Part shown: in pieces, positions 1-64,000 of the stretch
How the letters are laid out: each line of letters starts with the position of its first letter
How positions within the stretch are numbered: the first letter of the stretch is position 1
Position numbers and translations under genes: made by a program
The notes under the pieces: generated by a model
Database searches by the model: none
What the model was told of the DNA's origin: nothing
What the model saw: the letters and a program-made list of their open reading frames with translations, nothing else
Assembly (NCBI GenBank): GCA_045612895.1
Contig: JAZKZY010000122.1
Coordinates: 4,171-68,170 of the forward strand
Source: Candidatus Scatosoma sp.
Lineage (GTDB): Bacteria; Bacillota; Clostridia; Christensenellales; Borkfalkiaceae
DNA length: 64,000 bases
Direction of reading: 5' to 3'

Positions 1-1528
1 CAGAGGTGCTTCCATTATTCCTGAGCCTCCTCAAGAGCCTGAGAAACCTAAAAAACCCCGTGTGATTCGTCCTTATAAGCGCGTATCGTTGGATGATTTT
101 GACTGTCGTGATATCGAGCCTGCTCAAAACGAGGTAGAGGTAGAGGAAACGAAGGCGAATATCATCGCAACGTTGGAAGAATTTAAGGTAATGGGCGCAA
201 CCATTGCATCGGTTACCTTTGGTCCTACGGTAACGAGATACAACGTAGCGTTGCCGAGAAGTGTTTCCCCGAGAAAGATTTTGTCGTTGGATCAGTCGAT
301 TGCAATCAGCTTGCATTCGAGCGGCGTAAGTATTTACCCCAACTACGAAGACGGCGTTGTCAGCATCGAGGTGCCGAATAAGGAAAGACAATTTGTACAG
401 CTTGGCTGTATGTTGTCGGGTAACACGTTTGTAAATGCGCCTGCTGGCTCGTTGATGTTTGCAATGGGTAAAAACGTTGCAAATGCCAAGGTGTACGGGG
501 ATATTTCCAAGATGATTCACTTACTTGTTGCAGGTTCTTCCGGCTCGGGTAAGAGTGTATTCCTCGGCGCATTGATTGTCAGCATGATTTACAAGTATTC
601 TCCCGAAGAATTGCGTTTGATCTTGATTGACCCGAAGAAAACGGAATTTGTTTTGTATAACAATTTGCCGCACTTGATGATCAACGAAATTATTACCGAC
701 GTTAATAAAGCGGTACAGAGTTTGAACTGGGCAATCGGTGAAATGAATCGCCGTTATACCTTGTTTGAACAAATGAGCCGTTCGGGTAAATACGTAGTAA
801 ATCTTGACCAGTACAACGAACAGCTTGAAAAGAACGAGCGTTTGCCTAAGATTGTCATCATTATTGACGAGTTGGCCGACTTGATGCTCGCTGCGAAGAA
901 GGATATTGAAGATAGAATTCAAAACCTCACGCAAAAAGCGCGTGCCGCAGGCATTCATTTGATCGTTGCAACGCAACGTCCTTCGGCGGACGTTATTACC
1001 GGCGTTATCAAGAGCAACCTTTCCACGCGTATTGCCTTTGCGGTTGCGTCGGAAGTAGACTCCCGCGTTATCTTGGATCAATCGGGTGCGCATAAGTTGT
1101 TGGGTAAGGGTGACTTCTTGTATTCGATGCCTGGTATCAATATTCCCGTTCGTGTACAAAGTGCGTTCATTTCGCCCTCCGACTCGCAAAAGGTTGTTAA
1201 CTTTATCAAAGAGAACAACGAGGCGTACTACGACGAGGAAGCGACTGCGTACATCAACAATACGCGTACGGGTGGAGATGATTCGGGTGGTGCTATTGAC
1301 AAGGACAGCTTTGACCCGATGTGCATTGACGCATTGCGTCACGTTATTTTGAGCGGTAGCGCATCTATTTCGATGATTCAGCGTAAGTGTTCGGTTGGCT
1401 ATAACCGTGCAGGGAATATCATCGAATGGATGGAGGACAACCATTATATTTCGCCGTTTGACGGTGCAAAGGCGAGAAAGGTACTCATTACAAAAGAAGA
1501 ATTTGAGAGTGAGTTCGGCCCGTTATAA
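1..1528 (+). CDS. ftsK: DNA translocase FtsK/SpoIIIE, C-terminal part (5' end lies outside the window)
   Basis: The frame is open from the window edge; a Pro/Glu/Lys linker (PEPPQEPEKPKKP) precedes the listed GTG at 62. Walker A GSSGSGKS, Walker B IVIIIDELADL and an ATQRPS motif are present. The C-terminal winged-helix gamma domain reads ISMIQRKCSVGYNRAGNIIEWME. Confidence 0.9.
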   Translation, partial: RGASIIPEPPQEPEKPKKPRVIRPYKRVSLDDFDCRDIEPAQNEVEVEETKANIIATLEEFKVMGATIASVTFGPTVTRYNVALPRSVSPRKILSLDQSIAISLHSSGVSIYPNYEDGVVSIEVPNKERQFVQLGCMLSGNTFVNAPAGSLMFAMGKNVANAKVYGDISKMIHLLVAGSSGSGKSVFLGALIVSMIYKYSPEELRLILIDPKKTEFVLYNNLPHLMINEIITDVNKAVQSLNWAIGEMNRRYTLFEQMSRSGKYVVNLDQYNEQLEKNERLPKIVIIIDELADLMLAAKKDIEDRIQNLTQKARAAGIHLIVATQRPSADVITGVIKSNLSTRIAFAVASEVDSRVILDQSGAHKLLGKGDFLYSMPGINIPVRVQSAFISPSDSQKVVNFIKENNEAYYDEEATAYINNTRTGGDDSGGAIDKDSFDPMCIDALRHVILSGSASISMIQRKCSVGYNRAGNIIEWMEDNHYISPFDGAKARKVLITKEEFESEFGPL

Positions 1529-1589
1529 GATAAATAAAACAGCGCATAGGGGCATCATGGATATGCCCTTGTGCGTAAAAAGGTAGAAT

Positions 1590-2942
1590 ATGTTATCAAA
1601 AAAAATATTCGGTGTCATTTCCCTTGGGTGTGATAAAAATCGCGTCGATTCGGAAAAACTTCTTGGCTTGATTAAGGAAAGGGGTTATTCGTTGACGGAT
1701 GATTTATCAAAGGCGCAAATCGTCATCGTCAATACCTGCGCTTTTTTGCAATCCGCGCGAGAAGAAGCCATTGAAACGGTGTTAGAGTGTGCTGATTATA
1801 AAAGTGAAAATTTGGAAAAACTTGTAGTAACGGGTTGTTTGCCTCAAAAATTTATTGAGGAATTGTACCTGCCTTTACAAGAAGTCGATGTATTTTTGGG
1901 TATCAACGATTATGAAAAGATGTTTGAGGCGTTGGAAAACTCCTACAAACAAAACGAGCGCCAAAATTACGTTGGAAAGGGCTGTGACGGTTATATCCAA
2001 AGCCGTGTGTTGACTACGGACGAACATTTTGCATATTTGAAAATTGCCGACGGTTGTTACAATCATTGTACCTATTGTTTAATTCCTAAAATTCGTGGAA
2101 AATATCGTTCGTATAAAATGGAGGATTTGCTTTTAGAGGCAAAAGAGCTCGGGGACATTGCGGAATTGATTTTGGTCGCGCAGGATACGACGCGATACGG
2201 CGAGGACTTGTACGGAAAAAATTCTTTTGTTGAGTTATTGCAAAAGCTGTCGGCTTTAGAGAATATCCAGTCGATTCGTTTATTGTATTGTTATCCCGAC
2301 GTTATTACGGATGAATTGATTACGGAAATTGCAAACAATCCTAAAATTATTAAATATATGGACATCCCTTTGCAGCATTCCGAAAACCGCGTATTGAAGT
2401 TGATGAATCGAAAAGGTACGCGCAATGGGTATTTAGCACTCTTCAAAAAACTGCGTGAACGCATCCCTGGTATCGCCATTCGTTCCACTTTCATATCTGG
2501 TTTCCCTACGGAAACGGAAGAGGAGTTTGGGGGCATGCTTGCCTTTGTGCAGGAAGCGAAACTGTTTAATTGTGGTTTCTTCGCTTACTCCAAGGAACCT
2601 GATACGGGTGCGTACCGCTTAAAACCGCAGGTGCATCATGCGACGAAACAGCGTCGTGTCCGCGCGTTATACAATGCGCAACAAAAGGTTTCGGCGGATT
2701 TACTTTCCACTTTTTTGGGGAAAGAAATTGAGGTGCTGTGCGATGGAATTGATTATGAAAAGGGTTGTTTTGTCGGCAGAGCATATTTCAGCGCCCCTGA
2801 TATTGACGGTAAAGTGTATTTTTACGCAGGGGAGGCCATGCAGGGCGAACGTTATATGGTCAATGTAGATCGTGCGGATAGCTATGACTTATATGGACAT
2901 ACAAATGATTATGAAGGAGAATTGAATTATGAATTTACCTAA
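1590..2942 (+). CDS. rimO: Radical-SAM methylthiotransferase, RimO-like (ribosomal protein S12 methylthiotransferase)
   Basis: N-terminal MTTase motifs ISLGCDKNRVDSE and VNTCAF; radical-SAM CNHCTYCLIP (CxxxCxxC); TRAM-like C-terminus. It sits between ftsK and pgsA, as in many Firmicutes. MiaB/MtaB cannot be strictly excluded. Confidence 0.75.
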   Translation: MLSKKIFGVISLGCDKNRVDSEKLLGLIKERGYSLTDDLSKAQIVIVNTCAFLQSAREEAIETVLECADYKSENLEKLVVTGCLPQKFIEELYLPLQEVDVFLGINDYEKMFEALENSYKQNERQNYVGKGCDGYIQSRVLTTDEHFAYLKIADGCYNHCTYCLIPKIRGKYRSYKMEDLLLEAKELGDIAELILVAQDTTRYGEDLYGKNSFVELLQKLSALENIQSIRLLYCYPDVITDELITEIANNPKIIKYMDIPLQHSENRVLKLMNRKGTRNGYLALFKKLRERIPGIAIRSTFISGFPTETEEEFGGMLAFVQEAKLFNCGFFAYSKEPDTGAYRLKPQVHHATKQRRVRALYNAQQKVSADLLSTFLGKEIEVLCDGIDYEKGCFVGRAYFSAPDIDGKVYFYAGEAMQGERYMVNVDRADSYDLYGHTNDYEGELNYEFT

Positions 2943-3534
2943 TAAAATTTCTTTATCGAGAATATTATTGATTCCCGTTTTTGTTGTAGTGTTTTTCTTG
3001 GATGGTATTTTACCTTTCGCGTTTGGTATTGCGGCAATCATCTTTGCGGTAGCGGCTTGCACCGATTTTGTAGATGGAAAAATTGCGCGTTCGCGTGGGC
3101 TTGTTACCAACCTTGGTAAGTTCCTTGACCCGATTGCGGATAAAGTGCTGGTATCGACTGCAATGCTTTTGATATTGACGATGAAAGACAGCTTATTTAT
3201 CCTCGTTGGCGAGGCGTGTGAATGGGTTTATATCACAACGGCTATCTGTACCTGTATCATTATGGCTCGTGAATTGATTATCAGCGCATTCCGTCAAATT
3301 GCGGCGGCAAATGGTCTTATTATGGCTGCTGAAAAGCTTGGTAAGTATAAGGCGGCTTGTCAAGACGTTGCGATTTTTGTGTTGATTTTGGCCGGCGGTC
3401 TTAACGGACTTGTTACTTGGGGCGTATACGTTGCTTGGTTTGGGTTTGCGTTGTTTGCAATTGCAACCGTTTTGACCATTCTTTCGGGCGTTTCCTATAT
3501 CGTAAAAAATAAGCAAGTTTTGAAAGATAATTAA
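2929..3534 (+). CDS. pgsA: CDP-diacylglycerol--glycerol-3-phosphate 3-phosphatidyltransferase
   Basis: CDP-alcohol phosphatidyltransferase signature DGKIARSRGLVTNLGKFLDPIADK in a polytopic hydrophobic protein. The start overlaps the rimO stop by 14 nt. Confidence 0.9.
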   Translation: MNLPNKISLSRILLIPVFVVVFFLDGILPFAFGIAAIIFAVAACTDFVDGKIARSRGLVTNLGKFLDPIADKVLVSTAMLLILTMKDSLFILVGEACEWVYITTAICTCIIMARELIISAFRQIAAANGLIMAAEKLGKYKAACQDVAIFVLILAGGLNGLVTWGVYVAWFGFALFAIATVLTILSGVSYIVKNKQVLKDN

Positions 3535-3546
3535 GAGGAATAAGGC

Positions 3547-4266
3547 ATGGGAAGTATGCAGGTTGGACAAGTGGTTATTCGCACGATGGGCGCAAATGCG
3601 GCGTGCGTGGAATCGCTTGTGCAAGAACTGAATATTCAAGCCAAAAATCTCGCATCATGCCACCATGTACGCGTTCACGATGAGGATATCCTTACAATTG
3701 CCTATGGTAACGACACTCCGAAAATGTTGATGGACGATATTTTACGCAGGTGCGTTGAGGAGTTAGATGTCTCGATTTATGCTATGGAAGATTGCTCGTT
3801 GGAGCATCAGGTGGTTAATCTGTTAAAGGTCCGTGGTAAAACGCTGAGCGTTGCGGAATCTTTTACGGGAGGCGGAATTGCGAGTCGTATTACTTCCGTA
3901 TCTGGGGCAAGCGAGGTTTATTTCGAAGGGATCAATGCGTACAACGAAAACGCAAAGATAAAAAGGTTGGGCGTTTCACCGCAAACCCTTGAAAAATACG
4001 GCGCTGTATCCGAACAAACGGCCTATGAAATGGTGGTTGGGTTATTACGTACAGGTGATTGCAACGTAGCGATTGCAACGACGGGGTTGGCTGGACCGAA
4101 TACGGATAAATCGGGACTGCCCGTAGGCTTGTGCTATATTGCGGTTGGTACAACGGAGCGGATACGCGTATATCAATATCGCTTTGAAGGTACGCGAGAA
4201 GAGATTACGAAAAAAGCAATCAATTATGCGTTGTATTTGACGTATAAGCAGTTGAAAGATTTATAA
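3547..4266 (+). CDS. cinA: CinA-family protein with only the C-terminal PncC-like (NMN amidohydrolase) domain
   Basis: LSVAESFTGGGIASRITSVSGASEVYFEGINAYNENAKIKRLGV and ATTGLAGP match the CinA C-terminal domain. It lies immediately upstream of recA. No MoCF-binding N-terminal domain is present. The start codon is uncertain. Confidence 0.75.
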   Translation: MGSMQVGQVVIRTMGANAACVESLVQELNIQAKNLASCHHVRVHDEDILTIAYGNDTPKMLMDDILRRCVEELDVSIYAMEDCSLEHQVVNLLKVRGKTLSVAESFTGGGIASRITSVSGASEVYFEGINAYNENAKIKRLGVSPQTLEKYGAVSEQTAYEMVVGLLRTGDCNVAIATTGLAGPNTDKSGLPVGLCYIAVGTTERIRVYQYRFEGTREEITKKAINYALYLTYKQLKDL

Positions 4267-4295
4267 TTGAAAAAATGTGATTAGGAGATATATAA

Positions 4296-5321
4296 ATGGC
4301 AAACGAAAAGAATACGGAAAAAATGAAGGCTTTAGACGCCGTTTTGCTTCAAATTGGAAAGCAATACGGGAAAGGCTCCATTATGCGTCTTGGCGAAGAG
4401 GCAGGCAATACGGAGATTGAGGTGATCCCCAGCGGTTGCCTTACGCTTGACCTTGCGTTGGGTATCGGTGGGTTCCCTCGCGGTAGAATTATCGAAATCT
4501 ACGGTCCTGAATCCTCGGGTAAAACGACGGTTGCATTGCACGCGATTGCGGAAGCGCAAAAGATGGGCGGTGTAGCGGCGTTTATCGACGCGGAACATGC
4601 GCTTGACCCTGTTTACGCAAAGAAATTAGGCGTAAGCTTGGATGATTTATACGTTTCTCAGCCTGATACAGGTGAACAAGCGTTGGATATCACGGAAGCG
4701 TTGGTAAGAAGCTCGGCGGTGGATATTATCGTTGTGGACTCCGTTGCGGCATTGACCCCCAAGGCGGAAATCGAAGGGGATATGGGGGATACGCACGTTG
4801 GTTTGCAGGCACGTTTGATGTCGCAGGCATTGAGAAAGTTGACCGCAATCGTTAACAAATCGAAAACTTGCGTTATTTTCATCAACCAGTTGCGTGAAAA
4901 AGTGGGTGTTATGTTTGGTAACCCCGAAACGACCCCTGGTGGTAAGGCGTTGAAATTCTATGCAAGTATGCGTTTGGATATCCGTAAGATGGACGCATTG
5001 AAGGATGCGGATGGTGTTATGGGTAATAGAACGAAAGCAAAAGTTGTAAAAAATAAACTTGCGCCTCCCTTCCGTCAGGCAGAATTTGACATCGTATTCG
5101 GTGAAGGTATTTCGCAGGAAGGATGTATCATGGATATGGGTGTACAGTTTGACATCATTGCGAAGAGTGGCTCGTTCTTTAGCTATAACGGTGCAAAAAT
5201 TGCACAAGGCCGTGAAAAGTTGCGCTTGTTCTTGAGAGAAAATCCTGAGGTGAAAGCGGAAATTGAACAAAAGATCCGTGACGTAGCAAACGGTAAAATT
5301 GAAGAAGAAAGCGAAGAATAA
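4296..5321 (+). CDS. recA: Recombinase RecA
   Basis: Full-length match to the RecA pattern: [22 protein letters not shown], Walker [50 protein letters not shown]. Confidence 0.97.
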
Positions 5322-5356
5322 TTTTTAAGTTATATATAATATTATAATGTAAGAAA

Positions 5357-5390
5357 AAAGCGGAGAGCGACGGCTTTCCGCTTTTTGTTA
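5357..5390 (+). terminator. Rho-independent terminator after recA
   Basis: AGCGGA (5359-5364) pairs with TCCGCT (5377-5382), followed by TTTTTG. Confidence 0.6.
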
Positions 5391-5439
5391 TTTTATGGAT
5401 ATTTTTTCGTTTGCAGGGCAACAATTTTTTCTCAAACAA

Positions 5440-5468
5440 TTGACTTTTTTATAAATATATTGTAAAAT
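5440..5468 (+). promoter_or_regulatory. Sigma-A-type promoter upstream of rny
   Basis: TTGACT (5440-5445), 17-nt spacer, TG-extended TAAAAT (5463-5468). Confidence 0.5.
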
Positions 5469-5562
5469 AGTATTGATAAAAAAAGTTATAAGTCGGATTT
5501 TATGAAAAATCCGTGGAAATAATGGATTTATCAATTTAATTTTAATACAGGAGGCACAAACT

Positions 5563-7182
5563 ATGCACGATTTTAATTTGAGCGTCCTGTTTCTCGCTGG
5601 CACAGGAACGACAATCGCGATTGCAGCGGCGGCTGCGGCGGTTGCTTTGGGTTTAGGTGTGGTATTAGCGTTGTTCTTCTATAAGAAGAGCACCGAGAAG
5701 AAAATCGGTTCAGCAAATGACCGCGTAGAAAAAATCATTAGCGATGCTGAAAAAGAAGCCGAACGCATCAAAGCGCAAGGAAGAGAAGAAAGCAAGCATG
5801 TATTAAAAGAAGCATTGCTTGAAGCAAAGGAACAGGATTTAAAATTAAGAAACGAATTTGAACGCGAAACCAAAGAAAAGAAAGCTGAAATTCAGCGCAT
5901 GGAACAGCGTTTGACCCAAAAAGAGGATGCAATCGACAAAAAGTCGGAGGCGCTCGAACAGCAAAAGGCAAATCTTCTTAAAAAGGAAGAAGAAGTTGTT
6001 CATTTGCAGGAAAAACTCAATTCCCAACACGAATTGATGGTGCAGGAACTTGAAAAAGTTTCTCAACTCAGCCGTGAAGAAGCGAAAAAACTTTTGACGG
6101 AAGAGATTTTGGAAGAAACCCGTCATGACGTAGCAATTCAGGTCCGCAACCTTGAACAAAAGGCAAAGGACGAGGCGGATATCAACGCGAAGAAATTGAT
6201 TGCGCTTGCTATCCAGAAATGTGCGGCTGACCAGGCATCGGAAATCACCGTTTCCGTTGTACCTCTTCCCAACGATGATATGAAAGCACGTATTATCGGT
6301 CGTGAAGGTAGAAACATCCGTGCGTTGGAAAATGCAACGGGTATCGAACTTATTGTCGATGATACCCCTGAGGTGGTTATTCTTTCGGGCTTTGACCCTG
6401 TTAGAAGAGAAATTGCACGTTTGTCGTTGGAACGTTTGATCAACGACGGCCGTATCCATCCCGCTCGCATTGAAGAAACGGTGGAAAAGGTTACTCGTGA
6501 AATGGATATGCAAATCAAAGAAGCTGGTGAAGCGGCTGTATTTGAGGCAGGCATCTTCGGCTTACACCCCGAATTGATTAAGTTGATCGGTCGTTTGAAG
6601 TTTAGAACGAGCTATGGCCAAAACGTTTACAAACATTCGGTAGAAGTGTCCATGCTCGCTGGCCAAATGGCGGCTGAGCTTGGTTTGGACGTTAGCTTTG
6701 CAAAGCGTGCGGGCTTGTTGCACGATATCGGTAAGGCAGTTGACCAAGAACAAGAAGGTACCCATATCCAAATCGGTGCTGATCTTGCGAAGAAATTTAA
6801 GGAAAACGCAAATATCGTCAATGCAATTATGGCACACCATGGCGACGTAGAGCCCAAGACGATTGAAGCAGTGCTCATTCAGGCAGCTGATGCCATTTCG
6901 GGCGCTCGTCCTGGCGCAAGACGTGAAACGGGTTCTAACTACGTAAAACGTTTGGAAAGATTGGAAGAAATCGCTTCTGGTTTCCACGGCGTAGAAAAGA
7001 GCTATGCAATTCAAGCAGGTAGAGAAGTGCGTGTTATTGTTAAACCTGAACAGGTTGACGATGCGCAGGCACTCTTCCTTGCAAAGGATATCGCCAAGAA
7101 GATTGAGGCGGAATTGGAATACCCTGGTCAAATCAAGGTAAACGTTATCCGCGAGTTCCGTGGCGTTGAATATGCGAAATAA
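5563..7182 (+). CDS. rny: Ribonuclease Y
   Basis: N-terminal transmembrane helix, long Lys/Glu coiled coil, KH domain ([17 protein letters not shown]), HD domain (LLHDIGKA ... MAHHGD). The recA-rny order is typical of Firmicutes. Confidence 0.95.
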
Positions 7183-7190
7183 TTAAATGA

Positions 7191-7224
7191 AATAATCCCT
7201 TTGCTTCGGCAAAGGGATTATTTT
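7191..7224 (+). terminator. Rho-independent terminator after rny
   Basis: AATAATCCCTTTGC / TTCG loop / GCAAAGGGATTATT, then a T-run. Confidence 0.75.
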
Positions 7225-7265
7225 GAAAATTCTTGAACTTTTTTTCAAAAAGTGCGTTATAAGAC

Positions 7266-7294
7266 TTGACAAAGGTGATAAATTTAACTATAAT
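7266..7294 (+). promoter_or_regulatory. Consensus sigma-A promoter for tRNA-Thr
   Basis: TTGACA (7266-7271), exactly 17 nt, TATAAT (7289-7294). The tRNA starts 20 nt downstream. Confidence 0.75.
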
Positions 7295-7314
7295 ATCATA
7301 GTAATCGTTAAGAT

Positions 7315-7390
<76 letters not shown>

Positions 7391-7422
7391 AGGACATCGG
7401 AAGATGTCCTTTTTCTTTTTTT
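7391..7422 (+). terminator. Terminator of tRNA-Thr
   Basis: AGGACATC / GGAA / GATGTCCT followed by TTTTCTTTTTTT. Confidence 0.75.
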
Positions 7423-7443
7423 GCCGACCTCCTGCATGGATTT

Positions 7444-7541
7444 TAAGGACGAGGATTGAATTTCATTCAAATAAACCGGGGTGACGCTCGCAGGCTCGCT
7501 ATGTCGTCGCAAGCTCCTTACAAATCCGCCTAGTAGCTCCA
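7444..7541 (+). pseudogene. Disrupted partial copy of tRNA-Thr (positions 36-46 and 56-76, separated by a 66-nt insert)
   Basis: TAAGGACGAGG (7444-7454) and CAAATCCGCCTAGTAGCTCCA (7521-7541) are identical to the tRNA. A 66-nt insertion (7455-7520, containing the hairpin ATTGAAT-ttc-ATTCAAT) replaces the T-stem. There is no 5' half. Confidence 0.6.
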
Positions 7542-7570
7542 AGGACATCGAAAGATGTCCGTTTTTTTTA
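7542..7570 (+). terminator. Second copy of the tRNA-Thr terminator
   Basis: AGGACATC / GAAA / GATGTCC then GTTTTTTTT. It is part of the 44-nt direct repeat 7371-7414 / 7521-7564 (2 mismatches). Confidence 0.6.
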
Positions 7571-7951
7571 TTTTATACGATATTTTTTTAACAAGAGGTA
7601 AATTTCCCTAGAAAATCAAAAAGTTAACATTTTGCGTAAGATTTTACGAGGTGGGGGGGTCTTGTACAGAATTTTATGTTTGAAGGGGGCATGTACGCGT
7701 TCAATATTAAAAAAGATGATTTATCGAATGGTTTTCGAGTGGGAATTTACAGGAAACAAACTGATGTTTTGAAATAAAATAGGGGTAAGCTACTATTTTG
7801 TAATTGTATGGTTAGGTCAAATTTTTTATATTATTGTGCGAAAAATATTATTGAAATTTTTATTTAATTTTATTAAAATTATAATGTAATATTGGCTTTG
7901 TGTAAAAAAAGCAAAGTCGAGCAGGATAATTTTTTCAAAAGGAGAAAAAGA

Positions 7952-8068
7952 ATGCGCAAAGAATATGATGGGTTGGAATTTAGTGTAATTATATTTAATA
8001 TGGAAGATGTAATTACGGCAAGCGGTGACAACTTTATTGAAGACCCTTGGGACAATTTTGAGTACTAA
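7952..8068 (+). CDS. Candidate 38-aa small protein (MRKEYDGLEFSVIIFNMEDVITASGDNFIEDPWDNFEY)
   Basis: Not in the ORF track. ATG at 7952 is preceded by AAAGGAGAAAAAGA; the TAA stop at 8066-8068 lies 17 nt before the start of the 2042-aa gene. The peptide is acidic and Cys-free. I recognise no family. Confidence 0.35.
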   Translation: MRKEYDGLEFSVIIFNMEDVITASGDNFIEDPWDNFEY

Positions 8069-8085
8069 GTTAAGGAGGAAAGAAG

Positions 8086-11000
8086 ATGAAAGCAAGTTTT
8101 AGAAAGATTTTAGTAGCGCTTTCTACTGTGGCAATGGCGGTATGCTTGTTGTTCGGCGGTTTGTTCGCTTTTTCGCAAACGAAAGACGTAAAAGCGGCAT
8201 CTGCGCTTAAAACGGAATTTACCAATAATGGCCAAATTGTTTTGAGTCAGTATGGCAACAACACCCTTGAATATGTAGAAGGTATTGCAGGTTCGACTGG
8301 CGCGGTGCTTAAAATCAACTCGAACCTCAGCGCTGCGAATGGTACAGCGTTTGTAATGCTTAGCGTGCCTAGCGTTAAGGCGAGTGAGTTAGAAAGTATC
8401 GTTGTGCGTATTTATTCGCCTGGGTATACCTCGGCGGATAGTTTTAGAGCAGCGATTGCCTCAAATGGCAGCTGGATTCAAAATGAAGCAAAAGATATGT
8501 CCAACTGGATTGACGTAAACCTTTCGGAAAACGCGATTGCGTTGATGAAGGATGCGGATGGTTTCCTTTCTACGCCAATTCCCGTTGGGGCTCGTGTATA
8601 TAGCGGTGCGAGTGAATACTATATCGACAGTATTACTGTCAATGTAAAAAAGGACTATGCTGGTGAATTCACTAACAATGGTCAGGTTGTATTTACGCAA
8701 TATGGTGGCAATACCTTTGAATACGTAGAAGGGATCGAAGGCTCGACGGGGGCAGTCCTTAAAATTAAGGCGGATGGTACGGCTTTTGTTAATTTGAGTG
8801 TACCTAGCGTTAAGGCAATCTTGTTAGAAAGCATTGTTGTACGTATTTATTCTCCTGAATATACTACGTCTGACAGCTTTAGAGCAGGTCTTGCTGCTAA
8901 TGGTAGCTGGGTTCAAAATGAAGCAAAAGATATGTCCAACTGGATTGACGTAACCCTTTCGGGAAACGCGATTGCGTTGATGAAGGATGCGGATGGTTTC
9001 CTTTCTACGCCAATTCCCGTTGGGGCTCGTGTATATAGCGGTGCGAGTGAATACTATATCGACAGCATTACTGTGAATATGAAGGAAACTGTGGACGTGT
9101 CGTTCCAGGCCATTCATGGTACTTGGAATAACTATGCTTACAATGATGCTAATTGTACGTTTATTCAATTTAACGGTGGTATTTCCGGCAATGGTAACTT
9201 GGATGCAGACTTTACGGAATTGCTTGCGAAGATGACCATTAATAATGCCCCTGTGGATACTGCAAACGTATCCTTCTATTGCCCGAACTGGATCGGCGCG
9301 AGCGGCGGTATCATTATGCGTTTGGCGACCAACCCTGCGGCAGGCAGTGTTTTGATGTTGCCCGCAGGTGCAATGTTTAACATCGGTGGATCGGATACGA
9401 ATGTTTACAAAATTTCGGAAGATGTTTATTTGAAGTTTGACGGTAGTAAATGGGCATTGACCGAAAAGCCTTCGGCGAGCATGCCCATGGCTCAATTTAA
9501 CGCTCCTTGGAGCACGGCTGGTGATTTCAACAAGGTTAGCCAAGTATTATTGCAGTACAATACCGATGCCACTTGGACGCATACCGATAAAGGTGATTTG
9601 GCATCCAAGGTAACCTATAAGAACTCCAAGACGGGCGCAACTCGTGCGGCAACGGATGCGGATATTGCAGGTTGGGACGGCCAAAAGTGGATTGTGTTCT
9701 CTAATCTGGCAGGTTATGACGTGCTTGAAATCGCGGAAGGCGGGACCTTTGGCGGTGGCGTGGGTATCCCTGCGCTTACCATTTACTGTGTAAACGGTTA
9801 CTGGGTAACGACGGCGCCTCATGCAGCTACCACGCATTTTGCTTACATTGCAAGCGGTTGGAATAACAACGCTGGCAATGGCGTAAGTAACAATATTTTC
9901 TCGTTTGACGTAAAACCTCTTGGGGATGCTACGGATGCCACCAACCTTGCGGCTACTTACAATCGTACGTCCCTCATGGTAAGATACAATGGTAAAACGT
10001 TTGCGGAACTTTATGCAGATGCAAATAATGCGAATGCGAAAAAATACTCAATTTCTTATGCGCATGGCAATCAATATTTCTATTTCGCAATTCCCGAAGC
10101 AGACCTTGTAGATGGCGCGATTTTTGAAATTGAAGAAGGCACGCCCTTCATGAACAATTATTTGGGCGCTGTTAAGTATGAGTTCATTGCTTCGAAGGGC
10201 GCTTGGGAACCTTACGTAGAACTTGAATATGGTACGCCTAATTTCTCGAATGCAACGGCAGGTTTAGTTGGCGCTTGGAGTTGGAATCATCAAACGCAAA
10301 ATACCGGGGTTGTTAAAGACACTAGCTACGGTTATACGATTGTTGCAGATTGGGTGATTGCGAGCAATGCAACCAACCTTGCGGCAACGAAGAATACGAC
10401 CTCCCTTTCGATTACTTTGAATGGTGTAAGTTTCTATGACTTGTATCAAGGCGATGACGGGTATAGATTGAATGCACAGCTTGGATATTTTGCATTCTCC
10501 GTGCCTACGGCGGCGCTTGTAGCAAGCAACGGTTACGAATATCCCACCCTTGAAATTATGGAAGGTACGCCTTTCTATGATGGCAACTACTTGCCTGCAA
10601 CGACCTTGATTTACAAGAACGGCGCTTGGCAGTTAAAAACTAACACGAATTACAATCCTTCGTTTGTAAGTATTAACGCAGGATTTAACAACGACGCACA
10701 CGGGTTCTTCATTATACAGTTTAATACGGACGGTTGGGAACAGGATGCTGTGCCTACCAGCTGGTCGGGCATTACCTACAATGGTAAAGATATCACTGAG
10801 CTTGCAACTGTAAAGTTCTTCCAAGAACATTCCATTTGGTTTACTTACAGCAAAACGAGTGAAAAACTTGCTGCAGGTTACAACAGATATTCTCATCCCA
10901 CCATTAAGTTCGCAGAAGGTGCAACCGTAGTTTACAATGAGCAAACTTATACCTTCCAAGAAATGGAATTCTATCTTGTAAACGATAAGTGGACGACGGA

Positions 11001-14000
11001 AAAACCTGCTGGCTGGACGGATGAAATGCCTATTTCCGTAGAGTATACGGAGATTAAATGGAATAACATCGACTATGGCGTTGGTGAATCAATCGGCAAG
11101 ACGAACGGTAAGGTAATTTTGCTCGCTTACAGCGAATTGATTATGGACGGCGCTGGTCAATATTCCAACTATGACAATATTATTACGGCGGACAATGATG
11201 CTGGTAATAAGATCAAGATCAACGGCGTTGCTTTGAAAGATGTTGAGGGCGCATACGTATGTTTGCATGCTGGTTACATTTATATTAACGTGCCCGCATG
11301 TGAAGTGTTGACGATTGAAGACGGCGCGATACTTTACGAGTACGCATTGTCTGAAAATACCTTCTATTTCAATGGTGAATGGTCCTTAACGGAACCTACC
11401 TATACCACGGTTTCCTGTGATGGACTTGCTTGGAATAACTACGACTACAATGGTTATGGCATGGATATTGGCTTTGAAAATCAGACGGGTATCCCTTCCA
11501 ACGGCTTCTGCGGTTTGATTGCATATAACGCTAACCTTGGTCCTCTTAACTCGGGTGGTCATACGACGGCTAGCACAGACAATATGGCTACGGCGTACAT
11601 GGATATCGGTTCGAAATTCAAGGTAAACGGCGTAGCAGCAAAGGATATTCCTGGTGCATATATCGCGTATGCTGCAGGTAAAAATTACGTATACTTCTAC
11701 GTTCCGTTCAGTGGTTTGGCGGAAACGGACGTTTATACGGTAACGATTGAAGCTGGTGCGAAATTCCTTTTGACACAGCTTCCTGCTTCTACCTTCTATT
11801 TCTATGATGGTACTTTCCATGACACCTTGTCTTCTGTTGTAACGGTACAGTATGGTGATATCACTGTTACGAACCGTTTTGCAGGTGAACAAACGATTGA
11901 TGCTGCATATCTTGCCGATGTAATTAGTGACAAAGCATCTTCGGTATGTCCTTTGAACTGGACGATTGCTGGTAACACCTATTATGCAGGTGAAAGTGTA
12001 ACTGTAAATCAAACGACGACGGTTGTTATTACGGAAGTTGTTGAATTTGAAACGATGTATGGTGCGGCTGTTCGTATTACGAACGACGGCAACTACGGTA
12101 TTCGTTTTGAAACGAGAATTGGTTTAAACAGCTACTTGGCATTGCTTGAAAAATATGGCGCAAGCAACGTGAAGACGGGTACGTATATCGCGCCTAAGGC
12201 GTTGTTTGACGCTGCTGGTATGTCGATTGCGGATTACTTTGCACAAGAAAAGGGCGAAGGTGCAGATTCGAAATACGTACACGTTTCTAACTTTGACGTA
12301 GATAAGAATGCAAACGGCATTTATAACAAAGAAACGTATGAAACGGATGGCTACATTCAGTTCTACGGTTCGTTGACGAACTTGAATGATAGCAACTACT
12401 ATACGCAATTCTTTGGTGTGGGTTATATCACCCTCACCATCGGTGATAAGACGGTTACGGTTTACGGTTTAAATGATATCAGAAAGACCAACCGTACCAT
12501 TTATGACGTAGCAACGATGGCTTACAGCGATATGGAAGAGGATTATTCGACCGACGCGTTGGCAGTTTTACAACAGTATATTGATTCGGTAGCGGTACTT
12601 ACTTACAGTAACGGTAACTTGTTTGTGGATACGAACGTAACGGGTCGTGAATATACCAGCGTTTATACGGTAACGGAAAACGAAGGTGTGTATACGATTA
12701 CCTCGTCTGTAAATCCTAAGACGGTTGTTGTGAATGGTAAAAAGGTATCGGTAGCGGTAGAAGTGGGCGATGGCGTATATACCTTTACGTTGACGGCAAC
12801 CTACTTGGATGAAAACTTTGGTTCATCTATCCGTTATGGTATGGGCGAACCTAACACAAACGTATGGGGCGCTGGTACTGAAAATGCAAATGATACAATG
12901 CTTGCAAGCTTTGCGCAGGGTATGGGTGTTACCTCCTATCGTGTATGGGTAAACAATAACATGGGTAGCGCAGGTCCCGGCAACGTTGTATCGCTTGGGT
13001 CGGCACACGTTAACAGCTTGAAATCGCACGTAAAGGCGTTGGTTGACGGTGGCGTGAACGAAATCTTGTTCTCGAATGGTAAGTTTGTTATGCCCTATGA
13101 TTATCCTACGTTCTATGTAACGGATGCACAGGGGAATGAACAATGGGTTAACAGTGAAACCTTTAATGCGGGTGGCTATACGCTAATTACCCAAGATCAT
13201 AACGCAGTTCCCAACCCTGCAACCGAAGCAGAAGCATATGCAACTTGGTTGAAGGTACAATACGATTACTACGTATTGTTTGCCGCGGAAGTAAATGCGT
13301 GGAAAATGGAATACGGCTGGACGGCAAATGACGTTCAATTCTATTTCGAAGGCCTTAACGAACCCGAATTCCACAACTTGATCCACAAGCGTGGCGACTA
13401 TCGTGATGGGGATTATTTCAAGGGCGCTTACAATACGGCTGAAATGGCGAAGATTTTGACGGATGTTTCCTATTATATGACCCTCGCATTGAATGGCTGT
13501 GGCGAAGTTACGACGCCCGCATTCACGTATTTCTCGTCTGATAGCGATTCCACTTTAACCAATGGCGTATTCTGCGATACGTTGCTGGATGCTATGTATA
13601 CGGAAATCAATGATGGCGTTGCGCCTACCGCAATCGCTGGTATTACGCCTGCTGATAGCAACGATGAAAATGATTATTTCACTTGCTTGAATTGGCACCC
13701 TTACTTGCCTTGGAATAAAACGGAACATGCCGCAATGTATTATGGTGAAATCGTTGAGACGAAGACCTGGTGGGGTGCTAAGAAGAAGGAAGCGAAAATC
13801 GCAAACTACGTGGATATGTGGGCTGCGTGGAACAATGGTATGTATCAAATTGCTGTAAATGGCGGCGATACGGATAAACCGAAAGTATTCTTCTCCGAAT
13901 TTGGTCTTTGCGACTGGGGTAATATTAGCGAAACGGCAGACCAAAGATATATCCTTGGTATTAACGAAAATACGGCGGCGACCGTATTTGGAAACTTGTT

Positions 14001-14214
14001 GAGCAATGCAAAAAAACTCTTGTTTGTAGATGAATTGACCGTTATGGCATTCCGTATTTTTGACAATGCTGACCTTGGCGCAGGGGAAGGTAACTTTGGC
14101 TTCATCAATGAAGAAGGTCAATTAAAAGCAATTGCTAAAGAATATTATCAAATTATCAATGGTAATGCCGATACGTCGGATTTGCAGGCGGTAATTGATA
14201 AATATTACAAGTAA
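8086..14214 (+). CDS. Giant secreted multi-module protein (2042 aa) with a C-terminal clan GH-A-like glycoside hydrolase domain
   Basis: Strong RBS TAAGGAGGAAAGAAG. The signal peptide ends LLFGGLFAFSQTKDVKA. Two tandem CBM-like modules (EFTNNGQ ... YYIDSITVN) are followed by about 7 modules ending xEGxxF...G.W. The last ~470 aa (nt ~12810-14211) carry FEGLNEPEF, LNWHPY and FFSEFG, the acid/base and nucleophile Glu pattern of (beta/alpha)8 clan GH-A. There is no LPXTG or C-terminal TM helix. Confidence 0.85.
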   Translation: MKASFRKILVALSTVAMAVCLLFGGLFAFSQTKDVKAASALKTEFTNNGQIVLSQYGNNTLEYVEGIAGSTGAVLKINSNLSAANGTAFVMLSVPSVKASELESIVVRIYSPGYTSADSFRAAIASNGSWIQNEAKDMSNWIDVNLSENAIALMKDADGFLSTPIPVGARVYSGASEYYIDSITVNVKKDYAGEFTNNGQVVFTQYGGNTFEYVEGIEGSTGAVLKIKADGTAFVNLSVPSVKAILLESIVVRIYSPEYTTSDSFRAGLAANGSWVQNEAKDMSNWIDVTLSGNAIALMKDADGFLSTPIPVGARVYSGASEYYIDSITVNMKETVDVSFQAIHGTWNNYAYNDANCTFIQFNGGISGNGNLDADFTELLAKMTINNAPVDTANVSFYCPNWIGASGGIIMRLATNPAAGSVLMLPAGAMFNIGGSDTNVYKISEDVYLKFDGSKWALTEKPSASMPMAQFNAPWSTAGDFNKVSQVLLQYNTDATWTHTDKGDLASKVTYKNSKTGATRAATDADIAGWDGQKWIVFSNLAGYDVLEIAEGGTFGGGVGIPALTIYCVNGYWVTTAPHAATTHFAYIASGWNNNAGNGVSNNIFSFDVKPLGDATDATNLAATYNRTSLMVRYNGKTFAELYADANNANAKKYSISYAHGNQYFYFAIPEADLVDGAIFEIEEGTPFMNNYLGAVKYEFIASKGAWEPYVELEYGTPNFSNATAGLVGAWSWNHQTQNTGVVKDTSYGYTIVADWVIASNATNLAATKNTTSLSITLNGVSFYDLYQGDDGYRLNAQLGYFAFSVPTAALVASNGYEYPTLEIMEGTPFYDGNYLPATTLIYKNGAWQLKTNTNYNPSFVSINAGFNNDAHGFFIIQFNTDGWEQDAVPTSWSGITYNGKDITELATVKFFQEHSIWFTYSKTSEKLAAGYNRYSHPTIKFAEGATVVYNEQTYTFQEMEFYLVNDKWTTEKPAGWTDEMPISVEYTEIKWNNIDYGVGESIGKTNGKVILLAYSELIMDGAGQYSNYDNIITADNDAGNKIKINGVALKDVEGAYVCLHAGYIYINVPACEVLTIEDGAILYEYALSENTFYFNGEWSLTEPTYTTVSCDGLAWNNYDYNGYGMDIGFENQTGIPSNGFCGLIAYNANLGPLNSGGHTTASTDNMATAYMDIGSKFKVNGVAAKDIPGAYIAYAAGKNYVYFYVPFSGLAETDVYTVTIEAGAKFLLTQLPASTFYFYDGTFHDTLSSVVTVQYGDITVTNRFAGEQTIDAAYLADVISDKASSVCPLNWTIAGNTYYAGESVTVNQTTTVVITEVVEFETMYGAAVRITNDGNYGIRFETRIGLNSYLALLEKYGASNVKTGTYIAPKALFDAAGMSIADYFAQEKGEGADSKYVHVSNFDVDKNANGIYNKETYETDGYIQFYGSLTNLNDSNYYTQFFGVGYITLTIGDKTVTVYGLNDIRKTNRTIYDVATMAYSDMEEDYSTDALAVLQQYIDSVAVLTYSNGNLFVDTNVTGREYTSVYTVTENEGVYTITSSVNPKTVVVNGKKVSVAVEVGDGVYTFTLTATYLDENFGSSIRYGMGEPNTNVWGAGTENANDTMLASFAQGMGVTSYRVWVNNNMGSAGPGNVVSLGSAHVNSLKSHVKALVDGGVNEILFSNGKFVMPYDYPTFYVTDAQGNEQWVNSETFNAGGYTLITQDHNAVPNPATEAEAYATWLKVQYDYYVLFAAEVNAWKMEYGWTANDVQFYFEGLNEPEFHNLIHKRGDYRDGDYFKGAYNTAEMAKILTDVSYYMTLALNGCGEVTTPAFTYFSSDSDSTLTNGVFCDTLLDAMYTEINDGVAPTAIAGITPADSNDENDYFTCLNWHPYLPWNKTEHAAMYYGEIVETKTWWGAKKKEAKIANYVDMWAAWNNGMYQIAVNGGDTDKPKVFFSEFGLCDWGNISETADQRYILGINENTAATVFGNLLSNAKKLLFVDELTVMAFRIFDNADLGAGEGNFGFINEEGQLKAIAKEYYQIINGNADTSDLQAVIDKYYK
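8215..9084 (+). repeat. Tandem duplication of the CBM-like module (two units of about 435-450 nt)
   Basis: EFTNNGQ starts at 8215 and 8665. The cores 8476-8645 and 8911-9080 are almost identical at nucleotide level (offset 435 nt). Confidence 0.85.
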
Positions 14215-14222
14215 TTTATGCG

Positions 14223-14252
14223 CAGTCCGCCAGTTTTTTGGCGGACTGTTTG
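14223..14252 (+). terminator. Hairpin terminator after the 2042-aa gene
   Basis: CAGTCCGCCA / GTTTTT / TGGCGGACTG followed by TTTG. The T-tract is short, so strength is uncertain. Confidence 0.55.
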
Positions 14253-14294
14253 TCAAATATCCATAATTTTACATAAAAGATTATGGGGAAGTTG

Positions 14295-14323
14295 TTGACT
14301 TTCGTTTTTATATTTGGTAGAAT
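14295..14323 (+). promoter_or_regulatory. Sigma-A-type promoter for the AraC regulator
   Basis: TTGACT (14295-14300), 17 nt, TAGAAT (14318-14323). Confidence 0.5.
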
Positions 14324-14341
14324 GATATGGGGATATAACAT

Positions 14342-15217
14342 ATGAAGATTTTCACACCAAAAGTCATAGAAAATTCGCCGTATACGGCGCTGGTTACATA
14401 CCCTCCTTTTGAAAAACATAGAAATACTTTTTTCAAGATTATGTTTGTAGAAAGCGGGGAGGCCACGTTAACCTTCTTTTCTAAGAAAAATGAGAAAAAA
14501 CAAAAAGTATTAAATATCAAAGTAGGGGATATGATTATCGTGGCTCCGCAGGACGTTTCCCAGTATTCAAACGTTCAAACGGGTGCAAACGGCTACCGAC
14601 ATCGAGATATTTATCTTTCCGTGGAAAGGATGAAGGAATGTTGCGATTTTCTTTCGGAAGGATTATACGATGAAATCGTAAAACAACCGTTTGCCGTTGA
14701 TTATCGTATTACGATCAATCAGCAGCTCGCGCTGTCGGAAATGATTGCGCCCTTGCTGAAAACAAAAGAAACAGAGTTTTTGGACGTACTACACAAGAGT
14801 ATCATTGTGTATTGCCTGAATTTGTACCTGCAACACAAGGCGGTGCTGTCCGTATATCCGTTGTGGTTCCACGATTTATTGCGTAAATTGGAAAAGCAGG
14901 AGTATTATTTATTGCCTGTCGATCAAATTGCAAAGTCAACAAATTACAGCCACGAATACGTATCTCGAAAGTTCAAATATTACATAGGAAAATCTTTAAA
15001 AAGGTATGTAAACGAATGTCGTTTATCGTCCGCGGCGCTATTGCTCGCAACCTCGGATTTGTCTATCGAAGAAATATCCTACAAATCGGGTTTTCCCAGC
15101 TGTAGTAACTTTATCAATGCGTTCAAAAAAGAGTATAATGTTTCCCCCGGTCGATATCGAAAGGATGTCGCAGGAAAGGTGGCAAACGACACGTATTTTG
15201 AGTGGAACAATGACTAA
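14342..15217 (+). CDS. AraC/XylS-family transcriptional regulator
   Basis: Cupin-like N-terminal half. C-terminal double HTH: VDQIAKSTNYSHEYVSRKFKYYIGKSLKRYVNECRLSSAALLLATSDLSIEEISYKSGFPSCSNFINAFKKEYNVSPGRYRK. Confidence 0.9.
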   Translation: MKIFTPKVIENSPYTALVTYPPFEKHRNTFFKIMFVESGEATLTFFSKKNEKKQKVLNIKVGDMIIVAPQDVSQYSNVQTGANGYRHRDIYLSVERMKECCDFLSEGLYDEIVKQPFAVDYRITINQQLALSEMIAPLLKTKETEFLDVLHKSIIVYCLNLYLQHKAVLSVYPLWFHDLLRKLEKQEYYLLPVDQIAKSTNYSHEYVSRKFKYYIGKSLKRYVNECRLSSAALLLATSDLSIEEISYKSGFPSCSNFINAFKKEYNVSPGRYRKDVAGKVANDTYFEWNND

Positions 15218-15246
15218 AAAAGCCTCGCATTTTGCGAGGTTTTTTA
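15218..15246 (+). terminator. Rho-independent terminator after the AraC gene
   Basis: CCTCGCA / TTT / TGCGAGG followed by TTTTTTATTT. Confidence 0.75.
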
Positions 15247-15291
15247 TTTACTAAAAGTCAATTTTTCGCAATTTCCCGTCAAAATTTTTTA

Positions 15292-15320
15292 TTGTTATTT
15301 TCACTGTGAAATGATATAAT
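15292..15320 (+). promoter_or_regulatory. Candidate promoter of the long 15377-49586 gene string
   Basis: TTGTTA (15292-15297), 17 nt, TATAAT (15315-15320). Confidence 0.45.
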
Positions 15321-15376
15321 GAACGCATACTGGGGAATATTCTAAAGAATATTCAAAATAAAAGGGAGGATTCTAT

Positions 15377-18300
15377 ATGAAAACCATCCAAAAGAAACTA
15401 ATGGCAATGCTTTTAAGCGTAGCTGCAATCGCATGTGTAGGCGCAGGCGGTGTGTTCGCTTTTTCGCAAACAGCGCAGGCAACGGCAGAGGTAACGCTTG
15501 AAAACGAATTCACAAACAATGGTCAATTTTCCGTAAGCAAGTACAACGGCGCGGTTCCTTTTGAATACGTGGATGGTACGGCTGAAGGTTTGCCCGCAGG
15601 CTACACGGGTTCGGTATTAAAACTTACTACGGTGAGCGGTGTGGCTTATGCCAACTTTGACTTTAGCGCGGCGAAAATTAATGCAAGCTTGGTTGATAGT
15701 ATCGTGGTGAGAATCTATTCGCCTGGTTATACCGCTGCAGATGAATTTAGAACGAACGTTGCTACCGATGGCTCGCAGCAGGTATTATACGGGACTGGCG
15801 CTTATGATATGTCCTCGTGGTGTGACATCACCTTGAATGCGACCTCGCTTTCGACGATGACGGATGCGAATGGGAATTTAGCGTTTGTTTCGGTTGGCGC
15901 ACGTGTAAAAGGCGGTGCAACCGTATATTACATCGACAGCATTACCGTAAATATGAAAGAAACGAAAGAGGTAACCTTTACGGGGATAAATTCTTGGTGG
16001 AATAACTATGTTCATGATGAGATGGCTTGTTCGATTTTGGAATTTAGTGGCGGTATCGGTATAGGTGGCCTTGACGGAAATTACAGTGACGTTTATGAAA
16101 AAGCGACCTTGAATGGTAAACCCGTGGATAAATCGAACCTTGACTTCGTTTGCCGTAAGTGGGTTGACGGGCAGGGCGACAGTATTGTAATGCGTTGGAA
16201 AACTCTTCCTGCGGCAGGTTCGATTTTACATATTCCTGCAGGGGCAACCTTCAAAAATGGTGGCGAAGATACCAACATCTATTCTATTTCGAAAGATATT
16301 TATTTGCAATATAACGGTACGATTTGGGTTCCTTGCGAGGCGCCTGTTGTTGTAGAAACGGTACCTGTAAGCTTTAACAAACTTCATGAACAGTGGAATA
16401 ACTATCCTCACGATGGCGCAAATTGCACGTTCCTGCAATTTGATGGTGGCATTACGGGGAATGGTAACTTGGACGCGAACTTTAGTGACTTGCTTACCAA
16501 TATGACGATCAACGACGCTGCAGTTGATACAAACAACGTATCCTTCTATTGCCCCAACTGGATTGGTGCAAGCGGTGGTATCATTATGCGTTTGGGAACA
16601 AACCCTGAAGCGGGCGCGGTTTTACATATTCCCGCAGGTACGACCTTTAATATCGGAGGTACGGACACCAACGTTTACGAAGTGACGGAAGACGTTAATT
16701 TGAAATTTGACGGTACGGCTTGGGCACCTTACGTTCCTTATGGTACGCCTAACTTTGCGGACGTTATCCCTGAAATGGTTGGTCCTTGGACTTGGAATCA
16801 TAGTACGGCGGAACCTTCAATTATCAAAGATGCAAACTACGGTTATACGATTATTGGTTCTTGGCCCATGGAAGCAAGCTCTGAAAACCTTGCGGCAACG
16901 GATACCTTAACTTCGAGATCGATTACCTTGAACGGTAAATCCTTCTACGAATTGTATCAAGAAGATGACGGGTATAGATTGAATTCGATTATTTTGTACT
17001 TTGGTTTCTCCGTACCTACGTCTGCGCTTGTTGCAAGCAACGGTTACGAATATCCTACGATTGAAATCGCAGAAGGTACACCGTTCTATGCAGGCAACTA
17101 CTTGCCTAAAACGACCATCATTTACAAGGACGGCGCTTGGCAATTGAAGCCTGAAGAGAGTGTAGAGCCTGAATTGCCTGAATTAGACTACACGCCTGAT
17201 TTTATTTCCGTCGGTGATATAAACCATATGGATAACGAGGAGTTGGGCTCTTATGGTTTGTCCTTGAAATATAATACGCTTGGCTTTACGACGGCAGACA
17301 AGCAGGTAATGGCAGCGAGCAATTCGGGCTTTACCTTGAACGGTGAAGCGCTGAATGTTGCGCTTTGGGGTGATAATCAGTTGTTGTTTTGGATGAAAAA
17401 GGACAAATGCGCAGCTGGCTACAATGGTTACTCCCATGCAACCCTTGAAATCGCCGATGGCGCAAAAATTACCAACGAAGCGGGTGACGAATATACCTTC
17501 AGCGCAAATACCTTGTACCTTGTAAATAGTGCATGGACGACGGAAAAACCTGCTGATTATGAAATTGTTCTTCCCGATCCTTTGCCTTATAAGGGGACGG
17601 CGAATATTTGGAATAACTGGGTATCCAACGGCTTATCGCAAACGATTTTGGAATTTGGTACGCATGGCGTTGATTTCCTTGGCAATGCGGCTGATCCAAC
17701 CAACTATGCAAAGGGTAAATATGGCGCGCCTATCGCAACGGCATTGACGATTAACGGCAAAACGATTGCGGAATTGTACGAAAGAGATAACAACGTGACG
17801 GTAAGCTATGCACATGGTAATAACTACTTGTATATTGCCGTTCCCGAATATTTGTTGGCAACGAACGGCAACGGTTGTACGACCTTGCATATTGCTGACC
17901 GTACGACCTTCCTTAACGCATTGTTGCCCGAAGTAACCTTGTACCTTTACAAAGGGCAATGGACGACGGAAAAACCTGCTACTGTAGAAACGGAAGATAC
18001 TGAATATACAACGGTTTCCACCTTGTTGGGTGAAAATGAAAAGACCTTGAACGCAGGTGAAAAGGTAGAAGGCATTTCTACAAAGGACAGCATGGTATAC
18101 AAATTCTTGATGAAGAACGACCGCGCTGACAATGAAGTAATCTTCTCCACCCATTATGACACTGAAAATACAGGCGTTAAGGTGGTATTTACTGGTGATA
18201 GCGCAACGGCAAGCGAACGTGTTACGTTGTATGTAAACGGCGAAGAAGTGGCGAACGATACCTATCTTTGGACGGCAAACGAATGGTTCTCCGTTCGCGT

Positions 18301-19597
18301 TGCGGTAACGGTAGGGGAAACCTTGAGCGTTAGCGTAGCAATCGACGGCGTATATGTAGCAAACGCAAACGGCTTGACTGCAACTTTGGGTGACAAGGTT
18401 GGTATGACAAGCGTAGCTGGTACAAACACCCTTGCTGATTATAAAACGGGCGATATTAAGAAGCCTATCCTTTACTGGCAAGGTAAAGAAATCTATTACT
18501 ACAATGTGAAAGACAGTGTTCCTGCGGATGAAACCTTCCTTCGTGCGGCAAGCGCAATGGATGCGAACGACGGCGTTCTCATGGGTGATGCGATCTCCGT
18601 TATTTGGCAGGAAGGCGCTATCGTAGATGGCAAATTGCAGGAAGGCGCTTGGACGGTTGCAATTTCCGCCGTTGACAAGAATGGTAATTTCGCAAGCTAT
18701 GCAATTCAAGTCGTTGTGGAAGATGAAGGCCGCGTATCCGTTACTTTTGACGGCGTGGAATCGGAAAAGTCCTATTATATCGGCGACTTGATTGATGAAC
18801 CTGCAACGCCTACGAAAGAAAATTGTAAATTTGTTGGTTGGTATAATGGCGATGTGAAGTGGGACTTCGTGAACGACGTTGTAAAGGGCGACGTTGCATT
18901 GACCGCGAAATTTGCGCCCATTGACGTTACGGCAACATATACCATCGTAATTGAAAGCGCAGGCTTGGCTGAAAATTATAGCTATAGCTTCCAGCTTACG
19001 TATGGAGCAACCCTTACGGACGCTTTGTTTGCGCGTGAGGGCTATTCCTATGAAATCTTTGTAGGTGAAACGAAGATGGATGGTATTTTGGTGGAAGGGG
19101 ATACGACCTATACGGTAGTTTATACGGAAATTGTGGTTGATCCTACGCCTGATCCTGATCCTACACCGGATCCCGATCCTACGCCTGATCCTGATCCTAC
19201 GCCTGATCCCGATCCTACACCTGATCCCGATCCTACACCGGATCCTGATCCTACGCCTGATCCCGATCCTACGCCTGATCCTGATCCTACCCCGGATCCC
19301 GATCCTACACCGGATCCCGATCCTACGCCTGATCCCGATCCTACGCCTGATCCTGATCCTACGCCTGATCCCGATCCTACGCCTGATCCCGATCCTACGC
19401 CTGATCAACCTGAAGAACCGAAGGATTCCGCAAATGATTCTACGGAAGATAAGAAGGACAGCGCAAGCGATACGCAAAGCACGAGTGATACGGCTAGTGA
19501 AAAGAAGGGCTGTTTCGGTACGGCAACCGCTGGCGTTATGGGTATTATCACCTTGAGTGGTGCGGCTTTGGCTATGAAAAAGAGAAAGGAGGATTGA
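15377..19597 (+). CDS. Giant membrane-anchored surface protein (1406 aa)
   Basis: RBS AAGGGAGG. Signal peptide with GGVFAFSQTAQA. One CBM-like module, two WNNY/NLDxxF modules and about three xEGxxF...G.W modules. A DUF5011-like Ig module (DIKKPILYWQG ... AISAVDKNGN) and a Listeria-Bacteroides-repeat-like module (FVGWYNGDVKWDFVNDVVKGDVALTAKF) follow. It ends with a (TPDPDP)14 linker, an acidic Ser/Thr spacer, GCFG, a TM helix and KKRKED. Confidence 0.85.
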   Translation: MKTIQKKLMAMLLSVAAIACVGAGGVFAFSQTAQATAEVTLENEFTNNGQFSVSKYNGAVPFEYVDGTAEGLPAGYTGSVLKLTTVSGVAYANFDFSAAKINASLVDSIVVRIYSPGYTAADEFRTNVATDGSQQVLYGTGAYDMSSWCDITLNATSLSTMTDANGNLAFVSVGARVKGGATVYYIDSITVNMKETKEVTFTGINSWWNNYVHDEMACSILEFSGGIGIGGLDGNYSDVYEKATLNGKPVDKSNLDFVCRKWVDGQGDSIVMRWKTLPAAGSILHIPAGATFKNGGEDTNIYSISKDIYLQYNGTIWVPCEAPVVVETVPVSFNKLHEQWNNYPHDGANCTFLQFDGGITGNGNLDANFSDLLTNMTINDAAVDTNNVSFYCPNWIGASGGIIMRLGTNPEAGAVLHIPAGTTFNIGGTDTNVYEVTEDVNLKFDGTAWAPYVPYGTPNFADVIPEMVGPWTWNHSTAEPSIIKDANYGYTIIGSWPMEASSENLAATDTLTSRSITLNGKSFYELYQEDDGYRLNSIILYFGFSVPTSALVASNGYEYPTIEIAEGTPFYAGNYLPKTTIIYKDGAWQLKPEESVEPELPELDYTPDFISVGDINHMDNEELGSYGLSLKYNTLGFTTADKQVMAASNSGFTLNGEALNVALWGDNQLLFWMKKDKCAAGYNGYSHATLEIADGAKITNEAGDEYTFSANTLYLVNSAWTTEKPADYEIVLPDPLPYKGTANIWNNWVSNGLSQTILEFGTHGVDFLGNAADPTNYAKGKYGAPIATALTINGKTIAELYERDNNVTVSYAHGNNYLYIAVPEYLLATNGNGCTTLHIADRTTFLNALLPEVTLYLYKGQWTTEKPATVETEDTEYTTVSTLLGENEKTLNAGEKVEGISTKDSMVYKFLMKNDRADNEVIFSTHYDTENTGVKVVFTGDSATASERVTLYVNGEEVANDTYLWTANEWFSVRVAVTVGETLSVSVAIDGVYVANANGLTATLGDKVGMTSVAGTNTLADYKTGDIKKPILYWQGKEIYYYNVKDSVPADETFLRAASAMDANDGVLMGDAISVIWQEGAIVDGKLQEGAWTVAISAVDKNGNFASYAIQVVVEDEGRVSVTFDGVESEKSYYIGDLIDEPATPTKENCKFVGWYNGDVKWDFVNDVVKGDVALTAKFAPIDVTATYTIVIESAGLAENYSYSFQLTYGATLTDALFAREGYSYEIFVGETKMDGILVEGDTTYTVVYTEIVVDPTPDPDPTPDPDPTPDPDPTPDPDPTPDPDPTPDPDPTPDPDPTPDPDPTPDPDPTPDPDPTPDPDPTPDPDPTPDPDPTPDPDPTPDQPEEPKDSANDSTEDKKDSASDTQSTSDTASEKKGCFGTATAGVMGIITLSGAALAMKKRKED
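19145..19396 (+). repeat. 14 tandem 18-nt units encoding (TPDPDP)14
   Basis: The period-18 repeat ACGCCTGATCC(T/C)GATCCT runs from 19145 to 19396, with synonymous wobble variation between units. Confidence 0.95.
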
Positions 19598-19601
19598 TAA
19601 A

Positions 19602-21299
19602 ATGAAAAAGTCAATAAAAACGTTGATTGCGGTCGTATGTGCGGGCGTTACAACTGCTGGTGTTGTTGGCGGTGTAATGTTGGGCACGAAAACGAATGCG
19701 GAAAACAATCCTTTGAACTTCTCTTCCGCTATTCGCGCGGTGACTCCTTATGAAGGCGCCACCCTCAACTTTAACACCCGTGAAATCAATGCATGGTGGA
19801 ATAGCGAAGGGCTTGACTTAACCTATTTGAATACTTTGTTCGAATATACGACTGGACATCAAGAATTTTTGAGCTGTGTAAACGATACTTCGGCGGAAGG
19901 CGTTGCTCGTTTATTAGAAATTTATAAAGAAAACGATGCATTCCAACCCGTGAACAACGTGTTGAAATGGTCGGATGACTTGAATGGCGTTGCATCGTAC
20001 ACGGTACGTGTGGCGCTGGACAGTCAGTTTACAAAGACGGTACAAAAGGTAGAAAACGCGGATAAATCGGAAGGCGTTGTCCTTGAAAATCCGTTTATGG
20101 ATACCGAATATTACTGGCAAGTCATTGCAACGATGAACGATGGCGGTAAAACTTATTCGCCCGTATTCTCTTTTGAAACGGACGCAGGCGTTCGTACGAT
20201 TGAGCTTGAAGGCGTTTCCAACACGCGTGACCTTGGCGGTTTTGAAACCGCCTATGGCTACGTGCAACAAGGCCTTGTATACCGTTCGGCTCGTTTGGAA
20301 ACGATGACCGAAAAGGGCAAGGATGCGTTTGACAACCTTGGCATTAAGAGTGATTTGGATCTTCGTGGTACAAATGAAGCAAGCAATGCTCCTAATACGT
20401 ATGACCCCTTAAGTCTTGGTGAGCAATATTTCGTATTCGATACGCCTTATTACGTATCGGGTGTGGGAACGCGCACAGACAGCAGTACCTATCTCAACAA
20501 CAGCAATAACTTTGAAAACGTGAGAAAGATCATGTCGGTATTTGCAGAAAAGGATAATTATCCTATTGATATGCATTGTTCGGTAGGGCGTGATAGAACG
20601 GGTACAATGGCAATTGTATTAAAGGCATTGCTTGGTGCAACAAAAGAGGAAGCGAAGAAAGATTACTACACTTCCATGTTCGCAACCACGGGTGCATGGA
20701 GTAAGGGGACAACGGAAACGCAAGAAACCGTTGTTGAAAACATTTTCACGTACCTTGATACGTTTGCAGGGGAAACGCTTGCGGATAAAACGGCGAGCTA
20801 TCTTATCGGTTGCGGCGTAACGCAGGAACAAATCGACAATATCCGCAATATTATGCTTGGCAAAGAAGGTTACGAGGTAGAAACCGTGAAGACCTTCAAG
20901 GATACGGACAACTACGAAGGCTACGCATTTGTTACCTTTGAAAATTATGGGGTAAAAACGCAGGTTGCTGTGGTTGTATGCGGCGAAAAAGTGGTTGCGC
21001 CTTACGCGCTTGAGGAGGGTGCTGCTTGGATGTTGAACGGTGAAGCGTTTGACTTTGAAACGATCATCACGGGCGACATCACTTTGACGGCTACGAAAGC
21101 GGAATATTGTACCGTTACGGTAAAACCCGTTGCTGGTGGCGAAAGCTACACGGTGCAAGTGATAAAGGGCAACGCGTTTGATTTCTCTACGCTTGAAAAA
21201 GACGGCTACAACGTAATGGTATTCACGGAAAACGGTGAACTCGTTACGTCGTACATTGTAGAAACGGATTGCTTATTAAACGTTTTATATACAAAATAA
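19602..21299 (+). CDS. Secreted Cys-based phosphatase (CX5R, tyrosine-phosphatase-3-like) with N-terminal FN3-like and C-terminal beta-repeat modules
   Basis: RBS AAGGAGG. N-terminal signal/anchor helix. GVSNTRDLGGFET ... LVYRSARL and the P-loop MHCSVGRDRTGT (HCxxGxxRT). The tail resembles the Listeria-Bacteroides repeat. Confidence 0.75.
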   Translation: MKKSIKTLIAVVCAGVTTAGVVGGVMLGTKTNAENNPLNFSSAIRAVTPYEGATLNFNTREINAWWNSEGLDLTYLNTLFEYTTGHQEFLSCVNDTSAEGVARLLEIYKENDAFQPVNNVLKWSDDLNGVASYTVRVALDSQFTKTVQKVENADKSEGVVLENPFMDTEYYWQVIATMNDGGKTYSPVFSFETDAGVRTIELEGVSNTRDLGGFETAYGYVQQGLVYRSARLETMTEKGKDAFDNLGIKSDLDLRGTNEASNAPNTYDPLSLGEQYFVFDTPYYVSGVGTRTDSSTYLNNSNNFENVRKIMSVFAEKDNYPIDMHCSVGRDRTGTMAIVLKALLGATKEEAKKDYYTSMFATTGAWSKGTTETQETVVENIFTYLDTFAGETLADKTASYLIGCGVTQEQIDNIRNIMLGKEGYEVETVKTFKDTDNYEGYAFVTFENYGVKTQVAVVVCGEKVVAPYALEEGAAWMLNGEAFDFETIITGDITLTATKAEYCTVTVKPVAGGESYTVQVIKGNAFDFSTLEKDGYNVMVFTENGELVTSYIVETDCLLNVLYTK

Positions 21300-21314
21300 C
21301 AATGAGGGAACAAC

Positions 21315-22166
21315 ATGAGCACAGCTAAAAGAGTCGCTTCCCATAAAAAATATCTGATTGTCACCTGTGTAATCTTTTGCATTTACACGGTGCTGCTGAT
21401 ATTCCCGGAAGTGTGGCTATTTATCAATTCATTTAAGGATTATATCGAGTTTTCCGAATCGCCTTGGGCATTGCCGAAGACGATACAATGGAGCAATTAC
21501 GCCTTTATTTTCGACAGTTTTAATATGGGCGAAGCGTTTATAAACTCGTTGATACTTTGTTTGGCTTGTCCGACGGCGACAATTATTTCAACAACTTGTG
21601 CCGCTTACGCCTTGTCAAAGTTTAACTTCTACGGCAAAAAGTTCTTGTACTTTATGCATATTTTGCCGATGATGGTATGCATCACGGGTTCGACGTCGAC
21701 GTTGTACATGTTCTTCAACGACTTGCAAATCTACGATACGTTTTTCGGTATGATTTGGTCGAACGCAGGCGGTACGGGTATGAATTTCTTGCTGGTATAT
21801 GCGTTGTTTAGAAACGTGTCGCGTACCTATATGGAAGCTGCGGAAATTGACGGCGCAAGTGATTTTACCGTATTTGTACAAATCATGGTGCCGCAGGCGG
21901 TTGGTATTATCGGTACGTTGTGGATGCTCGGCTTTATCGGATGTTGGAATGAATATGCATCTTATCAATTATTCCTTCCTTCGCATCCTACGGTGTCGAC
22001 GGCGTTGGTATTTATACAAAACAACGTTACGCAGGGGCTTTATGCAAACCATTATCCCGAATTTTTCGCGGCGATTATGATTTCCGTTATCCCCGTTATC
22101 GCAATCTTCTTGGCATTCCAAGAACAAATTATGCAAATGTCGCTTGGCGGCGGTATTAAAGGTTAA
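21315..22166 (+). CDS. Carbohydrate ABC transporter permease (MalG-like, CUT1)
   Basis: Six hydrophobic segments and the EAA loop MEAAEIDGASDFTVFVQIMVPQA. Confidence 0.85.
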   Translation: MSTAKRVASHKKYLIVTCVIFCIYTVLLIFPEVWLFINSFKDYIEFSESPWALPKTIQWSNYAFIFDSFNMGEAFINSLILCLACPTATIISTTCAAYALSKFNFYGKKFLYFMHILPMMVCITGSTSTLYMFFNDLQIYDTFFGMIWSNAGGTGMNFLLVYALFRNVSRTYMEAAEIDGASDFTVFVQIMVPQAVGIIGTLWMLGFIGCWNEYASYQLFLPSHPTVSTALVFIQNNVTQGLYANHYPEFFAAIMISVIPVIAIFLAFQEQIMQMSLGGGIKG

Positions 22167-22195
22167 GAAAATATTGTAAAAATAGGAGAAATATT

Positions 22196-23710
22196 ATGAA
22201 GAAAAAGATTTTATCTATGGCGCTTGCCGCTGTAACGGCATGTTCGTGTGTCGGTGTTTTGGGTTCCTGCAAGGGCGGTAATGATGCAAAAGAAAACGAA
22301 TTGACCATTCGTTTTTATAACGGTGGTTATGGCGATGAATGGTTGAAGGATTCCTTGGATGACTTCTGCGCAACGAAAGAAGGGGTTACCTATAAATTAA
22401 TCCCCGATAACAATATTACCTATCAGGCGAATTTGTATTTAAAAACGAACGTGCCCGACATCATTATGTCGAATGGTAACTGGAAAGGTTACGTACAGGA
22501 CGGGTTGGTGGAAGATTTGACCTCCGTATATGAAACGGAAGTAGAAACCTCCACTGGCAAGAAAAAGGTTAAGGACTACATTGACGAAAACGTAATGAAA
22601 CAGTTTACCCGTCAAAAGATTTATGGTCGTGGCGAAGCGCTTACGTGGGCTATGCCTTGGGCATCGCAGGTATTGTCGCTTGCTTACAATGAAACCATCT
22701 TGCTTTCCACCACGCACAAAGAAGGCAACCCTTTCATTGTAGAAGGATTGACCGCAGGTGCAACCTGGACGCATGAACCTTACACCGTAAACGAATTGAT
22801 GGCATATTTGACCGACGTTCGTATGGCAAACAACGGCATCACGCCTTGGGGTTATTCGGTTGACTACCTCAACTGGTATGACGCATTGTTCTACGTATGG
22901 TGGGCAGAATTGCAGGGCATGTACGAGCCGAATAAATATATCAACGAAGGTTGCTTCTATGATTTCTTCAACATGGAAAGTACTGAACTTGTAAAACAAA
23001 GCGGTTATAAAGAAGCGTTGGAAATCGTTCGTAAGATTATCGTTGACGATGAAGGTAAGCTTTACAACTCCAACAACGAAGGTAGTATGACTAAAGAAAA
23101 GATGCAGGAAAACTTTGCAAAGGGCAATATCGCTGTTTGCTTGGTTGGTGACTTCTTCGAAAAAGAATACAAAGCGTTCATGTCGGAAAATAACGTTATC
23201 AAATTGATGTTTATCCCTACGGCTGACGGTGCGGAAACAAAGGACGATGGCACGGCGAAGAAATTGACCTACGTACAGACGGATAACGTTATGTATGTAC
23301 CTGCAAACGCAACGAATAAAGAGTTGGCTAAAGAATTCCTTGCATTCCTTTGCAACGAAGAACAGCTCTTAAACTTCTCAAAATCGACGGGTGTTGTACG
23401 TCCTTTCGATTACAACCCTTATGAACTTGCTAATGATTTCGCTTGGACGGATTTCCAAAAATCCACCTTCAACATTTACTATAATGCAGATGATCACGTT
23501 ATCAAATATCCTTTGACCGCAACGAACGTTTCTCCCATCTATCTCTATCAAGATGTTTCTATGTTTATGGGCGTAGAAGGTTCGACGGTATTTGGCGAAT
23601 TTAGATCGACGCCCGTAGATCAGGCATCGGATCGTATTGTTAACCGCGTTTACACGCAATTAAAGAAGAGCTTTGCAGAGTGGAACGAATATTACGGCTT
23701 AGATCTCTAA
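22196..23710 (+). CDS. Extracellular solute-binding lipoprotein of a sugar ABC transporter
   Basis: Signal peptide with lipobox VLGSC. Its size (504 aa) and position between the two permeases fit. The sequence is typical of large family-1 sugar-binding proteins. Confidence 0.8.
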   Translation: MKKKILSMALAAVTACSCVGVLGSCKGGNDAKENELTIRFYNGGYGDEWLKDSLDDFCATKEGVTYKLIPDNNITYQANLYLKTNVPDIIMSNGNWKGYVQDGLVEDLTSVYETEVETSTGKKKVKDYIDENVMKQFTRQKIYGRGEALTWAMPWASQVLSLAYNETILLSTTHKEGNPFIVEGLTAGATWTHEPYTVNELMAYLTDVRMANNGITPWGYSVDYLNWYDALFYVWWAELQGMYEPNKYINEGCFYDFFNMESTELVKQSGYKEALEIVRKIIVDDEGKLYNSNNEGSMTKEKMQENFAKGNIAVCLVGDFFEKEYKAFMSENNVIKLMFIPTADGAETKDDGTAKKLTYVQTDNVMYVPANATNKELAKEFLAFLCNEEQLLNFSKSTGVVRPFDYNPYELANDFAWTDFQKSTFNIYYNADDHVIKYPLTATNVSPIYLYQDVSMFMGVEGSTVFGEFRSTPVDQASDRIVNRVYTQLKKSFAEWNEYYGLDL

Positions 23711-23773
23711 TTTGCTATTTTGATCTTCATTTGAACAGTTAAATTTAAAATTTTATCATTTAAGGTAGACATT

Positions 23774-24751
23774 ATGGAAGGAATGAATAACTCCTTACAA
23801 CTGAATAGTGGTGTAGGCAAGCTGAAGAAAAGAATCAACTGGAAGCGTGGTTTATTTTTGACGGCATTGCTTACGCTGTCTGTCAGTCATTTCTTGATTT
23901 TTTGGGTGTACATGAATTTTGAAACGGTACGTTTGACCTTTTTCAAATATAATATGTATGGCGAATTGACGTTTGTAGGGTTTGAAAGATATGTAAAAAT
24001 CTTTAAGGAATTCTTCATTTTAGAAGGGCATGAATCAAACCTCAATACGTTCCTCAATACATTCCGCGCGATTATCATCAACGTGGCTATTTTCCCGTTG
24101 GCGTTATATACGGCATATTCTTTCTACAAAAAGGTATATGGGGAAAAATTTTTCAGGGTAATCTTCTATATGCCGTCCGTTATTTCAATGGTTGCGCTTA
24201 CCATGGCGTATCGCAGTATGTTTGACGGCACGATCGGTGGCCCCGTTGCGGAAATTTTCTCGTGGTTTGGTAAAAACACCAACGAATGGTTAGACGTTGG
24301 CTTGCCTGATAATACCCAAATATGGACGTTGATTTATATTTTCAGTATTTTGATGGGCTTGGGTACCAACGTAATCTTGATGAGCGGCGCTATGCTCCGT
24401 ATTCCACAGGAAATCCCTGAGGCGTTGGAAATCGATGGCTGTGGCTATTTTAGAGAGCTTTTCTCGGTTACCATTCCCTTGATTATGCCCACGATTACTA
24501 CCTGGAGTATTGCTATTTTCACCAGCGTATTTGGGTTTATGATGCAACCGATGTTGATTGCTGTTGTAGGCGGCTACGAGAACAAAGCAATGACGATTCC
24601 TTGGATGCTCTTTAACTTGGTGCAATCGCAGGGGAAAGAACACTTGTTGTATGCGGCAACTTTGGGTATCATGTTCTCGGTATTTATGTTACCTTTTACC
24701 TTGGGCATTCGTCTTATTTTGGAAAGACTTACCCCGGACGTTGATTTTTAG
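23774..24751 (+). CDS. Carbohydrate ABC transporter permease (MalF-like, CUT1)
   Basis: Polytopic membrane protein with the EAA loop PEALEIDGCGYFRELFSVTIPL. Confidence 0.85.
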   Translation: MEGMNNSLQLNSGVGKLKKRINWKRGLFLTALLTLSVSHFLIFWVYMNFETVRLTFFKYNMYGELTFVGFERYVKIFKEFFILEGHESNLNTFLNTFRAIIINVAIFPLALYTAYSFYKKVYGEKFFRVIFYMPSVISMVALTMAYRSMFDGTIGGPVAEIFSWFGKNTNEWLDVGLPDNTQIWTLIYIFSILMGLGTNVILMSGAMLRIPQEIPEALEIDGCGYFRELFSVTIPLIMPTITTWSIAIFTSVFGFMMQPMLIAVVGGYENKAMTIPWMLFNLVQSQGKEHLLYAATLGIMFSVFMLPFTLGIRLILERLTPDVDF

Positions 24752-24759
24752 GAGTAACT

Positions 24760-27408
24760 ATGAAAAAACAAAAAAAGAAAATTTACAATGCCGTGCTTGG
24801 CTTGTTGGCGAGTGTGTTTGCGTCCTCCATATTGTTGGGCGTAAACAGCTTGCATACGGCGGATGCGGCTGTAATGGAACAAACCGTCTATTCGGACGAT
24901 TTCAATGCGGAAACATTATCGGATAACTGGACGGTAAATAATGCAAAAATTTCGTCGGATTACGCATCCTTGCGTGTACAACCTACGGAAAGTTCTTGGC
25001 CTGCGCATATCCTTTGCCAAGGTTACAAGCTGGAAGGGGATTGTCGTTTAGAAATGCAAGTGCAGGAATTACCGACGGCAAATCCCTCCTGGTTTGCGCT
25101 TTCTTTTGGCTCGCCTTCTACCATTAGCATTTTTGAAAAGGCGTCGGGCGCGTTGATTTTTGCAAACAATACAACCCTTTTGTTTAAGGAAGGGGTAGAT
25201 CAAAAGAAAGATATGCCTTATTCCGCTTTGACAACCGAGGTTTCTACCGTTGTTTTGGATTTTGAAATGCAAAAAAACGGCGCCTATAACATTACGTACA
25301 CCGTAAAGAGAGGTGGCGCGCTTGTAGGTACTACGCTGATTGAAAATTTTGCGGTTCAAAATGGTTATTTTGGCTTTAATACCTATGGCGTAAACTTTGA
25401 CGTATTGTCTTTTGACGTGTATGAAGGTGCTGAAAAGGTATATAGCGACAACTTTACCTCTTCTGTGATGTCTTACGATGACAACGTGGTGAAAGGGGCG
25501 GCTTGGGTTGCATTGTCTCCCTTTACCTCCGCAACGGCGTCGATCGCGCCCGTGGGGTCGTTGGATATTAGTGCAAGCGGCGCAAATGCTATATATAAAG
25601 ATGCTTTCGTGAAAAAATCAACGGAAGTTTCTACCCTTTACGAAGTATCCGCAAAGTTTGATTTCTCGAACGCGCAAGAAGGTGTCGCAACTGGTTTTGA
25701 AATTGCCAAGGCAACGCCGGAAGCGGAAGGGGTATTTGTAGGGTTAACCCGCAAATCGGATGCTTATCAAATCATTTTATCCGCAGGAGACAAAGAAGAG
25801 AAGATTGCGTTGGGTGGAACGCCTGCTGATGGGGTTTGGAACGTGAACCTTGCGGCAAACTATGACAATTCGCTTGACGTTACAGTAAATGGTTTCAGCG
25901 CGAGCTTTGACTTGGATACTTCGGTAGAAGGCTATCTTGGTCTTATCACCTCGGACAAGTATGCAATCGGCGTAGGCGCGCTCGTGGATGATTTCTCCTT
26001 CCAACGCTATATATATAATGATAGCGGCGCAAAGGACATGAAAATGAACTTTAACGGCACGCGTGAGTTTGAGGATGAGGAAGGCAAGTATTATCAATAT
26101 TACTTCCCTATGAAAGACTGGTACGCAGGCAGTAACGTTCGTGTGGCGAACTATGGCTTTACGGACAACGGCTACGTTTTATTTGGTAACGCTTCGATGG
26201 ACTCCACGTTTGGCCCTAAGGTGAAATATGGCGATTGTATCGTTCGCTTTGACCTTACCATGGTAGGTAGTGATTATTACTACGATAACCCCGAAGGATA
26301 TTACAATCCTTTGACAGGGGTAGGTGCTTGCGAAGCTGAATGCTTTGGCTTGCAATTTGGCTCTAAGAGTTATAAGAATATTTATATTAACGCGCAATCC
26401 TTGGGTATTGCAACCTACAATGCTAAGAGTGTTTACTACACAACGAATTGTGTGCGCGCTTCTGGTTCGGATGCGATCTATCGTCCAAACACCGCTCCTA
26501 CTGCTGAAAATGCATACGATTTATTTAGAAAGGGCGCAAGCTATAACTTTATGTACGTAATTAAAAATGGTACGGTTAGCATGCACTTTAAGGAAGCAAA
26601 CGAAGATGAAAGCGTACTTGGTATTGTGCGTGAATACGTAACGGGCGTAGATACCAACGGTTATTTGGCTGTATATGGCGCAAATGGTGTGGACTTCCGT
26701 TTGGATAATTTCTCCGTAACGAATTTGGATCGTACCTATGCTTCGTCCGAATATACTGGCGACAGCGATTTGAAAACGTTGCGCGTGGACGTAACGAACG
26801 GCGACGATTTATCGGCGTTTAATATGACCGCGAATACCTTGACCACGAAAGGGGTAACGGGTAGCAACATTACGAGAGTGACGCTTGGCGCGGTAAACAG
26901 CTTTAGCTATAAGCAGGGTAGTTTAGAAATTGCCTTTACGAATGACGGCGCAAAGGTTACGGACGGCGTAAATATCAAGGAGATTGCATTTGATAAGCCT
27001 TTGTTGATTAGAGGCGCAACCTTGGAAATTACTCGTATCAATGATATGGTAAGCGTTGGTTTTGCGAATGCAGGCGCACCTCTTACTGCGATTGATGACA
27101 ATACGTATTCCGTATCTGGCTTGAAAGCCGCAGGTAGAGAACAAATTGTGCTTACCGCAAATGGTGGCCTTGAGGTTGAAAAGATTGCGATCTTTAACTT
27201 GGATTCGAAGGTGGATATTACCCCGAGAAACTTTGATGCGGAAATAGACGTTATGCAACCTTGGGTTGTACGTGAAACCATTCAAGGCAAAGGTGTGGAT
27301 ATTTGGGTTTGGGTGCTTATCGGTGTAGGTGCAGCGGTGGCAGTAGCAACGCCCGTGGTAGTTATTTTAATAAGGAAGAAGAAAAATGAAAAAGACAAGA
27401 TGGAATAA
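24760..27408 (+). CDS. Large membrane-anchored surface protein (882 aa), function unknown
   Basis: RBS AGGAG and signal peptide (…NSLHTADA). Repeated beta-rich segments open with YSDDFNAE / YSDNFTSS, possibly lectin/LamG-like (inference only). C-terminal TM helix plus RKKKNEKDKME. Confidence 0.7.
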   Translation: MKKQKKKIYNAVLGLLASVFASSILLGVNSLHTADAAVMEQTVYSDDFNAETLSDNWTVNNAKISSDYASLRVQPTESSWPAHILCQGYKLEGDCRLEMQVQELPTANPSWFALSFGSPSTISIFEKASGALIFANNTTLLFKEGVDQKKDMPYSALTTEVSTVVLDFEMQKNGAYNITYTVKRGGALVGTTLIENFAVQNGYFGFNTYGVNFDVLSFDVYEGAEKVYSDNFTSSVMSYDDNVVKGAAWVALSPFTSATASIAPVGSLDISASGANAIYKDAFVKKSTEVSTLYEVSAKFDFSNAQEGVATGFEIAKATPEAEGVFVGLTRKSDAYQIILSAGDKEEKIALGGTPADGVWNVNLAANYDNSLDVTVNGFSASFDLDTSVEGYLGLITSDKYAIGVGALVDDFSFQRYIYNDSGAKDMKMNFNGTREFEDEEGKYYQYYFPMKDWYAGSNVRVANYGFTDNGYVLFGNASMDSTFGPKVKYGDCIVRFDLTMVGSDYYYDNPEGYYNPLTGVGACEAECFGLQFGSKSYKNIYINAQSLGIATYNAKSVYYTTNCVRASGSDAIYRPNTAPTAENAYDLFRKGASYNFMYVIKNGTVSMHFKEANEDESVLGIVREYVTGVDTNGYLAVYGANGVDFRLDNFSVTNLDRTYASSEYTGDSDLKTLRVDVTNGDDLSAFNMTANTLTTKGVTGSNITRVTLGAVNSFSYKQGSLEIAFTNDGAKVTDGVNIKEIAFDKPLLIRGATLEITRINDMVSVGFANAGAPLTAIDDNTYSVSGLKAAGREQIVLTANGGLEVEKIAIFNLDSKVDITPRNFDAEIDVMQPWVVRETIQGKGVDIWVWVLIGVGAAVAVATPVVVILIRKKKNEKDKME

Positions 27409-28648
27409 ATTAAAAAGTGTTATTGCATCCATTTTAAGCATATTTTGCATTCCTATGACGTTTAGTAGCTGCGATAATTCCAGCGAAATCACGTATGATT
27501 TTGATAAGTCGGGTTTCTTCGGCTTATGTGAAGTATTCGGTGAAATGGGTGGTGCATTAGACCCTGGTATCACGAATGATTGGATTGCGGATATGGCAGG
27601 TGCGCTTGGCGTAAAATCCTTCCGTATGTGGATTAACTATGAGGCGATGTATACGGTAGATGAAAACAATGAATTGATCCCTAACCGTGGTCAAATTGCC
27701 ATTGTTCGCGACGCGGTAGATAAATTGAAGGCAGCAGGGGTAGAAAACTTCCTTGCCATGACAACGTCCTTCGTATATCCTGCTGATTATCCTACGACGA
27801 CGTTTTACGTTGTACCCGATCCTTATGAAGAATATGAAACCTATCTCGAATTCTTAGATTTACAGCAAAAGGCATATAAGGCATTTGCAACTGAATTCCC
27901 CGAGGTTTTATACTATGAACCTGCAAACGAACCTGAATTCGGTGGCTGTATCCATAAAAACGGTTACACGCACGCAGGTAGTGAAGTTGTAAATGCAAAC
28001 TATATGTATACGCAATATGATCAGGTGCGCATTGTTGCCGATTTGTGCTGGTACGTAACGAAAGCCGTGCAAGAGGTGAATCCAAATGCCAAGGTAATGA
28101 ATCCTTCCCTTTGCGGGCTTACGAATACGCCTGACTATTTAGAGGATATTTACAAGGCAATCGAATCCGGCGCATTACCCGTAGGACAAGAAAAGAGTGA
28201 TATTGATCCCGACAATTATTTCCAGTTGTTGAATTGGCACCCTTATACCTTTGGTAGCGATACGGTAAACGAGGCATGGTTACAATTGCAAAATGATATA
28301 TACAACGTTGCAATTGAGCATGGTGACGGCGGCAAACCCGTTTGGTTTACGGAATTTGGTTGGACGGACTGGGGCGAACCGACTCGTCAGGAAACGATTG
28401 CAAACGCGTATGTAGGATTTTATGATATGGTAAAAGCGGAAATGCCGTATGTACAAACGGTAATGGCATTCCGTTTAACGACGCTTGCAACGCAAGATAT
28501 TGACTTGGGCGAAAATAATTTCGGTATTATGTATAATAAAGATGACCCTCTTTATGCTGGTCAGCCGAAACCTGCTGCGATCGCCATTGCAAAATATATT
28601 CGCGGCGAAGATGCGGATTTGTCGGGCTTGTACAAATACGTAAAATAA
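27386..28648 (+). CDS. Clan GH-A-like glycoside hydrolase, lipoprotein
   Basis: The start overlaps the upstream stop by 23 nt. Signal peptide with lipobox-like TFSSC. YYEPANEPEF (acid/base), LLNWHPY, VWFTEFGW (nucleophile). It is a paralogue of the C-terminus of the 2042-aa protein. Confidence 0.75.
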   Translation: MKKTRWNKLKSVIASILSIFCIPMTFSSCDNSSEITYDFDKSGFFGLCEVFGEMGGALDPGITNDWIADMAGALGVKSFRMWINYEAMYTVDENNELIPNRGQIAIVRDAVDKLKAAGVENFLAMTTSFVYPADYPTTTFYVVPDPYEEYETYLEFLDLQQKAYKAFATEFPEVLYYEPANEPEFGGCIHKNGYTHAGSEVVNANYMYTQYDQVRIVADLCWYVTKAVQEVNPNAKVMNPSLCGLTNTPDYLEDIYKAIESGALPVGQEKSDIDPDNYFQLLNWHPYTFGSDTVNEAWLQLQNDIYNVAIEHGDGGKPVWFTEFGWTDWGEPTRQETIANAYVGFYDMVKAEMPYVQTVMAFRLTTLATQDIDLGENNFGIMYNKDDPLYAGQPKPAAIAIAKYIRGEDADLSGLYKYVK

Positions 28649-28663
28649 TAGTGAGTGATAAAA

Positions 28664-29833
28664 ATGGTTAGAAGTAATAGTTTTGAGTTTGGTTTATGTG
28701 AAACTTCCTGCGAGGTGAACGATCACCTCGACAGGGGGTTGACGAATGAAATTATTGCGCATTTTGCAGGTCAATTTGGCGCAAAAGCCATGCGTGTTTG
28801 GTTGCGTTTTCACGAATTTGCGAATTGTGACAGCAACGATAACGTTACGCTGAAAGAAGAACGCGTGGAAAAATTACGCGTATATTTAGATGCCTTGAAG
28901 GCAAAGGGAGTAAAGGATTTTTCTTTACTCTCTTGGTCGTTCTTGTATCCTGAAGATTTTGCTTGTACGGATGGTTGGGCTGTACCCGATCCTGTTGCGG
29001 AAGCGGAAAAATACGTTCGTTTCTTGAACGTGCAGAAAAAACTGTACGAGTTAATTGCACAACGCTTCCCTGATATAGGCTATTTCGAGCCCACAAACGA
29101 GCCCGATGGTATCAGTGGCGATTTCTTGCATCGTGAGGGCTTTACGTTCGGTAAAACGGCGGAAGAGAACAAACTCTACATTTACACGCAGGAAGAAGTG
29201 GTAAAAATTGTTTTGGATTTGTCCTATTATGCAAACGCAGGCGTGAAGAAATACAATGCGAATGCAAAAGTGCTTTTCCCTGGCTTTTGGAACGTGGACA
29301 GCGCACCCATGTACTTGACGAAAATATTTACGGAGTTGCAATCGGGCTCTTACCCTTCCGTTGGTGAAGAGAAATCGGACAAGCAAAATGACTTCTTTGA
29401 AATTATGAATTTCCATCCCTATTCCCTTAAAACGGGTTATATCGACGAGGGCTGGTTGGCAACGCAAACCAACTTGTACGACGTAATGGTGAAGTTTGGT
29501 CAGGCGGATATGCCCGTTTGGTATACGGAAGCCGGCTGGTCGGATATGGGTAGAGAAGAAGAAAAAGAAATCATCTGCGGAAAGTTCTTGAAACTTTTTG
29601 AGGTTGTTCAAGAAAAATTGCCTTTCGTTAAGAAGATTTTCCTTTTCCGTTTGTGCACTTTGGCGGATCGTAAGGAAACGGAGGGTGAAGACAACTTCGG
29701 TTTGATTTACAATGTGTTTGATGAAAAGCGCGGGGGACAGCCGAAACCCGTTGCACTCACCATTGCAAAATATGTGAATGGGGAAGATTATGATTTGACC
29801 CCCATGTATAAGTTTGCGAAGAAACAAGCATAA
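28664..29833 (+). CDS. Clan GH-A-like glycoside hydrolase, no signal peptide (cytoplasmic paralogue)
   Basis: YFEPTNEPDG, IMNFHPY, VWYTEAGW. About 390 aa with no hydrophobic N-terminus. The ORF track starts at GTG 28655; I prefer ATG 28664. Confidence 0.7.
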   Translation: MVRSNSFEFGLCETSCEVNDHLDRGLTNEIIAHFAGQFGAKAMRVWLRFHEFANCDSNDNVTLKEERVEKLRVYLDALKAKGVKDFSLLSWSFLYPEDFACTDGWAVPDPVAEAEKYVRFLNVQKKLYELIAQRFPDIGYFEPTNEPDGISGDFLHREGFTFGKTAEENKLYIYTQEEVVKIVLDLSYYANAGVKKYNANAKVLFPGFWNVDSAPMYLTKIFTELQSGSYPSVGEEKSDKQNDFFEIMNFHPYSLKTGYIDEGWLATQTNLYDVMVKFGQADMPVWYTEAGWSDMGREEEKEIICGKFLKLFEVVQEKLPFVKKIFLFRLCTLADRKETEGEDNFGLIYNVFDEKRGGQPKPVALTIAKYVNGEDYDLTPMYKFAKKQA

Positions 29834-29904
29834 AGACCTTCGATCCATGTTTTGGGATTGAACTTAAATGTTTTACGGTGAGATAGACTATTAAGGAGTT
29901 AGTT

Positions 29905-32900
29905 ATGAAAACATTAACTAAACGCATTTATTTAATCGCTTTAACAGTACTCTTTTCGTTGTGCTGTCTTTTCTTGGCGGTCGTAAACGTAAAGAAAACG
30001 GATGTTAAAGCGGATGTAGCATCCCAAGAAACGATAGAGCCCATGGCAGAATTTATCGCACCTTGGGGCGGCGTGGATATGTACAACAGCGCTGAAAGAG
30101 TTTTATTGCAGTACAATTGTGACGGCACTTGGACGCATACCGATATGGGTAATATTGTGTCCAAGGTTACCTATAAAAACTCGAAGGCGGGTGTATCCCG
30201 TGCTGCAACGGACGCAGATATCGTAGGCTGGGAAAATCAGAAATGGATTGTATTTTTGAACTTGGCTGGTTATGACACGCTTGAAATTGCTGAGGGCGCT
30301 ACCTTCGGCGGTCTTGGTATCCCTGCCATTACCCTTTACAACGTAAATGGTTGTTGGGTAACGACTGCGCCTCATGCGGCGACTGCGAAGTTTACGAACG
30401 TTGCGCCTGGATGGAATAATCAAATAGACCAGGGTTTAAGCAACAATGTTTTGGCCTATGACGTAAACCCTCTTGGTGTTGCGGCGGACGCTACGAACCT
30501 TGCAGCTACGATTAACCGTACTTCTCTCATGGTGAAATACAACGGTAAAACGTTTGCAGAGCTCTACAAGGATGAGAATAATGCAAACGGCACGCAATAT
30601 GTCATTTCCTATGCGCATGCGAATAACTATTTCTATTTCGCAATCCCCGAAGCTGACCTTGTAGATGGGGCAATTTTGGAAATTGAAGAAGGCACGCCCT
30701 TCATGAACAACTACTTGGGCGGTGTGAAGTTTGCCTATAATGTATCTTCGAATGAATGGGAATCCTACATAGACCTTGAATATGGTACGCCTACTTTTGC
30801 GACCGCAACGGCTGCGATGATTGGTGCTTGGGATTGGAACCATCAAACGCAAAATACCGCAGTTATCAAGGATACAAGCTACGGCTATACCATTATCGCG
30901 GATTGGGCTATGACGGCAAACTCGACCAATCTTGCGGCTACAAAGAACGTGACGTCCCTTTCGATTACGTTAAATGGCGTTAGCTTCTATGACTTGTACA
31001 CGGCGGATGATGGGTATAGACTGAATGCACAGCTTGCATATGTTGCATTCTCCGTACCTACGTCGGCACTTTTTGCAAGTAATGGCTATGAGTATCCCAC
31101 ACTCGAAATCGCAAATGGTACACCTTTCTACGAAGGCAACTATTTGCCTGCAACGACCTTGATTTTTAAGGATGGTGCTTGGCAGTTAAAAGTGGATACG
31201 ACCAACTACAATCCTAACTATGTAGCAATTGGTGATATTAATCATTTTGACAACGAGGCGTTGGGTGCGTACGGCTTGTCCTTGGTGTATGATACGGACG
31301 GCTTTACTACGCCTGGCAGTCAGGTTATGGCGGACAGCTGGACTGGATTTAGCTTGAATGGTGAAGAGCAAGACGTTGCGCTTTGGGGCGGCAATCAATT
31401 GTTGTTCTGGATGAAGAAAGAAAAGTGCGCGCCCGGTTATAATGGTTATTCCCATGCAACCTTCGTTATTGCTGAAGGTGCGAAAATAACCAACGCCGAT
31501 GGCAAAGTATTTACCTTTGGCGCTCTTACACTTTATCTTGTGGATGGCGCATGGACGACGGAAAAGCCTGCCGACTACGTGGTGGAGGGGAATAACAACC
31601 TTTCGTTTGTAAGCATTAATACAGTCTTTAACAACGATACGAATGGTTTCTTCATCGCGGAATTCAATACGGAGGCTTGGGCGCAAGCTGTTGTAGCTAG
31701 CAGTTATTCGGGTATTACCTACAACGGTAAGGATATTAGCGACCTTGTTGTGAGCAGCGAAGGGATTAAATCTTATTTGACCAGTTCCCTTTGGTTTACC
31801 TATGCAGTGGGGAATGAAAAGCTCGTTGCTGGTTACAACGGATATTCGCATCCTACCATCAAAATTGCGGAAGATGCAACGGTTGTATTCGATGGTAAAA
31901 CCTATACCTTTAACGAGGTTACGTTCTATCTCGTAGATGAAAAGTGGACGACGGAAAAGCCTGCTGATTATTCGGATGAGCTTGATACGACGAATTATAA
32001 CCCCAGCTTTGTAGCGATTGGCGGTCATAATAATTATGATAACGAGGTATTGAACGCATACGGCTTGTCCTTGATGTATGATACGGACGGCTTTACCGCG
32101 GCGGGCAATCAGGTTATGGCGAACAGCTGGACTGGATTTAGCCTGAATGGTGAAGAACAAACCGTTGCGCTTTGGGGCGTTGATCAGCTCTTATTCTGGA
32201 TGGGAAAAGATAAATGTGCGCCTGGTTATAATGGTTATTCCCATGCGACGCTTGTGATTGAAAACGGCGCAAAAATAATCAACCCTGAAGGGAAAGAATT
32301 TACCTTTGGCGCTCTTACGCTCTACCTTGCAAATGGCGTATGGACGACGGAAATGCCTGCGGACTACGAAGTGGACGTAAACAACAATCTCTCGTTTGTA
32401 ACTATTAACGTAGGCTTTAACAACGATACGAATGGTTTCTTCATCGCGGAATTCAATACCGAAGCTTGGACACAGGGTACTGTGGCTACTGATTATGCTG
32501 GTATTACCTACAACGGCAATGATATTAGCGACCTTGTTGTAAGTGTTGAAGGGATTAAATCTTATTTGACAAGCTCCTTGTGGTTTACCTATGCAGTTGG
32601 GAATGAAAAGCTCGTTGCTGGTTACAACGGATATTCGCATCCTACCATCAAAATTGCGGAAGATGCAATGGTAGTGTTTGCTGGTAAAACCTATACCTTT
32701 AATGAAGTTACGTTCTACCTTGTAGATGAGAAATGGACGACGGAAATGCCCGCTGACTACGAAATTGTAGTATTGCAACCGACGAATTTTGCTGGTATTG
32801 ACAATACGACTACGGCGGATACAATCGTATTGACCTTCTCGGATGAAGTTACTTGGACGGATGATATTGGCAATCTTGCAAATTACGTGCTTTTCGATGG

Positions 32901-35304
32901 CGTAACGACACTTGAAGAAGATGGCGGCAACGTGGTTGTGGATGCTGAAAATAGGACGATTACGATTAACGTGGCGGGCAATTATGCGAAAGCGCAAATT
33001 CTCGCTGGCGGTAATACAGCAGGAGTATTTGTTCCTGCGGTAACGATGTACAGCACGGAAAACGGTTGGTCTTTGTTGCCGCAAAAGGTAAATAACCTTA
33101 TAGGGGTTGGCGTTTTTGGCAACAACAATTTGCCCACGATGAACCTCTATCATACGGTGCTTCAATTTAGTGATTTCTTCGTGATCGGGAATAATACGGC
33201 AAGCGATTTTACGAATATGGCTGCTGACCCGAATAGCGACATCGCAACGAAAGTAAAACTCAATGGTAAGAGCTTCTACGAATGGTATCAAGAAGATAGC
33301 TCCTTCTATATTGGTTATATGGCGGGCGGTAACTATTTGACGTTTGAAATTCCTCAAACGTATCTTGACGGCGCGCCTGAAGAGGGTTACGATTACCACA
33401 CGATTGAAATTGAAGAAGGCGCGGTATATTATGACTGGCTTTTGCCTGAGGTGAAAATTATTTCCTTCTATGGCGTTTGGCTGAGTGCTGATTTTAATCC
33501 CGATCCATTGCCTTATACGGGTATTCCTTATGGTTGGAATTATGTGAAAAACGGTATGTATGTCGATACCATTTTGCAATTTGGCGAATATGGTGTAGAT
33601 TATCTTGGCGCGTATAACGGCAACGTATCTCATGCAGATCCTGCAAACCTTGCACAGCTTGCGTCGGAACAAATCTCGAACAAGCTTACGATCAACGGTG
33701 TTGCGGTAAAAGACATCGCAGGGGTTACCGTTTCTTATGGACATGGGTATAACTTCTTGTACATTTCTATCCCTGTGTATGAACTCTACCCGAATGATGA
33801 TTATAAGTGCGTTGTTCTTCATATTGAAGAAAATACAATTTTCAAGAACTCCGTTTTAAGCGAAGTTACGTTGTATTTGCATAACGGTCAATGGCAAACC
33901 GAAAAGCCTGCGACGGTAGAAACGGATGAAGAAGGTACGTATTTGACGGCAACCGATATCTTTAACGGCGAAGGCAACGAATATTTTGAGAACGGGGTAT
34001 ATGTACTCGCTGATACGGAGGAAAGCGTAGCAATTTCTACGTCTGGGAATGCAAACGTTTACAATTTCTTGTATAAATCCATCTCCGAGGACTTTGATTA
34101 CAGCTTATTTACGGGCGTAAGCGAGCAGTTTGGCGGTGTACGCGTGATGGTTTACCGTAACGCTGGCGCATCCTTGCAAGGCTTCAATATTTACGTGGAT
34201 GGGCGTTTAGAAGGCTCGAAGCAGATTGCATTTACCTATGATGAATGGTATGCGATTAGAATTGCAACGACTCTTGAAAACGGAAAACTTATCGTATCTG
34301 TTGCGGTTGACAGCGTTATCATTCTTCAAGCGGAAGTGGAACACAACGGCGAACTTGGTGACGGTATTCAATTCAAGAAATCGTATGGCGGTTTGATGTT
34401 TGCCGATTTAAAGGCAGGCGATATCAAACATCCTATGATTAACTGGCAGGGTAAAGATTCGTATAGATTTACGGAAGGGGACGAGAAACCTGACGATTCT
34501 ATCTTTATGCGTGCTTTAAGCGCAACGGATAATTACGATAAAGCAGACTTTAGCGCGGAAGACTTTACCATTGAATGGCAAGAAGGCGCTATTCAAGACG
34601 GAAAGTTGGTAGCTGGCGAATGGACGATTACCTTCTCCGTTAGCGATAAAGCAGGCAACGTAGCGTACTTAACGGTGAACGTAGTTGTTGCATCGTTTGA
34701 TAAAGTGAACGTAGCCTTTGACGTAGAGGGTGAAGTGATTAGCCAAGCTACGAAGCAAGGCGCGTTGCTTACAAAACCTGCTGATCCTACGAAAGCAGGA
34801 GATAAGTATGCGAACTATATTTTCGACGGTTGGTATTTAGGCGATAAGAAGTGGGATTTTGCAAACGATTATGCGTTTGAAGATATGGTTCTTGTTGCTG
34901 TATTTACGGCGGAATACAAAGAATATACTGTTACGATTGTTGGCGAAGGGCTTGCAAACGGTTATGCGTACAGCTTAAAGTTACATTATGGTAGCGTGCT
35001 CGACGTAAGCATCTTGGCTCGTGATGGATATTCCTACAAAATCACGAAAGACGGTAAAGAAATCAAGAAGGTTACGGTTGACGGTGATACGGAAATCAAA
35101 GTAGTATATACAAAGACTACTGTAGATCCTTTGCCTGAAGAACCTACGCCTAGCGATCCTACCCCTGAGGATCCCGGTCAAAACGATCTTGGTTGTTTCG
35201 GTGGTGTAAACGCTTCGTTCATGGGATTGCTTTTGGTTGTAATTGCTTCGGTATTGATCTTTGTGAAAAAATCCTTTAAGAAGGAGGGCAAGCAAGATGC
35301 GTAA
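29905..35304 (+). CDS. Giant membrane-anchored surface protein (1799 aa)
   Basis: RBS TAAGGAG. Signal peptide, then about 10 xEGxxF...G.W modules including a 789-nt tandem duplication. DUF5011-like Ig module (DIKHPMINWQG ... SVSDKAGN), Listeria-Bacteroides-repeat-like module (FDGWYLGDKKWDFANDYAFEDMVLVAVF), and a C-terminal GCFG + TM + KKSFKKEGKQDA. Confidence 0.85.
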   Translation: MKTLTKRIYLIALTVLFSLCCLFLAVVNVKKTDVKADVASQETIEPMAEFIAPWGGVDMYNSAERVLLQYNCDGTWTHTDMGNIVSKVTYKNSKAGVSRAATDADIVGWENQKWIVFLNLAGYDTLEIAEGATFGGLGIPAITLYNVNGCWVTTAPHAATAKFTNVAPGWNNQIDQGLSNNVLAYDVNPLGVAADATNLAATINRTSLMVKYNGKTFAELYKDENNANGTQYVISYAHANNYFYFAIPEADLVDGAILEIEEGTPFMNNYLGGVKFAYNVSSNEWESYIDLEYGTPTFATATAAMIGAWDWNHQTQNTAVIKDTSYGYTIIADWAMTANSTNLAATKNVTSLSITLNGVSFYDLYTADDGYRLNAQLAYVAFSVPTSALFASNGYEYPTLEIANGTPFYEGNYLPATTLIFKDGAWQLKVDTTNYNPNYVAIGDINHFDNEALGAYGLSLVYDTDGFTTPGSQVMADSWTGFSLNGEEQDVALWGGNQLLFWMKKEKCAPGYNGYSHATFVIAEGAKITNADGKVFTFGALTLYLVDGAWTTEKPADYVVEGNNNLSFVSINTVFNNDTNGFFIAEFNTEAWAQAVVASSYSGITYNGKDISDLVVSSEGIKSYLTSSLWFTYAVGNEKLVAGYNGYSHPTIKIAEDATVVFDGKTYTFNEVTFYLVDEKWTTEKPADYSDELDTTNYNPSFVAIGGHNNYDNEVLNAYGLSLMYDTDGFTAAGNQVMANSWTGFSLNGEEQTVALWGVDQLLFWMGKDKCAPGYNGYSHATLVIENGAKIINPEGKEFTFGALTLYLANGVWTTEMPADYEVDVNNNLSFVTINVGFNNDTNGFFIAEFNTEAWTQGTVATDYAGITYNGNDISDLVVSVEGIKSYLTSSLWFTYAVGNEKLVAGYNGYSHPTIKIAEDAMVVFAGKTYTFNEVTFYLVDEKWTTEMPADYEIVVLQPTNFAGIDNTTTADTIVLTFSDEVTWTDDIGNLANYVLFDGVTTLEEDGGNVVVDAENRTITINVAGNYAKAQILAGGNTAGVFVPAVTMYSTENGWSLLPQKVNNLIGVGVFGNNNLPTMNLYHTVLQFSDFFVIGNNTASDFTNMAADPNSDIATKVKLNGKSFYEWYQEDSSFYIGYMAGGNYLTFEIPQTYLDGAPEEGYDYHTIEIEEGAVYYDWLLPEVKIISFYGVWLSADFNPDPLPYTGIPYGWNYVKNGMYVDTILQFGEYGVDYLGAYNGNVSHADPANLAQLASEQISNKLTINGVAVKDIAGVTVSYGHGYNFLYISIPVYELYPNDDYKCVVLHIEENTIFKNSVLSEVTLYLHNGQWQTEKPATVETDEEGTYLTATDIFNGEGNEYFENGVYVLADTEESVAISTSGNANVYNFLYKSISEDFDYSLFTGVSEQFGGVRVMVYRNAGASLQGFNIYVDGRLEGSKQIAFTYDEWYAIRIATTLENGKLIVSVAVDSVIILQAEVEHNGELGDGIQFKKSYGGLMFADLKAGDIKHPMINWQGKDSYRFTEGDEKPDDSIFMRALSATDNYDKADFSAEDFTIEWQEGAIQDGKLVAGEWTITFSVSDKAGNVAYLTVNVVVASFDKVNVAFDVEGEVISQATKQGALLTKPADPTKAGDKYANYIFDGWYLGDKKWDFANDYAFEDMVLVAVFTAEYKEYTVTIVGEGLANGYAYSLKLHYGSVLDVSILARDGYSYKITKDGKEIKKVTVDGDTEIKVVYTKTTVDPLPEEPTPSDPTPEDPGQNDLGCFGGVNASFMGLLLVVIASVLIFVKKSFKKEGKQDA
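31204..32781 (+). repeat. Tandem duplication inside the 1799-aa gene (2 x 789 nt, 263 aa)
   Basis: NYNP(N/S)(Y/F)VAIG ... LVDEKWTTE(K/M)PADY occurs twice. ACGGCTTGTC sits at 31271 and 32060 (offset 789). An identical run of about 70 nt (GGGAATGAAAAGCTCGTTGCTGGTTACAACGGATATTCGCATCC...) is present in both units. Confidence 0.9.
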
Positions 35305-36979
35305 TAAGAAAATGAAAAAATTAAGTGTTGTAATCAGCGCAGTTATGGCTTGCTCGTTGCTTGTTGGTGTAACGGCTTCAATGAATTTGAAGGATGCCAA
35401 AGCAAAAAACATGAAAACGGAGTTTTCTTCGGAGATTGCTGCTGTTAGCCATTTCCGTGGTCAAACGGTCAATATCTTACCCGAAGAGGTGAAACTTTGG
35501 ACGGCAAGCGAACAATTCGATGCGGCTTATTTGAATAGCTTGTACGAATACGGTACTTTGCATCAGGAATTCGTTTCGGCGGTAAATACGGACAACGATC
35601 GCGTTGCGGAAATTTATCGCCAAGCGGACGCATTTAACCCTGTAAACAACGTATTAAAGTGGAATTCGTCCCTTGAAAACGTTGCTTCGTACACGGTGCG
35701 CGTGGCTTATGACAATAAGTTTACGCAATGTATCTTAAAAGTGGAAGATGCTAATGCGGAAACGGGTGTTGCGATTGAAAATCCTCTTGTTGGAACTGAC
35801 TACTACTGGCAGGTAATCGCAACGACGAATAACGGGGATAGAGTATATTCTCCGATCTTCGATTTTACAACGGCAGACTCCTTGAGAACGGTAACTATTG
35901 ACGGCGTTTCCAATACCCGTGATATCGGTGGTTATGAAACGGCTTATGGTTATGTACAGCAAGGCCTTGTTTATCGTTCGGCAAGATTAGAATCTATTAG
36001 CGAAAGCGGTTTGAATACGTTGAAGAATAACCTTGGTGTAAAGACGGATTTGGACCTTCGTGGCGAAACGGAAGCAACGACGGGGGCAAACAGTAAAAAC
36101 CCTGCAGAGTTGGATAACTATTTCACGTATGACACCCCTCAATACGCTTATACGGGCGATTTGGGTTTGGACAATGCAAACCATTTTGCAAACGTGAAAG
36201 GCATTATGAAAGTCTTTACGGATAAGGAAAATTATCCAATTGACGTACACTGTGCAGTAGGGCGTGATAGAACGGGTACGATTACGGCATTGTTGAAGGC
36301 AGTTCTTGGCTATTCGGAAAACGACATTCTCAACGATTATTTCACCTCGATGTTTGCAACGACGGGGGCATGGGCGAAAGAAACCACCTATCTCAATCAA
36401 TCGATGATTGTAAACGTGTTGAGCTACCTCAATACCTTTGAGGGCGCAACTTTGGCGGATAGGGCGGCGGCTTATCTCATTTCTTGCGGTATGACGCAAA
36501 GCGATATCGACGCGATAAGAAATATCATGACGGGTAAGGAAGCGGTGGAAATTCCCGCTTATAAGACTTTCTCGGATGAGGATAATTATTCCGATTGCGC
36601 GTTTGTTACCTTTGAAAAATTTGGCACCGCAAAGGTTGTGGAAGTGATTAAGCTCGGCGAAACCGTAGAGGCGCCTTATGAAGCAGGCGAAGGATACGTT
36701 TGGACGGTAAATAATCAGGTGTACGACTTTGCAACGGCTATCAATGGTGATATGATTGTAAAAGCGGTTCAACCTAAGACCTATGAGGTGAAAATCCTTT
36801 CGACAGGCGCGATTTCGTCGCAAGAAACCGTAACGGTTAACGAAGGCGCGGCGTTCGATTTTGCGACCCTGCAAAAGGGTGGCTATGAAGTGATTGTTCT
36901 TTCCTCGGAAGGCAAAGTAATCACGGAATTGACCGTAGTAGAGAATACGACGTTAAACGTTATTTATATTCAAAAATAA
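35297..36979 (+). CDS. Secreted Cys-based phosphatase (CX5R), paralogue of 19602..21299
   Basis: RBS AAGGAGGG, and the start overlaps the upstream stop by 8 nt. GVSNTRDIGGYET, LVYRSARL, P-loop VHCAVGRDRTGT. The architecture is the same as the first copy. Confidence 0.75.
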   Translation: MRNKKMKKLSVVISAVMACSLLVGVTASMNLKDAKAKNMKTEFSSEIAAVSHFRGQTVNILPEEVKLWTASEQFDAAYLNSLYEYGTLHQEFVSAVNTDNDRVAEIYRQADAFNPVNNVLKWNSSLENVASYTVRVAYDNKFTQCILKVEDANAETGVAIENPLVGTDYYWQVIATTNNGDRVYSPIFDFTTADSLRTVTIDGVSNTRDIGGYETAYGYVQQGLVYRSARLESISESGLNTLKNNLGVKTDLDLRGETEATTGANSKNPAELDNYFTYDTPQYAYTGDLGLDNANHFANVKGIMKVFTDKENYPIDVHCAVGRDRTGTITALLKAVLGYSENDILNDYFTSMFATTGAWAKETTYLNQSMIVNVLSYLNTFEGATLADRAAAYLISCGMTQSDIDAIRNIMTGKEAVEIPAYKTFSDEDNYSDCAFVTFEKFGTAKVVEVIKLGETVEAPYEAGEGYVWTVNNQVYDFATAINGDMIVKAVQPKTYEVKILSTGAISSQETVTVNEGAAFDFATLQKGGYEVIVLSSEGKVITELTVVENTTLNVIYIQK

Positions 36980-37075
36980 TGGATAGCGCGAAGATGATTT
37001 TACATCATTTCGAGAAAACGAACATTTATAGGCATCGCAGGTAAGGGTAGCTTAACCTGTTAGAAAAGGAGCAAA

Positions 37076-39883
37076 ATGTTAAAATCTAAAAAGAAATTAT
37101 TGCCGATATTATCGTTTATATTTGTTTTGGCGGCGTTATGCTTGGTTTGGCTTTCGTTCTCCAGCGTAAAAGCGCATGCGGATTCTGAAGAGCTCAAAAA
37201 GGTAGAGCTTACGGAATTCCAGTTCTTTAACGCGCTTTCGGAGGACTCGCAAAACGTAGAGATTGCCATGGGTAAATACGGTATGTTATTGCGTTTTAGC
37301 GACGTCCTTTCGGATAATGTTTCCGAGATGAATGGCGGCATAAAAACGGTAAATCTTGTCGAGGAATATGGTGAACATATATTCATCAACGATATGCCTC
37401 TTACTTTTTATACCGATGCGGAAATTTGCTATTATTTCGAGGATTTCGTATGGGTATATATCCCTCACATGGACGTTTATCGTGAGCTCTCCGTTGACGA
37501 GGAATTTAGATTTGAGGATAGAGTGATTCAGCCGTTTGCTATATATATGGCGGCAACTGCTGAGGGGTATAATTACTGGACGGACGACGTGAACGCCTAT
37601 CTTACCAGCAAGACGAAAGAGGTTGAATTTAAGAGCATCGAGTTTAATAACACTGGTTATAAATACTTCAGCCCTCAAAAAGGCTTGTTGCTTGAATTTG
37701 ACCAAAAGGACGAAAATGGTAACTGGTTGAATAAAGATCTTTCCAATACGATTACCGAAAGAGACGGTAGTTGGATGAAAATCAATCTTTTGAACCATAG
37801 AGCGATTCAAAACACGATTTTAGGGGAAGGTGCAAGCACGGCTGCAAACATCTTCCTTGACGGTATTCCCCTCAAGGATATCCCTGGCGCGGAAATTAGT
37901 TATCACTCGCAAAGATTCCTGTGGGTGTATGTGCCGAATATGATTGATTATGCAAAGTTTGAAATCAAAGACCATACTTTGTTCTTCGACTCTTATTTGC
38001 CTGGGGTAGAGTTGTATTCGAATGGTAACGAATGGATTGACTATGATCCCAACGCATCGCGTAAGGATACGACGGGGGTAGAAAGCGTTTCCTATGACAA
38101 AATCGAATGGAATAACTGCGATTATGGTTATAGAGGAAACAAAAACGGCCTCTTGGTGAAATTTAGCGACAACTTATCAAAGTCCGCAAAGGAAATTGAC
38201 GGTGCTGTAAGAAACGTCAATAAGGTTTCCACAAGCATCGGTGAACATGTACGTATCAATGGGGAACCGCTTAAAAATATTGCGGGCGCGGAAATTTCCT
38301 ATCATAGCGAACAATATTTGTGGATTTATATTCCTTCCGCCGACCTTATGGCTTCGGGCGGTGATTTCGCATACTTAACGATTGATGCGGAAACGGAATT
38401 TTTGAACGCGATTCTTCCCGAATTAACCCTTTATTTCGACGGTACTTACTGGCAGGAAGAAGAACCTGAAATCGCGAACTACGAAAACAACAATTTTGCC
38501 GATATTTTACACAACAACGCATCGGTGGAGGGGGATAGTGCTTATGCGCAAACGGTATTCACCTTTGAGGATGATTTTACTCCTTCGGCAAACAGCCGTC
38601 CCAACTTCGCGCAAACGGGTGAAGTAGCGCAAAAGATTAAGTTGAACGGCAAAACCTTGAACGAATTGTATCAGCTTGATACAAAGACGCATTGTTTGTT
38701 CGATGAAAAAGCGTATGGCAACAACACCTTGTCGTTGTTGTTTAGAAAAGCGGATTTGCATCCTACGGCGGAATATCCGATTACGACCTTGACGATTGAA
38801 GAGGGAACGAAGTGGTTGGATAAGAGTTTTGCTGAAATGACCTTCTATCTTGTAGACGGAAAATGGTCGAAAATCAGCGCGCCTTCTACTGCGCTCGGTG
38901 AAGATACGGATGCACCTTACCTCTATTATTATGGGGAAGATTCGTATTTGGTATTTGCAGGGGAAGAAGTGATGGATTTCTCGGCGAATCTCTTCGTGTT
39001 TGACGAATATGAAGGCGAAATGGATTGCACGATTGAACTTCCTGCAGGCGCAACGACCGATGGCAAATGGAACCGTGGCGAATGGTTGGTAAAAATGATC
39101 GCAACCGATTCGCAAGGTAATGAAAGCGTGAAAGAGATTTCTGTTACGGCGATCAACGAAGAGGAACAATATTTGTCCGTATATGTTAATGGTTTCTTCT
39201 CTTACAGAGTTCGTTACGGTGAAAAAATCGACAAATTAAAATCGGAAGCCTTGCTCAAAGGTGATCCCGAAAAACCTAGCACGACTACGAGTTATTACGT
39301 ATTCGCAGGTTGGACGTTTAATGGTAAGCTTTGGGATTTTGATACCGACGTAGTAACCGAGGACGTTTGGCTTTCCCCGACGTATAGAGAACACAAGCGT
39401 TTGTTCACGTTGACGGTGAAAGACGTGGATACCGGTGAGAGCAATTTCTTGACGGTAAAAGCAGGCGACGTGATTGATTTTGCGGATTATCAAAAGGAAG
39501 GCTATAAGCTTCTTATCAAGCTTGACGGCGCATTTGTACAAAGGGTTACGGTAAATAGTGACTTGACCGTAGAATTACAATATACGCCGATTGAGACCGA
39601 AAACGGCGCGGAAAAGGCAATGATTCTTTTGATCGTTTGTTGGGCTGGCTCGGCGTTGTTGATTGTGGTGGTTTTGGCTACCGCCAAGGCGATTGAAAGA
39701 AAGAAACGCAAGGCAATTGAAGAAATCGCAGCAAAGGGTGTGCAGTATGCACTCGTTAAGAATAATGCTTCGACTGAAAAGATTCTCGTTTGGTCGGATA
39801 ATTGGGGCAAAATGCCTGTGGTAATGGATTCTAACCTTGCAAAATATGAAGCGAAGGACGAAAAGGCAGGTGAACAGGAATGA
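37076..39883 (+). CDS. Large surface protein (935 aa) with a TM anchor and a ~70-aa cytoplasmic tail
   Basis: RBS AAAGGAG. Signal peptide (…SSVKAHA). Three to four diverged copies of the shared module (INGEPLKNIAGAEISYHSEQYLWIYIP; TIEEGTKWLDKSFAEMTFYLVDGKWSK). DUF5011-like Ig module, Listeria-Bacteroides-like module (FAGWTFNGKLWDFDTDVVTEDVWLSPTY) and TM helix ILLIVCWAGSALLIVVVLATA. Confidence 0.8.
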   Translation: MLKSKKKLLPILSFIFVLAALCLVWLSFSSVKAHADSEELKKVELTEFQFFNALSEDSQNVEIAMGKYGMLLRFSDVLSDNVSEMNGGIKTVNLVEEYGEHIFINDMPLTFYTDAEICYYFEDFVWVYIPHMDVYRELSVDEEFRFEDRVIQPFAIYMAATAEGYNYWTDDVNAYLTSKTKEVEFKSIEFNNTGYKYFSPQKGLLLEFDQKDENGNWLNKDLSNTITERDGSWMKINLLNHRAIQNTILGEGASTAANIFLDGIPLKDIPGAEISYHSQRFLWVYVPNMIDYAKFEIKDHTLFFDSYLPGVELYSNGNEWIDYDPNASRKDTTGVESVSYDKIEWNNCDYGYRGNKNGLLVKFSDNLSKSAKEIDGAVRNVNKVSTSIGEHVRINGEPLKNIAGAEISYHSEQYLWIYIPSADLMASGGDFAYLTIDAETEFLNAILPELTLYFDGTYWQEEEPEIANYENNNFADILHNNASVEGDSAYAQTVFTFEDDFTPSANSRPNFAQTGEVAQKIKLNGKTLNELYQLDTKTHCLFDEKAYGNNTLSLLFRKADLHPTAEYPITTLTIEEGTKWLDKSFAEMTFYLVDGKWSKISAPSTALGEDTDAPYLYYYGEDSYLVFAGEEVMDFSANLFVFDEYEGEMDCTIELPAGATTDGKWNRGEWLVKMIATDSQGNESVKEISVTAINEEEQYLSVYVNGFFSYRVRYGEKIDKLKSEALLKGDPEKPSTTTSYYVFAGWTFNGKLWDFDTDVVTEDVWLSPTYREHKRLFTLTVKDVDTGESNFLTVKAGDVIDFADYQKEGYKLLIKLDGAFVQRVTVNSDLTVELQYTPIETENGAEKAMILLIVCWAGSALLIVVVLATAKAIERKKRKAIEEIAAKGVQYALVKNNASTEKILVWSDNWGKMPVVMDSNLAKYEAKDEKAGEQE

Positions 39884-42099
39884 GAAGTTTATTAAATAAA
39901 AAATCTGCTGTAATCCGTGTATTATCGGTGCTTTGCTTGCTTGTTCTCGCCCTTTTCGCCGTAAGTCTTGGCAAAGGGGAAGAGGTTTCCGCTAGCGCAA
40001 ATCAAAGCTACTATATTTTAGATGCTGATCAGTTGTCCTTTGAAGGAAAATCGGACGTTGCGAAAAAAGATGCGGACAATCTTTTGATGAGCGGCAAGGA
40101 TAACTACGTCCTTCAAAGCAGCGTTACGAAAACCAGTCCTACCTTAAAGCTTTCTGCATCGGCGTATGGCGATAGGATTTATGGCGGCACGCGAGATGCT
40201 GTAAAGATTGAGGTGAAATTGTTATTTAACAAATGGCCCGATGTTGGTTACGGCGGTTTCTCTAATGATGCAACGTATATTGCGCTTGCAATTTACAATT
40301 CCGACGATACCAAATTTGAAAATCCTATCGCTAGGGTGGAAGAATATACTGAAATCGGTAACTTTGTACGCACCTTCCAGTTATTGCCTAATCAAATTTG
40401 CAACAACCGTGGGAAATTACAAGACATAGTTCTGCGCGTAGAAAGTGACGCATCTTCTTGGTTGTCGGCTGTTATTGTCGATTATGTAAAGATCGTATTT
40501 GAGGCAAGCCCTATATCCTATGCAGGTGACTGCGCGGTAGGTAAAAATCCTGCGGGTTTGACCGATGAAAACGTGGTTTGGACGGAAGCGAAAGGGTATT
40601 GCGATACGTATATCGACCTTGCAAACTACGGCGGTTTTTACGGATATGTAAGCAATCCTGCAGTGGTAGAATTGCAAAAGAATAGTTTCCCGCAGGTTGA
40701 ATGTATAACCGAAGAAAATGGCACGGAAACACTTTTGTTAAAGAACGCGGTATTTGCGTTGAACGTTGGCAACCTTTCCGTAGATGATTACGCGCAATTC
40801 GTAATGGACATTCTTCTTACGGATAAAAGAGCGAAAGGCGGCCATGCCTTGTACCTTTACGGCAGCAATGCTGAAAAGTTCGTGGATGAAGACGGTAATC
40901 CCGTTGGATATGCGGCGGAAGTAATTGTAGAAAGCTACGAACAAGGTTTCCACAACAAGTTCATTTTGGAAAAGGAAGATATTCATAAGCTTGCGGATGA
41001 AAATGGCATCGTGTCGAATATCTACATTTTGTATCACGGAAATACTCTTGATACGGAGGACGAAACGTTTGGTTTGCGCAATGGTTCGCAAATTTGGATG
41101 AACAAAATTCAGTTCCTTGTAGAAGGCGAAATGGAAACGCCGACGCTTGCGGTGAAATACGACAAGTATGATGCGGCTGAGCTTTTCCCCGTTGCTACAG
41201 GTGTAACCCTTCAAAATAAATCGGTTGCAACGAGCGGTGACATGATTTCTCACGCTGCTTTGGCAAATAAACCAGTAGGTGAATTCTCGCTCGCTGTAAC
41301 GATGAACGGCGGCGATAACGTAACGGTTTTGTTTAATGCGCTCGGCCTTAAGCAAGTAAACGAATATCTGGATGGCGGTGTCTTGTTCTATTTGTCTGAT
41401 GAAAAGGTGGAAATCAGCACTCACGTAGATGGGGCAATGACGAAAGCTATTTCCGTGATTCCTCAAACTTCGTTCAGCACGAAAAAGATTGTAAAACTCG
41501 AGTGTATTCCTTATTATTTGAATTCGGTAGAAACTGGGCTTTACTGCGCGGTATCGATTGACGGTGAAGTGGTGCTTAGTGATTATTTCCTGAATGACAA
41601 TTTGTGTTTGGGTAATGTGTTCCACTTGGGCTATCAGGCGCAGGATAAGGACTTTACGGCAACCATTGGCTCTTCAAAGACGAGTGATGTTATGGATGCA
41701 AACGCTTTGATGAATGTAAAGATTAAAGCGGAAAAAATATACTACTCTTTGGATCAAACGGATATCCCGTTGGCGCTTTCCTGGTATGATACGGGCTATG
41801 ACGAAGTATCGGAAGTAGGGTGTGTAAGCGAGGTTGCAACTGTAAATCAAGAGGTAAGACGTATCGAATTTACCGATAACGGTGAAGCGAAGATTCGTTT
41901 TTCCATAACGAACGCGTTTGGTACGTTTGAATCGAATGAGCTTTCCTTGGAATGCCAGGACGTAGTTGTAATTGAAGAAGACGTGAAGGAATTTTACGAA
42001 AACGAATGGTTTATCGTATTGTATTTCTTACCGATTGCAGCTTTTGTTATCGTGGTAGCAAGCGTAGTGATTAAAAAGCAAAGTTCCCGTAGAAAATAA
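39880..42099 (+). CDS. Membrane-anchored surface protein (739 aa), function unknown
   Basis: ATGA start/stop overlap with the upstream gene. Signal peptide (…GEEVSASA). C-terminal TM helix plus KKQSSRRK. I recognise no motif. Confidence 0.7.
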   Translation: MRSLLNKKSAVIRVLSVLCLLVLALFAVSLGKGEEVSASANQSYYILDADQLSFEGKSDVAKKDADNLLMSGKDNYVLQSSVTKTSPTLKLSASAYGDRIYGGTRDAVKIEVKLLFNKWPDVGYGGFSNDATYIALAIYNSDDTKFENPIARVEEYTEIGNFVRTFQLLPNQICNNRGKLQDIVLRVESDASSWLSAVIVDYVKIVFEASPISYAGDCAVGKNPAGLTDENVVWTEAKGYCDTYIDLANYGGFYGYVSNPAVVELQKNSFPQVECITEENGTETLLLKNAVFALNVGNLSVDDYAQFVMDILLTDKRAKGGHALYLYGSNAEKFVDEDGNPVGYAAEVIVESYEQGFHNKFILEKEDIHKLADENGIVSNIYILYHGNTLDTEDETFGLRNGSQIWMNKIQFLVEGEMETPTLAVKYDKYDAAELFPVATGVTLQNKSVATSGDMISHAALANKPVGEFSLAVTMNGGDNVTVLFNALGLKQVNEYLDGGVLFYLSDEKVEISTHVDGAMTKAISVIPQTSFSTKKIVKLECIPYYLNSVETGLYCAVSIDGEVVLSDYFLNDNLCLGNVFHLGYQAQDKDFTATIGSSKTSDVMDANALMNVKIKAEKIYYSLDQTDIPLALSWYDTGYDEVSEVGCVSEVATVNQEVRRIEFTDNGEAKIRFSITNAFGTFESNELSLECQDVVVIEEDVKEFYENEWFIVLYFLPIAAFVIVVASVVIKKQSSRRK

Positions 42100-42130
42100 G
42101 GATTTTTGTGGAACTATAAGGAGCGAGTAA

Positions 42131-43390
42131 ATGAAAAAACTAACGGTAATACTGCTTATGATTTTCCAGGTTTTCGTCGTTTCGTTTTTTTCGGCATGTG
42201 AAGGATCTGAAACGCCGATGACGTCAACGCAAACGGAAAAAATACAAACCGTAGATACTTATACCCCTGAGATGGTGAATAAATACATGGACCCGATTTG
42301 GCAAACGACCGACATTTATGATGAAGGCGGCGTTATCGTAGGGGAAACGGGTGAAATTCGTTTATTGAGAAAGCCTATTAAAAACACGGTAACGGTAAGA
42401 AGTGTTCACTTTGAAGAAACCTATCGCGAAGGGATTGACTATATCGTTGACGGCAATGTAATTAGACGTCTCGCAACGGGTAATATGCCTTATTTCAAGT
42501 ATGAGGAATATTATTTTGATGCGCCGTATGAAGGATCGCACTTGTTGTGTGACCCGGGCAATGCGGAAATTCAATATGAAGGCGAAAAGTACTTGTATTA
42601 CAGCGAAGGGGCAGAGGGTGTTAAAAATTACGTGATGATCTCCTATAAAACGGAGGATCCGTATACCCAGTTTGTACCCTCGGGGGATTCCAGCGCGCAA
42701 AACTTTATCAATAAGGTTAAGACGGATAAAGAAGCGACAATTATGTTCTATGGGGACTCGATTACGGCAGGTTCTTGTGCGTCGGGTACCGCATTTGGCG
42801 GAAATGAAAATCCCTATTTGCCAAAGTGGAGTGAGCTTGTTAGCGAGTGGCTTTCTCAAGAGTACGATGCGGATATTACCCACATTAATAAAGCGCAAGG
42901 CGGTTGGACGACCAAGCAAGGGTTGGATAACTTTATCGGCGGGGAAAACCGTGTGGGCCCTTACCTTGATGAAATCGATTTGTTGCTCATTGCGTTTGGT
43001 GCAAACGATCCTCATATCACCGACGAAGTGTATAAGGCACAAATTAAAGGCATGATTGATATGTACTTGGAAAGACAACCCCAAGGTAGTATTATTCTTG
43101 TTTCCCCGTTTGTGTTTAACCAGCAAACCTCCAACTGGTTCATCAACCAGTATAGATTTGAGGGCTTGCTTGAACAGCTGAAAGCTGAATATGCGGAAAA
43201 GGGCATTTCGAACAATATTTCGGTTGCGAAAGTATATTCCTTCTTTAACGGTATTTGTGAAACGGGTAAGAGAAGCCGCGACTATTTGGGTAACAATATC
43301 AACCACCCTAACGATTACGGCGTTCGTATTTACGCGCAAGTTGTTTTGAAAACGCTTTGCGGTGACGAATTCTTCCCTCTTGGGTCATAA
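42131..43390 (+). CDS. SGNH/GDSL-type hydrolase lipoprotein (putative carbohydrate esterase)
   Basis: RBS TAAGGAG and lipobox-like FFSAC. SGNH blocks: FYGDSITAG (I), AQGGWT (II), AFGANDP (III), NNINHPNDYG (V). An N-terminal ~190-aa beta-rich domain is present. Confidence 0.75.
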   Translation: MKKLTVILLMIFQVFVVSFFSACEGSETPMTSTQTEKIQTVDTYTPEMVNKYMDPIWQTTDIYDEGGVIVGETGEIRLLRKPIKNTVTVRSVHFEETYREGIDYIVDGNVIRRLATGNMPYFKYEEYYFDAPYEGSHLLCDPGNAEIQYEGEKYLYYSEGAEGVKNYVMISYKTEDPYTQFVPSGDSSAQNFINKVKTDKEATIMFYGDSITAGSCASGTAFGGNENPYLPKWSELVSEWLSQEYDADITHINKAQGGWTTKQGLDNFIGGENRVGPYLDEIDLLLIAFGANDPHITDEVYKAQIKGMIDMYLERQPQGSIILVSPFVFNQQTSNWFINQYRFEGLLEQLKAEYAEKGISNNISVAKVYSFFNGICETGKRSRDYLGNNINHPNDYGVRIYAQVVLKTLCGDEFFPLGS

Positions 43391-43442
43391 GAAAATTTAA
43401 GACACCATCGTAAATGGTGGAAAGAATATTAAGGAGTAGGTT

Positions 43443-46400
43443 ATGAAAACCTTCATGAAACGAATTTATTTAATCGGTTTGACGGCACTTTGTACGTTGT
43501 GCCTGTTGTTCGGTGGCGTGTTCGCTTTTTCGCAAACGGCAACTGTAAAAGCGGCTTCGGCGCTTGAAACCGAATTTACCAACAATGGCCAAATTGTTAT
43601 CGGGGAGTATAGCGCAGCAAACGCCTTTGAATATGTAGAAGGTGTTGAAGGTGCGACTGGTGCGGCTCTTAAAATTAAAGCAGGGGCGTCACAAACGGCC
43701 TTTATTATGTTAAGTGTGCCTAGCGTTAAGGCGAGTGAGTTAGAAAGCATCGTTGTACGCATTTATTCGCCTGGTTATACCTCGGCGGATAGCTTTAGAG
43801 CGGCGGTAACAGCGGATGGGCAATGGCAACAAAATGATGCGGTAAATATGGGCAGCTGGGTTGAGGTGACCCTTAATGCAAAAGCTATTGCGATGATGAC
43901 GGGGGAAGGCGATTTCCTTAGCACGCCAATTGTGGTTGGTGCGCGTGCAAAGAGTCTAGCTGAATATTACTATATCGACAGTATTACCGTGACGGAAAAG
44001 CCTATGGGTGAAATCCCTATGGCTCAATTTGCTGGCGCTTGGGGCAATATAGATATGTACAACAGCGCGGAAAGAGTGTTGTTGATGTATAACAGTGATA
44101 ATGCTTGGGTATACCCCGATGAAGGAGACTTGGCATCCAAGGTAACCTATAAGAACTCCAAGACGGGCGCAACTCGTGCGGCAACGGATGCGGATATTGC
44201 AGGTTGGGACGGCCAAAAGTGGATTGTGTTCTCTAACCTGGCAGGTTATGACGTGCTTGAAATCGCGGAAGGCGGGACCTTTGGCGGTGGCGTTGGTATC
44301 CCTGCGCTTACCCTTTACAATGTAAACGGTCGTTGGGTAACGACGCCTCCATGCGAGGTAACGACCCATTACTTTGCGATTGCGGCAGGTTGGAATAACT
44401 TGATTACCAACGGCTTAGCGCAGACGATTGTATCTTTCGATTTGAAACCTCTTGCTGCTGCGGCGGATGCAACAAACCTTGCGGCTACGACAAACTGTAC
44501 TTCGATGATGGTAAAATACAACGGCAAGACGTTCCGTGAATTATATGCAGATACGACCAATGCCAATGCGCAACAATATAGAATTTCTTATGCGCATGGC
44601 AACAACCATTTCTATTTTGCTGTTCCTGAGGCAGACCTTGTAGAAGGCGCGACGTTTGAAATTGAAGAAGGTACGCCTTTCGTAGGCCAAGGCTTGGACG
44701 AAGTGAAACTTATTTTCAAAAACGGCGCGTGGGAATATTATAAGGAAGTCAACTATAATCCCGATTTCACCTCGATTGGTCAATTGAACCATTCTTACAA
44801 TGAAACCTTGGGCGCTTATGGTTTGTCTTTGAGATATGACACGAGCGGGTTTGCAGCCGACGGCAGCCAAGTAAGTACGAAACAACAGTCTGGCTTTACC
44901 TTGAACGGCGAGAATGTAGGCGTTGCGCTTTGGGGCGGCAATCAGTTGTTGTTCTGGTTGCATAAAGAAAGGTGCGAGGCAGGCTACAATGGTTATGAGC
45001 ATGCGACCTTGGAGATTGCGGAAGGCGCGAAGATTGTCAATCAGGAAGGGAAAGAATATACATTCAAAGCTTTGACGTTGTACCTTGTAGGCGGTCAATG
45101 GACGACCGAAAAGCCTGCAGAGGCAGAAAAAGCAACCTTTAACTCGATTTGGGGTAATATAGACACGTACAATGATTCTGACAGCGTATTGTTGATATTC
45201 AACAGCACGACCGCATGGAATCATACGGACAAAGGCACTTTGGCATCCAAAGTTACGTATAGAAATTCGTCTACGGGCGACACCTATACGGCAACCGACA
45301 GTGATATCGCGGGTTGGGAAGGTCAAAAGTGGATTGTGTTCTCTAACTTGGCTGGCTATGACGTGCTTGAAATCGCGGCAGGCGGTAAGTTTGGTGGCGT
45401 AGGAATTCCTGCGCTTACCATCTACAATGTAAACGGTCGTTGGGTAACGACGCCTGCAAGCGAGGTAACGACCAATTACTTTGCGATTGCGGTAGGTTGG
45501 AATAACTCGATTACCAACGGCTTGGCGCAGACGATTGTCTCTTTCGATTTGAAACCTCTTGCTGATGCTGCGGATTCAACAAACCTTGCGGCTACGACAA
45601 ACCGTACTTCGATGATGGTAAAATACAACGGCAAGACGTTCCGTGAATTATATGCAGATACGACCAATGCCAATGCGCAACAATATAGAATTTCTTATGC
45701 GCATGGCAACAACCATTTCTATTTTACTGTTCCTGAGGCAGACCTTGTAGAAGGCGCGACGTTTGAAATTGAAGAAGGTACGCCTTTCGTAGGCCAAGGC
45801 TTGGGCGCAGTAACCCTTGTCTACAAAAATGGCGCGTGGGAATATTATAAGGAAGTCAATTATAACCCCGATTTCGTATCGATTGGTGGCGCAAATAACT
45901 TGGAGTATGGGGAACATTACGGCTTAGCTTTGAGATATGATACCAACGGTTTCACCAGCGCGGGCAACCAAATTGTGGCGGCAAGCTATATAGGTATCAC
46001 CATCAACAGCGATGCGCAAACGACTGTGCTTTGGGGCGGGGATCAGTTGTTGTTCTGGATTCCTGCAAATAAGCTTGTTGAAGGCTACAACGGCTATTCG
46101 CATCCTACCTTTAAGATTATGGAAGGCGCAACGGTTGTCAATGAAAACGGTGAAACCTTCACGCTCGGCGCAGCAACGCTTTACCTTGTAGACGGGCAAT
46201 GGACGACCGAAAAACCCGCGGATTATTCCGTGACGGTGAATATTCCTGACTTGGGTGAACCCGATTGCGTATTCAAGGACTTTAATTTCTGGAATAATGA
46301 AAACGGCGCGACATTGTTTGAATTTATCAACTTTGTAAATAAGCCTACGACGACGTCCTCGTATCTCTCCACGACGGGGCATTATATCACCTTGAACGGT

Positions 46401-49400
46401 ACGAGATTGACCGAAGTGCCTGGCGCGAACGTATATACTTGGGAAAATACAAACTGGCTTCGTATTGACATTTTGAACCCTACGGAAGGTTCGATACTTA
46501 TCATTGAAGAAGGTACGCCGTTTGCAGGAAACTACCTTCCTAAGTTGGTTTTCAAATTTGAGGATGGCATATGGCATCAAGCGTTTATTCTAAATATTGA
46601 AATCGGTGATGAAACGTTTACCATTTACTCTATAAACGACATTCCCGTAATTCTTGATGACGTTTACTTTGAAAATTTTTTGGCTGAACGTTCGATCCCT
46701 GGTAAAGTGGTAAGCTTCTCTACGAGAGGGGTTACCTATGGGGCAGGTACGACTTTCAAGGCGTTGACGAATACGGACATCGTGGCGCAGGTAGTTGGTT
46801 TTGATACCACGGAAGGCGCTTCGGTGCGTTTGAAAACGCCTACGGGTATTCGTTATGAAACCAAAATCGACAAAGCGGATTACGACCGCTTGGTAGCGCT
46901 TTACGGCGCAGAAAACGTGGAAACCGGTACGTATATCGTGCCTAGATCTATGTTGGGTACGGCTGATTTTAGAAGCTATTTTGCAAGCGATATGAATGTG
47001 GAAGGAGCTGACTACGTATGTATTGTTAATACGGGTTGGGCAAATAAGGACACCGTGGATACGGATGGATATTATTTGTATTACGGTTCGCTTGTTAATC
47101 TTCAGGATATCAACTATGCTACGGAGTTCTTCGGTATCGGTTATATTAAGATTACCGACGGTACGAACGAATACGTTGTATACGGCGGGTATGATATGGA
47201 CGAATTTACGAGAAGTATCTACTACGTATCCGGTCGTGCGTATAAGGATTATGCAAGCGGCACAGCGGAAAAGAGTGTTTTGAAGAGCTATCTTGACAGC
47301 GTTGTATATATTACTGACGACGTAGCAATCGGCAATGGCATTGATGCGAAAGGGTATACTTCTCCTTATGCAGTGAGATACAACGCGCAAACGGGTGTTT
47401 ATACCATTACGGGTAATGCGGAAATTAAGTCCGTAATTATAGGGGATAGCAAGCGAATTAGCTATAGAACAAGCACTTTACTTGTGAGCGGTGAAGAATA
47501 TTACGTAACCGATTACGAGCTTACAGCTTCGGCTGAAGCATCTACGCTCACGTTTAAGCTTTCGCCTGTGCTCAATCCTTTGGATTTGGTGGATTTTGCA
47601 TTAGAAGTGCCTTCTAATAACGGGGTGAAGATTCTTCAAATCACCGACACCGAGTTGATTGACGCTACGCAAATGAGAACGGCGTCTAGTCTTTCGGCGG
47701 CGCAGCAAGAAGAATATGCGCGTAAAAACGTATATGCGAACTGCTTTAATTACATTTCCACGTTGGTTGAACAGGAAAAGCCCGATTTGATTATTCTTAC
47801 GGGTGATATGATCAATGGCAATTTTGACGACAATGGTTCGATGTGGTTGAGATTGATTGAGTTTATGGACTCTTTGAATATCCCTTGGGCGCCCGTATTC
47901 GGCTCGTTGGAAAATGAGAGCGCAATGGGTGCGGAATGGCAACGCGAACAGCTTTCCTCGGCAAAGAATAGCATTTTTAAGGTGAATTCCTCGACGGGTA
48001 AGGGCGATCATACGATTGCAATCACTGATAAAGGTGTGGTAAGACGTGTAATCTACATGCTTGATGCGAATGGGGATGCTGGTATCAACCAAGCACAAAT
48101 CACTTGGATGAAGAATACGGCTGCGAATATCTCGTTGAACTACGGAGACGTACCTGCATTTGTATGTTACAATAAGACGGCTGACACGAGCGTTGCTTCC
48201 GATTTTGCAGCTGTGAACGTTGATGGTGTATTTATGGGCAATGCGCCTTACGACAATTCTACCACCTTGTTGGATGGCATCTATTACACCTATGGGACGA
48301 AAACTGGCGCATATGGCGAGCATGATGCAAACAAACTTGGCGGTACGTATATTGAAGTATCGGCTGACGGGTTAGAATTTACGGTATCGGCGGAATGCCT
48401 TGATAAAACAGCGATGAAAGAAAAAGTAAGTATTGATGTGGTAACAACTTATGACGGATCTTCGGTGGTAACCGATGCGTATTTGAGACCTATTTGGGAT
48501 ACGGATCGTATTTATGACGAAACGGCTCTTTTTGTAGGTGAAACGGGCTCGGTAACCTTGATGTATACGCCGACCAATCCGAAGGAAGTGGTTGTTAGAG
48601 ATATCACGCTTGGTGTTACCTATACCTATGGCATCGACTATACGATTTCGGGCAACAAGGTAACGAGGGTTGCTGGTGGTAACCTTCCTTATAGATCTTA
48701 TGAAGAATATTATCTTAAAGAGCCTGTTCTTGTAAACGGTGTTCCTCAAAACTGGCGCGTAGATACCGTGGAAGATGATTATAGATATAGCGGTACGAGA
48801 TATATGTACTACGCAGAGGCATACGAAGGCGCTTCTCGTCACGTAACCTTTACCTATAACAAGTCGGAATCCTGGACGGGTACAACGATTGAGGGTGATA
48901 ATAATGCGCAGGCGTTCATCAATCAGTTAAAGACGGAAAAAGAAGCGAATATCTTGTTCTACGGCGACTCTATCACGGTAGGCTGTAACGCTTCCGGTAC
49001 GCAGTGGGGCGGCAATAGAAATCCTTTCTTGCCCTCGTGGGATGATTTGGTGACGAATTCGCTTGCGAAAATGTACGGCGCAAATATTACGAAATACAAC
49101 TGCGCGGTAGGCGGTTGGACGACGGCGCAGGGTGCTGAAAACTTTACCTCAAAAGCGGCTGAAGTTGGTGCGGATCTTTCCAATATCGATTTGCTCGTAC
49201 TGGCGTTTGGTATGAACGATCCCGCTACGGAGGACTCGAAATACATCGCGGATATCAAGTTGATGATAAACACGTATTATGCGGAAAATCCTAACGGAAA
49301 CGTGATTTTGGTTTCGCCTATGTTGCCCAACACGCAATCGAAGATGGTTTACGGTAATCACCACCTTTGGGAAGGCGCGTTAAATAAGGTCAAAAACAGC

Positions 49401-49586
49401 CAGGAATACGCAAGTAAGAACATTTCCCTTGCGAAAGTATTTACGATGTTTAACGAGCTTGTAACGGTGTCTGGTAAGCTGTCGAGAGATCATCTTGGCA
49501 ACAACATCAACCATCCGACCGATTTTGGTGTAAGAATTTACGCGCAGGTTATTTTAAAAACTTTGTGCGGTGACGACTTTGCGTAA
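43443..49586 (+). CDS. Giant secreted multi-module protein (2047 aa) ending in a degenerate metallophosphoesterase-like domain and an SGNH hydrolase module
   Basis: RBS TAAGGAG. Signal peptide with GGVFAFSQTATVKA. One CBM-like module and about 7 shared modules with a 1107-nt tandem duplication. A region homologous to aa ~1290-1560 of the 2042-aa protein. KILQITDTE ... DLIILTGDMING ... VFGSLENE (metallophosphoesterase-like). The last ~420 aa are a paralogue of 42131..43390 (FYGDSITVG, AFGMNDP, NNINHPTDFG). No C-terminal TM. Confidence 0.85.
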   Translation: MKTFMKRIYLIGLTALCTLCLLFGGVFAFSQTATVKAASALETEFTNNGQIVIGEYSAANAFEYVEGVEGATGAALKIKAGASQTAFIMLSVPSVKASELESIVVRIYSPGYTSADSFRAAVTADGQWQQNDAVNMGSWVEVTLNAKAIAMMTGEGDFLSTPIVVGARAKSLAEYYYIDSITVTEKPMGEIPMAQFAGAWGNIDMYNSAERVLLMYNSDNAWVYPDEGDLASKVTYKNSKTGATRAATDADIAGWDGQKWIVFSNLAGYDVLEIAEGGTFGGGVGIPALTLYNVNGRWVTTPPCEVTTHYFAIAAGWNNLITNGLAQTIVSFDLKPLAAAADATNLAATTNCTSMMVKYNGKTFRELYADTTNANAQQYRISYAHGNNHFYFAVPEADLVEGATFEIEEGTPFVGQGLDEVKLIFKNGAWEYYKEVNYNPDFTSIGQLNHSYNETLGAYGLSLRYDTSGFAADGSQVSTKQQSGFTLNGENVGVALWGGNQLLFWLHKERCEAGYNGYEHATLEIAEGAKIVNQEGKEYTFKALTLYLVGGQWTTEKPAEAEKATFNSIWGNIDTYNDSDSVLLIFNSTTAWNHTDKGTLASKVTYRNSSTGDTYTATDSDIAGWEGQKWIVFSNLAGYDVLEIAAGGKFGGVGIPALTIYNVNGRWVTTPASEVTTNYFAIAVGWNNSITNGLAQTIVSFDLKPLADAADSTNLAATTNRTSMMVKYNGKTFRELYADTTNANAQQYRISYAHGNNHFYFTVPEADLVEGATFEIEEGTPFVGQGLGAVTLVYKNGAWEYYKEVNYNPDFVSIGGANNLEYGEHYGLALRYDTNGFTSAGNQIVAASYIGITINSDAQTTVLWGGDQLLFWIPANKLVEGYNGYSHPTFKIMEGATVVNENGETFTLGAATLYLVDGQWTTEKPADYSVTVNIPDLGEPDCVFKDFNFWNNENGATLFEFINFVNKPTTTSSYLSTTGHYITLNGTRLTEVPGANVYTWENTNWLRIDILNPTEGSILIIEEGTPFAGNYLPKLVFKFEDGIWHQAFILNIEIGDETFTIYSINDIPVILDDVYFENFLAERSIPGKVVSFSTRGVTYGAGTTFKALTNTDIVAQVVGFDTTEGASVRLKTPTGIRYETKIDKADYDRLVALYGAENVETGTYIVPRSMLGTADFRSYFASDMNVEGADYVCIVNTGWANKDTVDTDGYYLYYGSLVNLQDINYATEFFGIGYIKITDGTNEYVVYGGYDMDEFTRSIYYVSGRAYKDYASGTAEKSVLKSYLDSVVYITDDVAIGNGIDAKGYTSPYAVRYNAQTGVYTITGNAEIKSVIIGDSKRISYRTSTLLVSGEEYYVTDYELTASAEASTLTFKLSPVLNPLDLVDFALEVPSNNGVKILQITDTELIDATQMRTASSLSAAQQEEYARKNVYANCFNYISTLVEQEKPDLIILTGDMINGNFDDNGSMWLRLIEFMDSLNIPWAPVFGSLENESAMGAEWQREQLSSAKNSIFKVNSSTGKGDHTIAITDKGVVRRVIYMLDANGDAGINQAQITWMKNTAANISLNYGDVPAFVCYNKTADTSVASDFAAVNVDGVFMGNAPYDNSTTLLDGIYYTYGTKTGAYGEHDANKLGGTYIEVSADGLEFTVSAECLDKTAMKEKVSIDVVTTYDGSSVVTDAYLRPIWDTDRIYDETALFVGETGSVTLMYTPTNPKEVVVRDITLGVTYTYGIDYTISGNKVTRVAGGNLPYRSYEEYYLKEPVLVNGVPQNWRVDTVEDDYRYSGTRYMYYAEAYEGASRHVTFTYNKSESWTGTTIEGDNNAQAFINQLKTEKEANILFYGDSITVGCNASGTQWGGNRNPFLPSWDDLVTNSLAKMYGANITKYNCAVGGWTTAQGAENFTSKAAEVGADLSNIDLLVLAFGMNDPATEDSKYIADIKLMINTYYAENPNGNVILVSPMLPNTQSKMVYGNHHLWEGALNKVKNSQEYASKNISLAKVFTMFNELVTVSGKLSRDHLGNNINHPTDFGVRIYAQVILKTLCGDDFA
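44019..46215 (+). repeat. Tandem duplication inside the 2047-aa gene (2 x ~1107-1110 nt, three modules per unit)
   Basis: TGTAAACGGT sits at 44321 and 45428 (offset 1107). The stretches ~44345-44705 and ~45452-45812 are nearly identical, and the last ~190 nt differ at one position. Confidence 0.9.
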
Positions 49587-49630
49587 TTCTCTTGAAAGGG
49601 TAAATTATCACAAAGTAAATTAAAAAACGA

Positions 49631-49662
49631 AAGAAGGGAAAGCTTATTTTCCCTTCTTTTTT
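49631..49662 (+). terminator. Rho-independent terminator ending the long gene string
   Basis: AGAAGGGAAA / GCTTA / TTTTCCCTTCT followed by TTTTTC. Confidence 0.8.
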
Positions 49663-49688
49663 CATTGTGGTTAAAAAATAAAAAGGTA

Positions 49689-49717
49689 TTGACATAGTAT
49701 ATTTTTTTTGCTATACT
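49689..49717 (+). promoter_or_regulatory. Sigma-A-type promoter for the GH125 gene
   Basis: TTGACA (49689-49694), 17 nt, TATACT (49712-49717). Confidence 0.55.
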
Positions 49718-49772
49718 ATCCCTAACCAAATGGACACTATAAAAGATTGTTTTAGGTAGGTTTATTCAAGAT

Positions 49773-51080
49773 ATGGAAGCAATTGTTGGGGAAAGACTGC
49801 GTTTGAGTAATATTGATAATCGAATGAATGAAGAACGTTTTTCCGATTTGCGCGCTTGCGTGGAAGAATTCAAGAAAAAGCTTTCGGATGATAAGCTGAA
49901 AGAAATGTTTGATAGGACGTTTTTCAATACGCTTTACACGACGACCTTTTTTGAGGAGGACGGCTCGGTGTTTATCATTACGGGGGATATCCCTGCAATG
50001 TGGCTGCGCGATTCCTCGGCGCAAGTGATGCAGTATTTATTTTTTGCCAAAGAATGTCTTTCGGTGCAGGAGCTTATTAAGGGTTTGTTGAAAAAACAAT
50101 TCACCTACATTATGCTCGACCCGTATGCAAATGCGTTTAATCGTGAGGCAAATGGAAACGGGCATGTTTTAGATTTGGATAAGCAATCCCCTTGGGTGTG
50201 GGAAAGGAAGTTTGAATTAGACTCTTTGTGTTATCCGCTGTGGCTTCTTGTTCGCTATTATGAGAAAACAGGCGACCATGGGTGCATGGATTCGTTATTT
50301 TTGCGTGCCTTCGATAGAATTATCGAGGTGTTTAAAACGGAACAAAATCATGCGGAAAGATCGTCGTATTATCATGAAATTACAACCCATACCGCTAACT
50401 ACTGGTGCGGAAAGGGTACTCCTGTATCCAACAACGGCTTAGTATGGTCGGGATACCGTCCTAGTGATGATAAATGCACGTATGGGTATTATCTTCCTGG
50501 TAATATGTTTATTGTGTCGGTATTGAGCAAGCTTGCGCCTATTTTTGAAAAGGTATTGCACGATGATAAGCGCGCAACCATTTGTAGGGATTTTGCAATG
50601 GAAATCCAGGCAGAGCTTGAAAAACTTTCCGTTGTAGAGGTGGACGGAAAAAAGATATATGCGCTGGAAACGGATGGGCTTGGCAATTATAACTTGATGG
50701 ATGATGCCAATATTCCCAATTTACTTGCGATGCCGTATTACGAATATCCGTATATCAACAAAGAGATATATAACAATACACGTGCGCGTATGTTAAGTTT
50801 TAGCAATCCGTACTATTTTGAGGGGACGGTTTTGAAAGGAATCGGCAGCCCACACACGCCGAAAAATCGTGTTTGGCCATTGTCGTTGATTGTGCAATCG
50901 TTGACGAGTAACGACGAAAAAGAAATTTCAGAATGTATAGAAATGATTGTGAATAGCACAGGCGGAACGGGATATATCCATGAGTCGGTTGACAAAGACG
51001 ATGATACCATATATTCGCGTCCTTGGTTTGCTTGGGCCAACTCCTTATTTGCGTACATGATTTTGGATAAATTCTCTTAA
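49773..51080 (+). CDS. GH125-family (DUF1237) metal-independent exo-alpha-1,6-mannosidase-like protein, cytoplasmic
   Basis: The family signature as I recall it is ITGDIPAMWLRDSSAQV, followed by an (alpha/alpha)6-type sequence. No signal peptide. The start codon is uncertain because there is no clear RBS; ATG 49824 is an alternative. Confidence 0.75.
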   Translation: MEAIVGERLRLSNIDNRMNEERFSDLRACVEEFKKKLSDDKLKEMFDRTFFNTLYTTTFFEEDGSVFIITGDIPAMWLRDSSAQVMQYLFFAKECLSVQELIKGLLKKQFTYIMLDPYANAFNREANGNGHVLDLDKQSPWVWERKFELDSLCYPLWLLVRYYEKTGDHGCMDSLFLRAFDRIIEVFKTEQNHAERSSYYHEITTHTANYWCGKGTPVSNNGLVWSGYRPSDDKCTYGYYLPGNMFIVSVLSKLAPIFEKVLHDDKRATICRDFAMEIQAELEKLSVVEVDGKKIYALETDGLGNYNLMDDANIPNLLAMPYYEYPYINKEIYNNTRARMLSFSNPYYFEGTVLKGIGSPHTPKNRVWPLSLIVQSLTSNDEKEISECIEMIVNSTGGTGYIHESVDKDDDTIYSRPWFAWANSLFAYMILDKFS

Positions 51081-51116
51081 GTATGCTTTAGAATACGATA
51101 AAGTTTCAATTCTATA

Positions 51117-51145
51117 TTGACAAATGGTTTCATATAGTATAAAAT
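51117..51145 (+). promoter_or_regulatory. Sigma-A-type promoter for mgtC
   Basis: TTGACA (51117-51122), 17 nt, TAAAAT (51140-51145). Confidence 0.55.
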
Positions 51146-51173
51146 AATATGACAATATAAAAAGGGGAAGAAA

Positions 51174-51821
51174 ATGGTAGAAGAACTTAAATTATTATTA
51201 CCCTTGCTGATTTCCGTAATATTAGGTTTCGCAATCGGGTTGGAAAGAAAATATAGATTAAAGGAAGCAGGGGTTCGAACGCATACGATTGTTTGTTTGG
51301 GCTCGGCGCTTATGATGGTTGTATCCAAGCACGCATTTTCTGGTTTGGCTGATCCTTCGCGTGTGGCGGCGCAAATCGTATCCGGTATCGGTTTTATCGG
51401 CGCTGGTATGATCGTGTATCGTCAACATGAAGTGCGCGGTCTTACGACGGCGGCAGGTGTTTGGACAACGGCAGGTATCGGTATGGCTTGCGGTAGCGGT
51501 GAATTGTACTGGTTTGCAATCGGCGCAACCGTCTTGATGATTGCCGTACAATGCCTTTTGCATATGCCGTTCCGTATTTTTAGCACCAAGCGTACCTATT
51601 CGGTAAAGATTGAATTTGTACAAACGGTAGATGAAAACTTGCAAATCAAAGAATTGTTTGGTACGGATCGTTTCAATAAGTTGGTTATTACACGTGAAGA
51701 GGGGCAAACGATTTACAGCGCGACCTTGAATACGGAAAAGGAATACTCCTCGACCCGCTTGAATGAAATTATGCAAGAACACAGCTTTATCCGTTGGTTA
51801 GAGCGTTGTGATAATGAATAA
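51174..51821 (+). CDS. mgtC: MgtC/SapB-family membrane protein
   Basis: GLERKYRLKEAGVRTHTIVCLGSALMMVVS ... DPSRVAAQIVSGIGFIGAGMIV ... VRGLTTAAGVWTTAGIGMACG, plus a soluble ACT-like C-terminal domain. Confidence 0.85.
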   Translation: MVEELKLLLPLLISVILGFAIGLERKYRLKEAGVRTHTIVCLGSALMMVVSKHAFSGLADPSRVAAQIVSGIGFIGAGMIVYRQHEVRGLTTAAGVWTTAGIGMACGSGELYWFAIGATVLMIAVQCLLHMPFRIFSTKRTYSVKIEFVQTVDENLQIKELFGTDRFNKLVITREEGQTIYSATLNTEKEYSSTRLNEIMQEHSFIRWLERCDNE

Positions 51822-51824
51822 AAG

Positions 51825-51853
51825 AAAACCGCAGTATTAAACTGCGGTTTTTT
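51825..51853 (+). terminator. Rho-independent terminator after mgtC
   Basis: CCGCAGT / ATTAA / ACTGCGG followed by TTTTTT. Confidence 0.8.
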
Positions 51854-51927
51854 ATATTTTACGGAAAAAATATTCTTCAAAACATTGCTTATTTTTTTTA
51901 ATTGTATTATAATAAGGGGGTGAGAAA

Positions 51928-51959
51928 CAAAAAAGATGTCGACGTTTCCATCGACATCC
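51928..51959 (-). terminator. Orphaned minus-strand terminator next to the partial tRNA-Trp copy
   Basis: GATGTCGA (51936-51943) pairs with TCGACATC (51952-51959). On the minus strand the hairpin is followed by TTTTTTG. It sits just downstream (minus sense) of the 17-nt tRNA-Trp 3' fragment. Confidence 0.6.
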
Positions 51960-51983
51960 TTTCGTGTGGCAGGGGCTATAAGA
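51951..51983. repeat. Island-bounding direct repeat, distal copy (partial tRNA-Trp 3' end)
   Basis: TGGCAGGGGCTATAAGA (51967-51983) is identical to 59693-59709. The adjacent ATCGACATCCTT (51951-51962) also recurs at 59676-59687. Confidence 0.8.
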
Positions 51984-52148
51984 CTTACTCGCGGGGCGAG
52001 TATTTCTACATATTTTTGATTATTTGCGTATAAAACGCCTTAAATCTCGTTAAAAATCATGTATTTTTTGCGAGATTTTTTCTTTTTTCAAAATTTTTCT
52101 TGGAACTTTTAGATAATTTTCTATCTAGACTTTAAATATTAAATATTC

Positions 52149-53413
52149 GACAAAATTTGTAATAACTTTAAAGTGTACTAATTAATGTCAAAAATGGCTT
52201 CATTGCCAAATTTTGACTCCTCGGTTGAATCAAAGTAATTTAGTGCTTCCTTAGGCGTTTGGTATCCTAAGCATGAGTGTAATCGTTCGTTATTGTAATA
52301 CTGCACGTACTTTTCAATCGATTCAAAGAATTCTTCTGGCGTATTATATTTTCGGCGATAGATTTCTTCTTTCTTTAATGTGGCAAAGAATGATTCCATA
52401 TGTCCATTGTCATGGGGAGTTCCTTTCTTTGAGAATGATTGCGTTACACCGTGTGCGCGAAGATAAGAACTAAAACTTAAACTTGTATAAATGCCACCTT
52501 GGTCACTATGAAAAAGTAAACTAAGTGGGGCGGGACGGATTTGGTTGGCTGCTTCAAAAGTTAATGCAGCAAGTTGTGTGTTGTTCCGCGTTGAGATTTT
52601 ATAGGAGAGTATATATCTACTTGCAATGTCTTGGATAGTACAAATATAAAATTTAACTCCACAAATTTTGAACTCAGTAACGTCGCTTACCCAAGCAACA
52701 TCGGGACAAGAAAGAGCATAACGCTTTTGCCATGATAAAAGGTTTGGATGGCGGTTATCATATTTTTGTGGCGGTCTTGAAGGCTTTTCGCCAATTTTAA
52801 CGATAAGATTGTTTTCTTTCATTAATCGAGAAACTAACCGTGGGGAAGTTGTATATCCCATCCTTTTTAATGTGGCGCAAATACGTTTCGACCCATATCG
52901 CCCCTCATTTTTATTGAAGATGTCAATAATATGTTTAGTTAATTCTTTTCGGCGACGTGCATTCTTGGTTTCAATATTTTTTATGTATCTATAATATTTT
53001 GCCCTATCAAGACAAAGGCTTTGGCATAAAAATTTGACCGTATAATTTTTGCTTTGCTTTTTTACGGCTTCTAATTTTTCAATTTCAGATGATTGAGGCG
53101 AGCAACCAGTAATGCGATATATTTCTAATTGCTTTAGCATTTTCTCGTTCTGAGCTTTTAGTTCTTTGTAATCGTTTACGCTAATTAGTTCTCCCGCGTA
53201 TTTACATATCATACGGTGTTTAGTAATCCAATATTGTAATGTACTACTTGGAATTTTGTATTTCGCACATAATTCCTTAGCGGAAGTTCCTCTTAAATAT
53301 TTGCGAACCATCTTTAACCTAAATTCTTCAGTATATCGCGTATTTCTCATAAAATCCTCCTATCAATTCTAATTTTATGGGGTTGTATTGTAACCCGAAA
53401 TTGCGAATTTGTC
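52149..53413 (-). mobile_element. IS3-family insertion sequence (boundaries tentative)
   Basis: A transposase ORF plus a weak terminal inverted repeat: GACAAAATTTGTAAT (52149-52163) against the reverse complement of 53400-53413 (GACAAATTCGCAAT). I could not identify a target-site duplication. Confidence 0.45.
52178..53350 (-). CDS. IS3-family transposase (HTH + DDE/rve integrase core) as a single 390-aa ORF
   Basis: N-terminal HTH (TSAKELCAKYKIPSSTLQYWI), a leucine-zipper-like stretch, HTH_21-like GSKRICATLKRMGY, and the DDE triad context WVSDVTEF ... HSDQGGIY ... NGHMESFFATLKKE. Confidence 0.85.
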   Translation of the reverse strand: MRNTRYTEEFRLKMVRKYLRGTSAKELCAKYKIPSSTLQYWITKHRMICKYAGELISVNDYKELKAQNEKMLKQLEIYRITGCSPQSSEIEKLEAVKKQSKNYTVKFLCQSLCLDRAKYYRYIKNIETKNARRRKELTKHIIDIFNKNEGRYGSKRICATLKRMGYTTSPRLVSRLMKENNLIVKIGEKPSRPPQKYDNRHPNLLSWQKRYALSCPDVAWVSDVTEFKICGVKFYICTIQDIASRYILSYKISTRNNTQLAALTFEAANQIRPAPLSLLFHSDQGGIYTSLSFSSYLRAHGVTQSFSKKGTPHDNGHMESFFATLKKEEIYRRKYNTPEEFFESIEKYVQYYNNERLHSCLGYQTPKEALNYFDSTEESKFGNEAIFDIN

Positions 53414-53478
53414 AAGAGGAGAGATGGAGAGAGAAGATATAGCGACGAATTTTTAAACGAGGAATATATTGGTGGCAC

Positions 53479-53507
53479 TTTACAAATTAATGTACTTATG
53501 CTATAAT
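53479..53507 (+). promoter_or_regulatory. Near-consensus promoter of the four-gene island operon
   Basis: TTTACA (53479-53484), 17 nt, TATAAT (53502-53507), about 35 nt before the first ORF. Confidence 0.6.
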
Positions 53508-53542
53508 ACAAGTAATAACAACTAAAACAGTGGAGAATGAAA

Positions 53543-53848
53543 ATGTTTCGCGAACGCGGAAAATATATTGATAAGAATGTGACCTATTCTTCGAAAAATA
53601 GAACAACATATAACTACTGGGCTAACCCAGAATTCTCAGTATTGAAAGAGGATTGGACTCTTATTTTGAACGATTGGGTTAATCGCAAACTCTATCTTTT
53701 TAGAATTCCGGCAAAAGCCATTTCACCACAGGAGCTGGTTGCCAGAAATGATAAGCCAAATCTCATCGATATTCAGATTCTTGAAGATAATCCCAGTTTC
53801 GTGGATAGAAGAAGTGAGTATAGTTTCAGAGATTTTTTGATTGATTAG
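53543..53848 (+). CDS. Hypothetical small protein (101 aa; 103 aa if started at 53537)
   Basis: GGAG at 53532-53535 is better spaced for ATG 53543 than for ATG 53537. I recognise no motif. It is the first gene of the operon. Confidence 0.55.
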   Translation: MFRERGKYIDKNVTYSSKNRTTYNYWANPEFSVLKEDWTLILNDWVNRKLYLFRIPAKAISPQELVARNDKPNLIDIQILEDNPSFVDRRSEYSFRDFLID

Positions 53849-53889
53849 ATTGATTATTAAACAAAAAAGACTAATAAAAAGGGGGTAAT

Positions 53890-55434
53890 ATGAGTAACGA
53901 TACAAGTATTTTCGCATTTATATTTGACAGCGGCAGACTTGGCGATATGTGGTATGGCCGAGTGGTTTTTGAATATATGATGAAGGGAAAAGAGCTAACT
54001 CGTAATCCCTCAAAGATGATAGTTTCTTTGGGCGATATTCCCATTTATAAGCGGTATATTGATATAGAGCCATATGTGATCAAAGATGAGTATTGCACAA
54101 TAGATTTTGATGCACAGAATAATACAACCTCGTTTAAGGACTATCCTTATTGCTGGATTGTTGAAGATTTATCGATTGATATAGCACAAGAGATAGACAA
54201 GCGATTGAAGGAAACGCTAAAAGGTTATGTTGGCTTATCTCGTATTGATTTTAGAAACGCATCGCCTAGACAGCAGTTTTGGAAAAATATGATTCGCGAG
54301 TTTACATTATTTCAAGATACTATTACATGCTTTCAAGATCCAGAACTTGAAGGTGCATTCATGTATTGGGAAATTGCCACGGAAATGGGTTATAAAATTG
54401 AGTATCAGGCAGATTATGTTTGCATAGAAGAATCGGCTTTACTTCAATCTAGCCATATCAAAGCGGATGATGATTTGGAAATTAAACAACCGAGGAAAAA
54501 AGACATGGAAAGGGATTTATTAACATTGAATTTTTCCATACGGCAGGAACTTCAAATCTCCGGAGTGCTGATTTGGCGTGCGATAAACGATTTGGATAAG
54601 GTGCGCTTTTTGGAGGAGAATCAATGCAACGAGCAACTTATAGAATATCCTTTTTTGGCTCTCTATCATTGCTCTCAAGGTGTAGAAAGAATTCAAAAAG
54701 CCATTATTGAATTGATTTGCAAGAAAAAGCATATTGAGGAAAAAGCAAAAGACGCGGTTTATGATTTGCTCTTTAGCCATTCACACGATAAATTAAATCA
54801 GTGGATTGAGCAGCAAGAAAAGATTAAGTTTAGCAAAAATTGCAGAAAACTTATTAACATACTTGTCAAGTTTTATAATTCTGTAAGATATGCAAGATAT
54901 TCTGATGATGGGTGTAACAAAACTACCGCACCAGAGTTTCAATTGCTTTTGGAATTAAAGAATAAGAATAGTTCGGATTTGGACAGTGATATAAAAAATA
55001 TATTTGGACGCTGTTTGGGAGAATTATGTCATATTTATTTTAATTTGTATTACGAACTTTGCTATGATTTAAATATTTATGCGTACGAATTGGAATATGA
55101 TTCGGCAGCTACGATAGTTTATCATATCAATGATAAGCCTGTTAATTTGTATGAAAAATTAAAGCAAAGGCAAAATGCAAAGAAAGAAGTTATATATTGG
55201 TTAATTAAAAAAGCAAGACAATATCCTAAATATTCTATGACTAAAGAAGCTCCTTTGAAATTCGATCCTGAAATGATTGAGGGCTTTTTGTCTGATTTGA
55301 TTTTTAACCCAGAAGATGGATATGGGTTCTTTGATGAAGTAGATTGTCTGTATGACAATTTGTGTGCTGAAAACAAGGCGAAATGGTTGGATAGATTAGA
55401 GATGCTGAACTATATTATTGACAGAGAGTATTGA
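53890..55434 (+). CDS. Hypothetical 514-aa protein (no family recognised), upstream partner of the OLD/UvrD pair
   Basis: Strong RBS AAAGGGGGTAAT. No signal peptide or TM helix. The C-terminal half looks helical. No nucleotide-binding or nuclease motif that I can name. Confidence 0.65.
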   Translation: MSNDTSIFAFIFDSGRLGDMWYGRVVFEYMMKGKELTRNPSKMIVSLGDIPIYKRYIDIEPYVIKDEYCTIDFDAQNNTTSFKDYPYCWIVEDLSIDIAQEIDKRLKETLKGYVGLSRIDFRNASPRQQFWKNMIREFTLFQDTITCFQDPELEGAFMYWEIATEMGYKIEYQADYVCIEESALLQSSHIKADDDLEIKQPRKKDMERDLLTLNFSIRQELQISGVLIWRAINDLDKVRFLEENQCNEQLIEYPFLALYHCSQGVERIQKAIIELICKKKHIEEKAKDAVYDLLFSHSHDKLNQWIEQQEKIKFSKNCRKLINILVKFYNSVRYARYSDDGCNKTTAPEFQLLLELKNKNSSDLDSDIKNIFGRCLGELCHIYFNLYYELCYDLNIYAYELEYDSAATIVYHINDKPVNLYEKLKQRQNAKKEVIYWLIKKARQYPKYSMTKEAPLKFDPEMIEGFLSDLIFNPEDGYGFFDEVDCLYDNLCAENKAKWLDRLEMLNYIIDREY

Positions 55435-55465
55435 AAAACGTTAGGTTGATACGACGGAGGTAGAG

Positions 55466-57475
55466 ATGTACATATATAAGTTAGCCATTAAAAACTTCAG
55501 AACTTTCGGTGCTGATGGTGTTAGTTTTTTGTTTAATAAGGGGATAAATGTAGTTATCGGTGAAAACAATAGCGGAAAATCGGCAGTAATTGATGCTATA
55601 CGGCTGGCTTTTTCAAGTGTTTCCTATAAAAAGGAAATTTATTTTAGTAAAACAGATTTCCATATAAGTTATGATGGACACAAAGCAACGAGCGCTAATA
55701 TAGACATTTACTTGAAGGATGTGCCTAAAAATTTAATTGAAATATGGGATCCTGAAGAATCTGAATGCGGGGAATTTCATGTGAGTTTTACATTAGAAAA
55801 AACGCCTTCGGGATATGAAAGAGTAAAATGTAAGGCATGGGGTGGCAAATGTGAAGGGAATACATTGTCAGCAGATACGTTGGAAGCAATCAACATAGCG
55901 TATTTGGGAGCATTGAGAGACGCAGAAAATGAAATGAAACCATCACGAAATAGTAAGCTTGCTATGTTGCTTGAAACACTTGCATCCACTCCCGAAGAAA
56001 AAGATAGTTTGGTTTCAAAATTGAGGAATGCAAATCAAGAAATATTAGAAACCGAGTCGCTTAATAGAACTAAACGAACGATTAATGAAAACTTGTTTGA
56101 TTTGGAACAACCTCTTTTACATCAACAAATAGATTTAGGATTGGTTGAACCTAAATTTGAATCTATTATGTCATCTTTGCGATCTTGGATTGTTCCGAGA
56201 TGGTATTTCGTTGAAAAAAACAATCCCCAATATAATGAAATTCTGTTATTGTTTGATTCTGATGATTTAAAATCATTAATCCAAGTTCAGGCAAACGGAG
56301 CATTTATTGATGTAGATGCCTTTTTAGAAAAAAAGAGCGAACTTTCATCCGAGCACAAAGGATTACTACTGTCTTTGAAAAAACATTCTTTTGAATTATA
56401 TCAAAACGGACTGGGATATAACAATTTGTTGTTCGTGTCTGCGGTTTTGGGAGATATGTCATTTGCTAAATCAGGTGTATATTCTAATCTGTTTTTGGTT
56501 GAAGAACCAGAGGCACACTTACATCCTCAATTACAAGAGCTTGTTCTCGGGTTCTTTTATAAAAAGGTGAAGCAATCTGATAATATACAGGTTATTATGA
56601 CATCACATTCTCCGACCTTAGTTTCTAGGATTGGTATTAAACATATAAATTTGCTCTACGAATATCAGCATATGATATTTAATTATCCATTTATTAATTG
56701 TTCGTTAGACGAGGAAGAACAGGATTATTTGGAAAAATATTTAGATGTTACCAAATCGCAACTATTCTTTGCAAAAGGCGTTATTTTTGTAGAGGGGATT
56801 AGCGAGGCGATTCTTTTGCCCGAGTTTGCAAAAGTAATAGGTCGGCCGTTAGATATGTATGCGGTAGAGCTTGTCAATATAAATGGCGTGGGATTCTCAC
56901 CTTTTGCAAAAATGATTAAAATCCCGAACGAAGATTATGGATTTGCTAAAGCTTCCATTATTACTGATGATGATAGATGCTCTGACAAAGATGACAAGAC
57001 TACATATATATCTAAAGACTTAGATTTTGAGGATGATCTCAGTGCGTTGAGCGAGAGAATTAATAAAGGAATTCCTTCGGACAGATATCAAAACATATTG
57101 ACGCTATGTAATGACAATGTAGTAAAATGTTATGGCGCTACCAAGACATTTGAATATGAATTAGCTCTTGTTGACAACAATGTGCCATATATTTTAGAAG
57201 CAATAGAATCAGTCTATCCGATCGTCGGTAAAAAGCTTAAGGAGAAAGTAGAAACTGAGTCAAACACTCAAATCAAAGCATTGATGATTTGGTTGTTTGT
57301 ACAATCTCGAAATTCTGCTAAAGCACAGATTGCTCAGGCTTTAGGACGCTTGCTAAAAAAACAGATTGGAAAAATTGAAAGCGGTGTGAGAATAGAAAAG
57401 CCTTTTGTGATACCAGAGTATATACAAAAAGCTATTTATAATGTAACAAAGGATGCTGAAGGAGCGAAGGAGTAA
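55466..57475 (+). CDS. gajA: OLD-family ATP-dependent endonuclease (ABC-type ATPase + TOPRIM), GajA-like
   Basis: RBS GGAGGTAGAG. Walker A GENNSGKSAVIDAI; Walker B/D-loop LFLVEEPEAHLHPQLQ; signature-like YQNGLGYNNLL; TOPRIM Glu in VIFVEGISEAILLP; DxD in IITDDDRCSD. Confidence 0.8.
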   Translation: MYIYKLAIKNFRTFGADGVSFLFNKGINVVIGENNSGKSAVIDAIRLAFSSVSYKKEIYFSKTDFHISYDGHKATSANIDIYLKDVPKNLIEIWDPEESECGEFHVSFTLEKTPSGYERVKCKAWGGKCEGNTLSADTLEAINIAYLGALRDAENEMKPSRNSKLAMLLETLASTPEEKDSLVSKLRNANQEILETESLNRTKRTINENLFDLEQPLLHQQIDLGLVEPKFESIMSSLRSWIVPRWYFVEKNNPQYNEILLLFDSDDLKSLIQVQANGAFIDVDAFLEKKSELSSEHKGLLLSLKKHSFELYQNGLGYNNLLFVSAVLGDMSFAKSGVYSNLFLVEEPEAHLHPQLQELVLGFFYKKVKQSDNIQVIMTSHSPTLVSRIGIKHINLLYEYQHMIFNYPFINCSLDEEEQDYLEKYLDVTKSQLFFAKGVIFVEGISEAILLPEFAKVIGRPLDMYAVELVNINGVGFSPFAKMIKIPNEDYGFAKASIITDDDRCSDKDDKTTYISKDLDFEDDLSALSERINKGIPSDRYQNILTLCNDNVVKCYGATKTFEYELALVDNNVPYILEAIESVYPIVGKKLKEKVETESNTQIKALMIWLFVQSRNSAKAQIAQALGRLLKKQIGKIESGVRIEKPFVIPEYIQKAIYNVTKDAEGAKE

Positions 57476-57477
57476 TT

Positions 57478-59232
57478 ATGTATGATTTTACAACAGAGCA
57501 AAAAGACTTTCTTTCTTCAGCAGGAAAAGTAGTATTACACGCATGTCCTGGCAGTGGAAAAACTACAGTTGTTGCTCAGAAAGTAATAAACTATTTAATG
57601 AGTTGGAATCGACCACACCAAGGCATTGCAGTGTTATCATTTACTAATGTTGCAAGTGAAGAAATTGCGCGGCAAGCGCGAGAGATATTACCTCAAGGAT
57701 ATGATATTGGAACACCTCACTTTGTGGGCACATTAGATAGTTTTATCGATAATTATATATTCTTGCGCTTTGGGTATTTGTTGTTAGAAACTCCGAAAAG
57801 ACCTTTGATTGCAACTAATGATATATCAAACGGTTATAGTTATTGGAGAGAGGATTGCTATAGAAATGGTTGCGTATCTAATATTGATCAATTTAAGTGG
57901 GAAGAAAATGGAGACTTATCCAAAAATGGAAATTCAATAGATTGCCCTGGAAGCGGAAGATATGCTCCACCATGTATTCAATTCAAAAAAATGATGCTCG
58001 AAAAAGGGCTATTTTTTCAAAATGAAATAGCAGGGTTAACCTGTTCATTATTGAAAAAATATTCTCTTATAGCTAAAAGTATAGCAGAGAGATTTCCAGT
58101 CATTATATTGGATGAAGCTCAAGACACATCTATAGAACAAATGGAAATTTTGGATTTGTTGTGCGAAGCGGGGCTGGAATCAATATTTATTGTAGGAGAT
58201 CCCGATCAAGCTATTTATGAGTGGAGAACAGCAGATCCAGAATCTTTTATGAAAAAAATGTATGACGAGAGTTGGTCGCATTTAACATTGTCTGAAAATT
58301 TCAGAAGTTCGCAATTAATATGTAACGCTACCTATGTTTTTTCAGATATATTGAAAGAAAGGTGTGCAAATGAAGCAAAGGGAAATTCGGCTAATTTCAC
58401 TCAAAAGCCAGTTCTCCTTCTTTATGAGAATGGTACGAGTAAAGATGCGATTATAACAAGATTCAATGAGTTGTGTAAAAACAATGATATAGAAATTTCT
58501 GCGGATAGTGTTGCTATAGTAACCAGAGGAAAAATACATTCTGATTATGATGTAAAAGATTTGTGGAAAACCCCGGAAACAGAGTTTTTGGCTAGAGCTT
58601 CTTACGAATGGTCGTACGGTAACAGAAGAAAAGCGTATGAAATTTGCGAAAAAGCAATATTTCAACTTGTTGTAAAGCCGTTTGAGAAAATTGATATTTC
58701 AATTGAGAAAGATGTTTCAAAGGTGGTACAATATGATGTATGGAAACAAATGATTATTGATATTCTTGTATCGTTGCCTTCTGCTGACGAAGCTTGCGGT
58801 TCTTGGATACAAAATACAAGAAATGCTGTTCAAAGCTCTATGGAAAACTATGGCGTGACATTACGAAACGGTATGGTGTTGATAGATGCGCTTAAAATTA
58901 AATCGCGAGACACTGAAAAACCTAATTACAAGGAATTTCCAGTAAAAGTCTTTTTTGAAAAGAAAATCCAAAGCGAGTACACAAAAGCCTCTGTCCATGG
59001 CGTTAAAGGCGAAACGTACGATGCGTTGCTTCTTTTGATTGAAAGCACAAGAGGAACTACACTTACTCCATCTTTTCTTGCTAGTGGCGACACAAGCAAA
59101 GAACTTATGAGAATTGCATATGTCGCAATGACAAGGCCACGTAAATTATTGGTTGTAGCCATGCCAAAAAGCAGAGTTGATCTTTCGAAAAGATTTCCTA
59201 GAGATAAGTGGGATTATATTGATCTTACATAA
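57478..59232 (+). CDS. gajB: UvrD/Rep/PcrA-type superfamily-1 helicase, GajB-like
   Basis: The start lies 2 nt after the upstream stop. Motif I ACPGSGKTT; II VIILDEAQDTS; III IVGDPDQAIYEWR; IV LSENFRS; V SVHGVKGETYDALLLL; VI IAYVAMTRPRKLLVV. Confidence 0.8.
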   Translation: MYDFTTEQKDFLSSAGKVVLHACPGSGKTTVVAQKVINYLMSWNRPHQGIAVLSFTNVASEEIARQAREILPQGYDIGTPHFVGTLDSFIDNYIFLRFGYLLLETPKRPLIATNDISNGYSYWREDCYRNGCVSNIDQFKWEENGDLSKNGNSIDCPGSGRYAPPCIQFKKMMLEKGLFFQNEIAGLTCSLLKKYSLIAKSIAERFPVIILDEAQDTSIEQMEILDLLCEAGLESIFIVGDPDQAIYEWRTADPESFMKKMYDESWSHLTLSENFRSSQLICNATYVFSDILKERCANEAKGNSANFTQKPVLLLYENGTSKDAIITRFNELCKNNDIEISADSVAIVTRGKIHSDYDVKDLWKTPETEFLARASYEWSYGNRRKAYEICEKAIFQLVVKPFEKIDISIEKDVSKVVQYDVWKQMIIDILVSLPSADEACGSWIQNTRNAVQSSMENYGVTLRNGMVLIDALKIKSRDTEKPNYKEFPVKVFFEKKIQSEYTKASVHGVKGETYDALLLLIESTRGTTLTPSFLASGDTSKELMRIAYVAMTRPRKLLVVAMPKSRVDLSKRFPRDKWDYIDLT

Positions 59233-59390
59233 CAAACTGGCAGTAATCGCAACTCGTTATTACCGCCTTAATACTACCGAAAAGTAGCCGAAAATGAGCT
59301 AAAAATATCCGTAAGTAGTCAAATATGTGGTCAAAGGCGAAAAATGGGCTTGTGGGGCCCTGAAAGTAGGGAAGAACAAGCCCATTATGT

Positions 59391-59430
59391 ATATCGCGAA
59401 AACGCGAGATTTCGCGAGGATTTGCGAGAT
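59391..59430. repeat. Four phased 10-nt repeats (consensus nnCGCGAGAT)
   Basis: ATATCGCGAA / AACGCGAGAT / TTCGCGAGGA / TTTGCGAGAT in tandem. TTTGCGAGAT also occurs at 52067-52076 near the other island end. Confidence 0.5.
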
Positions 59431-59469
59431 AAAAAAAAGAAATTCGGAGGTTCGTTATGAACCTCCGAA
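59431..59469 (-). terminator. Minus-strand rho-independent terminator following the tRNA-like fragment
   Basis: TTCGGAGGTTC (59443-59453) / GTTAT / GAACCTCCGAA (59459-59469). The A8 tract on the + strand gives a T-run on the minus strand. Confidence 0.65.
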
Positions 59470-59470
59470 C

Positions 59471-59498
59471 TGGTCTGAGTGACAAGACTTGAACTTGC
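59471..59498 (-). pseudogene. tRNA-like 3' fragment (T-arm + acceptor 3' strand + ACCA) with no 5' half
   Basis: The reverse complement reads GCAAG-TTCAAGT-CTTGT-CACTCAG-A-CCA. No matching CTGAGTG acceptor 5' strand or canonical anticodon arm occurs in the next 90 nt. Confidence 0.45.
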
Positions 59499-59632
59499 GG
59501 CCTCTACCACCCCAAGATGCTTAATCCAAATTTATTGTTGGATGAGCCCAATTTACTTGCAAATTTTATAAAAAAGGGATATAATTAAAAAGTCGTTGAT
59601 AAAAGCACGACTAAAAAGATAGAAATATAAAT

Positions 59633-59679
59633 AAAAAAACGCCGATTTTTGACTACAATAAAAAGTGTATCAAAAATCG
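59633..59679 (-). terminator. Terminator downstream of the intact tRNA-Trp
   Basis: CGATTTTTGA (59643-59652) pairs with TCAAAAATCG (59670-59679). A T7 run follows on the minus strand. The loop is large (17 nt). Confidence 0.5.
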
Positions 59680-59709
59680 ACATCCTTCCATTTGGCAGGG
59701 GCTATAAGA
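59676..59709. repeat. Island-bounding direct repeat, tRNA-proximal copy
   Basis: ATCGACATCCTT + 5 nt + TGGCAGGGGCTATAAGA, matching 51951-51983. Confidence 0.8.
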
Positions 59710-59766
59710 ATTGAACTCATCTCATTGGTTTTGGAGACCAAGGCACAACCACTATACCAAACCCCT
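59693..59766 (-). tRNA. tRNA-Trp (anticodon CCA)
   Basis: The hand-folded reverse complement is 74 nt. Acceptor AGGGGTT/AGCCCCT (one G-U); D arm GTAT-AGTGGTT-GTGC; anticodon arm TTGGT-CTCCAAA-ACCAA; T arm ATGAG-TTCAATT-CTTAT; G discriminator and encoded CCA. Confidence 0.85.
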
Positions 59767-59779
59767 AAACAACGAGCCT

Positions 59780-59808
59780 ATTATATAACAAAAAAATTGA
59801 TTTGTCAA
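59780..59808 (-). promoter_or_regulatory. Consensus sigma-A promoter for tRNA-Trp
   Basis: On the minus strand: TTGACA (59808-59803), 17 nt, TATAAT (59785-59780), 14 nt before the tRNA 5' end. Confidence 0.7.
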
Positions 59809-59873
59809 TTATTTTTTGATATAGTTTTGTGAAAAATTTTCAAATTAAAAAAAATCTTTTCGGCAGGTTTAAA

Positions 59874-60386
59874 ATGAGCGAAAAAAAGAAGGTGATTTTA
59901 TATACGGACGGTGCGTGTTCGGGCAATCCTGGACTTGGCGGCTATGCAGGGATTTTGATATATGGAGAGCATCGTCGTGAATATAACGCAGCGGAAAAAC
60001 AAACCACGAACAATCGTATGGAGGTTTTGGCGGTTATAGAGGGCTTAAAACGCCTGAAATATCCTTGTATAGTGGATGTTTACAGCGACTCCGCTTACAC
60101 GGTTAATGCCTTTTTAAACGGCTGGATTTACGCGTGGAAAAAGAACGGGTGGAAGAAAGCAGATAAAAAGCCCGTTCAAAACGTGGATTTATGGGAAGAA
60201 TTGTATGCCCTTACCCAAAAACACGAGGTTACCTTTCATAAGGTAGCAGGGCATGCAGATAATGAACTGAACAACCGCTGTGACGAGTTGGCTCGCGCGG
60301 CGATTGTGGACTTGCGTGCAAGCTTACCGCCTGAAGAGTTGGCTGAACTTGAAAATATTCCGCAAAAAGAGGAAGAAGAGGCGTAA
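59874..60386 (+). CDS. rnhA: Ribonuclease HI
   Basis: LYTDGACSGNPGLGGYAGIL, TNNRMEVLAVIEGL, DSAYTVNAF, VTFHKVAGHADNELNNRCDELA (the DEDD catalytic pattern). The ORF track starts at GTG 59829; ATG 59874 gives the usual N-terminus. Confidence 0.9.
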   Translation: MSEKKKVILYTDGACSGNPGLGGYAGILIYGEHRREYNAAEKQTTNNRMEVLAVIEGLKRLKYPCIVDVYSDSAYTVNAFLNGWIYAWKKNGWKKADKKPVQNVDLWEELYALTQKHEVTFHKVAGHADNELNNRCDELARAAIVDLRASLPPEELAELENIPQKEEEEA

Positions 60387-60426
60387 AGCAGTTATACTTT
60401 GGCTGTTATTTTGCTATACTAATACT

Positions 60427-61371
60427 ATGGCAAAAGGCGAAAGAGAGAAACTGGATAAGAAGGATAGAAGTAAAATGCGGGGGGCATGGCTCACTTTGAC
60501 CGCATTTTTTTCTTTGTCCATTGCAGGGATAATCCTTTCCATATTATGTTTGTCAAATACGACCATAGCCATTGTTGTCAAATATAATACGCTGTGCAGG
60601 GTGTTGTCCATTTTATTCTTTTTAGGGTTGTGCGCAGCGGCAATTTGGTTGGCTATTCTTCGCAAAGACGTTGCGGTAAAAATGCTATTTACTATTTATT
60701 TTTTACTTCTGTTTGCTCTTTCCCTTGTCTTAATTTTTCAAAAGACGGGATTTTTTGACCTGATTTCTACCTCTAACGGATTGCAGGCGTATATAGAAAG
60801 GGCAGGTATTTGGATGCCGCTTTTGTATATTTTACTGCAGTATTTTCAGGTGATAATTTTACCGATCCCGAGTATCGTCAGTACGGTTGCAGGCGTTGCA
60901 ATATTTGGCGCATTCAAAACAATGATATTCAGCTTGACGGGGATTTTGCTTGGCTCTTTTACGGCGTTTTTTATCGGTAGAAAGTTAGGGAATAAGGCGG
61001 TTGTTTGGATTGTAGGGGAAGAAATCTTAGAAAAGTGGCAAAAAAAACTGAAAGGGAAGGATAATCTTGTTTTAACGATTATGTTTATTTTGCCCTTATT
61101 TCCTGATGATATTTTATGCTTTGTGGCGGGTTTATCCTCTATGAGCAATCGTTACTTTATCACAATGACGACGGTTACACGTGCAATCGGGATAACGGCA
61201 ACCTGCTATTCGTTTGACTTTATTCCGTGGAATACCTGGTGGGGTCTTTTGATTTGGGCAGCGTTGATTTTGGGGGTGATTACGGTCTTTATACTTGTGT
61301 ATAAAAAGATGGATTCCTTACAGGCATTTTATAAAAAATTGAGAAAGAATCAAAAAAACAGCACAAAATAG
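60427..61371 (+). CDS. TVP38/TMEM64 (DedA/SNARE-associated) family membrane protein
   Basis: Polytopic protein with QVIILPIPSIVSTVAGVAIFG, FFIGRKLG and LPLFPDDILCFVAGLS. The listed ORF start at 60280 overlaps rnhA and is unlikely. The real start (60427 or 60475) is uncertain. Confidence 0.75.
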   Translation: MAKGEREKLDKKDRSKMRGAWLTLTAFFSLSIAGIILSILCLSNTTIAIVVKYNTLCRVLSILFFLGLCAAAIWLAILRKDVAVKMLFTIYFLLLFALSLVLIFQKTGFFDLISTSNGLQAYIERAGIWMPLLYILLQYFQVIILPIPSIVSTVAGVAIFGAFKTMIFSLTGILLGSFTAFFIGRKLGNKAVVWIVGEEILEKWQKKLKGKDNLVLTIMFILPLFPDDILCFVAGLSSMSNRYFITMTTVTRAIGITATCYSFDFIPWNTWWGLLIWAALILGVITVFILVYKKMDSLQAFYKKLRKNQKNSTK

Positions 61372-61443
61372 TGGCGCGGTATAAATCATGCAAGCGTCAC
61401 TATCATTTTTTGCAAAAAAGAAGAAAATTTTTTTATTGAACAC

Positions 61444-61472
61444 TTGCAATTTGCTTTTATATGGTGTATAAT
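61444..61472 (+). promoter_or_regulatory. Promoter of the decarboxylase operon
   Basis: TTGCAA (61444-61449), 17 nt, TG-extended TATAAT (61465-61472). Confidence 0.55.
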
Positions 61473-61564
61473 GTTATTTGGTAGAAAGTTTGGCGAAATT
61501 TGGCACTTTTCGAAGGTGTTAAACAGCCAAAATCGTAACAAACGAAAATTTTGAAGGAGTAAAT

Positions 61565-62932
61565 ATGGATAAAATTCAGTTGTTACAAGAAAGAAAAGCG
61601 CAGGTTGAAGCGGCGGGTAAGGATATTCGCGCGCAAATTACTGCATTGATTGATGCGGAAAGCTTTGTGGAATTGGCGGCTTTCAGCTTTTCTAAAAATG
61701 AGTTTTATGGTGAAACGGCACAAGGGGAAGGCGTTGTAACTGGTTTTGCAACGATAGACGGTTACCCGTTCTATATCGTGGCGCAAAATTATGCGGTTAT
61801 GAACGGCGGTATGTCGAAAGCAAATTGCGAAAAGATCGCAAAATGCTTGGATGCGGCTGAAAAGAACTACACGCCGGTTATCTACTTGCTTAACACGCAA
61901 GGCGTACAAATCGGTGAAGGTGTTACCGTTTTGGAGGGCTTGGCGAAGCTTTTGATGCGTAGCACGCAGTTGAAAGGGGTTGTGGCACAATACGCAATCG
62001 TGAATGGTGACGTATTCGGCTCCGCGGCAATGTTGGCTGCAATCGCGGATTTCACCTTCTTTATTGAAAAGAAGAGTGTGCTTTCCGTAAATAGTCCCTT
62101 TGTTTTGTCTGCGAAAGCAAATAAAAACATTTCCAAGGAAGAGGTTGGCAACGCAAAAGCGTTGGCTAAATCGGGCATTCCTGCCTTTGAACTGGCTGAT
62201 ATGACGGCTGTTCGTGAAAAAATTGTTGCAATCAACGATTTGATTTCCGTTCCTATGGTGGAAACGGAATTGAACCAGAGCGTGCCTGCTTTGAACGAGG
62301 GCGTTTCCGCGGCGTCGTTGCTTGCAATTTTTGAAACTGCAATCGAAATCGGCGCATTGAATGAACCTGAAGTAAAAACGATTATCGGTCGTATCGGCGG
62401 TATTGCTGTGGCGGCGGTTATCTTTGACGGCGGTGAAAACGGCGTAGAATTAACGGCTGAAAAAGTGGCTAAGATTAAGGCGTTTGCTGAACTTGCTTGT
62501 TGCTATGGTTTGCCTTTCATTACGTTTGCGGACGTGAAGGGAATTTGCCCTTGCATGCAGGTAAATAACAGCCGCGTTATGAAGGAAATTACCGAATATC
62601 TTTCGATGTTGGATACGATTGATACGGCAAAAATTGCGGTTGTATATAAGAAAGCAATCGGCTTGGGCTATTCGTTGTTTGCATCGAAATCGGTTGGCTT
62701 TGATTACACTTGCGCATTTGCGAATGCAAGCATTGCATTGTTTGACGGTGTACAGGGTGCGCAAATTGAGCTTGGCAATGAAAAAGTGGACAAGGCAGAG
62801 CTCGTTGCTCGCTATGCGGATGAAAACTCTGATCCTATCCATGCGGCAAAGAATGGATATATTGATGCGATTATCGAACCGCAGTTTGTGAAACAGTATT
62901 TGATTGCATCATTGCAAATGCTTGCAAAATAA
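61565..62932 (+). CDS. Acyl-CoA carboxyltransferase (alpha subunit of a Na+-translocating biotin decarboxylase, MmdA/GcdA-like)
   Basis: RBS GAAGGAG. Carboxyltransferase-domain pattern (GVVTGFATIDGYPFYIVAQN ... GGMSKAN ... PVIYLLNTQGVQIGEG). The operon context with gamma, biotin-carrier and beta subunits supports it. Confidence 0.75.
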   Translation: MDKIQLLQERKAQVEAAGKDIRAQITALIDAESFVELAAFSFSKNEFYGETAQGEGVVTGFATIDGYPFYIVAQNYAVMNGGMSKANCEKIAKCLDAAEKNYTPVIYLLNTQGVQIGEGVTVLEGLAKLLMRSTQLKGVVAQYAIVNGDVFGSAAMLAAIADFTFFIEKKSVLSVNSPFVLSAKANKNISKEEVGNAKALAKSGIPAFELADMTAVREKIVAINDLISVPMVETELNQSVPALNEGVSAASLLAIFETAIEIGALNEPEVKTIIGRIGGIAVAAVIFDGGENGVELTAEKVAKIKAFAELACCYGLPFITFADVKGICPCMQVNNSRVMKEITEYLSMLDTIDTAKIAVVYKKAIGLGYSLFASKSVGFDYTCAFANASIALFDGVQGAQIELGNEKVDKAELVARYADENSDPIHAAKNGYIDAIIEPQFVKQYLIASLQMLAK

Positions 62933-62941
62933 GAGGTGGCT

Positions 62942-63310
62942 ATGTTGACGAATTTATTAACAAGCGCATCTTTACCTGAAGGGTATCAAGATGTATCAGT
63001 CGGTACGGCGGCGTTGTACGCCTTGATTGGTTACTTGGTGGTCTTTGCAGGAATTGCGTTTTTGATTTTTATCGTATGGCTTGTAGGTAAGCTTATGGCG
63101 CAAGCAAAACTTGCACCAAAAAAAGAGAAAGTTGATACTAGTCCTGCGCAAAACTTGCCGATGCAAAACCTTGAGTCTGAAGACGAGGTAGATGAAGAAA
63201 CCGTAGCGGTTATTATGGCGGCGCTGATGGCGTATTATGAAGCAAACAATCCTAAATGTGAATTTACAGTAAAAAGAATTAAAAGAGTAAGGAGAAACGA
63301 TTATGCGTAA
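62942..63310 (+). CDS. Decarboxylase gamma/delta small subunit (OadG-like membrane anchor)
   Basis: A single N-terminal TM helix (ALYALIGYLVVFAGIAFLIFIVWLVG) and an acidic tail with VAVIMAALMAY. ATG 62942 is preferred over GTG 62936 because of the RBS AAGAGGTGG. Confidence 0.65.
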   Translation: MLTNLLTSASLPEGYQDVSVGTAALYALIGYLVVFAGIAFLIFIVWLVGKLMAQAKLAPKKEKVDTSPAQNLPMQNLESEDEVDEETVAVIMAALMAYYEANNPKCEFTVKRIKRVRRNDYA

Positions 63311-63668
63311 TTTTGTTGTGAATGTGAATGGTAAGGCTTTTCAAGTTAGTGTAGAAGAAGTTGGCGCAGGTGCATCCGCACCCGTAGCTGCACCCGTTGT
63401 AGCGACTCCCGTAGCAGCTCCTGCTGCTCCTGTTGCGAAAAAGGCAACGCCTGCAAATGGGGAACAAGTAAAAGCACCTTTCCCTGGCTTGATTAAAAAC
63501 CTTTTGGTTGCAGAAGGCGCAACGGTTAAGAAAGATCAACCCATTTTGGTTTTGGAGGCAATGAAGATGGACAACGATATCGTTGCTCCTTGTGATGGTG
63601 TAGTTAGCTTCCAGGTTGCAAAGGGCGCAAACGTGGAATCCGATGCTGTTTTGGCGGTTATCGGCTAA
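63303..63668 (+). CDS. Biotin carboxyl carrier protein subunit
   Basis: Ala/Pro-rich linker and the biotinylation motif VLEAMKMDNDIVAP. Confidence 0.85.
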   Translation: MRNFVVNVNGKAFQVSVEEVGAGASAPVAAPVVATPVAAPAAPVAKKATPANGEQVKAPFPGLIKNLLVAEGATVKKDQPILVLEAMKMDNDIVAPCDGVVSFQVAKGANVESDAVLAVIG

Positions 63669-63687
63669 ATAACACGGAAGGAGTACG

Positions 63688-64000
63688 ATGGTGTTAAATA
63701 ACTTACTCGCAACAAATATCGGCGAAATGTTTCGCGGATTGTGGGAGTCGTCGGGACTTTACAGTGGATCGTGGCAAAACTATGTCATGATTCTCGTTTC
63801 CTTCGTCTTGATGTATCTCGCAATCGTGAAGAAATTTGAGCCGCTCTTATTATTACCGATTGCATTCGGTATGTTCTTGATTAATTTGCCAGGGGCTTAC
63901 GATATCCTTTGGGGTACGTATGCAGGGGCTGACCATAGTTACGAGGCGGTACAAAATAAAGGGCTTTTATGGTACCTTTTCTTTGGTGTACAAAACGTAA
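63688..64000 (+). CDS. Na+-translocating decarboxylase beta subunit (OadB/MmdB/GcdB family), 3' end outside the window
   Basis: Not in the ORF track because no stop falls in the window. RBS GGAAGGAG. My translation MVLNNLLATNIGEMFRGLWESSGLYSGSWQNYVMILVSFVLMYLAIVKKFEPLLLLPIAFGMFLINLPG matches the conserved N-terminus of this family. Confidence 0.8.
   Translation, partial: MVLNNLLATNIGEMFRGLWESSGLYSGSWQNYVMILVSFVLMYLAIVKKFEPLLLLPIAFGMFLINLPGAYDILWGTYAGADHSYEAVQNKGLLWYLFFGVQNV

Follow-up and report, generated by a model that had tools for sequence, protein, structure and literature searches.

Analysis of a 64,000-nucleotide window of a Candidatus Scatosoma contig revealed a conserved core of ~42 kb (positions 7952-49586) that we propose, with a probability of about 0.6, encodes a Gram-positive surface apparatus of PUL type directed at a glycan with acetyl and phosphate groups. 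The locus as a whole (7952-51080) lies between tRNA-Thr (7315-7390) on its 5' side and mgtC (51174-51821) on its 3' side and comprises 17 genes (g1 to g17), all on the + strand, plus one small ORF of 38 aa. As the original prediction stated, seven of the encoded proteins are large and secreted, ranging from 739 to 2047 aa and summing to 9,850 aa in the ORF map; an N-terminal signal peptide was present in all seven, and these giants account for ~70% of the coding capacity of the locus. The proposed comparison across genomes revealed that the order AraC-giant-importer-g8-g9(-g10)-giant-phosphatase-g13-g14-esterase-giant is conserved across at least 11 contigs of Ca. Scatosoma and similar uncultured MAGs, and a distant 'Bacilli' MAG keeps part of it. 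Since homologues occur elsewhere in this conserved order, the ORFs are not chance features. Clostridia of this kind (uncultured, Christensenellales-like) commonly occur in the guts of humans and other animals.

The gpPUL of gut Firmicutes combine a regulator, an ABC or other transporter and CAZymes, and the locus resembles them in several respects. The regulator is g2 (14342-15217), an AraC-family protein (Pfam HTH_18/HTH_AraC, E 2e-20) whose gene is conserved beside the giants in five related loci (L002, L005, L008, L012 and L014). The transport system is a CUT1-type importer encoded in the order permease (g5, BPD_transp_1, 21315-22166), solute-binding lipoprotein (g6, 22196-23710) and permease (g7, BPD_transp_1, 23774-24751); g6 matched Pfam SBP_bac_1/8, and its best NCBIfam matches, below the cut-off, were carbohydrate ABC binding proteins. 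No ATPase gene for this importer was found in the locus. Also shared with gpPUL are putative secreted multimodular hydrolases, a candidate cytoplasmic finishing enzyme and a co-directional, tightly packed arrangement. Among the degrading enzymes, the SGNH esterases are secure, the three clan GH-A-like modules are recognized by motifs, and a GH125 enzyme is secure but separate and non-syntenic; the predicted PUL-like logic stands for the regulator, importer and putative hydrolases but not for GH125. The locus departs from gpPUL in devoting most of its coding capacity to giants whose modules have no counterpart in CAZy, Pfam or PDB, in its unclassified hydrolase modules, in its two secreted CX5R phosphatases and Metallophos domain, and in anchoring by a C-terminal TM helix or GC tail rather than LPXTG. 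It is not a Bacteroidota Sus-like PUL, because no gene gave a Pfam match to a TonB-dependent receptor or SusD, leaving no SusC/SusD pair, and because the organism is a Clostridia-type MAG.

Transcription signals divide the locus into several units. The g2 gene has its own promoter-like site (14295-14323) and a strong terminator hairpin (15223-15239), and g3-g16 form a 34-kb run in which several gene pairs overlap or abut, as where the g8 stop overlaps the g9 start, and in which no intergenic terminators were found. This run is closed by a strong intrinsic terminator on the + strand with a 14-bp stem and T-run (49629-49660), which is followed by a near-consensus promoter-like site (49689-49717) and then by g17 (49773-51080), encoding the cytoplasmic GH125 enzyme (Pfam, E 9e-138), the only securely classified GH. 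GH125, which had been counted as a member of the block, is thus a separate transcription unit outside the conserved core.

This boundary bears on the substrate. GH125 is an exo-alpha-1,6-mannosidase family, its gene lies only 186 nt past g16, and the phosphatases and esterases could remove mannosyl-phosphate and acetyl decorations, all of which would suit a locus directed at phosphomannan of yeast or fungi or at high-mannose glycans of the host. However, GH125 is set off by its terminator and promoter, the latter sharing no motif with the g1 or g3 promoters, and in two related loci its position is taken by GH42 and other genes (GH106-like or rhamnogalacturonase-like). The locus also contains no GH38, GH76, GH92 or GH99. 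The earlier hint of a mannan-type substrate is therefore weak, and we regard such a target as highly doubtful.

Five of the giants (g1, g3, g11, g13 and g16) are built from a ~130-aa beta module, here termed R, present in ~33 copies. The original prediction that no known family would accommodate these modules was upheld for Pfam, NCBIfam and PDB, in which neither sequence nor profile searches covered the R module, and for Foldseek comparison of a confident AlphaFold model (pLDDT 95), which had no neighbour in PDB or BFVD. Neither Pfam nor NCBIfam contains the family, which is rare, being found in 118 of 1.84 billion representative proteins. In g1 (2042 aa, 8086-14214), two ~145-aa N-modules (8215-9087) precede an R-module array (9430-11829), a region shared with g16 and a C-terminal GH-A-like domain (12814-14184). 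In g3 (1406 aa, 15377-19597), a signal peptide, an N-module and R modules (15920-17974) are followed by a lectin-like/Flg_new region, a Pro/Asp-rich (TPDPDP)n stalk (~19139-19412) and a GCFG-TM-KKRKED tail (19502-19594), whereas g11 (1799 aa, 29905-35304) carries eleven R modules (30034-34032), a Flg_new region and a GCFG-TM-Lys tail (35188-35301). Divergent R modules (37568-38878) are found in g13 (935 aa, 37076-39883), which has a TM helix at about residue 845 and then a 70-aa cytoplasmic tail. Finally, g16 (2047 aa, 43443-49586) comprises a signal peptide, an N-module, seven R modules (43965-46586), a Metallophos domain (47628-48035) and a g15-like SGNH esterase domain (48957-49391); the esterase end had been foreseen, but the Metallophos domain had been missed.

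This architecture raises the question of whether the giants are primarily adhesins or an envelope coat, such as an S-layer or biofilm matrix, with the enzymes and importer loosely linked to them or not at all. The giants consist of all-beta repeats arranged like beads on a string; the Flg_new/Listeria-Bacteroides repeat, which typifies surface proteins, occurs among them (including in g3 and g11), and g3 has its stalk. Modules are recently duplicated, with nucleotide identity of up to 95%, as in variable surface antigens, and a long model gave weak Foldseek matches to RTX adhesin repeats, SbsB and EA1. These matches had TM < 0.25, however, and neither SLH, for which Pfam gave no match, nor any known adhesin family reached threshold. 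Moreover, R modules share a polypeptide with the GH-A-like domain in g1 and with the Metallophos and SGNH domains in g16, as they do in the orthologues of both, and further members of the R-module family likewise bear Metallophos or GDSL domains, which associates the modules with the processing of glycans or phospho-esters rather than with adhesion alone. In L014, the arrangement of these genes with the importer and hydrolases also persists, even at 29-50% protein identity. A primarily adhesive or envelope-coat role is, for these reasons, unlikely. The giants resemble multimodular surface amylases and glycanases with CBM arrays, such as the cell-wall-anchored enzymes of Roseburia, Eubacterium or Ruminococcus, and cellulosome scaffoldins, in which tandem ~100-150-aa beta modules end in catalytic domains or serve as non-catalytic surface scaffolds. 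Unlike a cellulosome or amylosome, and as had been anticipated, the locus lacks cohesin, dockerin, SLH and sortase signals: none of the 18 proteins matched a Pfam cohesin or dockerin at E<=0.01.

The enzymes expected from the original reading were recovered by Pfam and motif analysis. The secreted phosphatases g4 (19602-21299) and g12 (35297-36979) matched Y_phosphatase3 (E ~1e-31), carry CX5R motifs of the form HCxVGRDRT (HCSVGRDRT at residue 325 in g4, HCAVGRDRT at residue 318 in g12) and are 49% identical to each other; the last ~90 aa of g4 are shared with g13. Phosphatases of this family (PF13350) are annotated as protein phosphatases, which counts against a role in glycan harvest. The lipoprotein g15 (42131-43390) and the g16 C-terminus gave secure Pfam GDSL matches with a GDSI motif and are 47% identical. 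The three GH-A-like modules, namely the surface lipoprotein g9 (27386-28648), the cytoplasmic g10 (28655-29833), which lacks a signal peptide, and the g1 C-terminus, are paralogues with invariant NEP, HPY and TEfG motifs, and N181-E182-P183 and E323 were invariant in 7 sequences. The NEP, HPY and second Glu occur in the order and spacing expected of PslG-type/clan GH-A enzymes, but the modules have no significant family match: Pfam Glyco_hydro_cc fell below the cut-off (E 0.0067), the best PDB profile match was PslG (E 0.18), and hhalign against a GH42 gave no signal. We infer the GH-A assignment from these motifs and marginal matches.

Glycosidases here occur together with secreted CX5R phosphatases, a phosphodiesterase-type domain and esterases, a combination suggesting that acylated glycans bearing phosphate are attacked, and the substrate would probably be an O-acylated glycan with phosphate or phosphodiester groups. 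Such glycans could be fungal or bacterial wall polymers; to our knowledge, few Gram-positive systems for them have been described. An alternative is that the system acts on glycopolymers of the cell's own wall, such as teichoic-acid-like polymers or secondary cell-wall polysaccharides, remodelling or recycling them instead of foraging externally. The Metallophos domain, phosphomonoesterases, SGNH esterases and glycosidases would suit acylated phosphodiester polymers, all components would be held at the membrane or wall, and in one relative the locus adjoins glmS, a phosphoglucomutase-family gene, a hexapeptide-repeat gene and a polysaccharide deacetylase gene. However, the combination of an AraC regulator with a CUT1-type importer and a cytoplasmic paralogue of the hydrolase has a catabolic character, a scaffold of ~9,850 aa is hard to justify for housekeeping turnover, and the flanking genes differ between genomes. 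Turnover of the cell's own wall thus appears improbable.

For a surface apparatus that harvests an external glycan, we envisage that the AraC regulator g2 would control the units on either side of it, one being the small ORF with g1 and the other g3-g16. The anchored giants g3, g11 and g13 would hold strings of R modules out from the membrane, with the stalk of g3 providing spacing, and together with g8 and g14 might capture a polymer. In g1 and g16, R modules would bring the GH-A-like and the Metallophos and SGNH activities, respectively, to the substrate, and the lipoproteins g9 and g15 and phosphatases g4 and g12 could then complete de-esterification, dephosphorylation and cleavage. Oligosaccharides would enter via g5-g7, and cytoplasmic g10, perhaps with neighboring GHs such as GH125, may finish the breakdown. 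Glycan binding is conjectural, as no giant, R module, g8 or g14 matched a carbohydrate-binding family, and R modules, g8 and g14 matched no catalytic family, in Pfam, NCBIfam or PDB searches.

The remaining two giants, g8 (882 aa, 24760-27408) and g14 (739 aa, 39880-42099), each with a signal peptide and a C-terminal TM anchor, represent two further orphan families, unrelated to each other, for which no family match was found in Pfam or in the PDB and NCBIfam comparisons. Prediction of five membrane-anchored giants was borne out for g3, g8, g11, g13 and g14, of which g3, g8, g11 and g14 terminate in a TM helix and basic tail while g13 continues for 70 aa past its helix. Description of the anchor as a TM helix plus basic tail proved too simple, since most family members have a tripartite tail consisting of GC, a TM helix and a Lys cluster, seen in 78 of the 100 C-terminally anchored proteins retrieved. 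Within the window, g3 and g11 have this GC tail, which is also present in g8 orthologues and some g14-family members and is therefore common to three families without other homology (R-module giants, g8 and g14); the Cys is absent in some orthologues, including g8 and g14 of the window. A C-terminal TM anchor was present in 61 of 105 further family members, and neither these 105 nor the seven giants had a C-terminal LPXTG or NPXTG, the LPXTG_anchor model matching only the TM-plus-basic part, below the cut-off.

The GC tail looks like known Cys-containing C-terminal sorting signals and is a candidate new membrane-anchoring tag. Like MYXO-CTERM-type signals, it places a Cys motif (GC[GFS]G), a hydrophobic helix and a basic cluster at the extreme C-terminus, but it is Lys-rich (KKKKED, KGGKENE) rather than Arg-rich, and its host belongs to Clostridia/Bacillota, a lineage not mentioned in the paper used for comparison. 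Curated CTERM models (TIGR03901 and the like) gave only sub-threshold matches to the TM region, and no CPBP/Rce1-like protease gene was found in the window or in the fetched flanks of relatives. If the GC tail is a processed sorting signal, a myxosortase-type mechanism would extend to monoderm Bacillota.

The locus packs candidate new families into one conserved unit, namely a binding module, two orphan proteins and a GH-A-like hydrolase. A more far-reaching reading, which we put forward tentatively as possible but rather doubtful, is that of an undescribed Gram-positive apparatus in which the R module would define a new family of carbohydrate-binding folds, g8 and g14 would found new families with a binding or catalytic role, and g9, g10 and the C-terminal part of g1 would make up a new GH family. 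The GC-TM-Lys tail would be a fifth Cys-containing C-terminal sorting signal, the first in Bacillota, which an intramembrane protease devoted to it would cleave and might also lipidate, and the 38-aa ORF would encode a factor specific to the production or regulation of the giants. This conserved ORF (MRKEYDGLEFSVIIFNMEDVITASGDNFIEDPWDNFEY; 7952-8068, + strand), whose ATG is the start coordinate of the locus, has a strong SD and stops 17 nt before the g1 start, and in L001-L006 the same ORF, of 38-39 aa, lies directly 5' of g1-like or g16-like giants.

We favor the interpretation that the locus is a surface apparatus of the Gram-positive polysaccharide utilization locus (gpPUL) type. The ORF map agreed with the original prediction of an uninterrupted + strand block between tRNA-Thr and mgtC, showing + strand genes, among them g1-g17, without a break from 7952 to 51080, flanked by recA, rny and tRNA-Thr (7315-7390) on the upstream side and by mgtC on the downstream side. 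Pfam verified the following predicted functions on this strand: an AraC regulator (g2); an ABC importer consisting of two permeases and a lipoprotein solute-binding protein (g5-g7), among which Pfam found no ATPase; two secreted Y_phosphatase3 proteins (g4 and g12), both with the motif HCxVGRDRT; SGNH esterase domains, one in g15 and one at the C-terminal end of g16; and a GH125 enzyme (g17, E 9e-138). The lipoproteins are g6, g9 and g15; g9 also has a cytoplasmic paralogue, g10. Pfam also revealed a Metallophos phosphoesterase domain in g16, overlooked in the original prediction, in a region for which a PDB sequence search returned no match. This enzyme mix suggests, at the level of sequence, that the substrate may be an acylated glycan carrying phosphate or phosphodiester groups; remodeling of the cell's own wall by the locus is a live rival to glycan utilization.

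The same gene order was found on a 459 kb ENA scaffold, on several further metagenome contigs and in eight GTDB species genomes, most of which are labeled Ca. Scatosoma (an uncultured genus of the gut that was originally named from chicken faeces, PMC8035907), Christensenellaceae or Clostridiales; a distant "Bacilli" MAG with 29-49% identity is also among these relatives. The conserved order begins with AraC, a small ORF, a giant secreted protein, permease, solute-binding protein, permease, g8 and g9, in some cases with g10, and continues with one or more giants, phosphatase, g13, g14, esterase, in some cases a small ORF, and a g16-like gene. The flanks of the locus vary from genome to genome. 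Exact look-ups of g8 and g17 in the contig index returned no record. In one related locus (L002), genes for a tyrosine integrase, a NikA-like protein and an AAA_25 protein (6507-9051) lie directly upstream of a g16-like/g1-like pair, an arrangement that hints at spread of portions of the locus on mobile elements.

The small ORF encodes 38-39 aa and has a strong SD sequence; in divergent genomes the ORF precedes g1-like and g16-like giant genes by 12-17 nt (window 7952-8068; related loci L001 9869-9988, L002 9870-9986 and 16262-16378, and L005 9869-9988). Its C-terminal half is conserved as SGDN[FYW]x[ED]DPWxxFE[YD], and it showed neither a signal peptide nor a family match; a leader peptide, a chaperone and a regulator are candidate roles.

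Transcription signals point to the extent of the conserved unit. The araC gene has a promoter-like site (14295-14323) and a strong terminator (15223-15239), after which a good promoter precedes g3 (15292-15320). Over the 34 kb from g3 to g16, in which several genes overlap, no intergenic terminator was found. Because a terminator with a 14-bp stem (49629-49660) and a near-consensus promoter (49689-49717) divide g16 from the GH125 gene, the conserved functional core is placed at 7952-49586. GH125 is not itself conserved, and in two relatives the g16 orthologue is followed by GH42 and a GH106-like or rhamnogalacturonase-like gene. Thus, the proposal of a mannan substrate, which was based on GH125, has lost most of its support. 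A search for an operator common to the g1, g3 and GH125 promoters gave only an unconvincing AT-rich similarity upstream of g1 and g3, and Rfam detected no riboswitch or leader.

The prediction of seven giant secreted proteins held, since all seven ORFs encode a signal peptide and their lengths (g1, 2042 aa; g3, 1406; g8, 882; g11, 1799; g13, 935; g14, 739; g16, 2047) sum to 9,850 aa. All-against-all comparison showed that g1, g3, g11, g13 and g16 are each a mosaic drawn from a common pool of modules and that g8 and g14 share no modules with the other giants. The mosaics contain 33 copies of a ~130-aa repeat, the R module (seven in g1, five in g3, 11 in g11, three in g13 and seven in g16), as well as a ~145-aa N-terminal module (N-module) present twice in g1 and also in g3 and g16. 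At the DNA level, repeats within g16 (44286-44585 and 45393-45692) are up to 95% identical at a spacing of 1107 nt, equal to three modules, and repeats within g11 (31195-31494 and 31984-32283) are up to 81% identical at a spacing of 789 nt, equal to two modules. This pattern indicates recent tandem duplication of module blocks in both genes, and the 95% identity in g16 at module-multiple spacing indicates that the arrays are still duplicating.

A membrane-proximal region with a Flg_new repeat is common to g3, g11 and g13, and both phosphatases have a C-terminal counterpart of its final ~90 residues (g4 residues 474-564, window 21021-21296; g12 469-557, window 36701-36970). With 29-35% identity to the membrane-proximal domains of g13 (744-837, window 39305-39586), g11 (1617-1736, window 34753-35112) and g3, this domain may serve phosphatases and scaffolds alike for wall binding or for docking between proteins. 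In g3, a perfect (TPDPDP)n repeat of ~100 residues (~1255-1345, window ~19139-19412), likely a wall-spanning stalk, is followed by an acidic Ser/Asp-rich linker and then the anchor.

As originally proposed, the modules could not be placed in a known family by Pfam, NCBIfam, PDB sequence and profile searches, or Foldseek against PDB and BFVD. The R arrays, N-module, g8, g13 and g14 were unmatched in Pfam and NCBIfam, and even at E<=10 Pfam returned nothing credible for g8, g13, g14, the N-module or the middle region of g1. PDB sequence searches with g1, g16 and g8 gave no match, profiles of the g8 and g14 families gave only noise against PDB, and hhalign profile-profile comparison found no relation among g8, g14 and the R module. 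An exhaustive search of 1.84 billion representatives with an R profile HMM recovered 118 proteins at E<=1e-3. A word-indexed search with g11 recovered 57 clusters and a search with g14 recovered 30 hits or clusters, all unnamed or "hypothetical" and from uncultured Clostridia. A single R module modeled from 70 sequences (pLDDT 95, pTM 0.85) had no Foldseek neighbor in PDB or BFVD (best E 0.09, probability 0.21, TM <=0.30). A 1200-residue model of g3 (pLDDT 80.6) was a string of all-beta domains matching generic beta-sandwich, jelly-roll/lectin and adhesin/S-layer repeats at TM <0.3, with the exception of one galectin-sized match.

An adhesin function of the giants is a live rival. However, R modules are covalently joined to hydrolase, phosphoesterase and esterase domains, and the locus includes a lipoprotein/cytoplasmic GH-like pair, an importer, a regulator and a deeply conserved gene order, all of which argue against the giants acting purely as adhesins or as a coat, and for the gpPUL-type apparatus. 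The original PUL-like interpretation is partly supported.

The GH-like pair, g9 and g10, is paralogous to the C-terminal domain of g1, and Asn-Glu-Pro, His-Pro-Tyr and a second Glu are invariant in all three. This motif pattern is as expected for clan GH-A, in keeping with the original assignment, but the assignment is not confirmed, as database matches were marginal (Glyco_hydro_cc, E 0.0067; PslG, E 0.18), the g9-family profile gave only noise against PDB, and hhalign found no signal between the g9 family and a GH42. In all, the locus contains at least three orphan protein families and an unclassified hydrolase family.

Pfam and a motif check agreed with the predicted absence of C-terminal LPXTG, SLH, cohesin and dockerin signals from all seven giants. 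Of the five giants predicted to be membrane-anchored, all have the C-terminal TM helix; g3, g8, g11 and g14 end in this helix plus a basic tail, whereas in g13 a 70-residue tail follows it. Among 100 retrieved proteins with a C-terminal TM helix, 78 have Gly-Cys immediately N-terminal to the helix and a Lys-rich cluster after it (the GC tail), with the pattern GC[GFS]G - TM helix - KKKKED/KGGKENE occurring, among the retrieved proteins P0017-P0208, in R-module giants, g8 orthologues and some g14-family proteins. In the window, this tail is found in g3 (19502-19594, KKGCFG-TM-KKRKED) and g11 (35188-35301); g8 and g14 lack the Cys, which is present in the majority of g8 orthologues and in several members of the g14 family. 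A tripartite tail in families without other homology is a hallmark of a sorting signal, making the GC tail a candidate new Cys-containing sorting signal in Clostridia. Of the signals already described, those nearest to it are the Cys-containing MYXO-, JDVT-, Synerg- and CGP-CTERM tails, which are cut by CPBP-type myxosortases and none of which is described from Bacillota in the paper on them (bioRxiv 10.1101/2023.06.07.544157; PMC11980579). Processing of the GC tail is hypothetical, since no curated CTERM model scored above threshold on these tails and the locus contains no candidate protease gene. On the favored interpretation, the locus belongs with gpPULs or multimodular surface enzyme systems, and besides the orphan families and unclassified hydrolases it contains the candidate sorting signal and the conserved small ORF.

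The 3' end of tRNA-Thr with its terminator hairpin (7370-7411) is repeated 150 bp downstream (7521-7560), with 21 of 21 nt identical (0 expected by chance), and may be a scar left when an element integrated or excised. An att-bounded 43-kb island was rejected because no third copy bounds the locus and its G+C equals that of the flanks. Downstream of mgtC, a separate low-G+C (34%) island (52178-59232) adjoins tRNA-Trp (59693-59766) and encodes an IS3-type transposase (52178-53350, - strand), an unannotated 514-aa ORF (53890-55434), an AAA_15/OLD-TOPRIM ATPase (55466-57475) and, directly after it, a UvrD-type helicase (57478-59232). The last two genes (55466-59232) have the same arrangement as Gabija-like defense systems.

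Follow-up and report, generated by a model that had tools for sequence, protein, structure and literature searches.

In the GajA-GajB complex of Gabija, the ATPase of GajA responds to nucleotide status and allows the TOPRIM domain to cleave DNA. Published work found the two Gabija genes enough for defence (as described in PMC13069673), and a "Type II Gabija" with GajC carries an extra, non-GajA protein (Liu-DS1; Nucleic Acids Res 2026, PMC13069673). The Tmn system is found next to Gabija and acts in synergy with it (bioRxiv 10.1101/2022.08.21.504612; PMC13001434). Defence genes also travel as interchangeable cargo of tRNA-targeting elements, which have conserved recombinases and backbone, a sharp cargo slot and tRNA 3′ repeats.

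We analysed a 64,000-nucleotide stretch from Candidatus Scatosoma sp. (GCA_045612895.1, contig JAZKZY010000122.1), called the window here, in which an initial annotation had described an operon of four genes. The ORF coordinates bore out four same-strand ORFs, spaced by 41, 31 and 2 nt:

53537-53848, + strand: ORF 1 (g1′), 103 aa, surviving 3′ part (residues ~88-186) of a ~190-aa RelB/DinJ-RHH fusion gene
53890-55434, + strand: ORF 2 (g2), 514 aa
55466-57475, + strand: ORF 3 (gajA), 669 aa, class 2 OLD nuclease (ABC-type ATPase, TOPRIM domain)
57478-59232, + strand: ORF 4 (gajB), 584 aa, UvrD-type SF1 helicase

At this locus, a two-gene Gabija and an uncharacterised 514-aa gene make up the three-gene cargo of a mobile element that has decayed; the fourth "gene" is the broken tail of a backbone gene, severed beside an insertion sequence.

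PADLOC, Pfam and PDB matches all agreed with the earlier assignment of genes 3 and 4 to a Gabija, or class 2 OLD plus UvrD, pair. GajA matched the PADLOC GajA model PDLC00071 over its full length (1.2e-165) and contained the Pfam domains AAA_15 and OLD-like_TOPRIM; its top PDB relatives were the class 2 OLD nucleases 6nk8 and 6njv. GajB, likewise over its full length, matched the PADLOC GajB model PDLC00138 (2.1e-158) and contained UvrD-helicase and UvrD_C, with the GajB structures 8jqb, 8j4t and 8sm3 as top PDB relatives. The motifs quoted earlier (GENNSGKS, LVEEPEAHLHPQLQ, VEGISE, ITDDD) were found in the translation, and dN/dS values of 0.13 for gajA and 0.28 for gajB indicated purifying selection. 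Sharing the known domain content and separated by 2 nt, GajA and GajB are a complete canonical Gabija pair, which would presumably act as established for Gabija. Their subtype (PDLC00071/PDLC00138) is unlike the structurally characterised Bacillus cereus GajA, against which phmmer gave no match at E<=1e-5, and the pair moves as a three-gene cassette with g2 directly 5′. Type II Gabija is likewise a non-canonical Gabija-like operon with an added protein; there, however, the split MazF-like GajC replaces GajA, whereas in the window GajA is intact and g2 is an unrelated addition.

Examining the surroundings, we found that GC content drops from ~0.43 to ~0.34 across 52-59.5 kb. This drop, the ARAGORN and NCBIfam matches and the direct repeats uphold the view of defence cargo in a tRNA-associated, IS-flanked, low-GC island, with these parts:

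51950-51986, unstranded: left direct repeat (attL-like), copying the tRNA-Trp 3′ end and adjacent bases; left border
52101-53536, - strand: IS3-family insertion sequence, ends approximate
53479-53507, + strand: promoter-like site TTTACA-17-TATAAT with TG extension, pointing to g1′, g2, gajA and gajB
53861-59240, + strand: swappable cargo cassette, exactly g2, gajA and gajB
59241-59470, unstranded: conserved right flank of the cargo slot, common to elements with different cargo, beginning with a conserved hairpin
59471-59516, - strand: tRNA-Pro 3′ fragment, an att remnant carried by the element (alignment)
59693-59766, - strand: tRNA-Trp (ARAGORN, Rfam tRNA), forming the right border (59676-59766) with the right repeat at 59676-59712

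The left repeat was recovered as a blastn self-match to 59676-59712 (37 nt, 89%), aligning pairwise as ATCGACATCCTT.C.T.TGGCAGGGGCTATAAGA. A four-way alignment of the window with sister loci L104, L106 and L108 revealed the right flank, which contains a - strand intrinsic terminator (59471-59441; terminator scan) and matched no Rfam family. ARAGORN called a complete tRNA-Pro(ggg) in L106, L108 and L109 where the window has its fragment, and called no tRNA-Pro in the window. The island is the cargo end of an integrative element that inserted next to tRNA-Trp and has since decayed, losing its recombinases, its native promoter and the 5′ half of g1.

The intact arrangement is seen in L104, where two tyrosine recombinases are followed by a 190-aa g1, the cargo slot, the conserved flank and the tRNA fragment. 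The match between L104 and the window (96% identity) starts exactly at window position 53537 and runs to 59494; in L104 it begins 249 nt into g1, placing the window breakpoint at 53537 in the junction alignment. The recombinase Int2 is 98% identical 5′ of g1 in L104, L106 and L108/L110, and the cargo that follows differs: g2 and Gabija in L104, PDC-M11A/DUF2971 in L106, and SMODS, E2-CBASS and Sa_NUDIX in L108/L110. In L031, g1 precedes HNH-SAVED cargo, and rhodanese genes follow it elsewhere. The sister elements have g1 in common as far as 53858-53860 and agree again in the right flank from ~59239-59241; the genes in between differ. What distinguishes this backbone from described tRNA-targeting elements is its pair of tyrosine recombinases, its RelB/DinJ-fusion gene and its conserved hairpin right flank, and it matched no named element family; the window copy is moreover degraded, without recombinases and with an IS3 inserted.

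These comparisons bear directly on the first ORF. The full-length g1 family comprises 169 clusters, mostly of 189-191 aa, with PF04221. Its N-terminal domain resembles that of RelB/DinJ antitoxins; Pfam RelB and NCBIfam RelB_DinJ matches were marginal or under the curated cutoffs, and DinJ structures were matched as well. In the structure model, the N-terminus resembles DinJ, and the extra, beta-rich C-terminal domain of ~100 aa (pLDDT ~95) gave weak hints of a PD-(D/E)XK-like fold. Unlike such antitoxins, the family has this additional domain, the only part that g1′ retains, and no cognate RelE/YafQ toxin gene was seen beside g1. In the window, a CAG>TAG change further removes the last four residues, including the invariant terminal Tyr (Y190); the gene originally stopped at the TAA in 53858-53860. 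An ATG at 53543 would give 101 aa with better GGAG spacing than the 103-aa start. Since an ORF with good Shine-Dalgarno spacing is kept, and the tail is intact in L030 too, some residual function of the g1 tail is conceivable.

Could the four ORFs, the 101-103-aa gene among them, together constitute an undescribed OLD/helicase system, as the initial annotation had offered as one option? They form a tight co-oriented array that follows a single strong promoter and contains no terminator, and g1, g2, gajA and gajB are also consecutive in intact L104. The g1 of the window, however, is truncated at its 5′ end and nonsense-mutated at its 3′ end, and in elements whose cargo is unrelated, full-length g1 follows the recombinases. 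Other g2 or g2-Gabija loci lack g1 (L002, L004, L028, L001, L010, L083 and the rest); among 100 g2 loci besides that of the window, it was never found near g2, save in near-identical copies of the window island. The synteny survey of g1 refuted the four-gene system, which we regard as highly improbable. By these comparisons, g1 is a backbone gene of the integrative element and no Gabija component.

We also checked what could drive the cargo genes. The IS3 transposase ORF (390 aa, 52178-53350, - strand) matched NCBIfam transpos_IS3 with 278.5 bits against a cutoff of 160, and contained the Pfam domains rve, rve_3, HTH_21 and HTH_Tnp_1. The outer 186 nt of the IS (53351-53536) hold a promoter-like site for tnp (53415-53387, - strand) and the outward + strand promoter. 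Searching for IS ends, we recognised the terminal inverted repeats weakly and found neither a target-site duplication nor a second IS copy; the window, L030 and L032 carry the IS3 sequence as one contiguous piece, and L104 and L106 lack it. The outward site agrees with the consensus at 11 of 12 positions and ranks first among the + strand promoter-like sites in 51.8-59.8 kb. The strong promoter of the suggested single-promoter operon thus stands, but it lies 5′ of the 53537 breakpoint, in sequence absent from the intact operon of L104, and is not the ancestral operon promoter. It is probably IS-borne, because it is contiguous with the transposase gene sequence. Scanning the + strand from 53537 to 59232, we obtained no credible terminator, in keeping with the annotated lack of intergenic ones.

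In the course of events that we propose, an ancestor with two recombinases, g1, a slot holding g2-gajA-gajB, the flank and the tRNA fragment would have lost its left part, and the IS3 would now occupy the site of the former recombinases, native promoter and g1 5′ half. An outward promoter near the IS would then most likely drive one transcript of the g1 tail, g2, gajA and gajB, as suggested by the spacing, the single strand and the lack of a terminator.

The remaining question concerns g2. Genes 1 and 2 had been called unassignable, and neither belongs to a family in Pfam, NCBIfam, PHROG or PADLOC; g2 matched no PADLOC candidate family either. Its relatives form 103 clusters, an exhaustive search gave 440 relatives, and g2 founds an unannotated family. 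The confident AlphaFold2 model (pLDDT 87.4, pTM 0.86) divides into an alpha/beta domain at the N-terminus (~1-200) and an all-helical domain at the C-terminus (~210-510), and Foldseek gave no significant match to it (best E 0.49 in PDB, 0.23 in BFVD). A dN/dS of 0.19 against L104 indicated purifying selection. Invariant residues are D13, S14, E35 and D58 in the alpha/beta domain and E220, H297, Y329, R333, Y334, E400 and E433 in the helical domain, where G264, E266, R267 and K270 are nearly invariant. The C-terminal domain also exists as a stand-alone family, including on 6.5-17-kb Lactobacillaceae plasmids; small plasmids can even have it as almost their sole accessory gene. The helical domain may house the catalytic or signalling core, with the alpha/beta domain a possible sensor or regulatory add-on. 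One relative carries a fused Abi_2 domain.

Performing a neighbourhood survey of 60 g2 lineages, defined at 90% identity, we found g2 solo (2.5 kb or more of flank to either side) and without conserved neighbour in 22. In L007 and L008, for example, a lone + strand g2 is flanked by - strand genes. Solo-g2 genomes might carry Gabija elsewhere, since most g2 loci come from MAGs or metagenomes. In 8 of the 60 lineages, g2 lies directly beside Gabija and always co-oriented, and the gaps, judged by where tblastn matches start and ORFs end, come to roughly 9-110 nt in seven of them and to ~400 nt in L010; a non-adjacent Gabija was never found in the ±7-8 kb g2 flanks. Of the two upstream genes earlier linked to the OLD/helicase pair, g2 does recur beside Gabija, and g1 shows no co-occurrence outside close copies of this island.

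These results point to a Gabija stacked with an independent candidate defence gene, g2, repeatedly paired with it in a Tmn-like manner and most likely co-transcribed from the IS-associated promoter, a reading that we consider reasonably probable. The annotation's alternative of "two stacked systems" fits better, because g2 is solo in most lineages; its independence is qualified by the recurrent, adjacent, co-oriented pairing with at least three Gabija subtypes, which makes a functional partnership possible. g2 is no core Gabija subunit but a separate, self-sufficient family, found mostly alone in mobile-element or defence-island settings. Its genomic neighbourhood suggests a defence gene, and it may act as an independent, single-protein, abortive-infection-type module that recurs next to Gabija because the two are advantageous together. 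Tmn, a single gene active alone, often beside Gabija and cooperating with it, would be the best functional analogy. Tmn, however, is a KAP/YobI-type transmembrane P-loop NTPase, whereas g2 is predicted to be soluble (alpha/beta plus helical) and matched no PADLOC Tmn model.

The same pairing could instead mean that g2, GajA and GajB are one three-gene "extended Gabija", with g2 an accessory sensor, regulator or second effector acting with GajAB, at least in the window's clade. The order g2>gajA>gajB is kept down to 56-57% identity in g2 and 67-69% in GajA, with estimated gaps of roughly 9-31 nt and in at least three contexts (window/L104, L002, L004/L037), and it transfers as exactly one unit in the element slot. 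Partners of g2 span at least three PADLOC Gabija subtypes and both gene orders. Gabija adjoins g2 in ~6 of the 8 informative lineages of the window's g2 clade (at least 56% identity), so this clade may depend on Gabija. Against this stand the at least 22 lineages with neither Gabija within 7-8 kb nor a conserved partner, the core C-terminal domain alone on tiny plasmids, and Stk2 (3.6e-220) as another direct neighbour of g2. The g2 family is also tiny beside Gabija, nearly all of whose systems must therefore do without g2, and two-gene Gabija protects by itself (PMC13069673). We consider the extended Gabija possible but doubtful.

A non-immune role is more unlikely still: g2 would be a mobile-element accessory for maintenance, exclusion or regulation, brought beside Gabija by island dynamics. 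Recombinases, relaxase and IS transposases do dominate its neighbours, small plasmids carry its relatives, and the lack of PADLOC matches would fit. Moreover, g2 is nearly absent from phage collections, giving no hint of a phage-derived function. Island dynamics sit poorly, however, with a nearby Gabija that is always immediately adjacent and co-oriented, never scattered, with repeated pairing to different Gabija subtypes, and with an element slot filled elsewhere by CBASS, PDC-M11A and HNH-SAVED defence cargo.

L072 and L083 contrast in having or lacking the Gabija pair between Fic and g2, a further sign of the affinity of g2 for Gabija. Other recurrent neighbours of g2, judged by eye from sequence, resemble AbiH-like, Dcm-like, Fic, recombinase and relaxase genes.

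The four co-oriented ORFs of the initial annotation were recovered at exactly the coordinates and spacings it had reported, with intergenic gaps of 41, 31, and 2 nt. The last gap lies between the gajA stop and the gajB start codon.

The operon in the window
53537-53848, + strand: gene 1 ORF (g1′), 103 aa, or 101 aa from the ATG at 53543
53890-55434, + strand: g2 ORF (gene 2), 514 aa
55466-57475, + strand: gajA ORF (gene 3), 669 aa
57478-59232, + strand: gajB ORF (gene 4), 584 aa

Searching Pfam, PADLOC, and PDB, we find agreement that genes 3 and 4 encode the OLD nuclease and UvrD helicase of Gabija, as had been proposed. GajA carries the Pfam domains AAA_15 (residues 1-386) and OLD-like_TOPRIM (434-503), and Walker A, signature/D-loop, and TOPRIM motifs are readable in the translation. 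It matches the PADLOC GajA model PDLC00071 at 1.2e-165, spanning 1-664 (full length), and its nearest solved structures are the class 2 OLD nucleases 6nk8 and 6njv. GajB carries UvrD-helicase and UvrD_C, matches the PADLOC GajB model PDLC00138 at 2.1e-158, and has Gabija GajB chains (8jqb, 8j4t, and 8sm3) as its top PDB matches. Judged by these matches, the pair adds one more, unremarkable member to the known Gabija system, in which GajAB forms a nucleotide-sensing DNA-nicking complex (PMC13069673; bioRxiv 10.1101/2022.08.21.504612). A comparison with L104, an intact sister locus, gave dN/dS values of 0.19 for g2, 0.13 for gajA, and 0.28 for gajB, indicating purifying selection on all three genes. 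Searching plasmids with GajA for close relatives without g2 returned only matches of 30% identity or less and was thus uninformative.

Genes 1 and 2 had been called unassignable, and indeed neither protein of the window gave anything above noise in Pfam, NCBIfam, PHROGs, or PADLOC. A single-sequence search with gene 1 returned only about 10 close relatives. A profile search gave 169 clusters, nearly all 189-191 aa long and many with an N-terminal Pfam RelB domain (PF04221). Members of this family have a RelB/DinJ ribbon-helix-helix domain, then a disordered linker, and then a beta-rich domain of ~100 aa. In the AlphaFold model of the family (pLDDT 84.8), the N terminus matched DinJ structures with Foldseek probabilities of 0.9-0.99; the C-terminal domain returned only weak PD-(D/E)XK/restriction-endonuclease-like hints (E of at least 0.13), and we claim no such identity. 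The ribbon-helix-helix domain is absent from g1′, though present in its full-length relatives.

Aligning the window with L104 explains this loss. L104 has an intact 190-aa g1 followed by genes of 514, 669, and 584 aa. Identity between the two is 96% from window position 53537 exactly, a point 249 nt into the L104 g1, up to 59494. At the junction, L104 and L106 (a sister element with other cargo) continue uninterrupted across the linker codons; in the window and in L030, a locus sharing this junction, promoter-bearing sequence instead abuts ATGAAAATG, which represents internal Met-Lys-Met codons of full-length g1. At its other end, a CAG>TAG mutation ends g1′ four residues early, so that the terminal Tyr, invariant in the family, is lost; the ancestral gene stopped at the TAA of 53858-53860. 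Going by these alignments, gene 1 is a truncated fragment of an element backbone gene. We therefore reject an extended four-gene OLD/helicase system, one of the two options that had been raised for this operon. The synteny check shows that the ~100-aa gene does not co-occur with OLD and UvrD pairs elsewhere: none of the other surveyed loci with g2 or Gabija contained g1, it precedes CBASS, PDC-M11A, HNH-SAVED, and rhodanese cargo, and here it is truncated.

The backbone to which g1 belongs has two tandem tyrosine recombinases upstream of the full-length gene. Their combination with a RelB/DinJ fusion is reminiscent of the TnpA/TnpB/TnpC layout of Tn554-type transposons. Different loci carry different cargo behind this backbone gene.

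Cargo following g1 or a g1-family member in the compared loci
L104, after g1: g2 and Gabija
L106, after g1: PDC-M11A candidate, HTH gene, 123-aa gene, DUF2971
L108/L110, after g1: SMODS cyclase, E2-CBASS, Sa_NUDIX (CBASS operon)
L031, after a g1-family member: HNH-SAVED
L112-114, after a g1-family member: rhodanese/DUF5714/LMWPc genes, the rhodanese-type cargo being described as rhodanese/arsenate-reductase-like genes
L030, after a g1-family member: 272-aa coiled-coil membrane protein

Loci with three different cargos share a second recombinase of 98% identity, which implies recent cassette exchange. Homology among the sister elements stops at the ancestral g1 stop and restarts at ~59239-59241, 7-9 nt past the gajB stop. 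Therefore, the exchangeable cassette is 53861-59240, exactly g2, gajA, and gajB. To its right, elements with different cargo share a conserved non-coding flank of ~230 nt (window 59241-59470; L104:7180-7410; L106:5157-5390; L108:~6730-6960), which opens with a hairpin and closes with a tRNA-Pro 3′ fragment. The first hairpin reads GGCrGyAATCGCA...ATTryCGCC, its pairing seemingly kept through compensatory changes; a second is formed by GGGCTTGT...ACAAGCCC. Scanning the island and this flank with Rfam returned only tRNA-Trp and no family for the flank, which may serve as a recombination site in cassette exchange, act as a terminator, or encode a small RNA. The element family represents a natural cassette-exchange system with CBASS, PDC-M11, HNH-SAVED, or g2 plus Gabija in its slot, and with slot borders sharp to the base pair it could be mined for further, as yet undescribed defence genes.

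The remaining cassette gene, g2, has full-length relatives in about 100 clusters (34-96% identity), all annotated as hypothetical and without a Pfam domain. An exhaustive profile search gave 440 relatives. Most of these are 300-400 aa long and match positions 215-510 only, which makes the C-terminal helical domain a family of its own, and a wider one. AlphaFold confidently predicts (pLDDT 87.4, pTM 0.86) that residues 1-200 form an alpha/beta domain and residues 210-510 a helical one. Foldseek found nothing significant (best E 0.49 in PDB and 0.23 in BFVD), the best weak matches of the N-terminal domain being to ferredoxin-like/S6 and RepB-OBD folds; likewise, phmmer and profile searches of PDB sequences with g2 and the C-terminal-domain family returned none. 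Going by the model, g2 is a new family without a significant fold match. In alignments, D13, S14, E35, and D58 are invariant in the N-terminal domain. The helical domain has E220, H297, Y329, R333, Y334, E400, and E433 invariant and G264, E266, R267, and K270 nearly so. Readings of the FDSG, SLGD, and SHSHD motifs by eye as PIN, TIR, TOPRIM, HAD, or HD domains were dropped, since Foldseek gave no such folds; the HD doublet is not conserved in the alignments. A HEPN/Abi_2-type nuclease was also discarded, as we found no Pfam match, no HEPN structure by Foldseek, and no invariant Rx4-6H. Among the C-terminal-domain relatives, 2 of 75 gave faint HEPN matches (E 0.002), and there were single faint CARF_HEPN and Cas13-ApeA matches; apart from these isolated hits, Pfam, PADLOC, and PDB gave the family no assignment. 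One relative, P0062 (741 aa), has an N-terminal Abi_2 domain (PF07751) fused to a full g2, and P0084 and P0090 (766 aa) are longer by ~250 residues that match nothing in Pfam. Distant C-terminal-domain relatives occur on plasmids of Bacillus (including the B. cereus group), dairy Lactococcus, and Lactobacillaceae. One of them, the 356-aa hypothetical protein WP_202861386.1, is almost the sole accessory gene of the 6498-bp L. plantarum plasmid p4 (NZ_CP068769.1, 3980-5050). A phage origin of g2 was not substantiated: the gene is all but missing from phage collections, with one IMG/VR locus and no INPHARED match.

Is g2 tied to Gabija? In a survey of 29 genome and 71 metagenome loci, we predicted ORFs, grouped neighbouring genes into clusters, and looked for Gabija with profiles of GajA and GajB. 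Dereplication at 90% identity left 60 g2 lineages. Eight directly adjoin a Gabija pair, all co-oriented. In 22, each with 2.5 kb or more of sequence to either side, g2 is solo and no neighbour is conserved. The flanks of another 18 were too short to judge, and in the rest the g2 copies were too fragmentary to score.

Gene orders where g2 adjoins Gabija genes
g2, gajA, gajB: window/L104, L002, L004/L037, L028
g2, then a different gajA (contig ends): L055
short gajA′-gajB′, then g2: L001/L033; L065/L083/L093 (g2 of the latter three 35% identical to that of the window)
gajA″-gajB″, then g2: L010

PADLOC places these Gabija pairs in three model subfamilies (00071/00138, 00102/00148, and 00085/00107), and both gene orders occur. 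The gaps between g2 and Gabija, estimated from tblastn match starts and ORF ends, are roughly 9-110 nt, and ~400 nt in L010. Elsewhere in the 7-8-kb flanks of the surveyed g2 loci, Gabija was never seen. On the g2 tree, the adjacency falls mostly in the clade of the window, plus two distant clades; the sister lineages L072 and L083 differ in whether a Gabija pair separates g2 from a Fic gene. The Stk2 defence kinase (PADLOC 3.6e-220) lies directly beside g2 in three lineages (L011:6005-7522, also L010, L043, and L096), which counts against a Gabija specificity of g2. At another locus (L115:3789-4952), a Pkinase gene is directly upstream of a stand-alone homologue of the g2 C-terminal domain. 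Judged by eye from sequence, the other recurrent neighbours appear to be AbiH-like, Dcm-like, and Fic genes, recombinases, a relaxase, and IS elements. We judge the association of g2 with Gabija to be non-random, yet no proof that g2 is a Gabija subunit.

Two stacked systems, the other option raised for this operon, fit these data best, and we consider this reading probable. A precedent is Tmn, a KAP NTPase defence protein that co-localises with Gabija and whose synergy with it runs through the GajA ATPase (bioRxiv 10.1101/2022.08.21.504612). By analogy, g2 would be a candidate single-protein defence, sufficient in itself, to which Gabija brings a benefit or with which it cooperates. A true three-gene unit of g2 and Gabija is a live alternative, to which we give a rather low chance: the adjacency in 8 of the 60 lineages, always co-oriented and with three Gabija subtypes in both orders, speaks for it, but the 22 solo lineages speak against it. 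With similar reserve, we regard as unlikely a stronger proposal, in which g2 would be a new single-protein anti-phage effector family of unseen fold, cooperating specifically with Gabija as a repeatedly assembled three-gene immune module. In that case, g2 would co-opt either the ATPase of GajA or the whole GajAB complex, or would guard against inhibition of Gabija. Such cooperation would make g2 the second companion gene known to exploit Gabija, a Firmicutes-type counterpart to Tmn of E. coli. It is not Tmn itself: Tmn is a P-loop NTPase with transmembrane helices, whereas g2 has no PADLOC match of any kind at E≤0.01, no Pfam P-loop domain, and a predicted fold without membrane-type segment annotation. 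Nor is it GajC of "type II Gabija", a MazF-like replacement of GajA unrelated to g2 (PMC13069673). The Gabija pair is already known, and the novelty is the g2 family as a recurrent Gabija companion together with the cassette-swapping element. Given its predicted structure, its relatives, and its genomic neighbours, g2 makes a clean candidate founder of a new family of defence proteins, with a putative role.

The surroundings of the operon had been described as an AT-rich, tRNA-associated island beside an IS, and this description holds. From 52 to 59.5 kb the GC content is lowered to ~0.34, compared with ~0.43 otherwise, and two features lie at the margins.

Flanking features in the window
52178-53350, − strand: transposase, NCBIfam IS3 model NF033516 (278.5 bits versus a cutoff of 160), with Pfam rve, rve_3, and HTH_Tnp_1
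59693-59766, − strand: tRNA-Trp

A 37-nt direct repeat (51950-51986 and 59676-59712) brackets the low-GC island; it is a duplication of the 3′ end of tRNA-Trp, which its second copy overlaps. Searching the window by tblastn with the sister recombinases, which are present in L104, L106, L108, L110, L112, and L113, returned none. With the recombinases absent and the island bracketed by the repeat, the locus is thus a decayed, immobilised element. By alignment with its sisters, the IS3 has taken the position once occupied by the recombinases and by the 5′ portion (half) of g1. We found no target-site duplication, as expected if an adjacent deletion took place.

The near-consensus promoter noted at 53479 is the top-scoring + strand promoter-like site of the region (53479-53507, TTTACA-17-TATAAT with a TG extension), in a region whose total of such sites, 35 against 31.7 expected from shuffling, is not above expectation. 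A GGAG lies ~8 nt from the g1′ ATG at 53543, and a + strand scan inside the operon gave no credible terminator, in line with the earlier reading. From these features, we infer a single transcript of g1′, g2, gajA, and gajB from an IS-associated promoter. This promoter is foreign to the ancestral operon, because the sequence upstream of 53537 runs on into the transposase gene and is common only to L030 and the near-identical contig L032. Its most likely owner appears to be the IS end, where terminal inverted-repeat similarity is weak and imperfect; neither the loci compared nor viral contigs yielded a second IS copy that would define the ends. In the window, the IS apparently rewires expression of the defence operon while disabling the element.

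L030 (420-1267) has the same junction of IS end and g1 fragment (window 51967-52158 plus 53212-53860) at 95% identity, without the IS interior (52159-53211), and its chromosomal flank, with an MgtC-like gene, is only ~69-78% identical to the window. The explanation would be either horizontal spread of the truncated module or a cargo exchange later than the IS event. At 59471-59516, inside the tRNA-Trp-flanked island, lies a 46-nt 3′ fragment of tRNA-Pro, at whose position the sister elements have a complete tRNA-Pro(ggg). The island looks composite or relocated, because the element family normally sits at tRNA-Pro(ggg). Beyond its 3′ side (59829-60386, 60280-61371, and 61565-63668), translations read by eye suggest ordinary housekeeping genes: an RNase HI-like ORF, a multi-pass membrane protein, and a decarboxylase sodium-pump-like operon with carboxyltransferase, small membrane subunit, and biotin-carrier genes.

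Follow-up and report, generated by a model that had tools for sequence, protein, structure and literature searches.

A two-domain protein encoded in a mobile cassette with gajA and gajB belongs to a widespread unnamed family and is a candidate defence module

The protein X514, encoded in a 64,000-nt stretch of a Candidatus Scatosoma sp. contig (JAZKZY010000122.1; hereafter the window), belongs to a widespread unnamed family whose members accompany mobile elements and phage-defence genes. It is a good candidate for a new defence module working with Gabija. Our best reading is that X514 is an autonomous abortive-infection-like module that has been recruited repeatedly beside Gabija, rather than a dedicated subunit of that system, and we give this explanation as a whole an even chance of being correct. 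The features of the locus are collected in Table 1.

Table 1. Features of the X514 locus, in coordinates of the window
Feature	Position	Strand	Basis or remark
IS3-family transposase, left bound of the low-GC island	52178..53350	-	Pfam rve, rve_3, HTH_21, HTH_Tnp_1
Promoter-like site TTTACA-17-TATAAT, extended TG	53479..53507	+	11/12 matches; upstream of orf103
orf103, 103 aa, truncated relic of a ~190-aa RelB/DinJ-fused gene	53537..53848	+	tblastn
X514 ORF, 514 aa, two-domain	53890..55434	+	Unnamed family; gene 1 of the cassette
X514 N-domain, alpha/beta, aa 1-200	53890..54489	+	AlphaFold2 secondary structure; family-specific
X514 C-domain, helical, aa 205-514	54502..55431	+	Profile matches confined to 210-515; alignment A2
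Invariant-residue block, putative active/ligand site	54547..54891	+	Columns in A2, A3, A5, A6
gajA, OLD-family ABC-ATPase and TOPRIM nuclease	55466..57475	+	PADLOC PDLC00071, E 1.2e-165; Pfam AAA_15, OLD-like_TOPRIM
gajB, UvrD-type SF1 helicase	57478..59232	+	PADLOC PDLC00138, E 2.1e-158; Pfam UvrD-helicase
13-bp G+C-rich hairpin with A-/T-run flanks, likely terminator closing the cassette	59441..59471	.	Terminator scan

The X514 gene is real and under selection. Its ATG lies 4 nt downstream of a Shine-Dalgarno sequence, AGGGGG (53880-85), and dN/dS is approximately 0.12 between the copies in the window and locus L096 and 0.17 between those of loci L001 and L042, indicating purifying selection. 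The product has a pI of 5.05 and neither a transmembrane nor a signal segment (Kyte-Doolittle(19) maximum, 0.96). AlphaFold2 gave a model with a pLDDT of 91 and a pTM of 0.89, in which residues ~1-200 are predicted to form an alpha/beta N-terminal domain (N-domain) and residues ~210-514 an all-helical C-terminal domain (C-domain). The original prediction had described a cytoplasmic protein preceded by a ribosome-binding site, with an alpha/beta N-terminal and a helical C-terminal part, and on all of these points our results agree with it. Its further statements, that X514 has no P-loop and no clear HEPN Rx4-6H motif and is unassignable, also stood: a motif scan found no Walker A motif, and family members do not share the lone Rx4-6H match (R374..H381); the profiles of Pfam, PADLOC, NCBIfam and PHROGs gave no match, and searches of the PDB sequences with the single sequence and with profiles A1, A2 and A6 returned nothing relevant. 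In particular, none of the known or candidate defence families of PADLOC-DB v2.0.0 matches X514. Profile scans with the consensus sequences of both domains likewise gave nothing meaningful, and Foldseek found nothing with E<0.09, whether PDB and BFVD were searched with the complete model or PDB with the isolated helical core.

Downstream of X514, a gene for a GajA ATPase-TOPRIM protein adjoins a gene for a GajB helicase, which identifies the pair as Gabija. The gaps are 31 nt between X514 and gajA and 2 nt between gajA and gajB. In blastn comparisons, the window was 94% identical to loci L096 and L097, with the similarity confined to 53908-59481, and 68% identical to loci L019, L021 and L046, where it ran from 53888 or 53908 to 59217; the flanking genes differed in every case. 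As this homology covers exactly X514, gajA and gajB, the three genes appear to move together, and the DNA shared from the start codon of X514 to past the end of gajB marks them as one mobile cassette. The hairpin that probably terminates the cassette is the last feature in the block common to L096 and L097, and the scan revealed no convincing plus-strand terminator ahead of it. Since the gaps do not exceed 31 nt and hold no intervening promoter or terminator, the three genes are probably co-transcribed. The G + C content is ~34% across 52-59.5 kb of the window and ~44% in the flanks.

X514 had been placed at the head of the operon. It is indeed the first gene of the conserved cassette, but the best promoter-like site precedes orf103, and, judging from its sequence, this site probably drives the transcription unit in this strain. 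The small ORF, which had been regarded as unassignable, could be assigned: tblastn aligned it at 89% identity with residues 81-191 of P0383, across a stop codon. It corresponds to the C-terminal 111 residues of its family, with the first 80 missing and a premature TAG, and is a relic that has lost the N-terminal RelB/DinJ domain (PF04221) of its full-length relatives. It is absent from the other cassette loci and thus lies outside the conserved cassette.

The same prediction had called X514 an orphan, which is no longer tenable. Full-length homologues, sharing 34-96% identity, form 103 clusters in Clostridia, Acholeplasmatales and Bacilli, and the X514 profile gave 484 matches in 1.84 billion representatives. 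One IMG/VR contig also has a copy of the family. We then counted 111 neighbours lying no more than two genes from X514 in 32 distinct lineages, the genes of related loci being crude longest-ORF calls. A PADLOC Gabija pair was found beside X514 in 7 of the 32 lineages (7 GajA and 7 GajB among the 111 neighbours) and in 6 of the 21 for which 5 kb or more was available on each side, while approximately three quarters of the lineages had no Gabija nearby. The adjacent Gabija pairs represent three unrelated subtypes and two gene orders, with shuffled partners. For example, the X514 proteins of the window and L001 are 60% identical, while their ATPases share 23% identity over 164 aa and the gene order is opposite; in the type 2 Gabija loci, identity is 63% between the ATPases and 36% between the X514 proteins. 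Other neighbours encode a type I restriction-modification (RM) HsdS, a type IIG RM enzyme with HNH, AbiH (twice) and Schlafen-like ATPases, together with IS, recombinase, relaxase (ICE) and kinase genes.

These neighbourhoods bear directly on the earlier suggestion that X514 is a sensor or regulatory subunit. In its strongest form, X514 would be an obligate third Gabija subunit that binds GajA-GajB and gates their nuclease/nucleotide-depleting activity. Co-inheritance with gajA-gajB stands, and the operon-tight spacing, the homology block of exactly three genes, the retention of the triad in L019, L021 and L046 at 54-58% X514 identity, the joint decay of all three genes in L035 and a second triad (ATPase, short helicase and X514) retained across 36% X514 identity would all be expected of such a subunit. 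However, no PADLOC Gabija model includes X514, ~75% of the lineages and the whole C-domain-only family do without Gabija, and there is no co-divergence, the partners having been swapped among unrelated Gabija subtypes and gene orders. In addition, the synonymous divergence of X514 is uncoupled from that of gajA and gajB within one cassette (dS of 0.55 versus 0.06-0.09), and the canonical two-gene Gabija is sufficient for defence (see also PMC13069673). We thus consider an obligate subunit improbable.

X514 is always located at the edge of the cassette, and, in view of this position and its high dS, it could be a frequently exchanged passenger and not a functional partner. A broader alternative is that X514 is an independent defence or mobile-element maintenance gene hitch-hiking in islands, with its adjacency to Gabija reflecting clustering and co-transfer. 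The mixed contexts of the family (RM, AbiH, Schlafen-like, kinase, IS elements and ICE relaxase), the raised dS and allele exchange at the cassette edge, and the plasmid-borne stand-alone relatives described below are consistent with this alternative, which we nevertheless regard as unlikely. Gabija adjacency in 7 of 32 lineages, reached through at least three independent junction types, is well above the expectation if Gabija were interchangeable with the other island neighbours in a pool of more than 100, and the short gaps within a probable single transcription unit also argue against mere clustering.

The C-domain has its own, larger family of 464 clusters. Stand-alone proteins of this family, ~310 or ~400 aa long, are encoded by plasmids and defence islands in Bacillota and Pseudomonadota. 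On 23 plasmids, among them Lactiplantibacillus plasmids of 6.5-7 kb and dairy plasmids of Lactococcus, the C-domain-only homologue is a single gene that lacks a conserved partner. Bacillus, Janthinobacterium, Bradyrhizobium and Priestia have further copies, which lie in defence islands or among mobile elements. PADLOC gave no meaningful match for 69 + 7 C-domain homologues; as the lactococcal, Lactiplantibacillus and Bacillus plasmid copies were included, the idea that the stand-alone proteins are a catalogued Abi system was rejected. Ten polar residues are invariant throughout the C-domain family: E220, Y259, E266-R267-x2-K270, H297, Y329, R333-Y334 and E433, the last encoded at 55186-55188, beyond the main block of Table 1. 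Reasoning from motif order or fold led us to set aside the possibility that the invariant residues form an HD, HNH, tyrosine-recombinase or Fic site. The best explanation is that the C-domain is the functional core of X514. A family with hundreds of clusters but no name and no structural neighbour is of interest in itself; carried as a single gene by small plasmids in food and gut bacteria, the C-domain is a cheap candidate phage-resistance determinant, and E266, R267, K270, H297 and R333 offer clear targets for mutation.

The invariant residues raise the possibility of a HEPN-like site. In the AlphaFold2 model, the C-domain helices are predicted at 210-236, 252-280, 316-332 and 364-394, with an insert at 284-310; E266 would belong to a long helix and H297 to the insert that follows it, with R333 closing the next core helix. 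Throughout the full-length family, R333 is followed at x5 by D339 and no histidine, with the invariant H297 upstream. HEPN variants of the AbiV/AF0298 type also lack the motif histidine and have an alternative histidine upstream (PMC3710099). Moreover, long helices with an insert between core helices may be common to the X514 C-domain and to HEPN-T (PF05168) and AbiV-type HEPN domains (PMC3710099), as may an acid in the second helix (E266), a histidine in the insert (H297) and an arginine closing the third core helix (R333), although the X514 helices are longer than usual and are followed by an extra C-terminal subdomain of ~120 aa. By order and position, the ten invariant polar residues may thus fit a non-canonical HEPN active site. 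Of 192 family members, 7 matched PF05168 itself, all below threshold (at best E 0.002; 13.5 bits against a cut-off of 22), with the H...RY block at profile positions 51-99, but the signal replicated poorly in a second sequence set (1 of 123). For X514 no curated HEPN profile scored above threshold (no Pfam match at all), no family member reached the threshold of PF05168, and helix 3 does not end in a conserved Rx4-6H. In Foldseek, the whole model and the isolated core retrieved generic helical bundles (best E 0.29-0.65) and no HEPN structure, nor did PDB profile searches with the family alignments recover one. DUF7103, itself uncharacterised, recurred weakly (15 of 192 members, E>=0.005).

The N-domain has its own invariant residues (D13, Y22, G23, E35, G48, D58, P61, Y113, G115 and W131), and Foldseek detected weak ferredoxin-like similarities only (S6 and the RepB OBD, with E values of at least 0.85). 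It is best explained as an add-on specific to the X514 family. For X514 we infer a defence function, an enzymatic activity, regulation through the N-domain and synergy with Gabija. In the mechanism that we propose, the C-domain would be the enzymatic effector; its most plausible form would be a HEPN-like RNase of non-canonical type that relies on E266, H297 and R333. The N-domain would hold the C-domain inactive until a phage cue appears; a toxin without an antitoxin partner needs such self-inhibition, which we assume for X514. The protein would be able to act alone, in the manner of abortive infection, and its repeated recruitment beside Gabija pairs may mean that both act better together, as tmn co-opts the GajA ATPase.

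It is very unlikely that X514 is no defence gene at all but serves, as a regulator or an enzyme, the biology of mobile elements (transfer, replication or exclusion) or host metabolism. Such a role would accord with the lack of any defence model matching X514, with two ordinary loci amid metabolic genes (P0058 and P0082) and with the phage genomes searched, none of which held a copy of the family. However, X514 has no DNA-binding or metabolic domain, its distribution is patchy, island-like and low in G + C, and RM, Abi and Gabija genes recur as its neighbours. In one lineage (P0062), X514 is even preceded by a fused Abi_2 HEPN domain, which is complete (E 2e-8) and has the motif RNAVSHH. We also looked for a characterised family unrelated to defence, or a mainly housekeeping context among the homologues, and found neither.

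Gabija, which is among the commonest anti-phage systems, is regarded as consisting of two genes. The genes downstream of X514 are full-length, high-scoring gajA and gajB, with which X514 is inherited as a block and probably transcribed; the difference is that Gabija is defined by two genes, that its models do not match X514, and that most X514 homologues occur without it. A literature search for a three-gene Gabija and for the accessions of the plasmid homologues found nothing on either, and GajC was the only third Gabija protein that it turned up. GajC, of the 'type II Gabija' (Liu-DS1), is MazF-like and split, takes the place of GajA and is a proposed RNase effector (PMC13069673). Like X514, it is an extra or alternative protein of a Gabija-like operon; however, X514 occurs alongside an intact GajA, has another architecture and is unrelated, and the possibility that X514 is the published GajC was therefore rejected.

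The AbiD/AbiF proteins (Abi_2, PF07751), carried by lactococcal plasmids, offer another comparison. The C-domain proteins are similarly all-helical, single-gene products of ~310-350 aa that also occur on plasmids of lactic acid bacteria, and one X514 lineage is fused to Abi_2, but the X514 region itself has neither a PF07751 match nor an RNxxxH motif. We entertain, tentatively and with rather more doubt than confidence, the further idea that the C-domain proteins constitute a new, widespread single-gene abortive-infection family, whose fold has no counterpart in the PDB and whose catalytic site is HEPN-like but non-canonical, and that the X514 form plugs into the sensory ATPase of Gabija to give a repeatedly arisen three-gene 'Gabija-plus'. 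If true, such a mobile three-gene Gabija would add a layer of triggering, backup or protection from phage inhibitors.

A further comparison is with the defence system tmn, a single KAP NTPase gene that co-localises with Gabija, whose GajA ATPase it co-opts (bioRxiv 10.1101/2022.08.21.504612). The two are unrelated in sequence and fold, and X514 has no P-loop and no transmembrane helices. However, X514 too occurs alone and yet repeatedly beside Gabija and other ATPase-containing systems, and by analogy tmn might be the best functional model for an X514 that works with Gabija.

The gene for X514, the 514-aa protein that heads the cassette with the Gabija defence genes gajA and gajB, lies in a stretch of low GC content (~34% across 52-59.5 kb, versus ~44% in the flanks). 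The protein is acidic (pI 5.05), and the strong ribosome-binding site and cytoplasmic location originally predicted for it were borne out: the Shine-Dalgarno sequence AGGGGG ends 4 nt ahead of the ATG, and there is no hydrophobic segment (maximum Kyte-Doolittle(19), 0.96). X514 is separated by 31 nt from a full-length gajA (PADLOC E = 1.2e-165), which is separated by 2 nt from a full-length gajB (PADLOC E = 2.1e-158), and the layout from the promoter-like site to the hairpin probably represents a single transcription unit.

Features of the X514 region and its surroundings (window positions)
Feature	Position	Strand	Remarks
2047-aa secreted protein	43443-49586		5' of the island; two internal ~500-aa repeats; normal GC
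IS3-family transposase	52178-53350	minus	left of the low-GC stretch; Pfam rve, HTH_21, HTH_Tnp_1; intact
Best plus-strand promoter-like site	53479-53507	plus	5' of orf103
orf103	53537-53848		small 103-aa ORF 5' of X514
X514	53890-55434	plus	514-aa product
gajA	55466-57475		
gajB	57478-59232		
Sole strong hairpin with T-runs	59441-59471		after gajB
tRNA 3' half-like stretch	59470-59516		47 nt
tRNA-Trp	59693-59766	minus	right of the low-GC stretch

The small ORF orf103, formerly regarded as unassignable, corresponds to residues 81-191 of a widespread ~190-aa family (89% identity) made up of a RelB/DinJ antitoxin domain (PF04221) in the N-terminal half and a conserved C-terminal domain of ~100 aa. 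It lacks the RelB/DinJ half (the first 80 residues), and a premature TAG replaces a Q of its relatives seven residues short of their end. It was seen in near-identical strains only and lies outside the conserved cassette. orf103 is a relic adjoining the IS3 element, and insertion of the transposase probably caused its truncation; a search for terminal repeats of this element gave weak inverted repeats only.

X514 itself had no match in Pfam, PADLOC, NCBIfam, PHROGs or PDB sequences. It is no longer an orphan, as it had been described, since 103 homologue clusters were found among 5.8 billion clustered proteins, nearly all full length (~505-540 aa) and ranging in identity from 96% down to 34%. 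These clusters have no assigned names and nearly all derive from Clostridia-type metagenome-assembled genomes; genome and metagenome scans added loci in Lachnospiraceae, Christensenellaceae, Acutalibacteraceae, Oscillibacter, Acholeplasmatales, Bacillales and Abiotrophia. Three architectural variants carry additional parts: in P0062 (loci L016/L017), an Abi_2 domain (AbiD/F-type HEPN, motif RNAVSHH; E = 2e-8) is fused N-terminally to X514; P0084 and P0090 have an N-terminal transmembrane and helical extension, and locus L062 was grouped with the fusion variants; P0102 (L076/L077) has a C-terminal extension of ~100 aa. The P0102 gene lies 3' of an AriA/GajA-like ATPase and a Schlafen-AlbA_2/HATPase_c_4 protein.

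The limits of the cassette were defined by comparison with related contigs. Where GajA is at least 90% identical to that of the window, a 513-515-aa X514 homologue is found upstream with the identical 31-nt gap, while the outer neighbours differ (DUF3990 plus an HTH protein at one end and a GH3 glycosidase at the opposite end). By blastn, 94% homology to these contigs is limited to 53908-59481, and 68% homology to the diverged loci L019, L021 and L046 runs from 53888/53908 to 59217; thus, the conserved unit is exactly X514, gajA, gajB and the terminator. X514 is co-inherited, and probably co-transcribed, with gajAB in this cassette. It is under purifying selection, with dN/dS of 0.12 (window versus L096) and 0.17 (L001 versus L042). 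In these two independent cassette pairs, the dS of X514 exceeds that of its neighbours 4-9 times (0.55 versus 0.09 and 0.06 for gajA and gajB, window-L096) and 2-3 times (0.35 versus 0.11 and 0.17, L001-L042), and in the window gene, compared with L096 1393-2940, dS starts at 1.12 at the 5' end and drops to 0 at the end next to gajA. The excess and the gradient indicate that recombination swaps X514 alleles more often than gajAB within an otherwise young cassette, a pattern that may point to a specificity or sensor module or simply to the position of X514 at the edge. In addition, the tRNA 3' half-like stretch is 100% identical to L096 9715-9761, 2.7 kb past the end of cassette homology there, suggesting a tRNA-associated insertion hot spot with a variable GH3 gene between.

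The association with Gabija was followed across 76 full-length X514 loci, representing 38 lineages at 95% identity, 32 of which had usable flanks. The 111 neighbours within two genes of X514 in these 32 lineages included seven PADLOC GajA and seven GajB, and of the 21 lineages whose flanks reach 5 kb or more on each side, 6 have a Gabija pair. IS3 transposases, recombinases, relaxases, AbiH, N6 methylases and protein kinases also recurred, and single loci lay near a type I restriction-modification (RM) specificity subunit, a type IIG RM enzyme with HNH, Schlafen/AlbA_2-HATPase proteins, or in a DUF2971/SLFN-helicase/PLD island. A role outside defence is unlikely, as both these contexts and the Abi_2 fusion speak against it. 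The order X514-gajA-gajB occurs in the window, L019, L021/L046, L096-98 and the decayed L035. A second order, ATPase (536 aa)-short helicase (398 aa)-X514, occurs in L001-4, L018 and L042, and also in L073/L082/L089, where X514 is just 36% identical, while in L027 a third, unrelated ATPase-helicase pair precedes X514. Between the window and L001, the X514 proteins are 60% identical and the ATPases 23% over 164 aa; in the second order, identity is 63% for the ATPases and 36% for X514. These figures show that X514 and its Gabija partners have been shuffled between loci. In a neighbour-joining tree, Gabija-linked, RM-linked and solitary lineages are intermixed. X514 and Gabija pairs have come together on several occasions. 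The tight cassette could also be read as evidence that X514 is a dedicated third Gabija subunit, but the solitary lineages, the partner shuffling and a dS uncoupled from gajAB argue against this. Pure hitch-hiking beside Gabija would fit the edge position and varied contexts of X514, but not the operon-tight spacing and the at least three independent Gabija junctions.

The original division of X514 into an alpha/beta N-terminal and a helical C-terminal part agrees with the AlphaFold2 model (64-sequence alignment; pLDDT 91, pTM 0.89), in which residues ~1-200 are alpha/beta and ~210-514 all helical. Foldseek of the whole model against PDB and BFVD gave nothing at E<0.09; the N-domain bore no more than a weak resemblance to ferredoxin-like folds (ribosomal protein S6, RepB origin-binding domain). 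When an X514 profile was searched against 1.84 billion representatives, 484 proteins matched, ~30 of them full length; most others were ~300-320 or 390-410 aa and covered profile positions 210-515 only. A second search seeded with such C-domain-only proteins yielded 464 clusters, all 'hypothetical' and without a Pfam domain, from hosts including Bacillus cereus, Priestia, Duganella, Janthinobacterium, Burkholderia pseudomallei, Bradyrhizobium, Methylomonas and Chlorobiales. Pfam DUF7103 (PF23396) matched weakly in 15 of 192 family members (best E = 0.005; alignments A2 and A5), and the family may be distantly related to this itself uncharacterised domain. C-domain-only genes were found by tblastn on 23 plasmids (Bacillus cereus-group, Lactococcus lactis dairy and 6.5-7 kb Lactiplantibacillus plasmids, in the last as one among few cargo genes) and in none of 50,697 phage records. 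Single 'hypothetical' C-domain cargo is exemplified by L094 (NZ_CP068769.1, 6.5 kb), L093 (pAH1-1) and L095 (pBT9727); the bearers are very small Lactiplantibacillus plasmids, Lactococcus lactis dairy plasmids and a conjugative B. thuringiensis plasmid. Plasmids of these kinds are the classic niche of abortive-infection genes, and no PADLOC Abi model matched. Chromosomal copies lie near ToxN, topoisomerase and integrase genes (Bacillus), HATPase_c_3, Mrr_cat, DUF5677 and SMC_N genes (Janthinobacterium), HsdM, resolvase and PriCT_2/Toprim_3 primase genes (Bradyrhizobium) or a TIR_2 gene (Priestia). No conserved partner gene was seen among the loci examined, and the C-domain-only proteins tested matched no PADLOC model. 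On plasmids and in defence islands, the C-domain stands as a module in its own right.

Ten residues are invariant family-wide (E220, Y259, E266, R267, K270, H297, Y329, R333, Y334 and E433; window X514 numbering), pointing to a putative active site or specific ligand site. The most specific lead on chemistry is a non-canonical HEPN site in the C-domain, which we consider possible rather than probable. In the AlphaFold2 model, the second long helix (252-280) holds the acidic E266, the helical insert after it holds H297, and R333 sits where the next core helix (316-332) ends, followed by D339 instead of H; this is exactly the variant layout described for PF05168-type HEPN-T and AbiV proteins by Anantharaman et al. 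(PMC3710099). PF05168 itself gave a sub-threshold match in 7 of 192 family members (H...RY block at profile positions 51-99), a signal that replicated poorly. Foldseek of the isolated helical core (pLDDT 90.6) returned generic helical bundles only, and PDB profile searches with the family were empty. The C-domain would act as an effector enzyme, with the N-domain added for regulation or sensing, and X514 might act alone and, by analogy with tmn, benefit from Gabija.

No paper or catalogue model among those searched was found to describe the X514 family or a partner of this kind in a Gabija cassette, and what appears to be new here is a Gabija cassette whose partner comes from a new protein family and has been recruited repeatedly. 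The published 'GajC' differs in being a MazF-like replacement of GajA, to which X514 is unrelated. tmn is a single-gene system that co-localises with Gabija and exploits the ATPase of GajA (bioRxiv 10.1101/2022.08.21.504612). The triads of L001-L004, L018 and L042 are carried by a conjugative element, flanked there by ArdA/DUF4316 and TraG-like genes and by a MobA/VirD2-like relaxase; on E. coli plasmids, a similar position in the leading region has been reported for Gabija-tmn.
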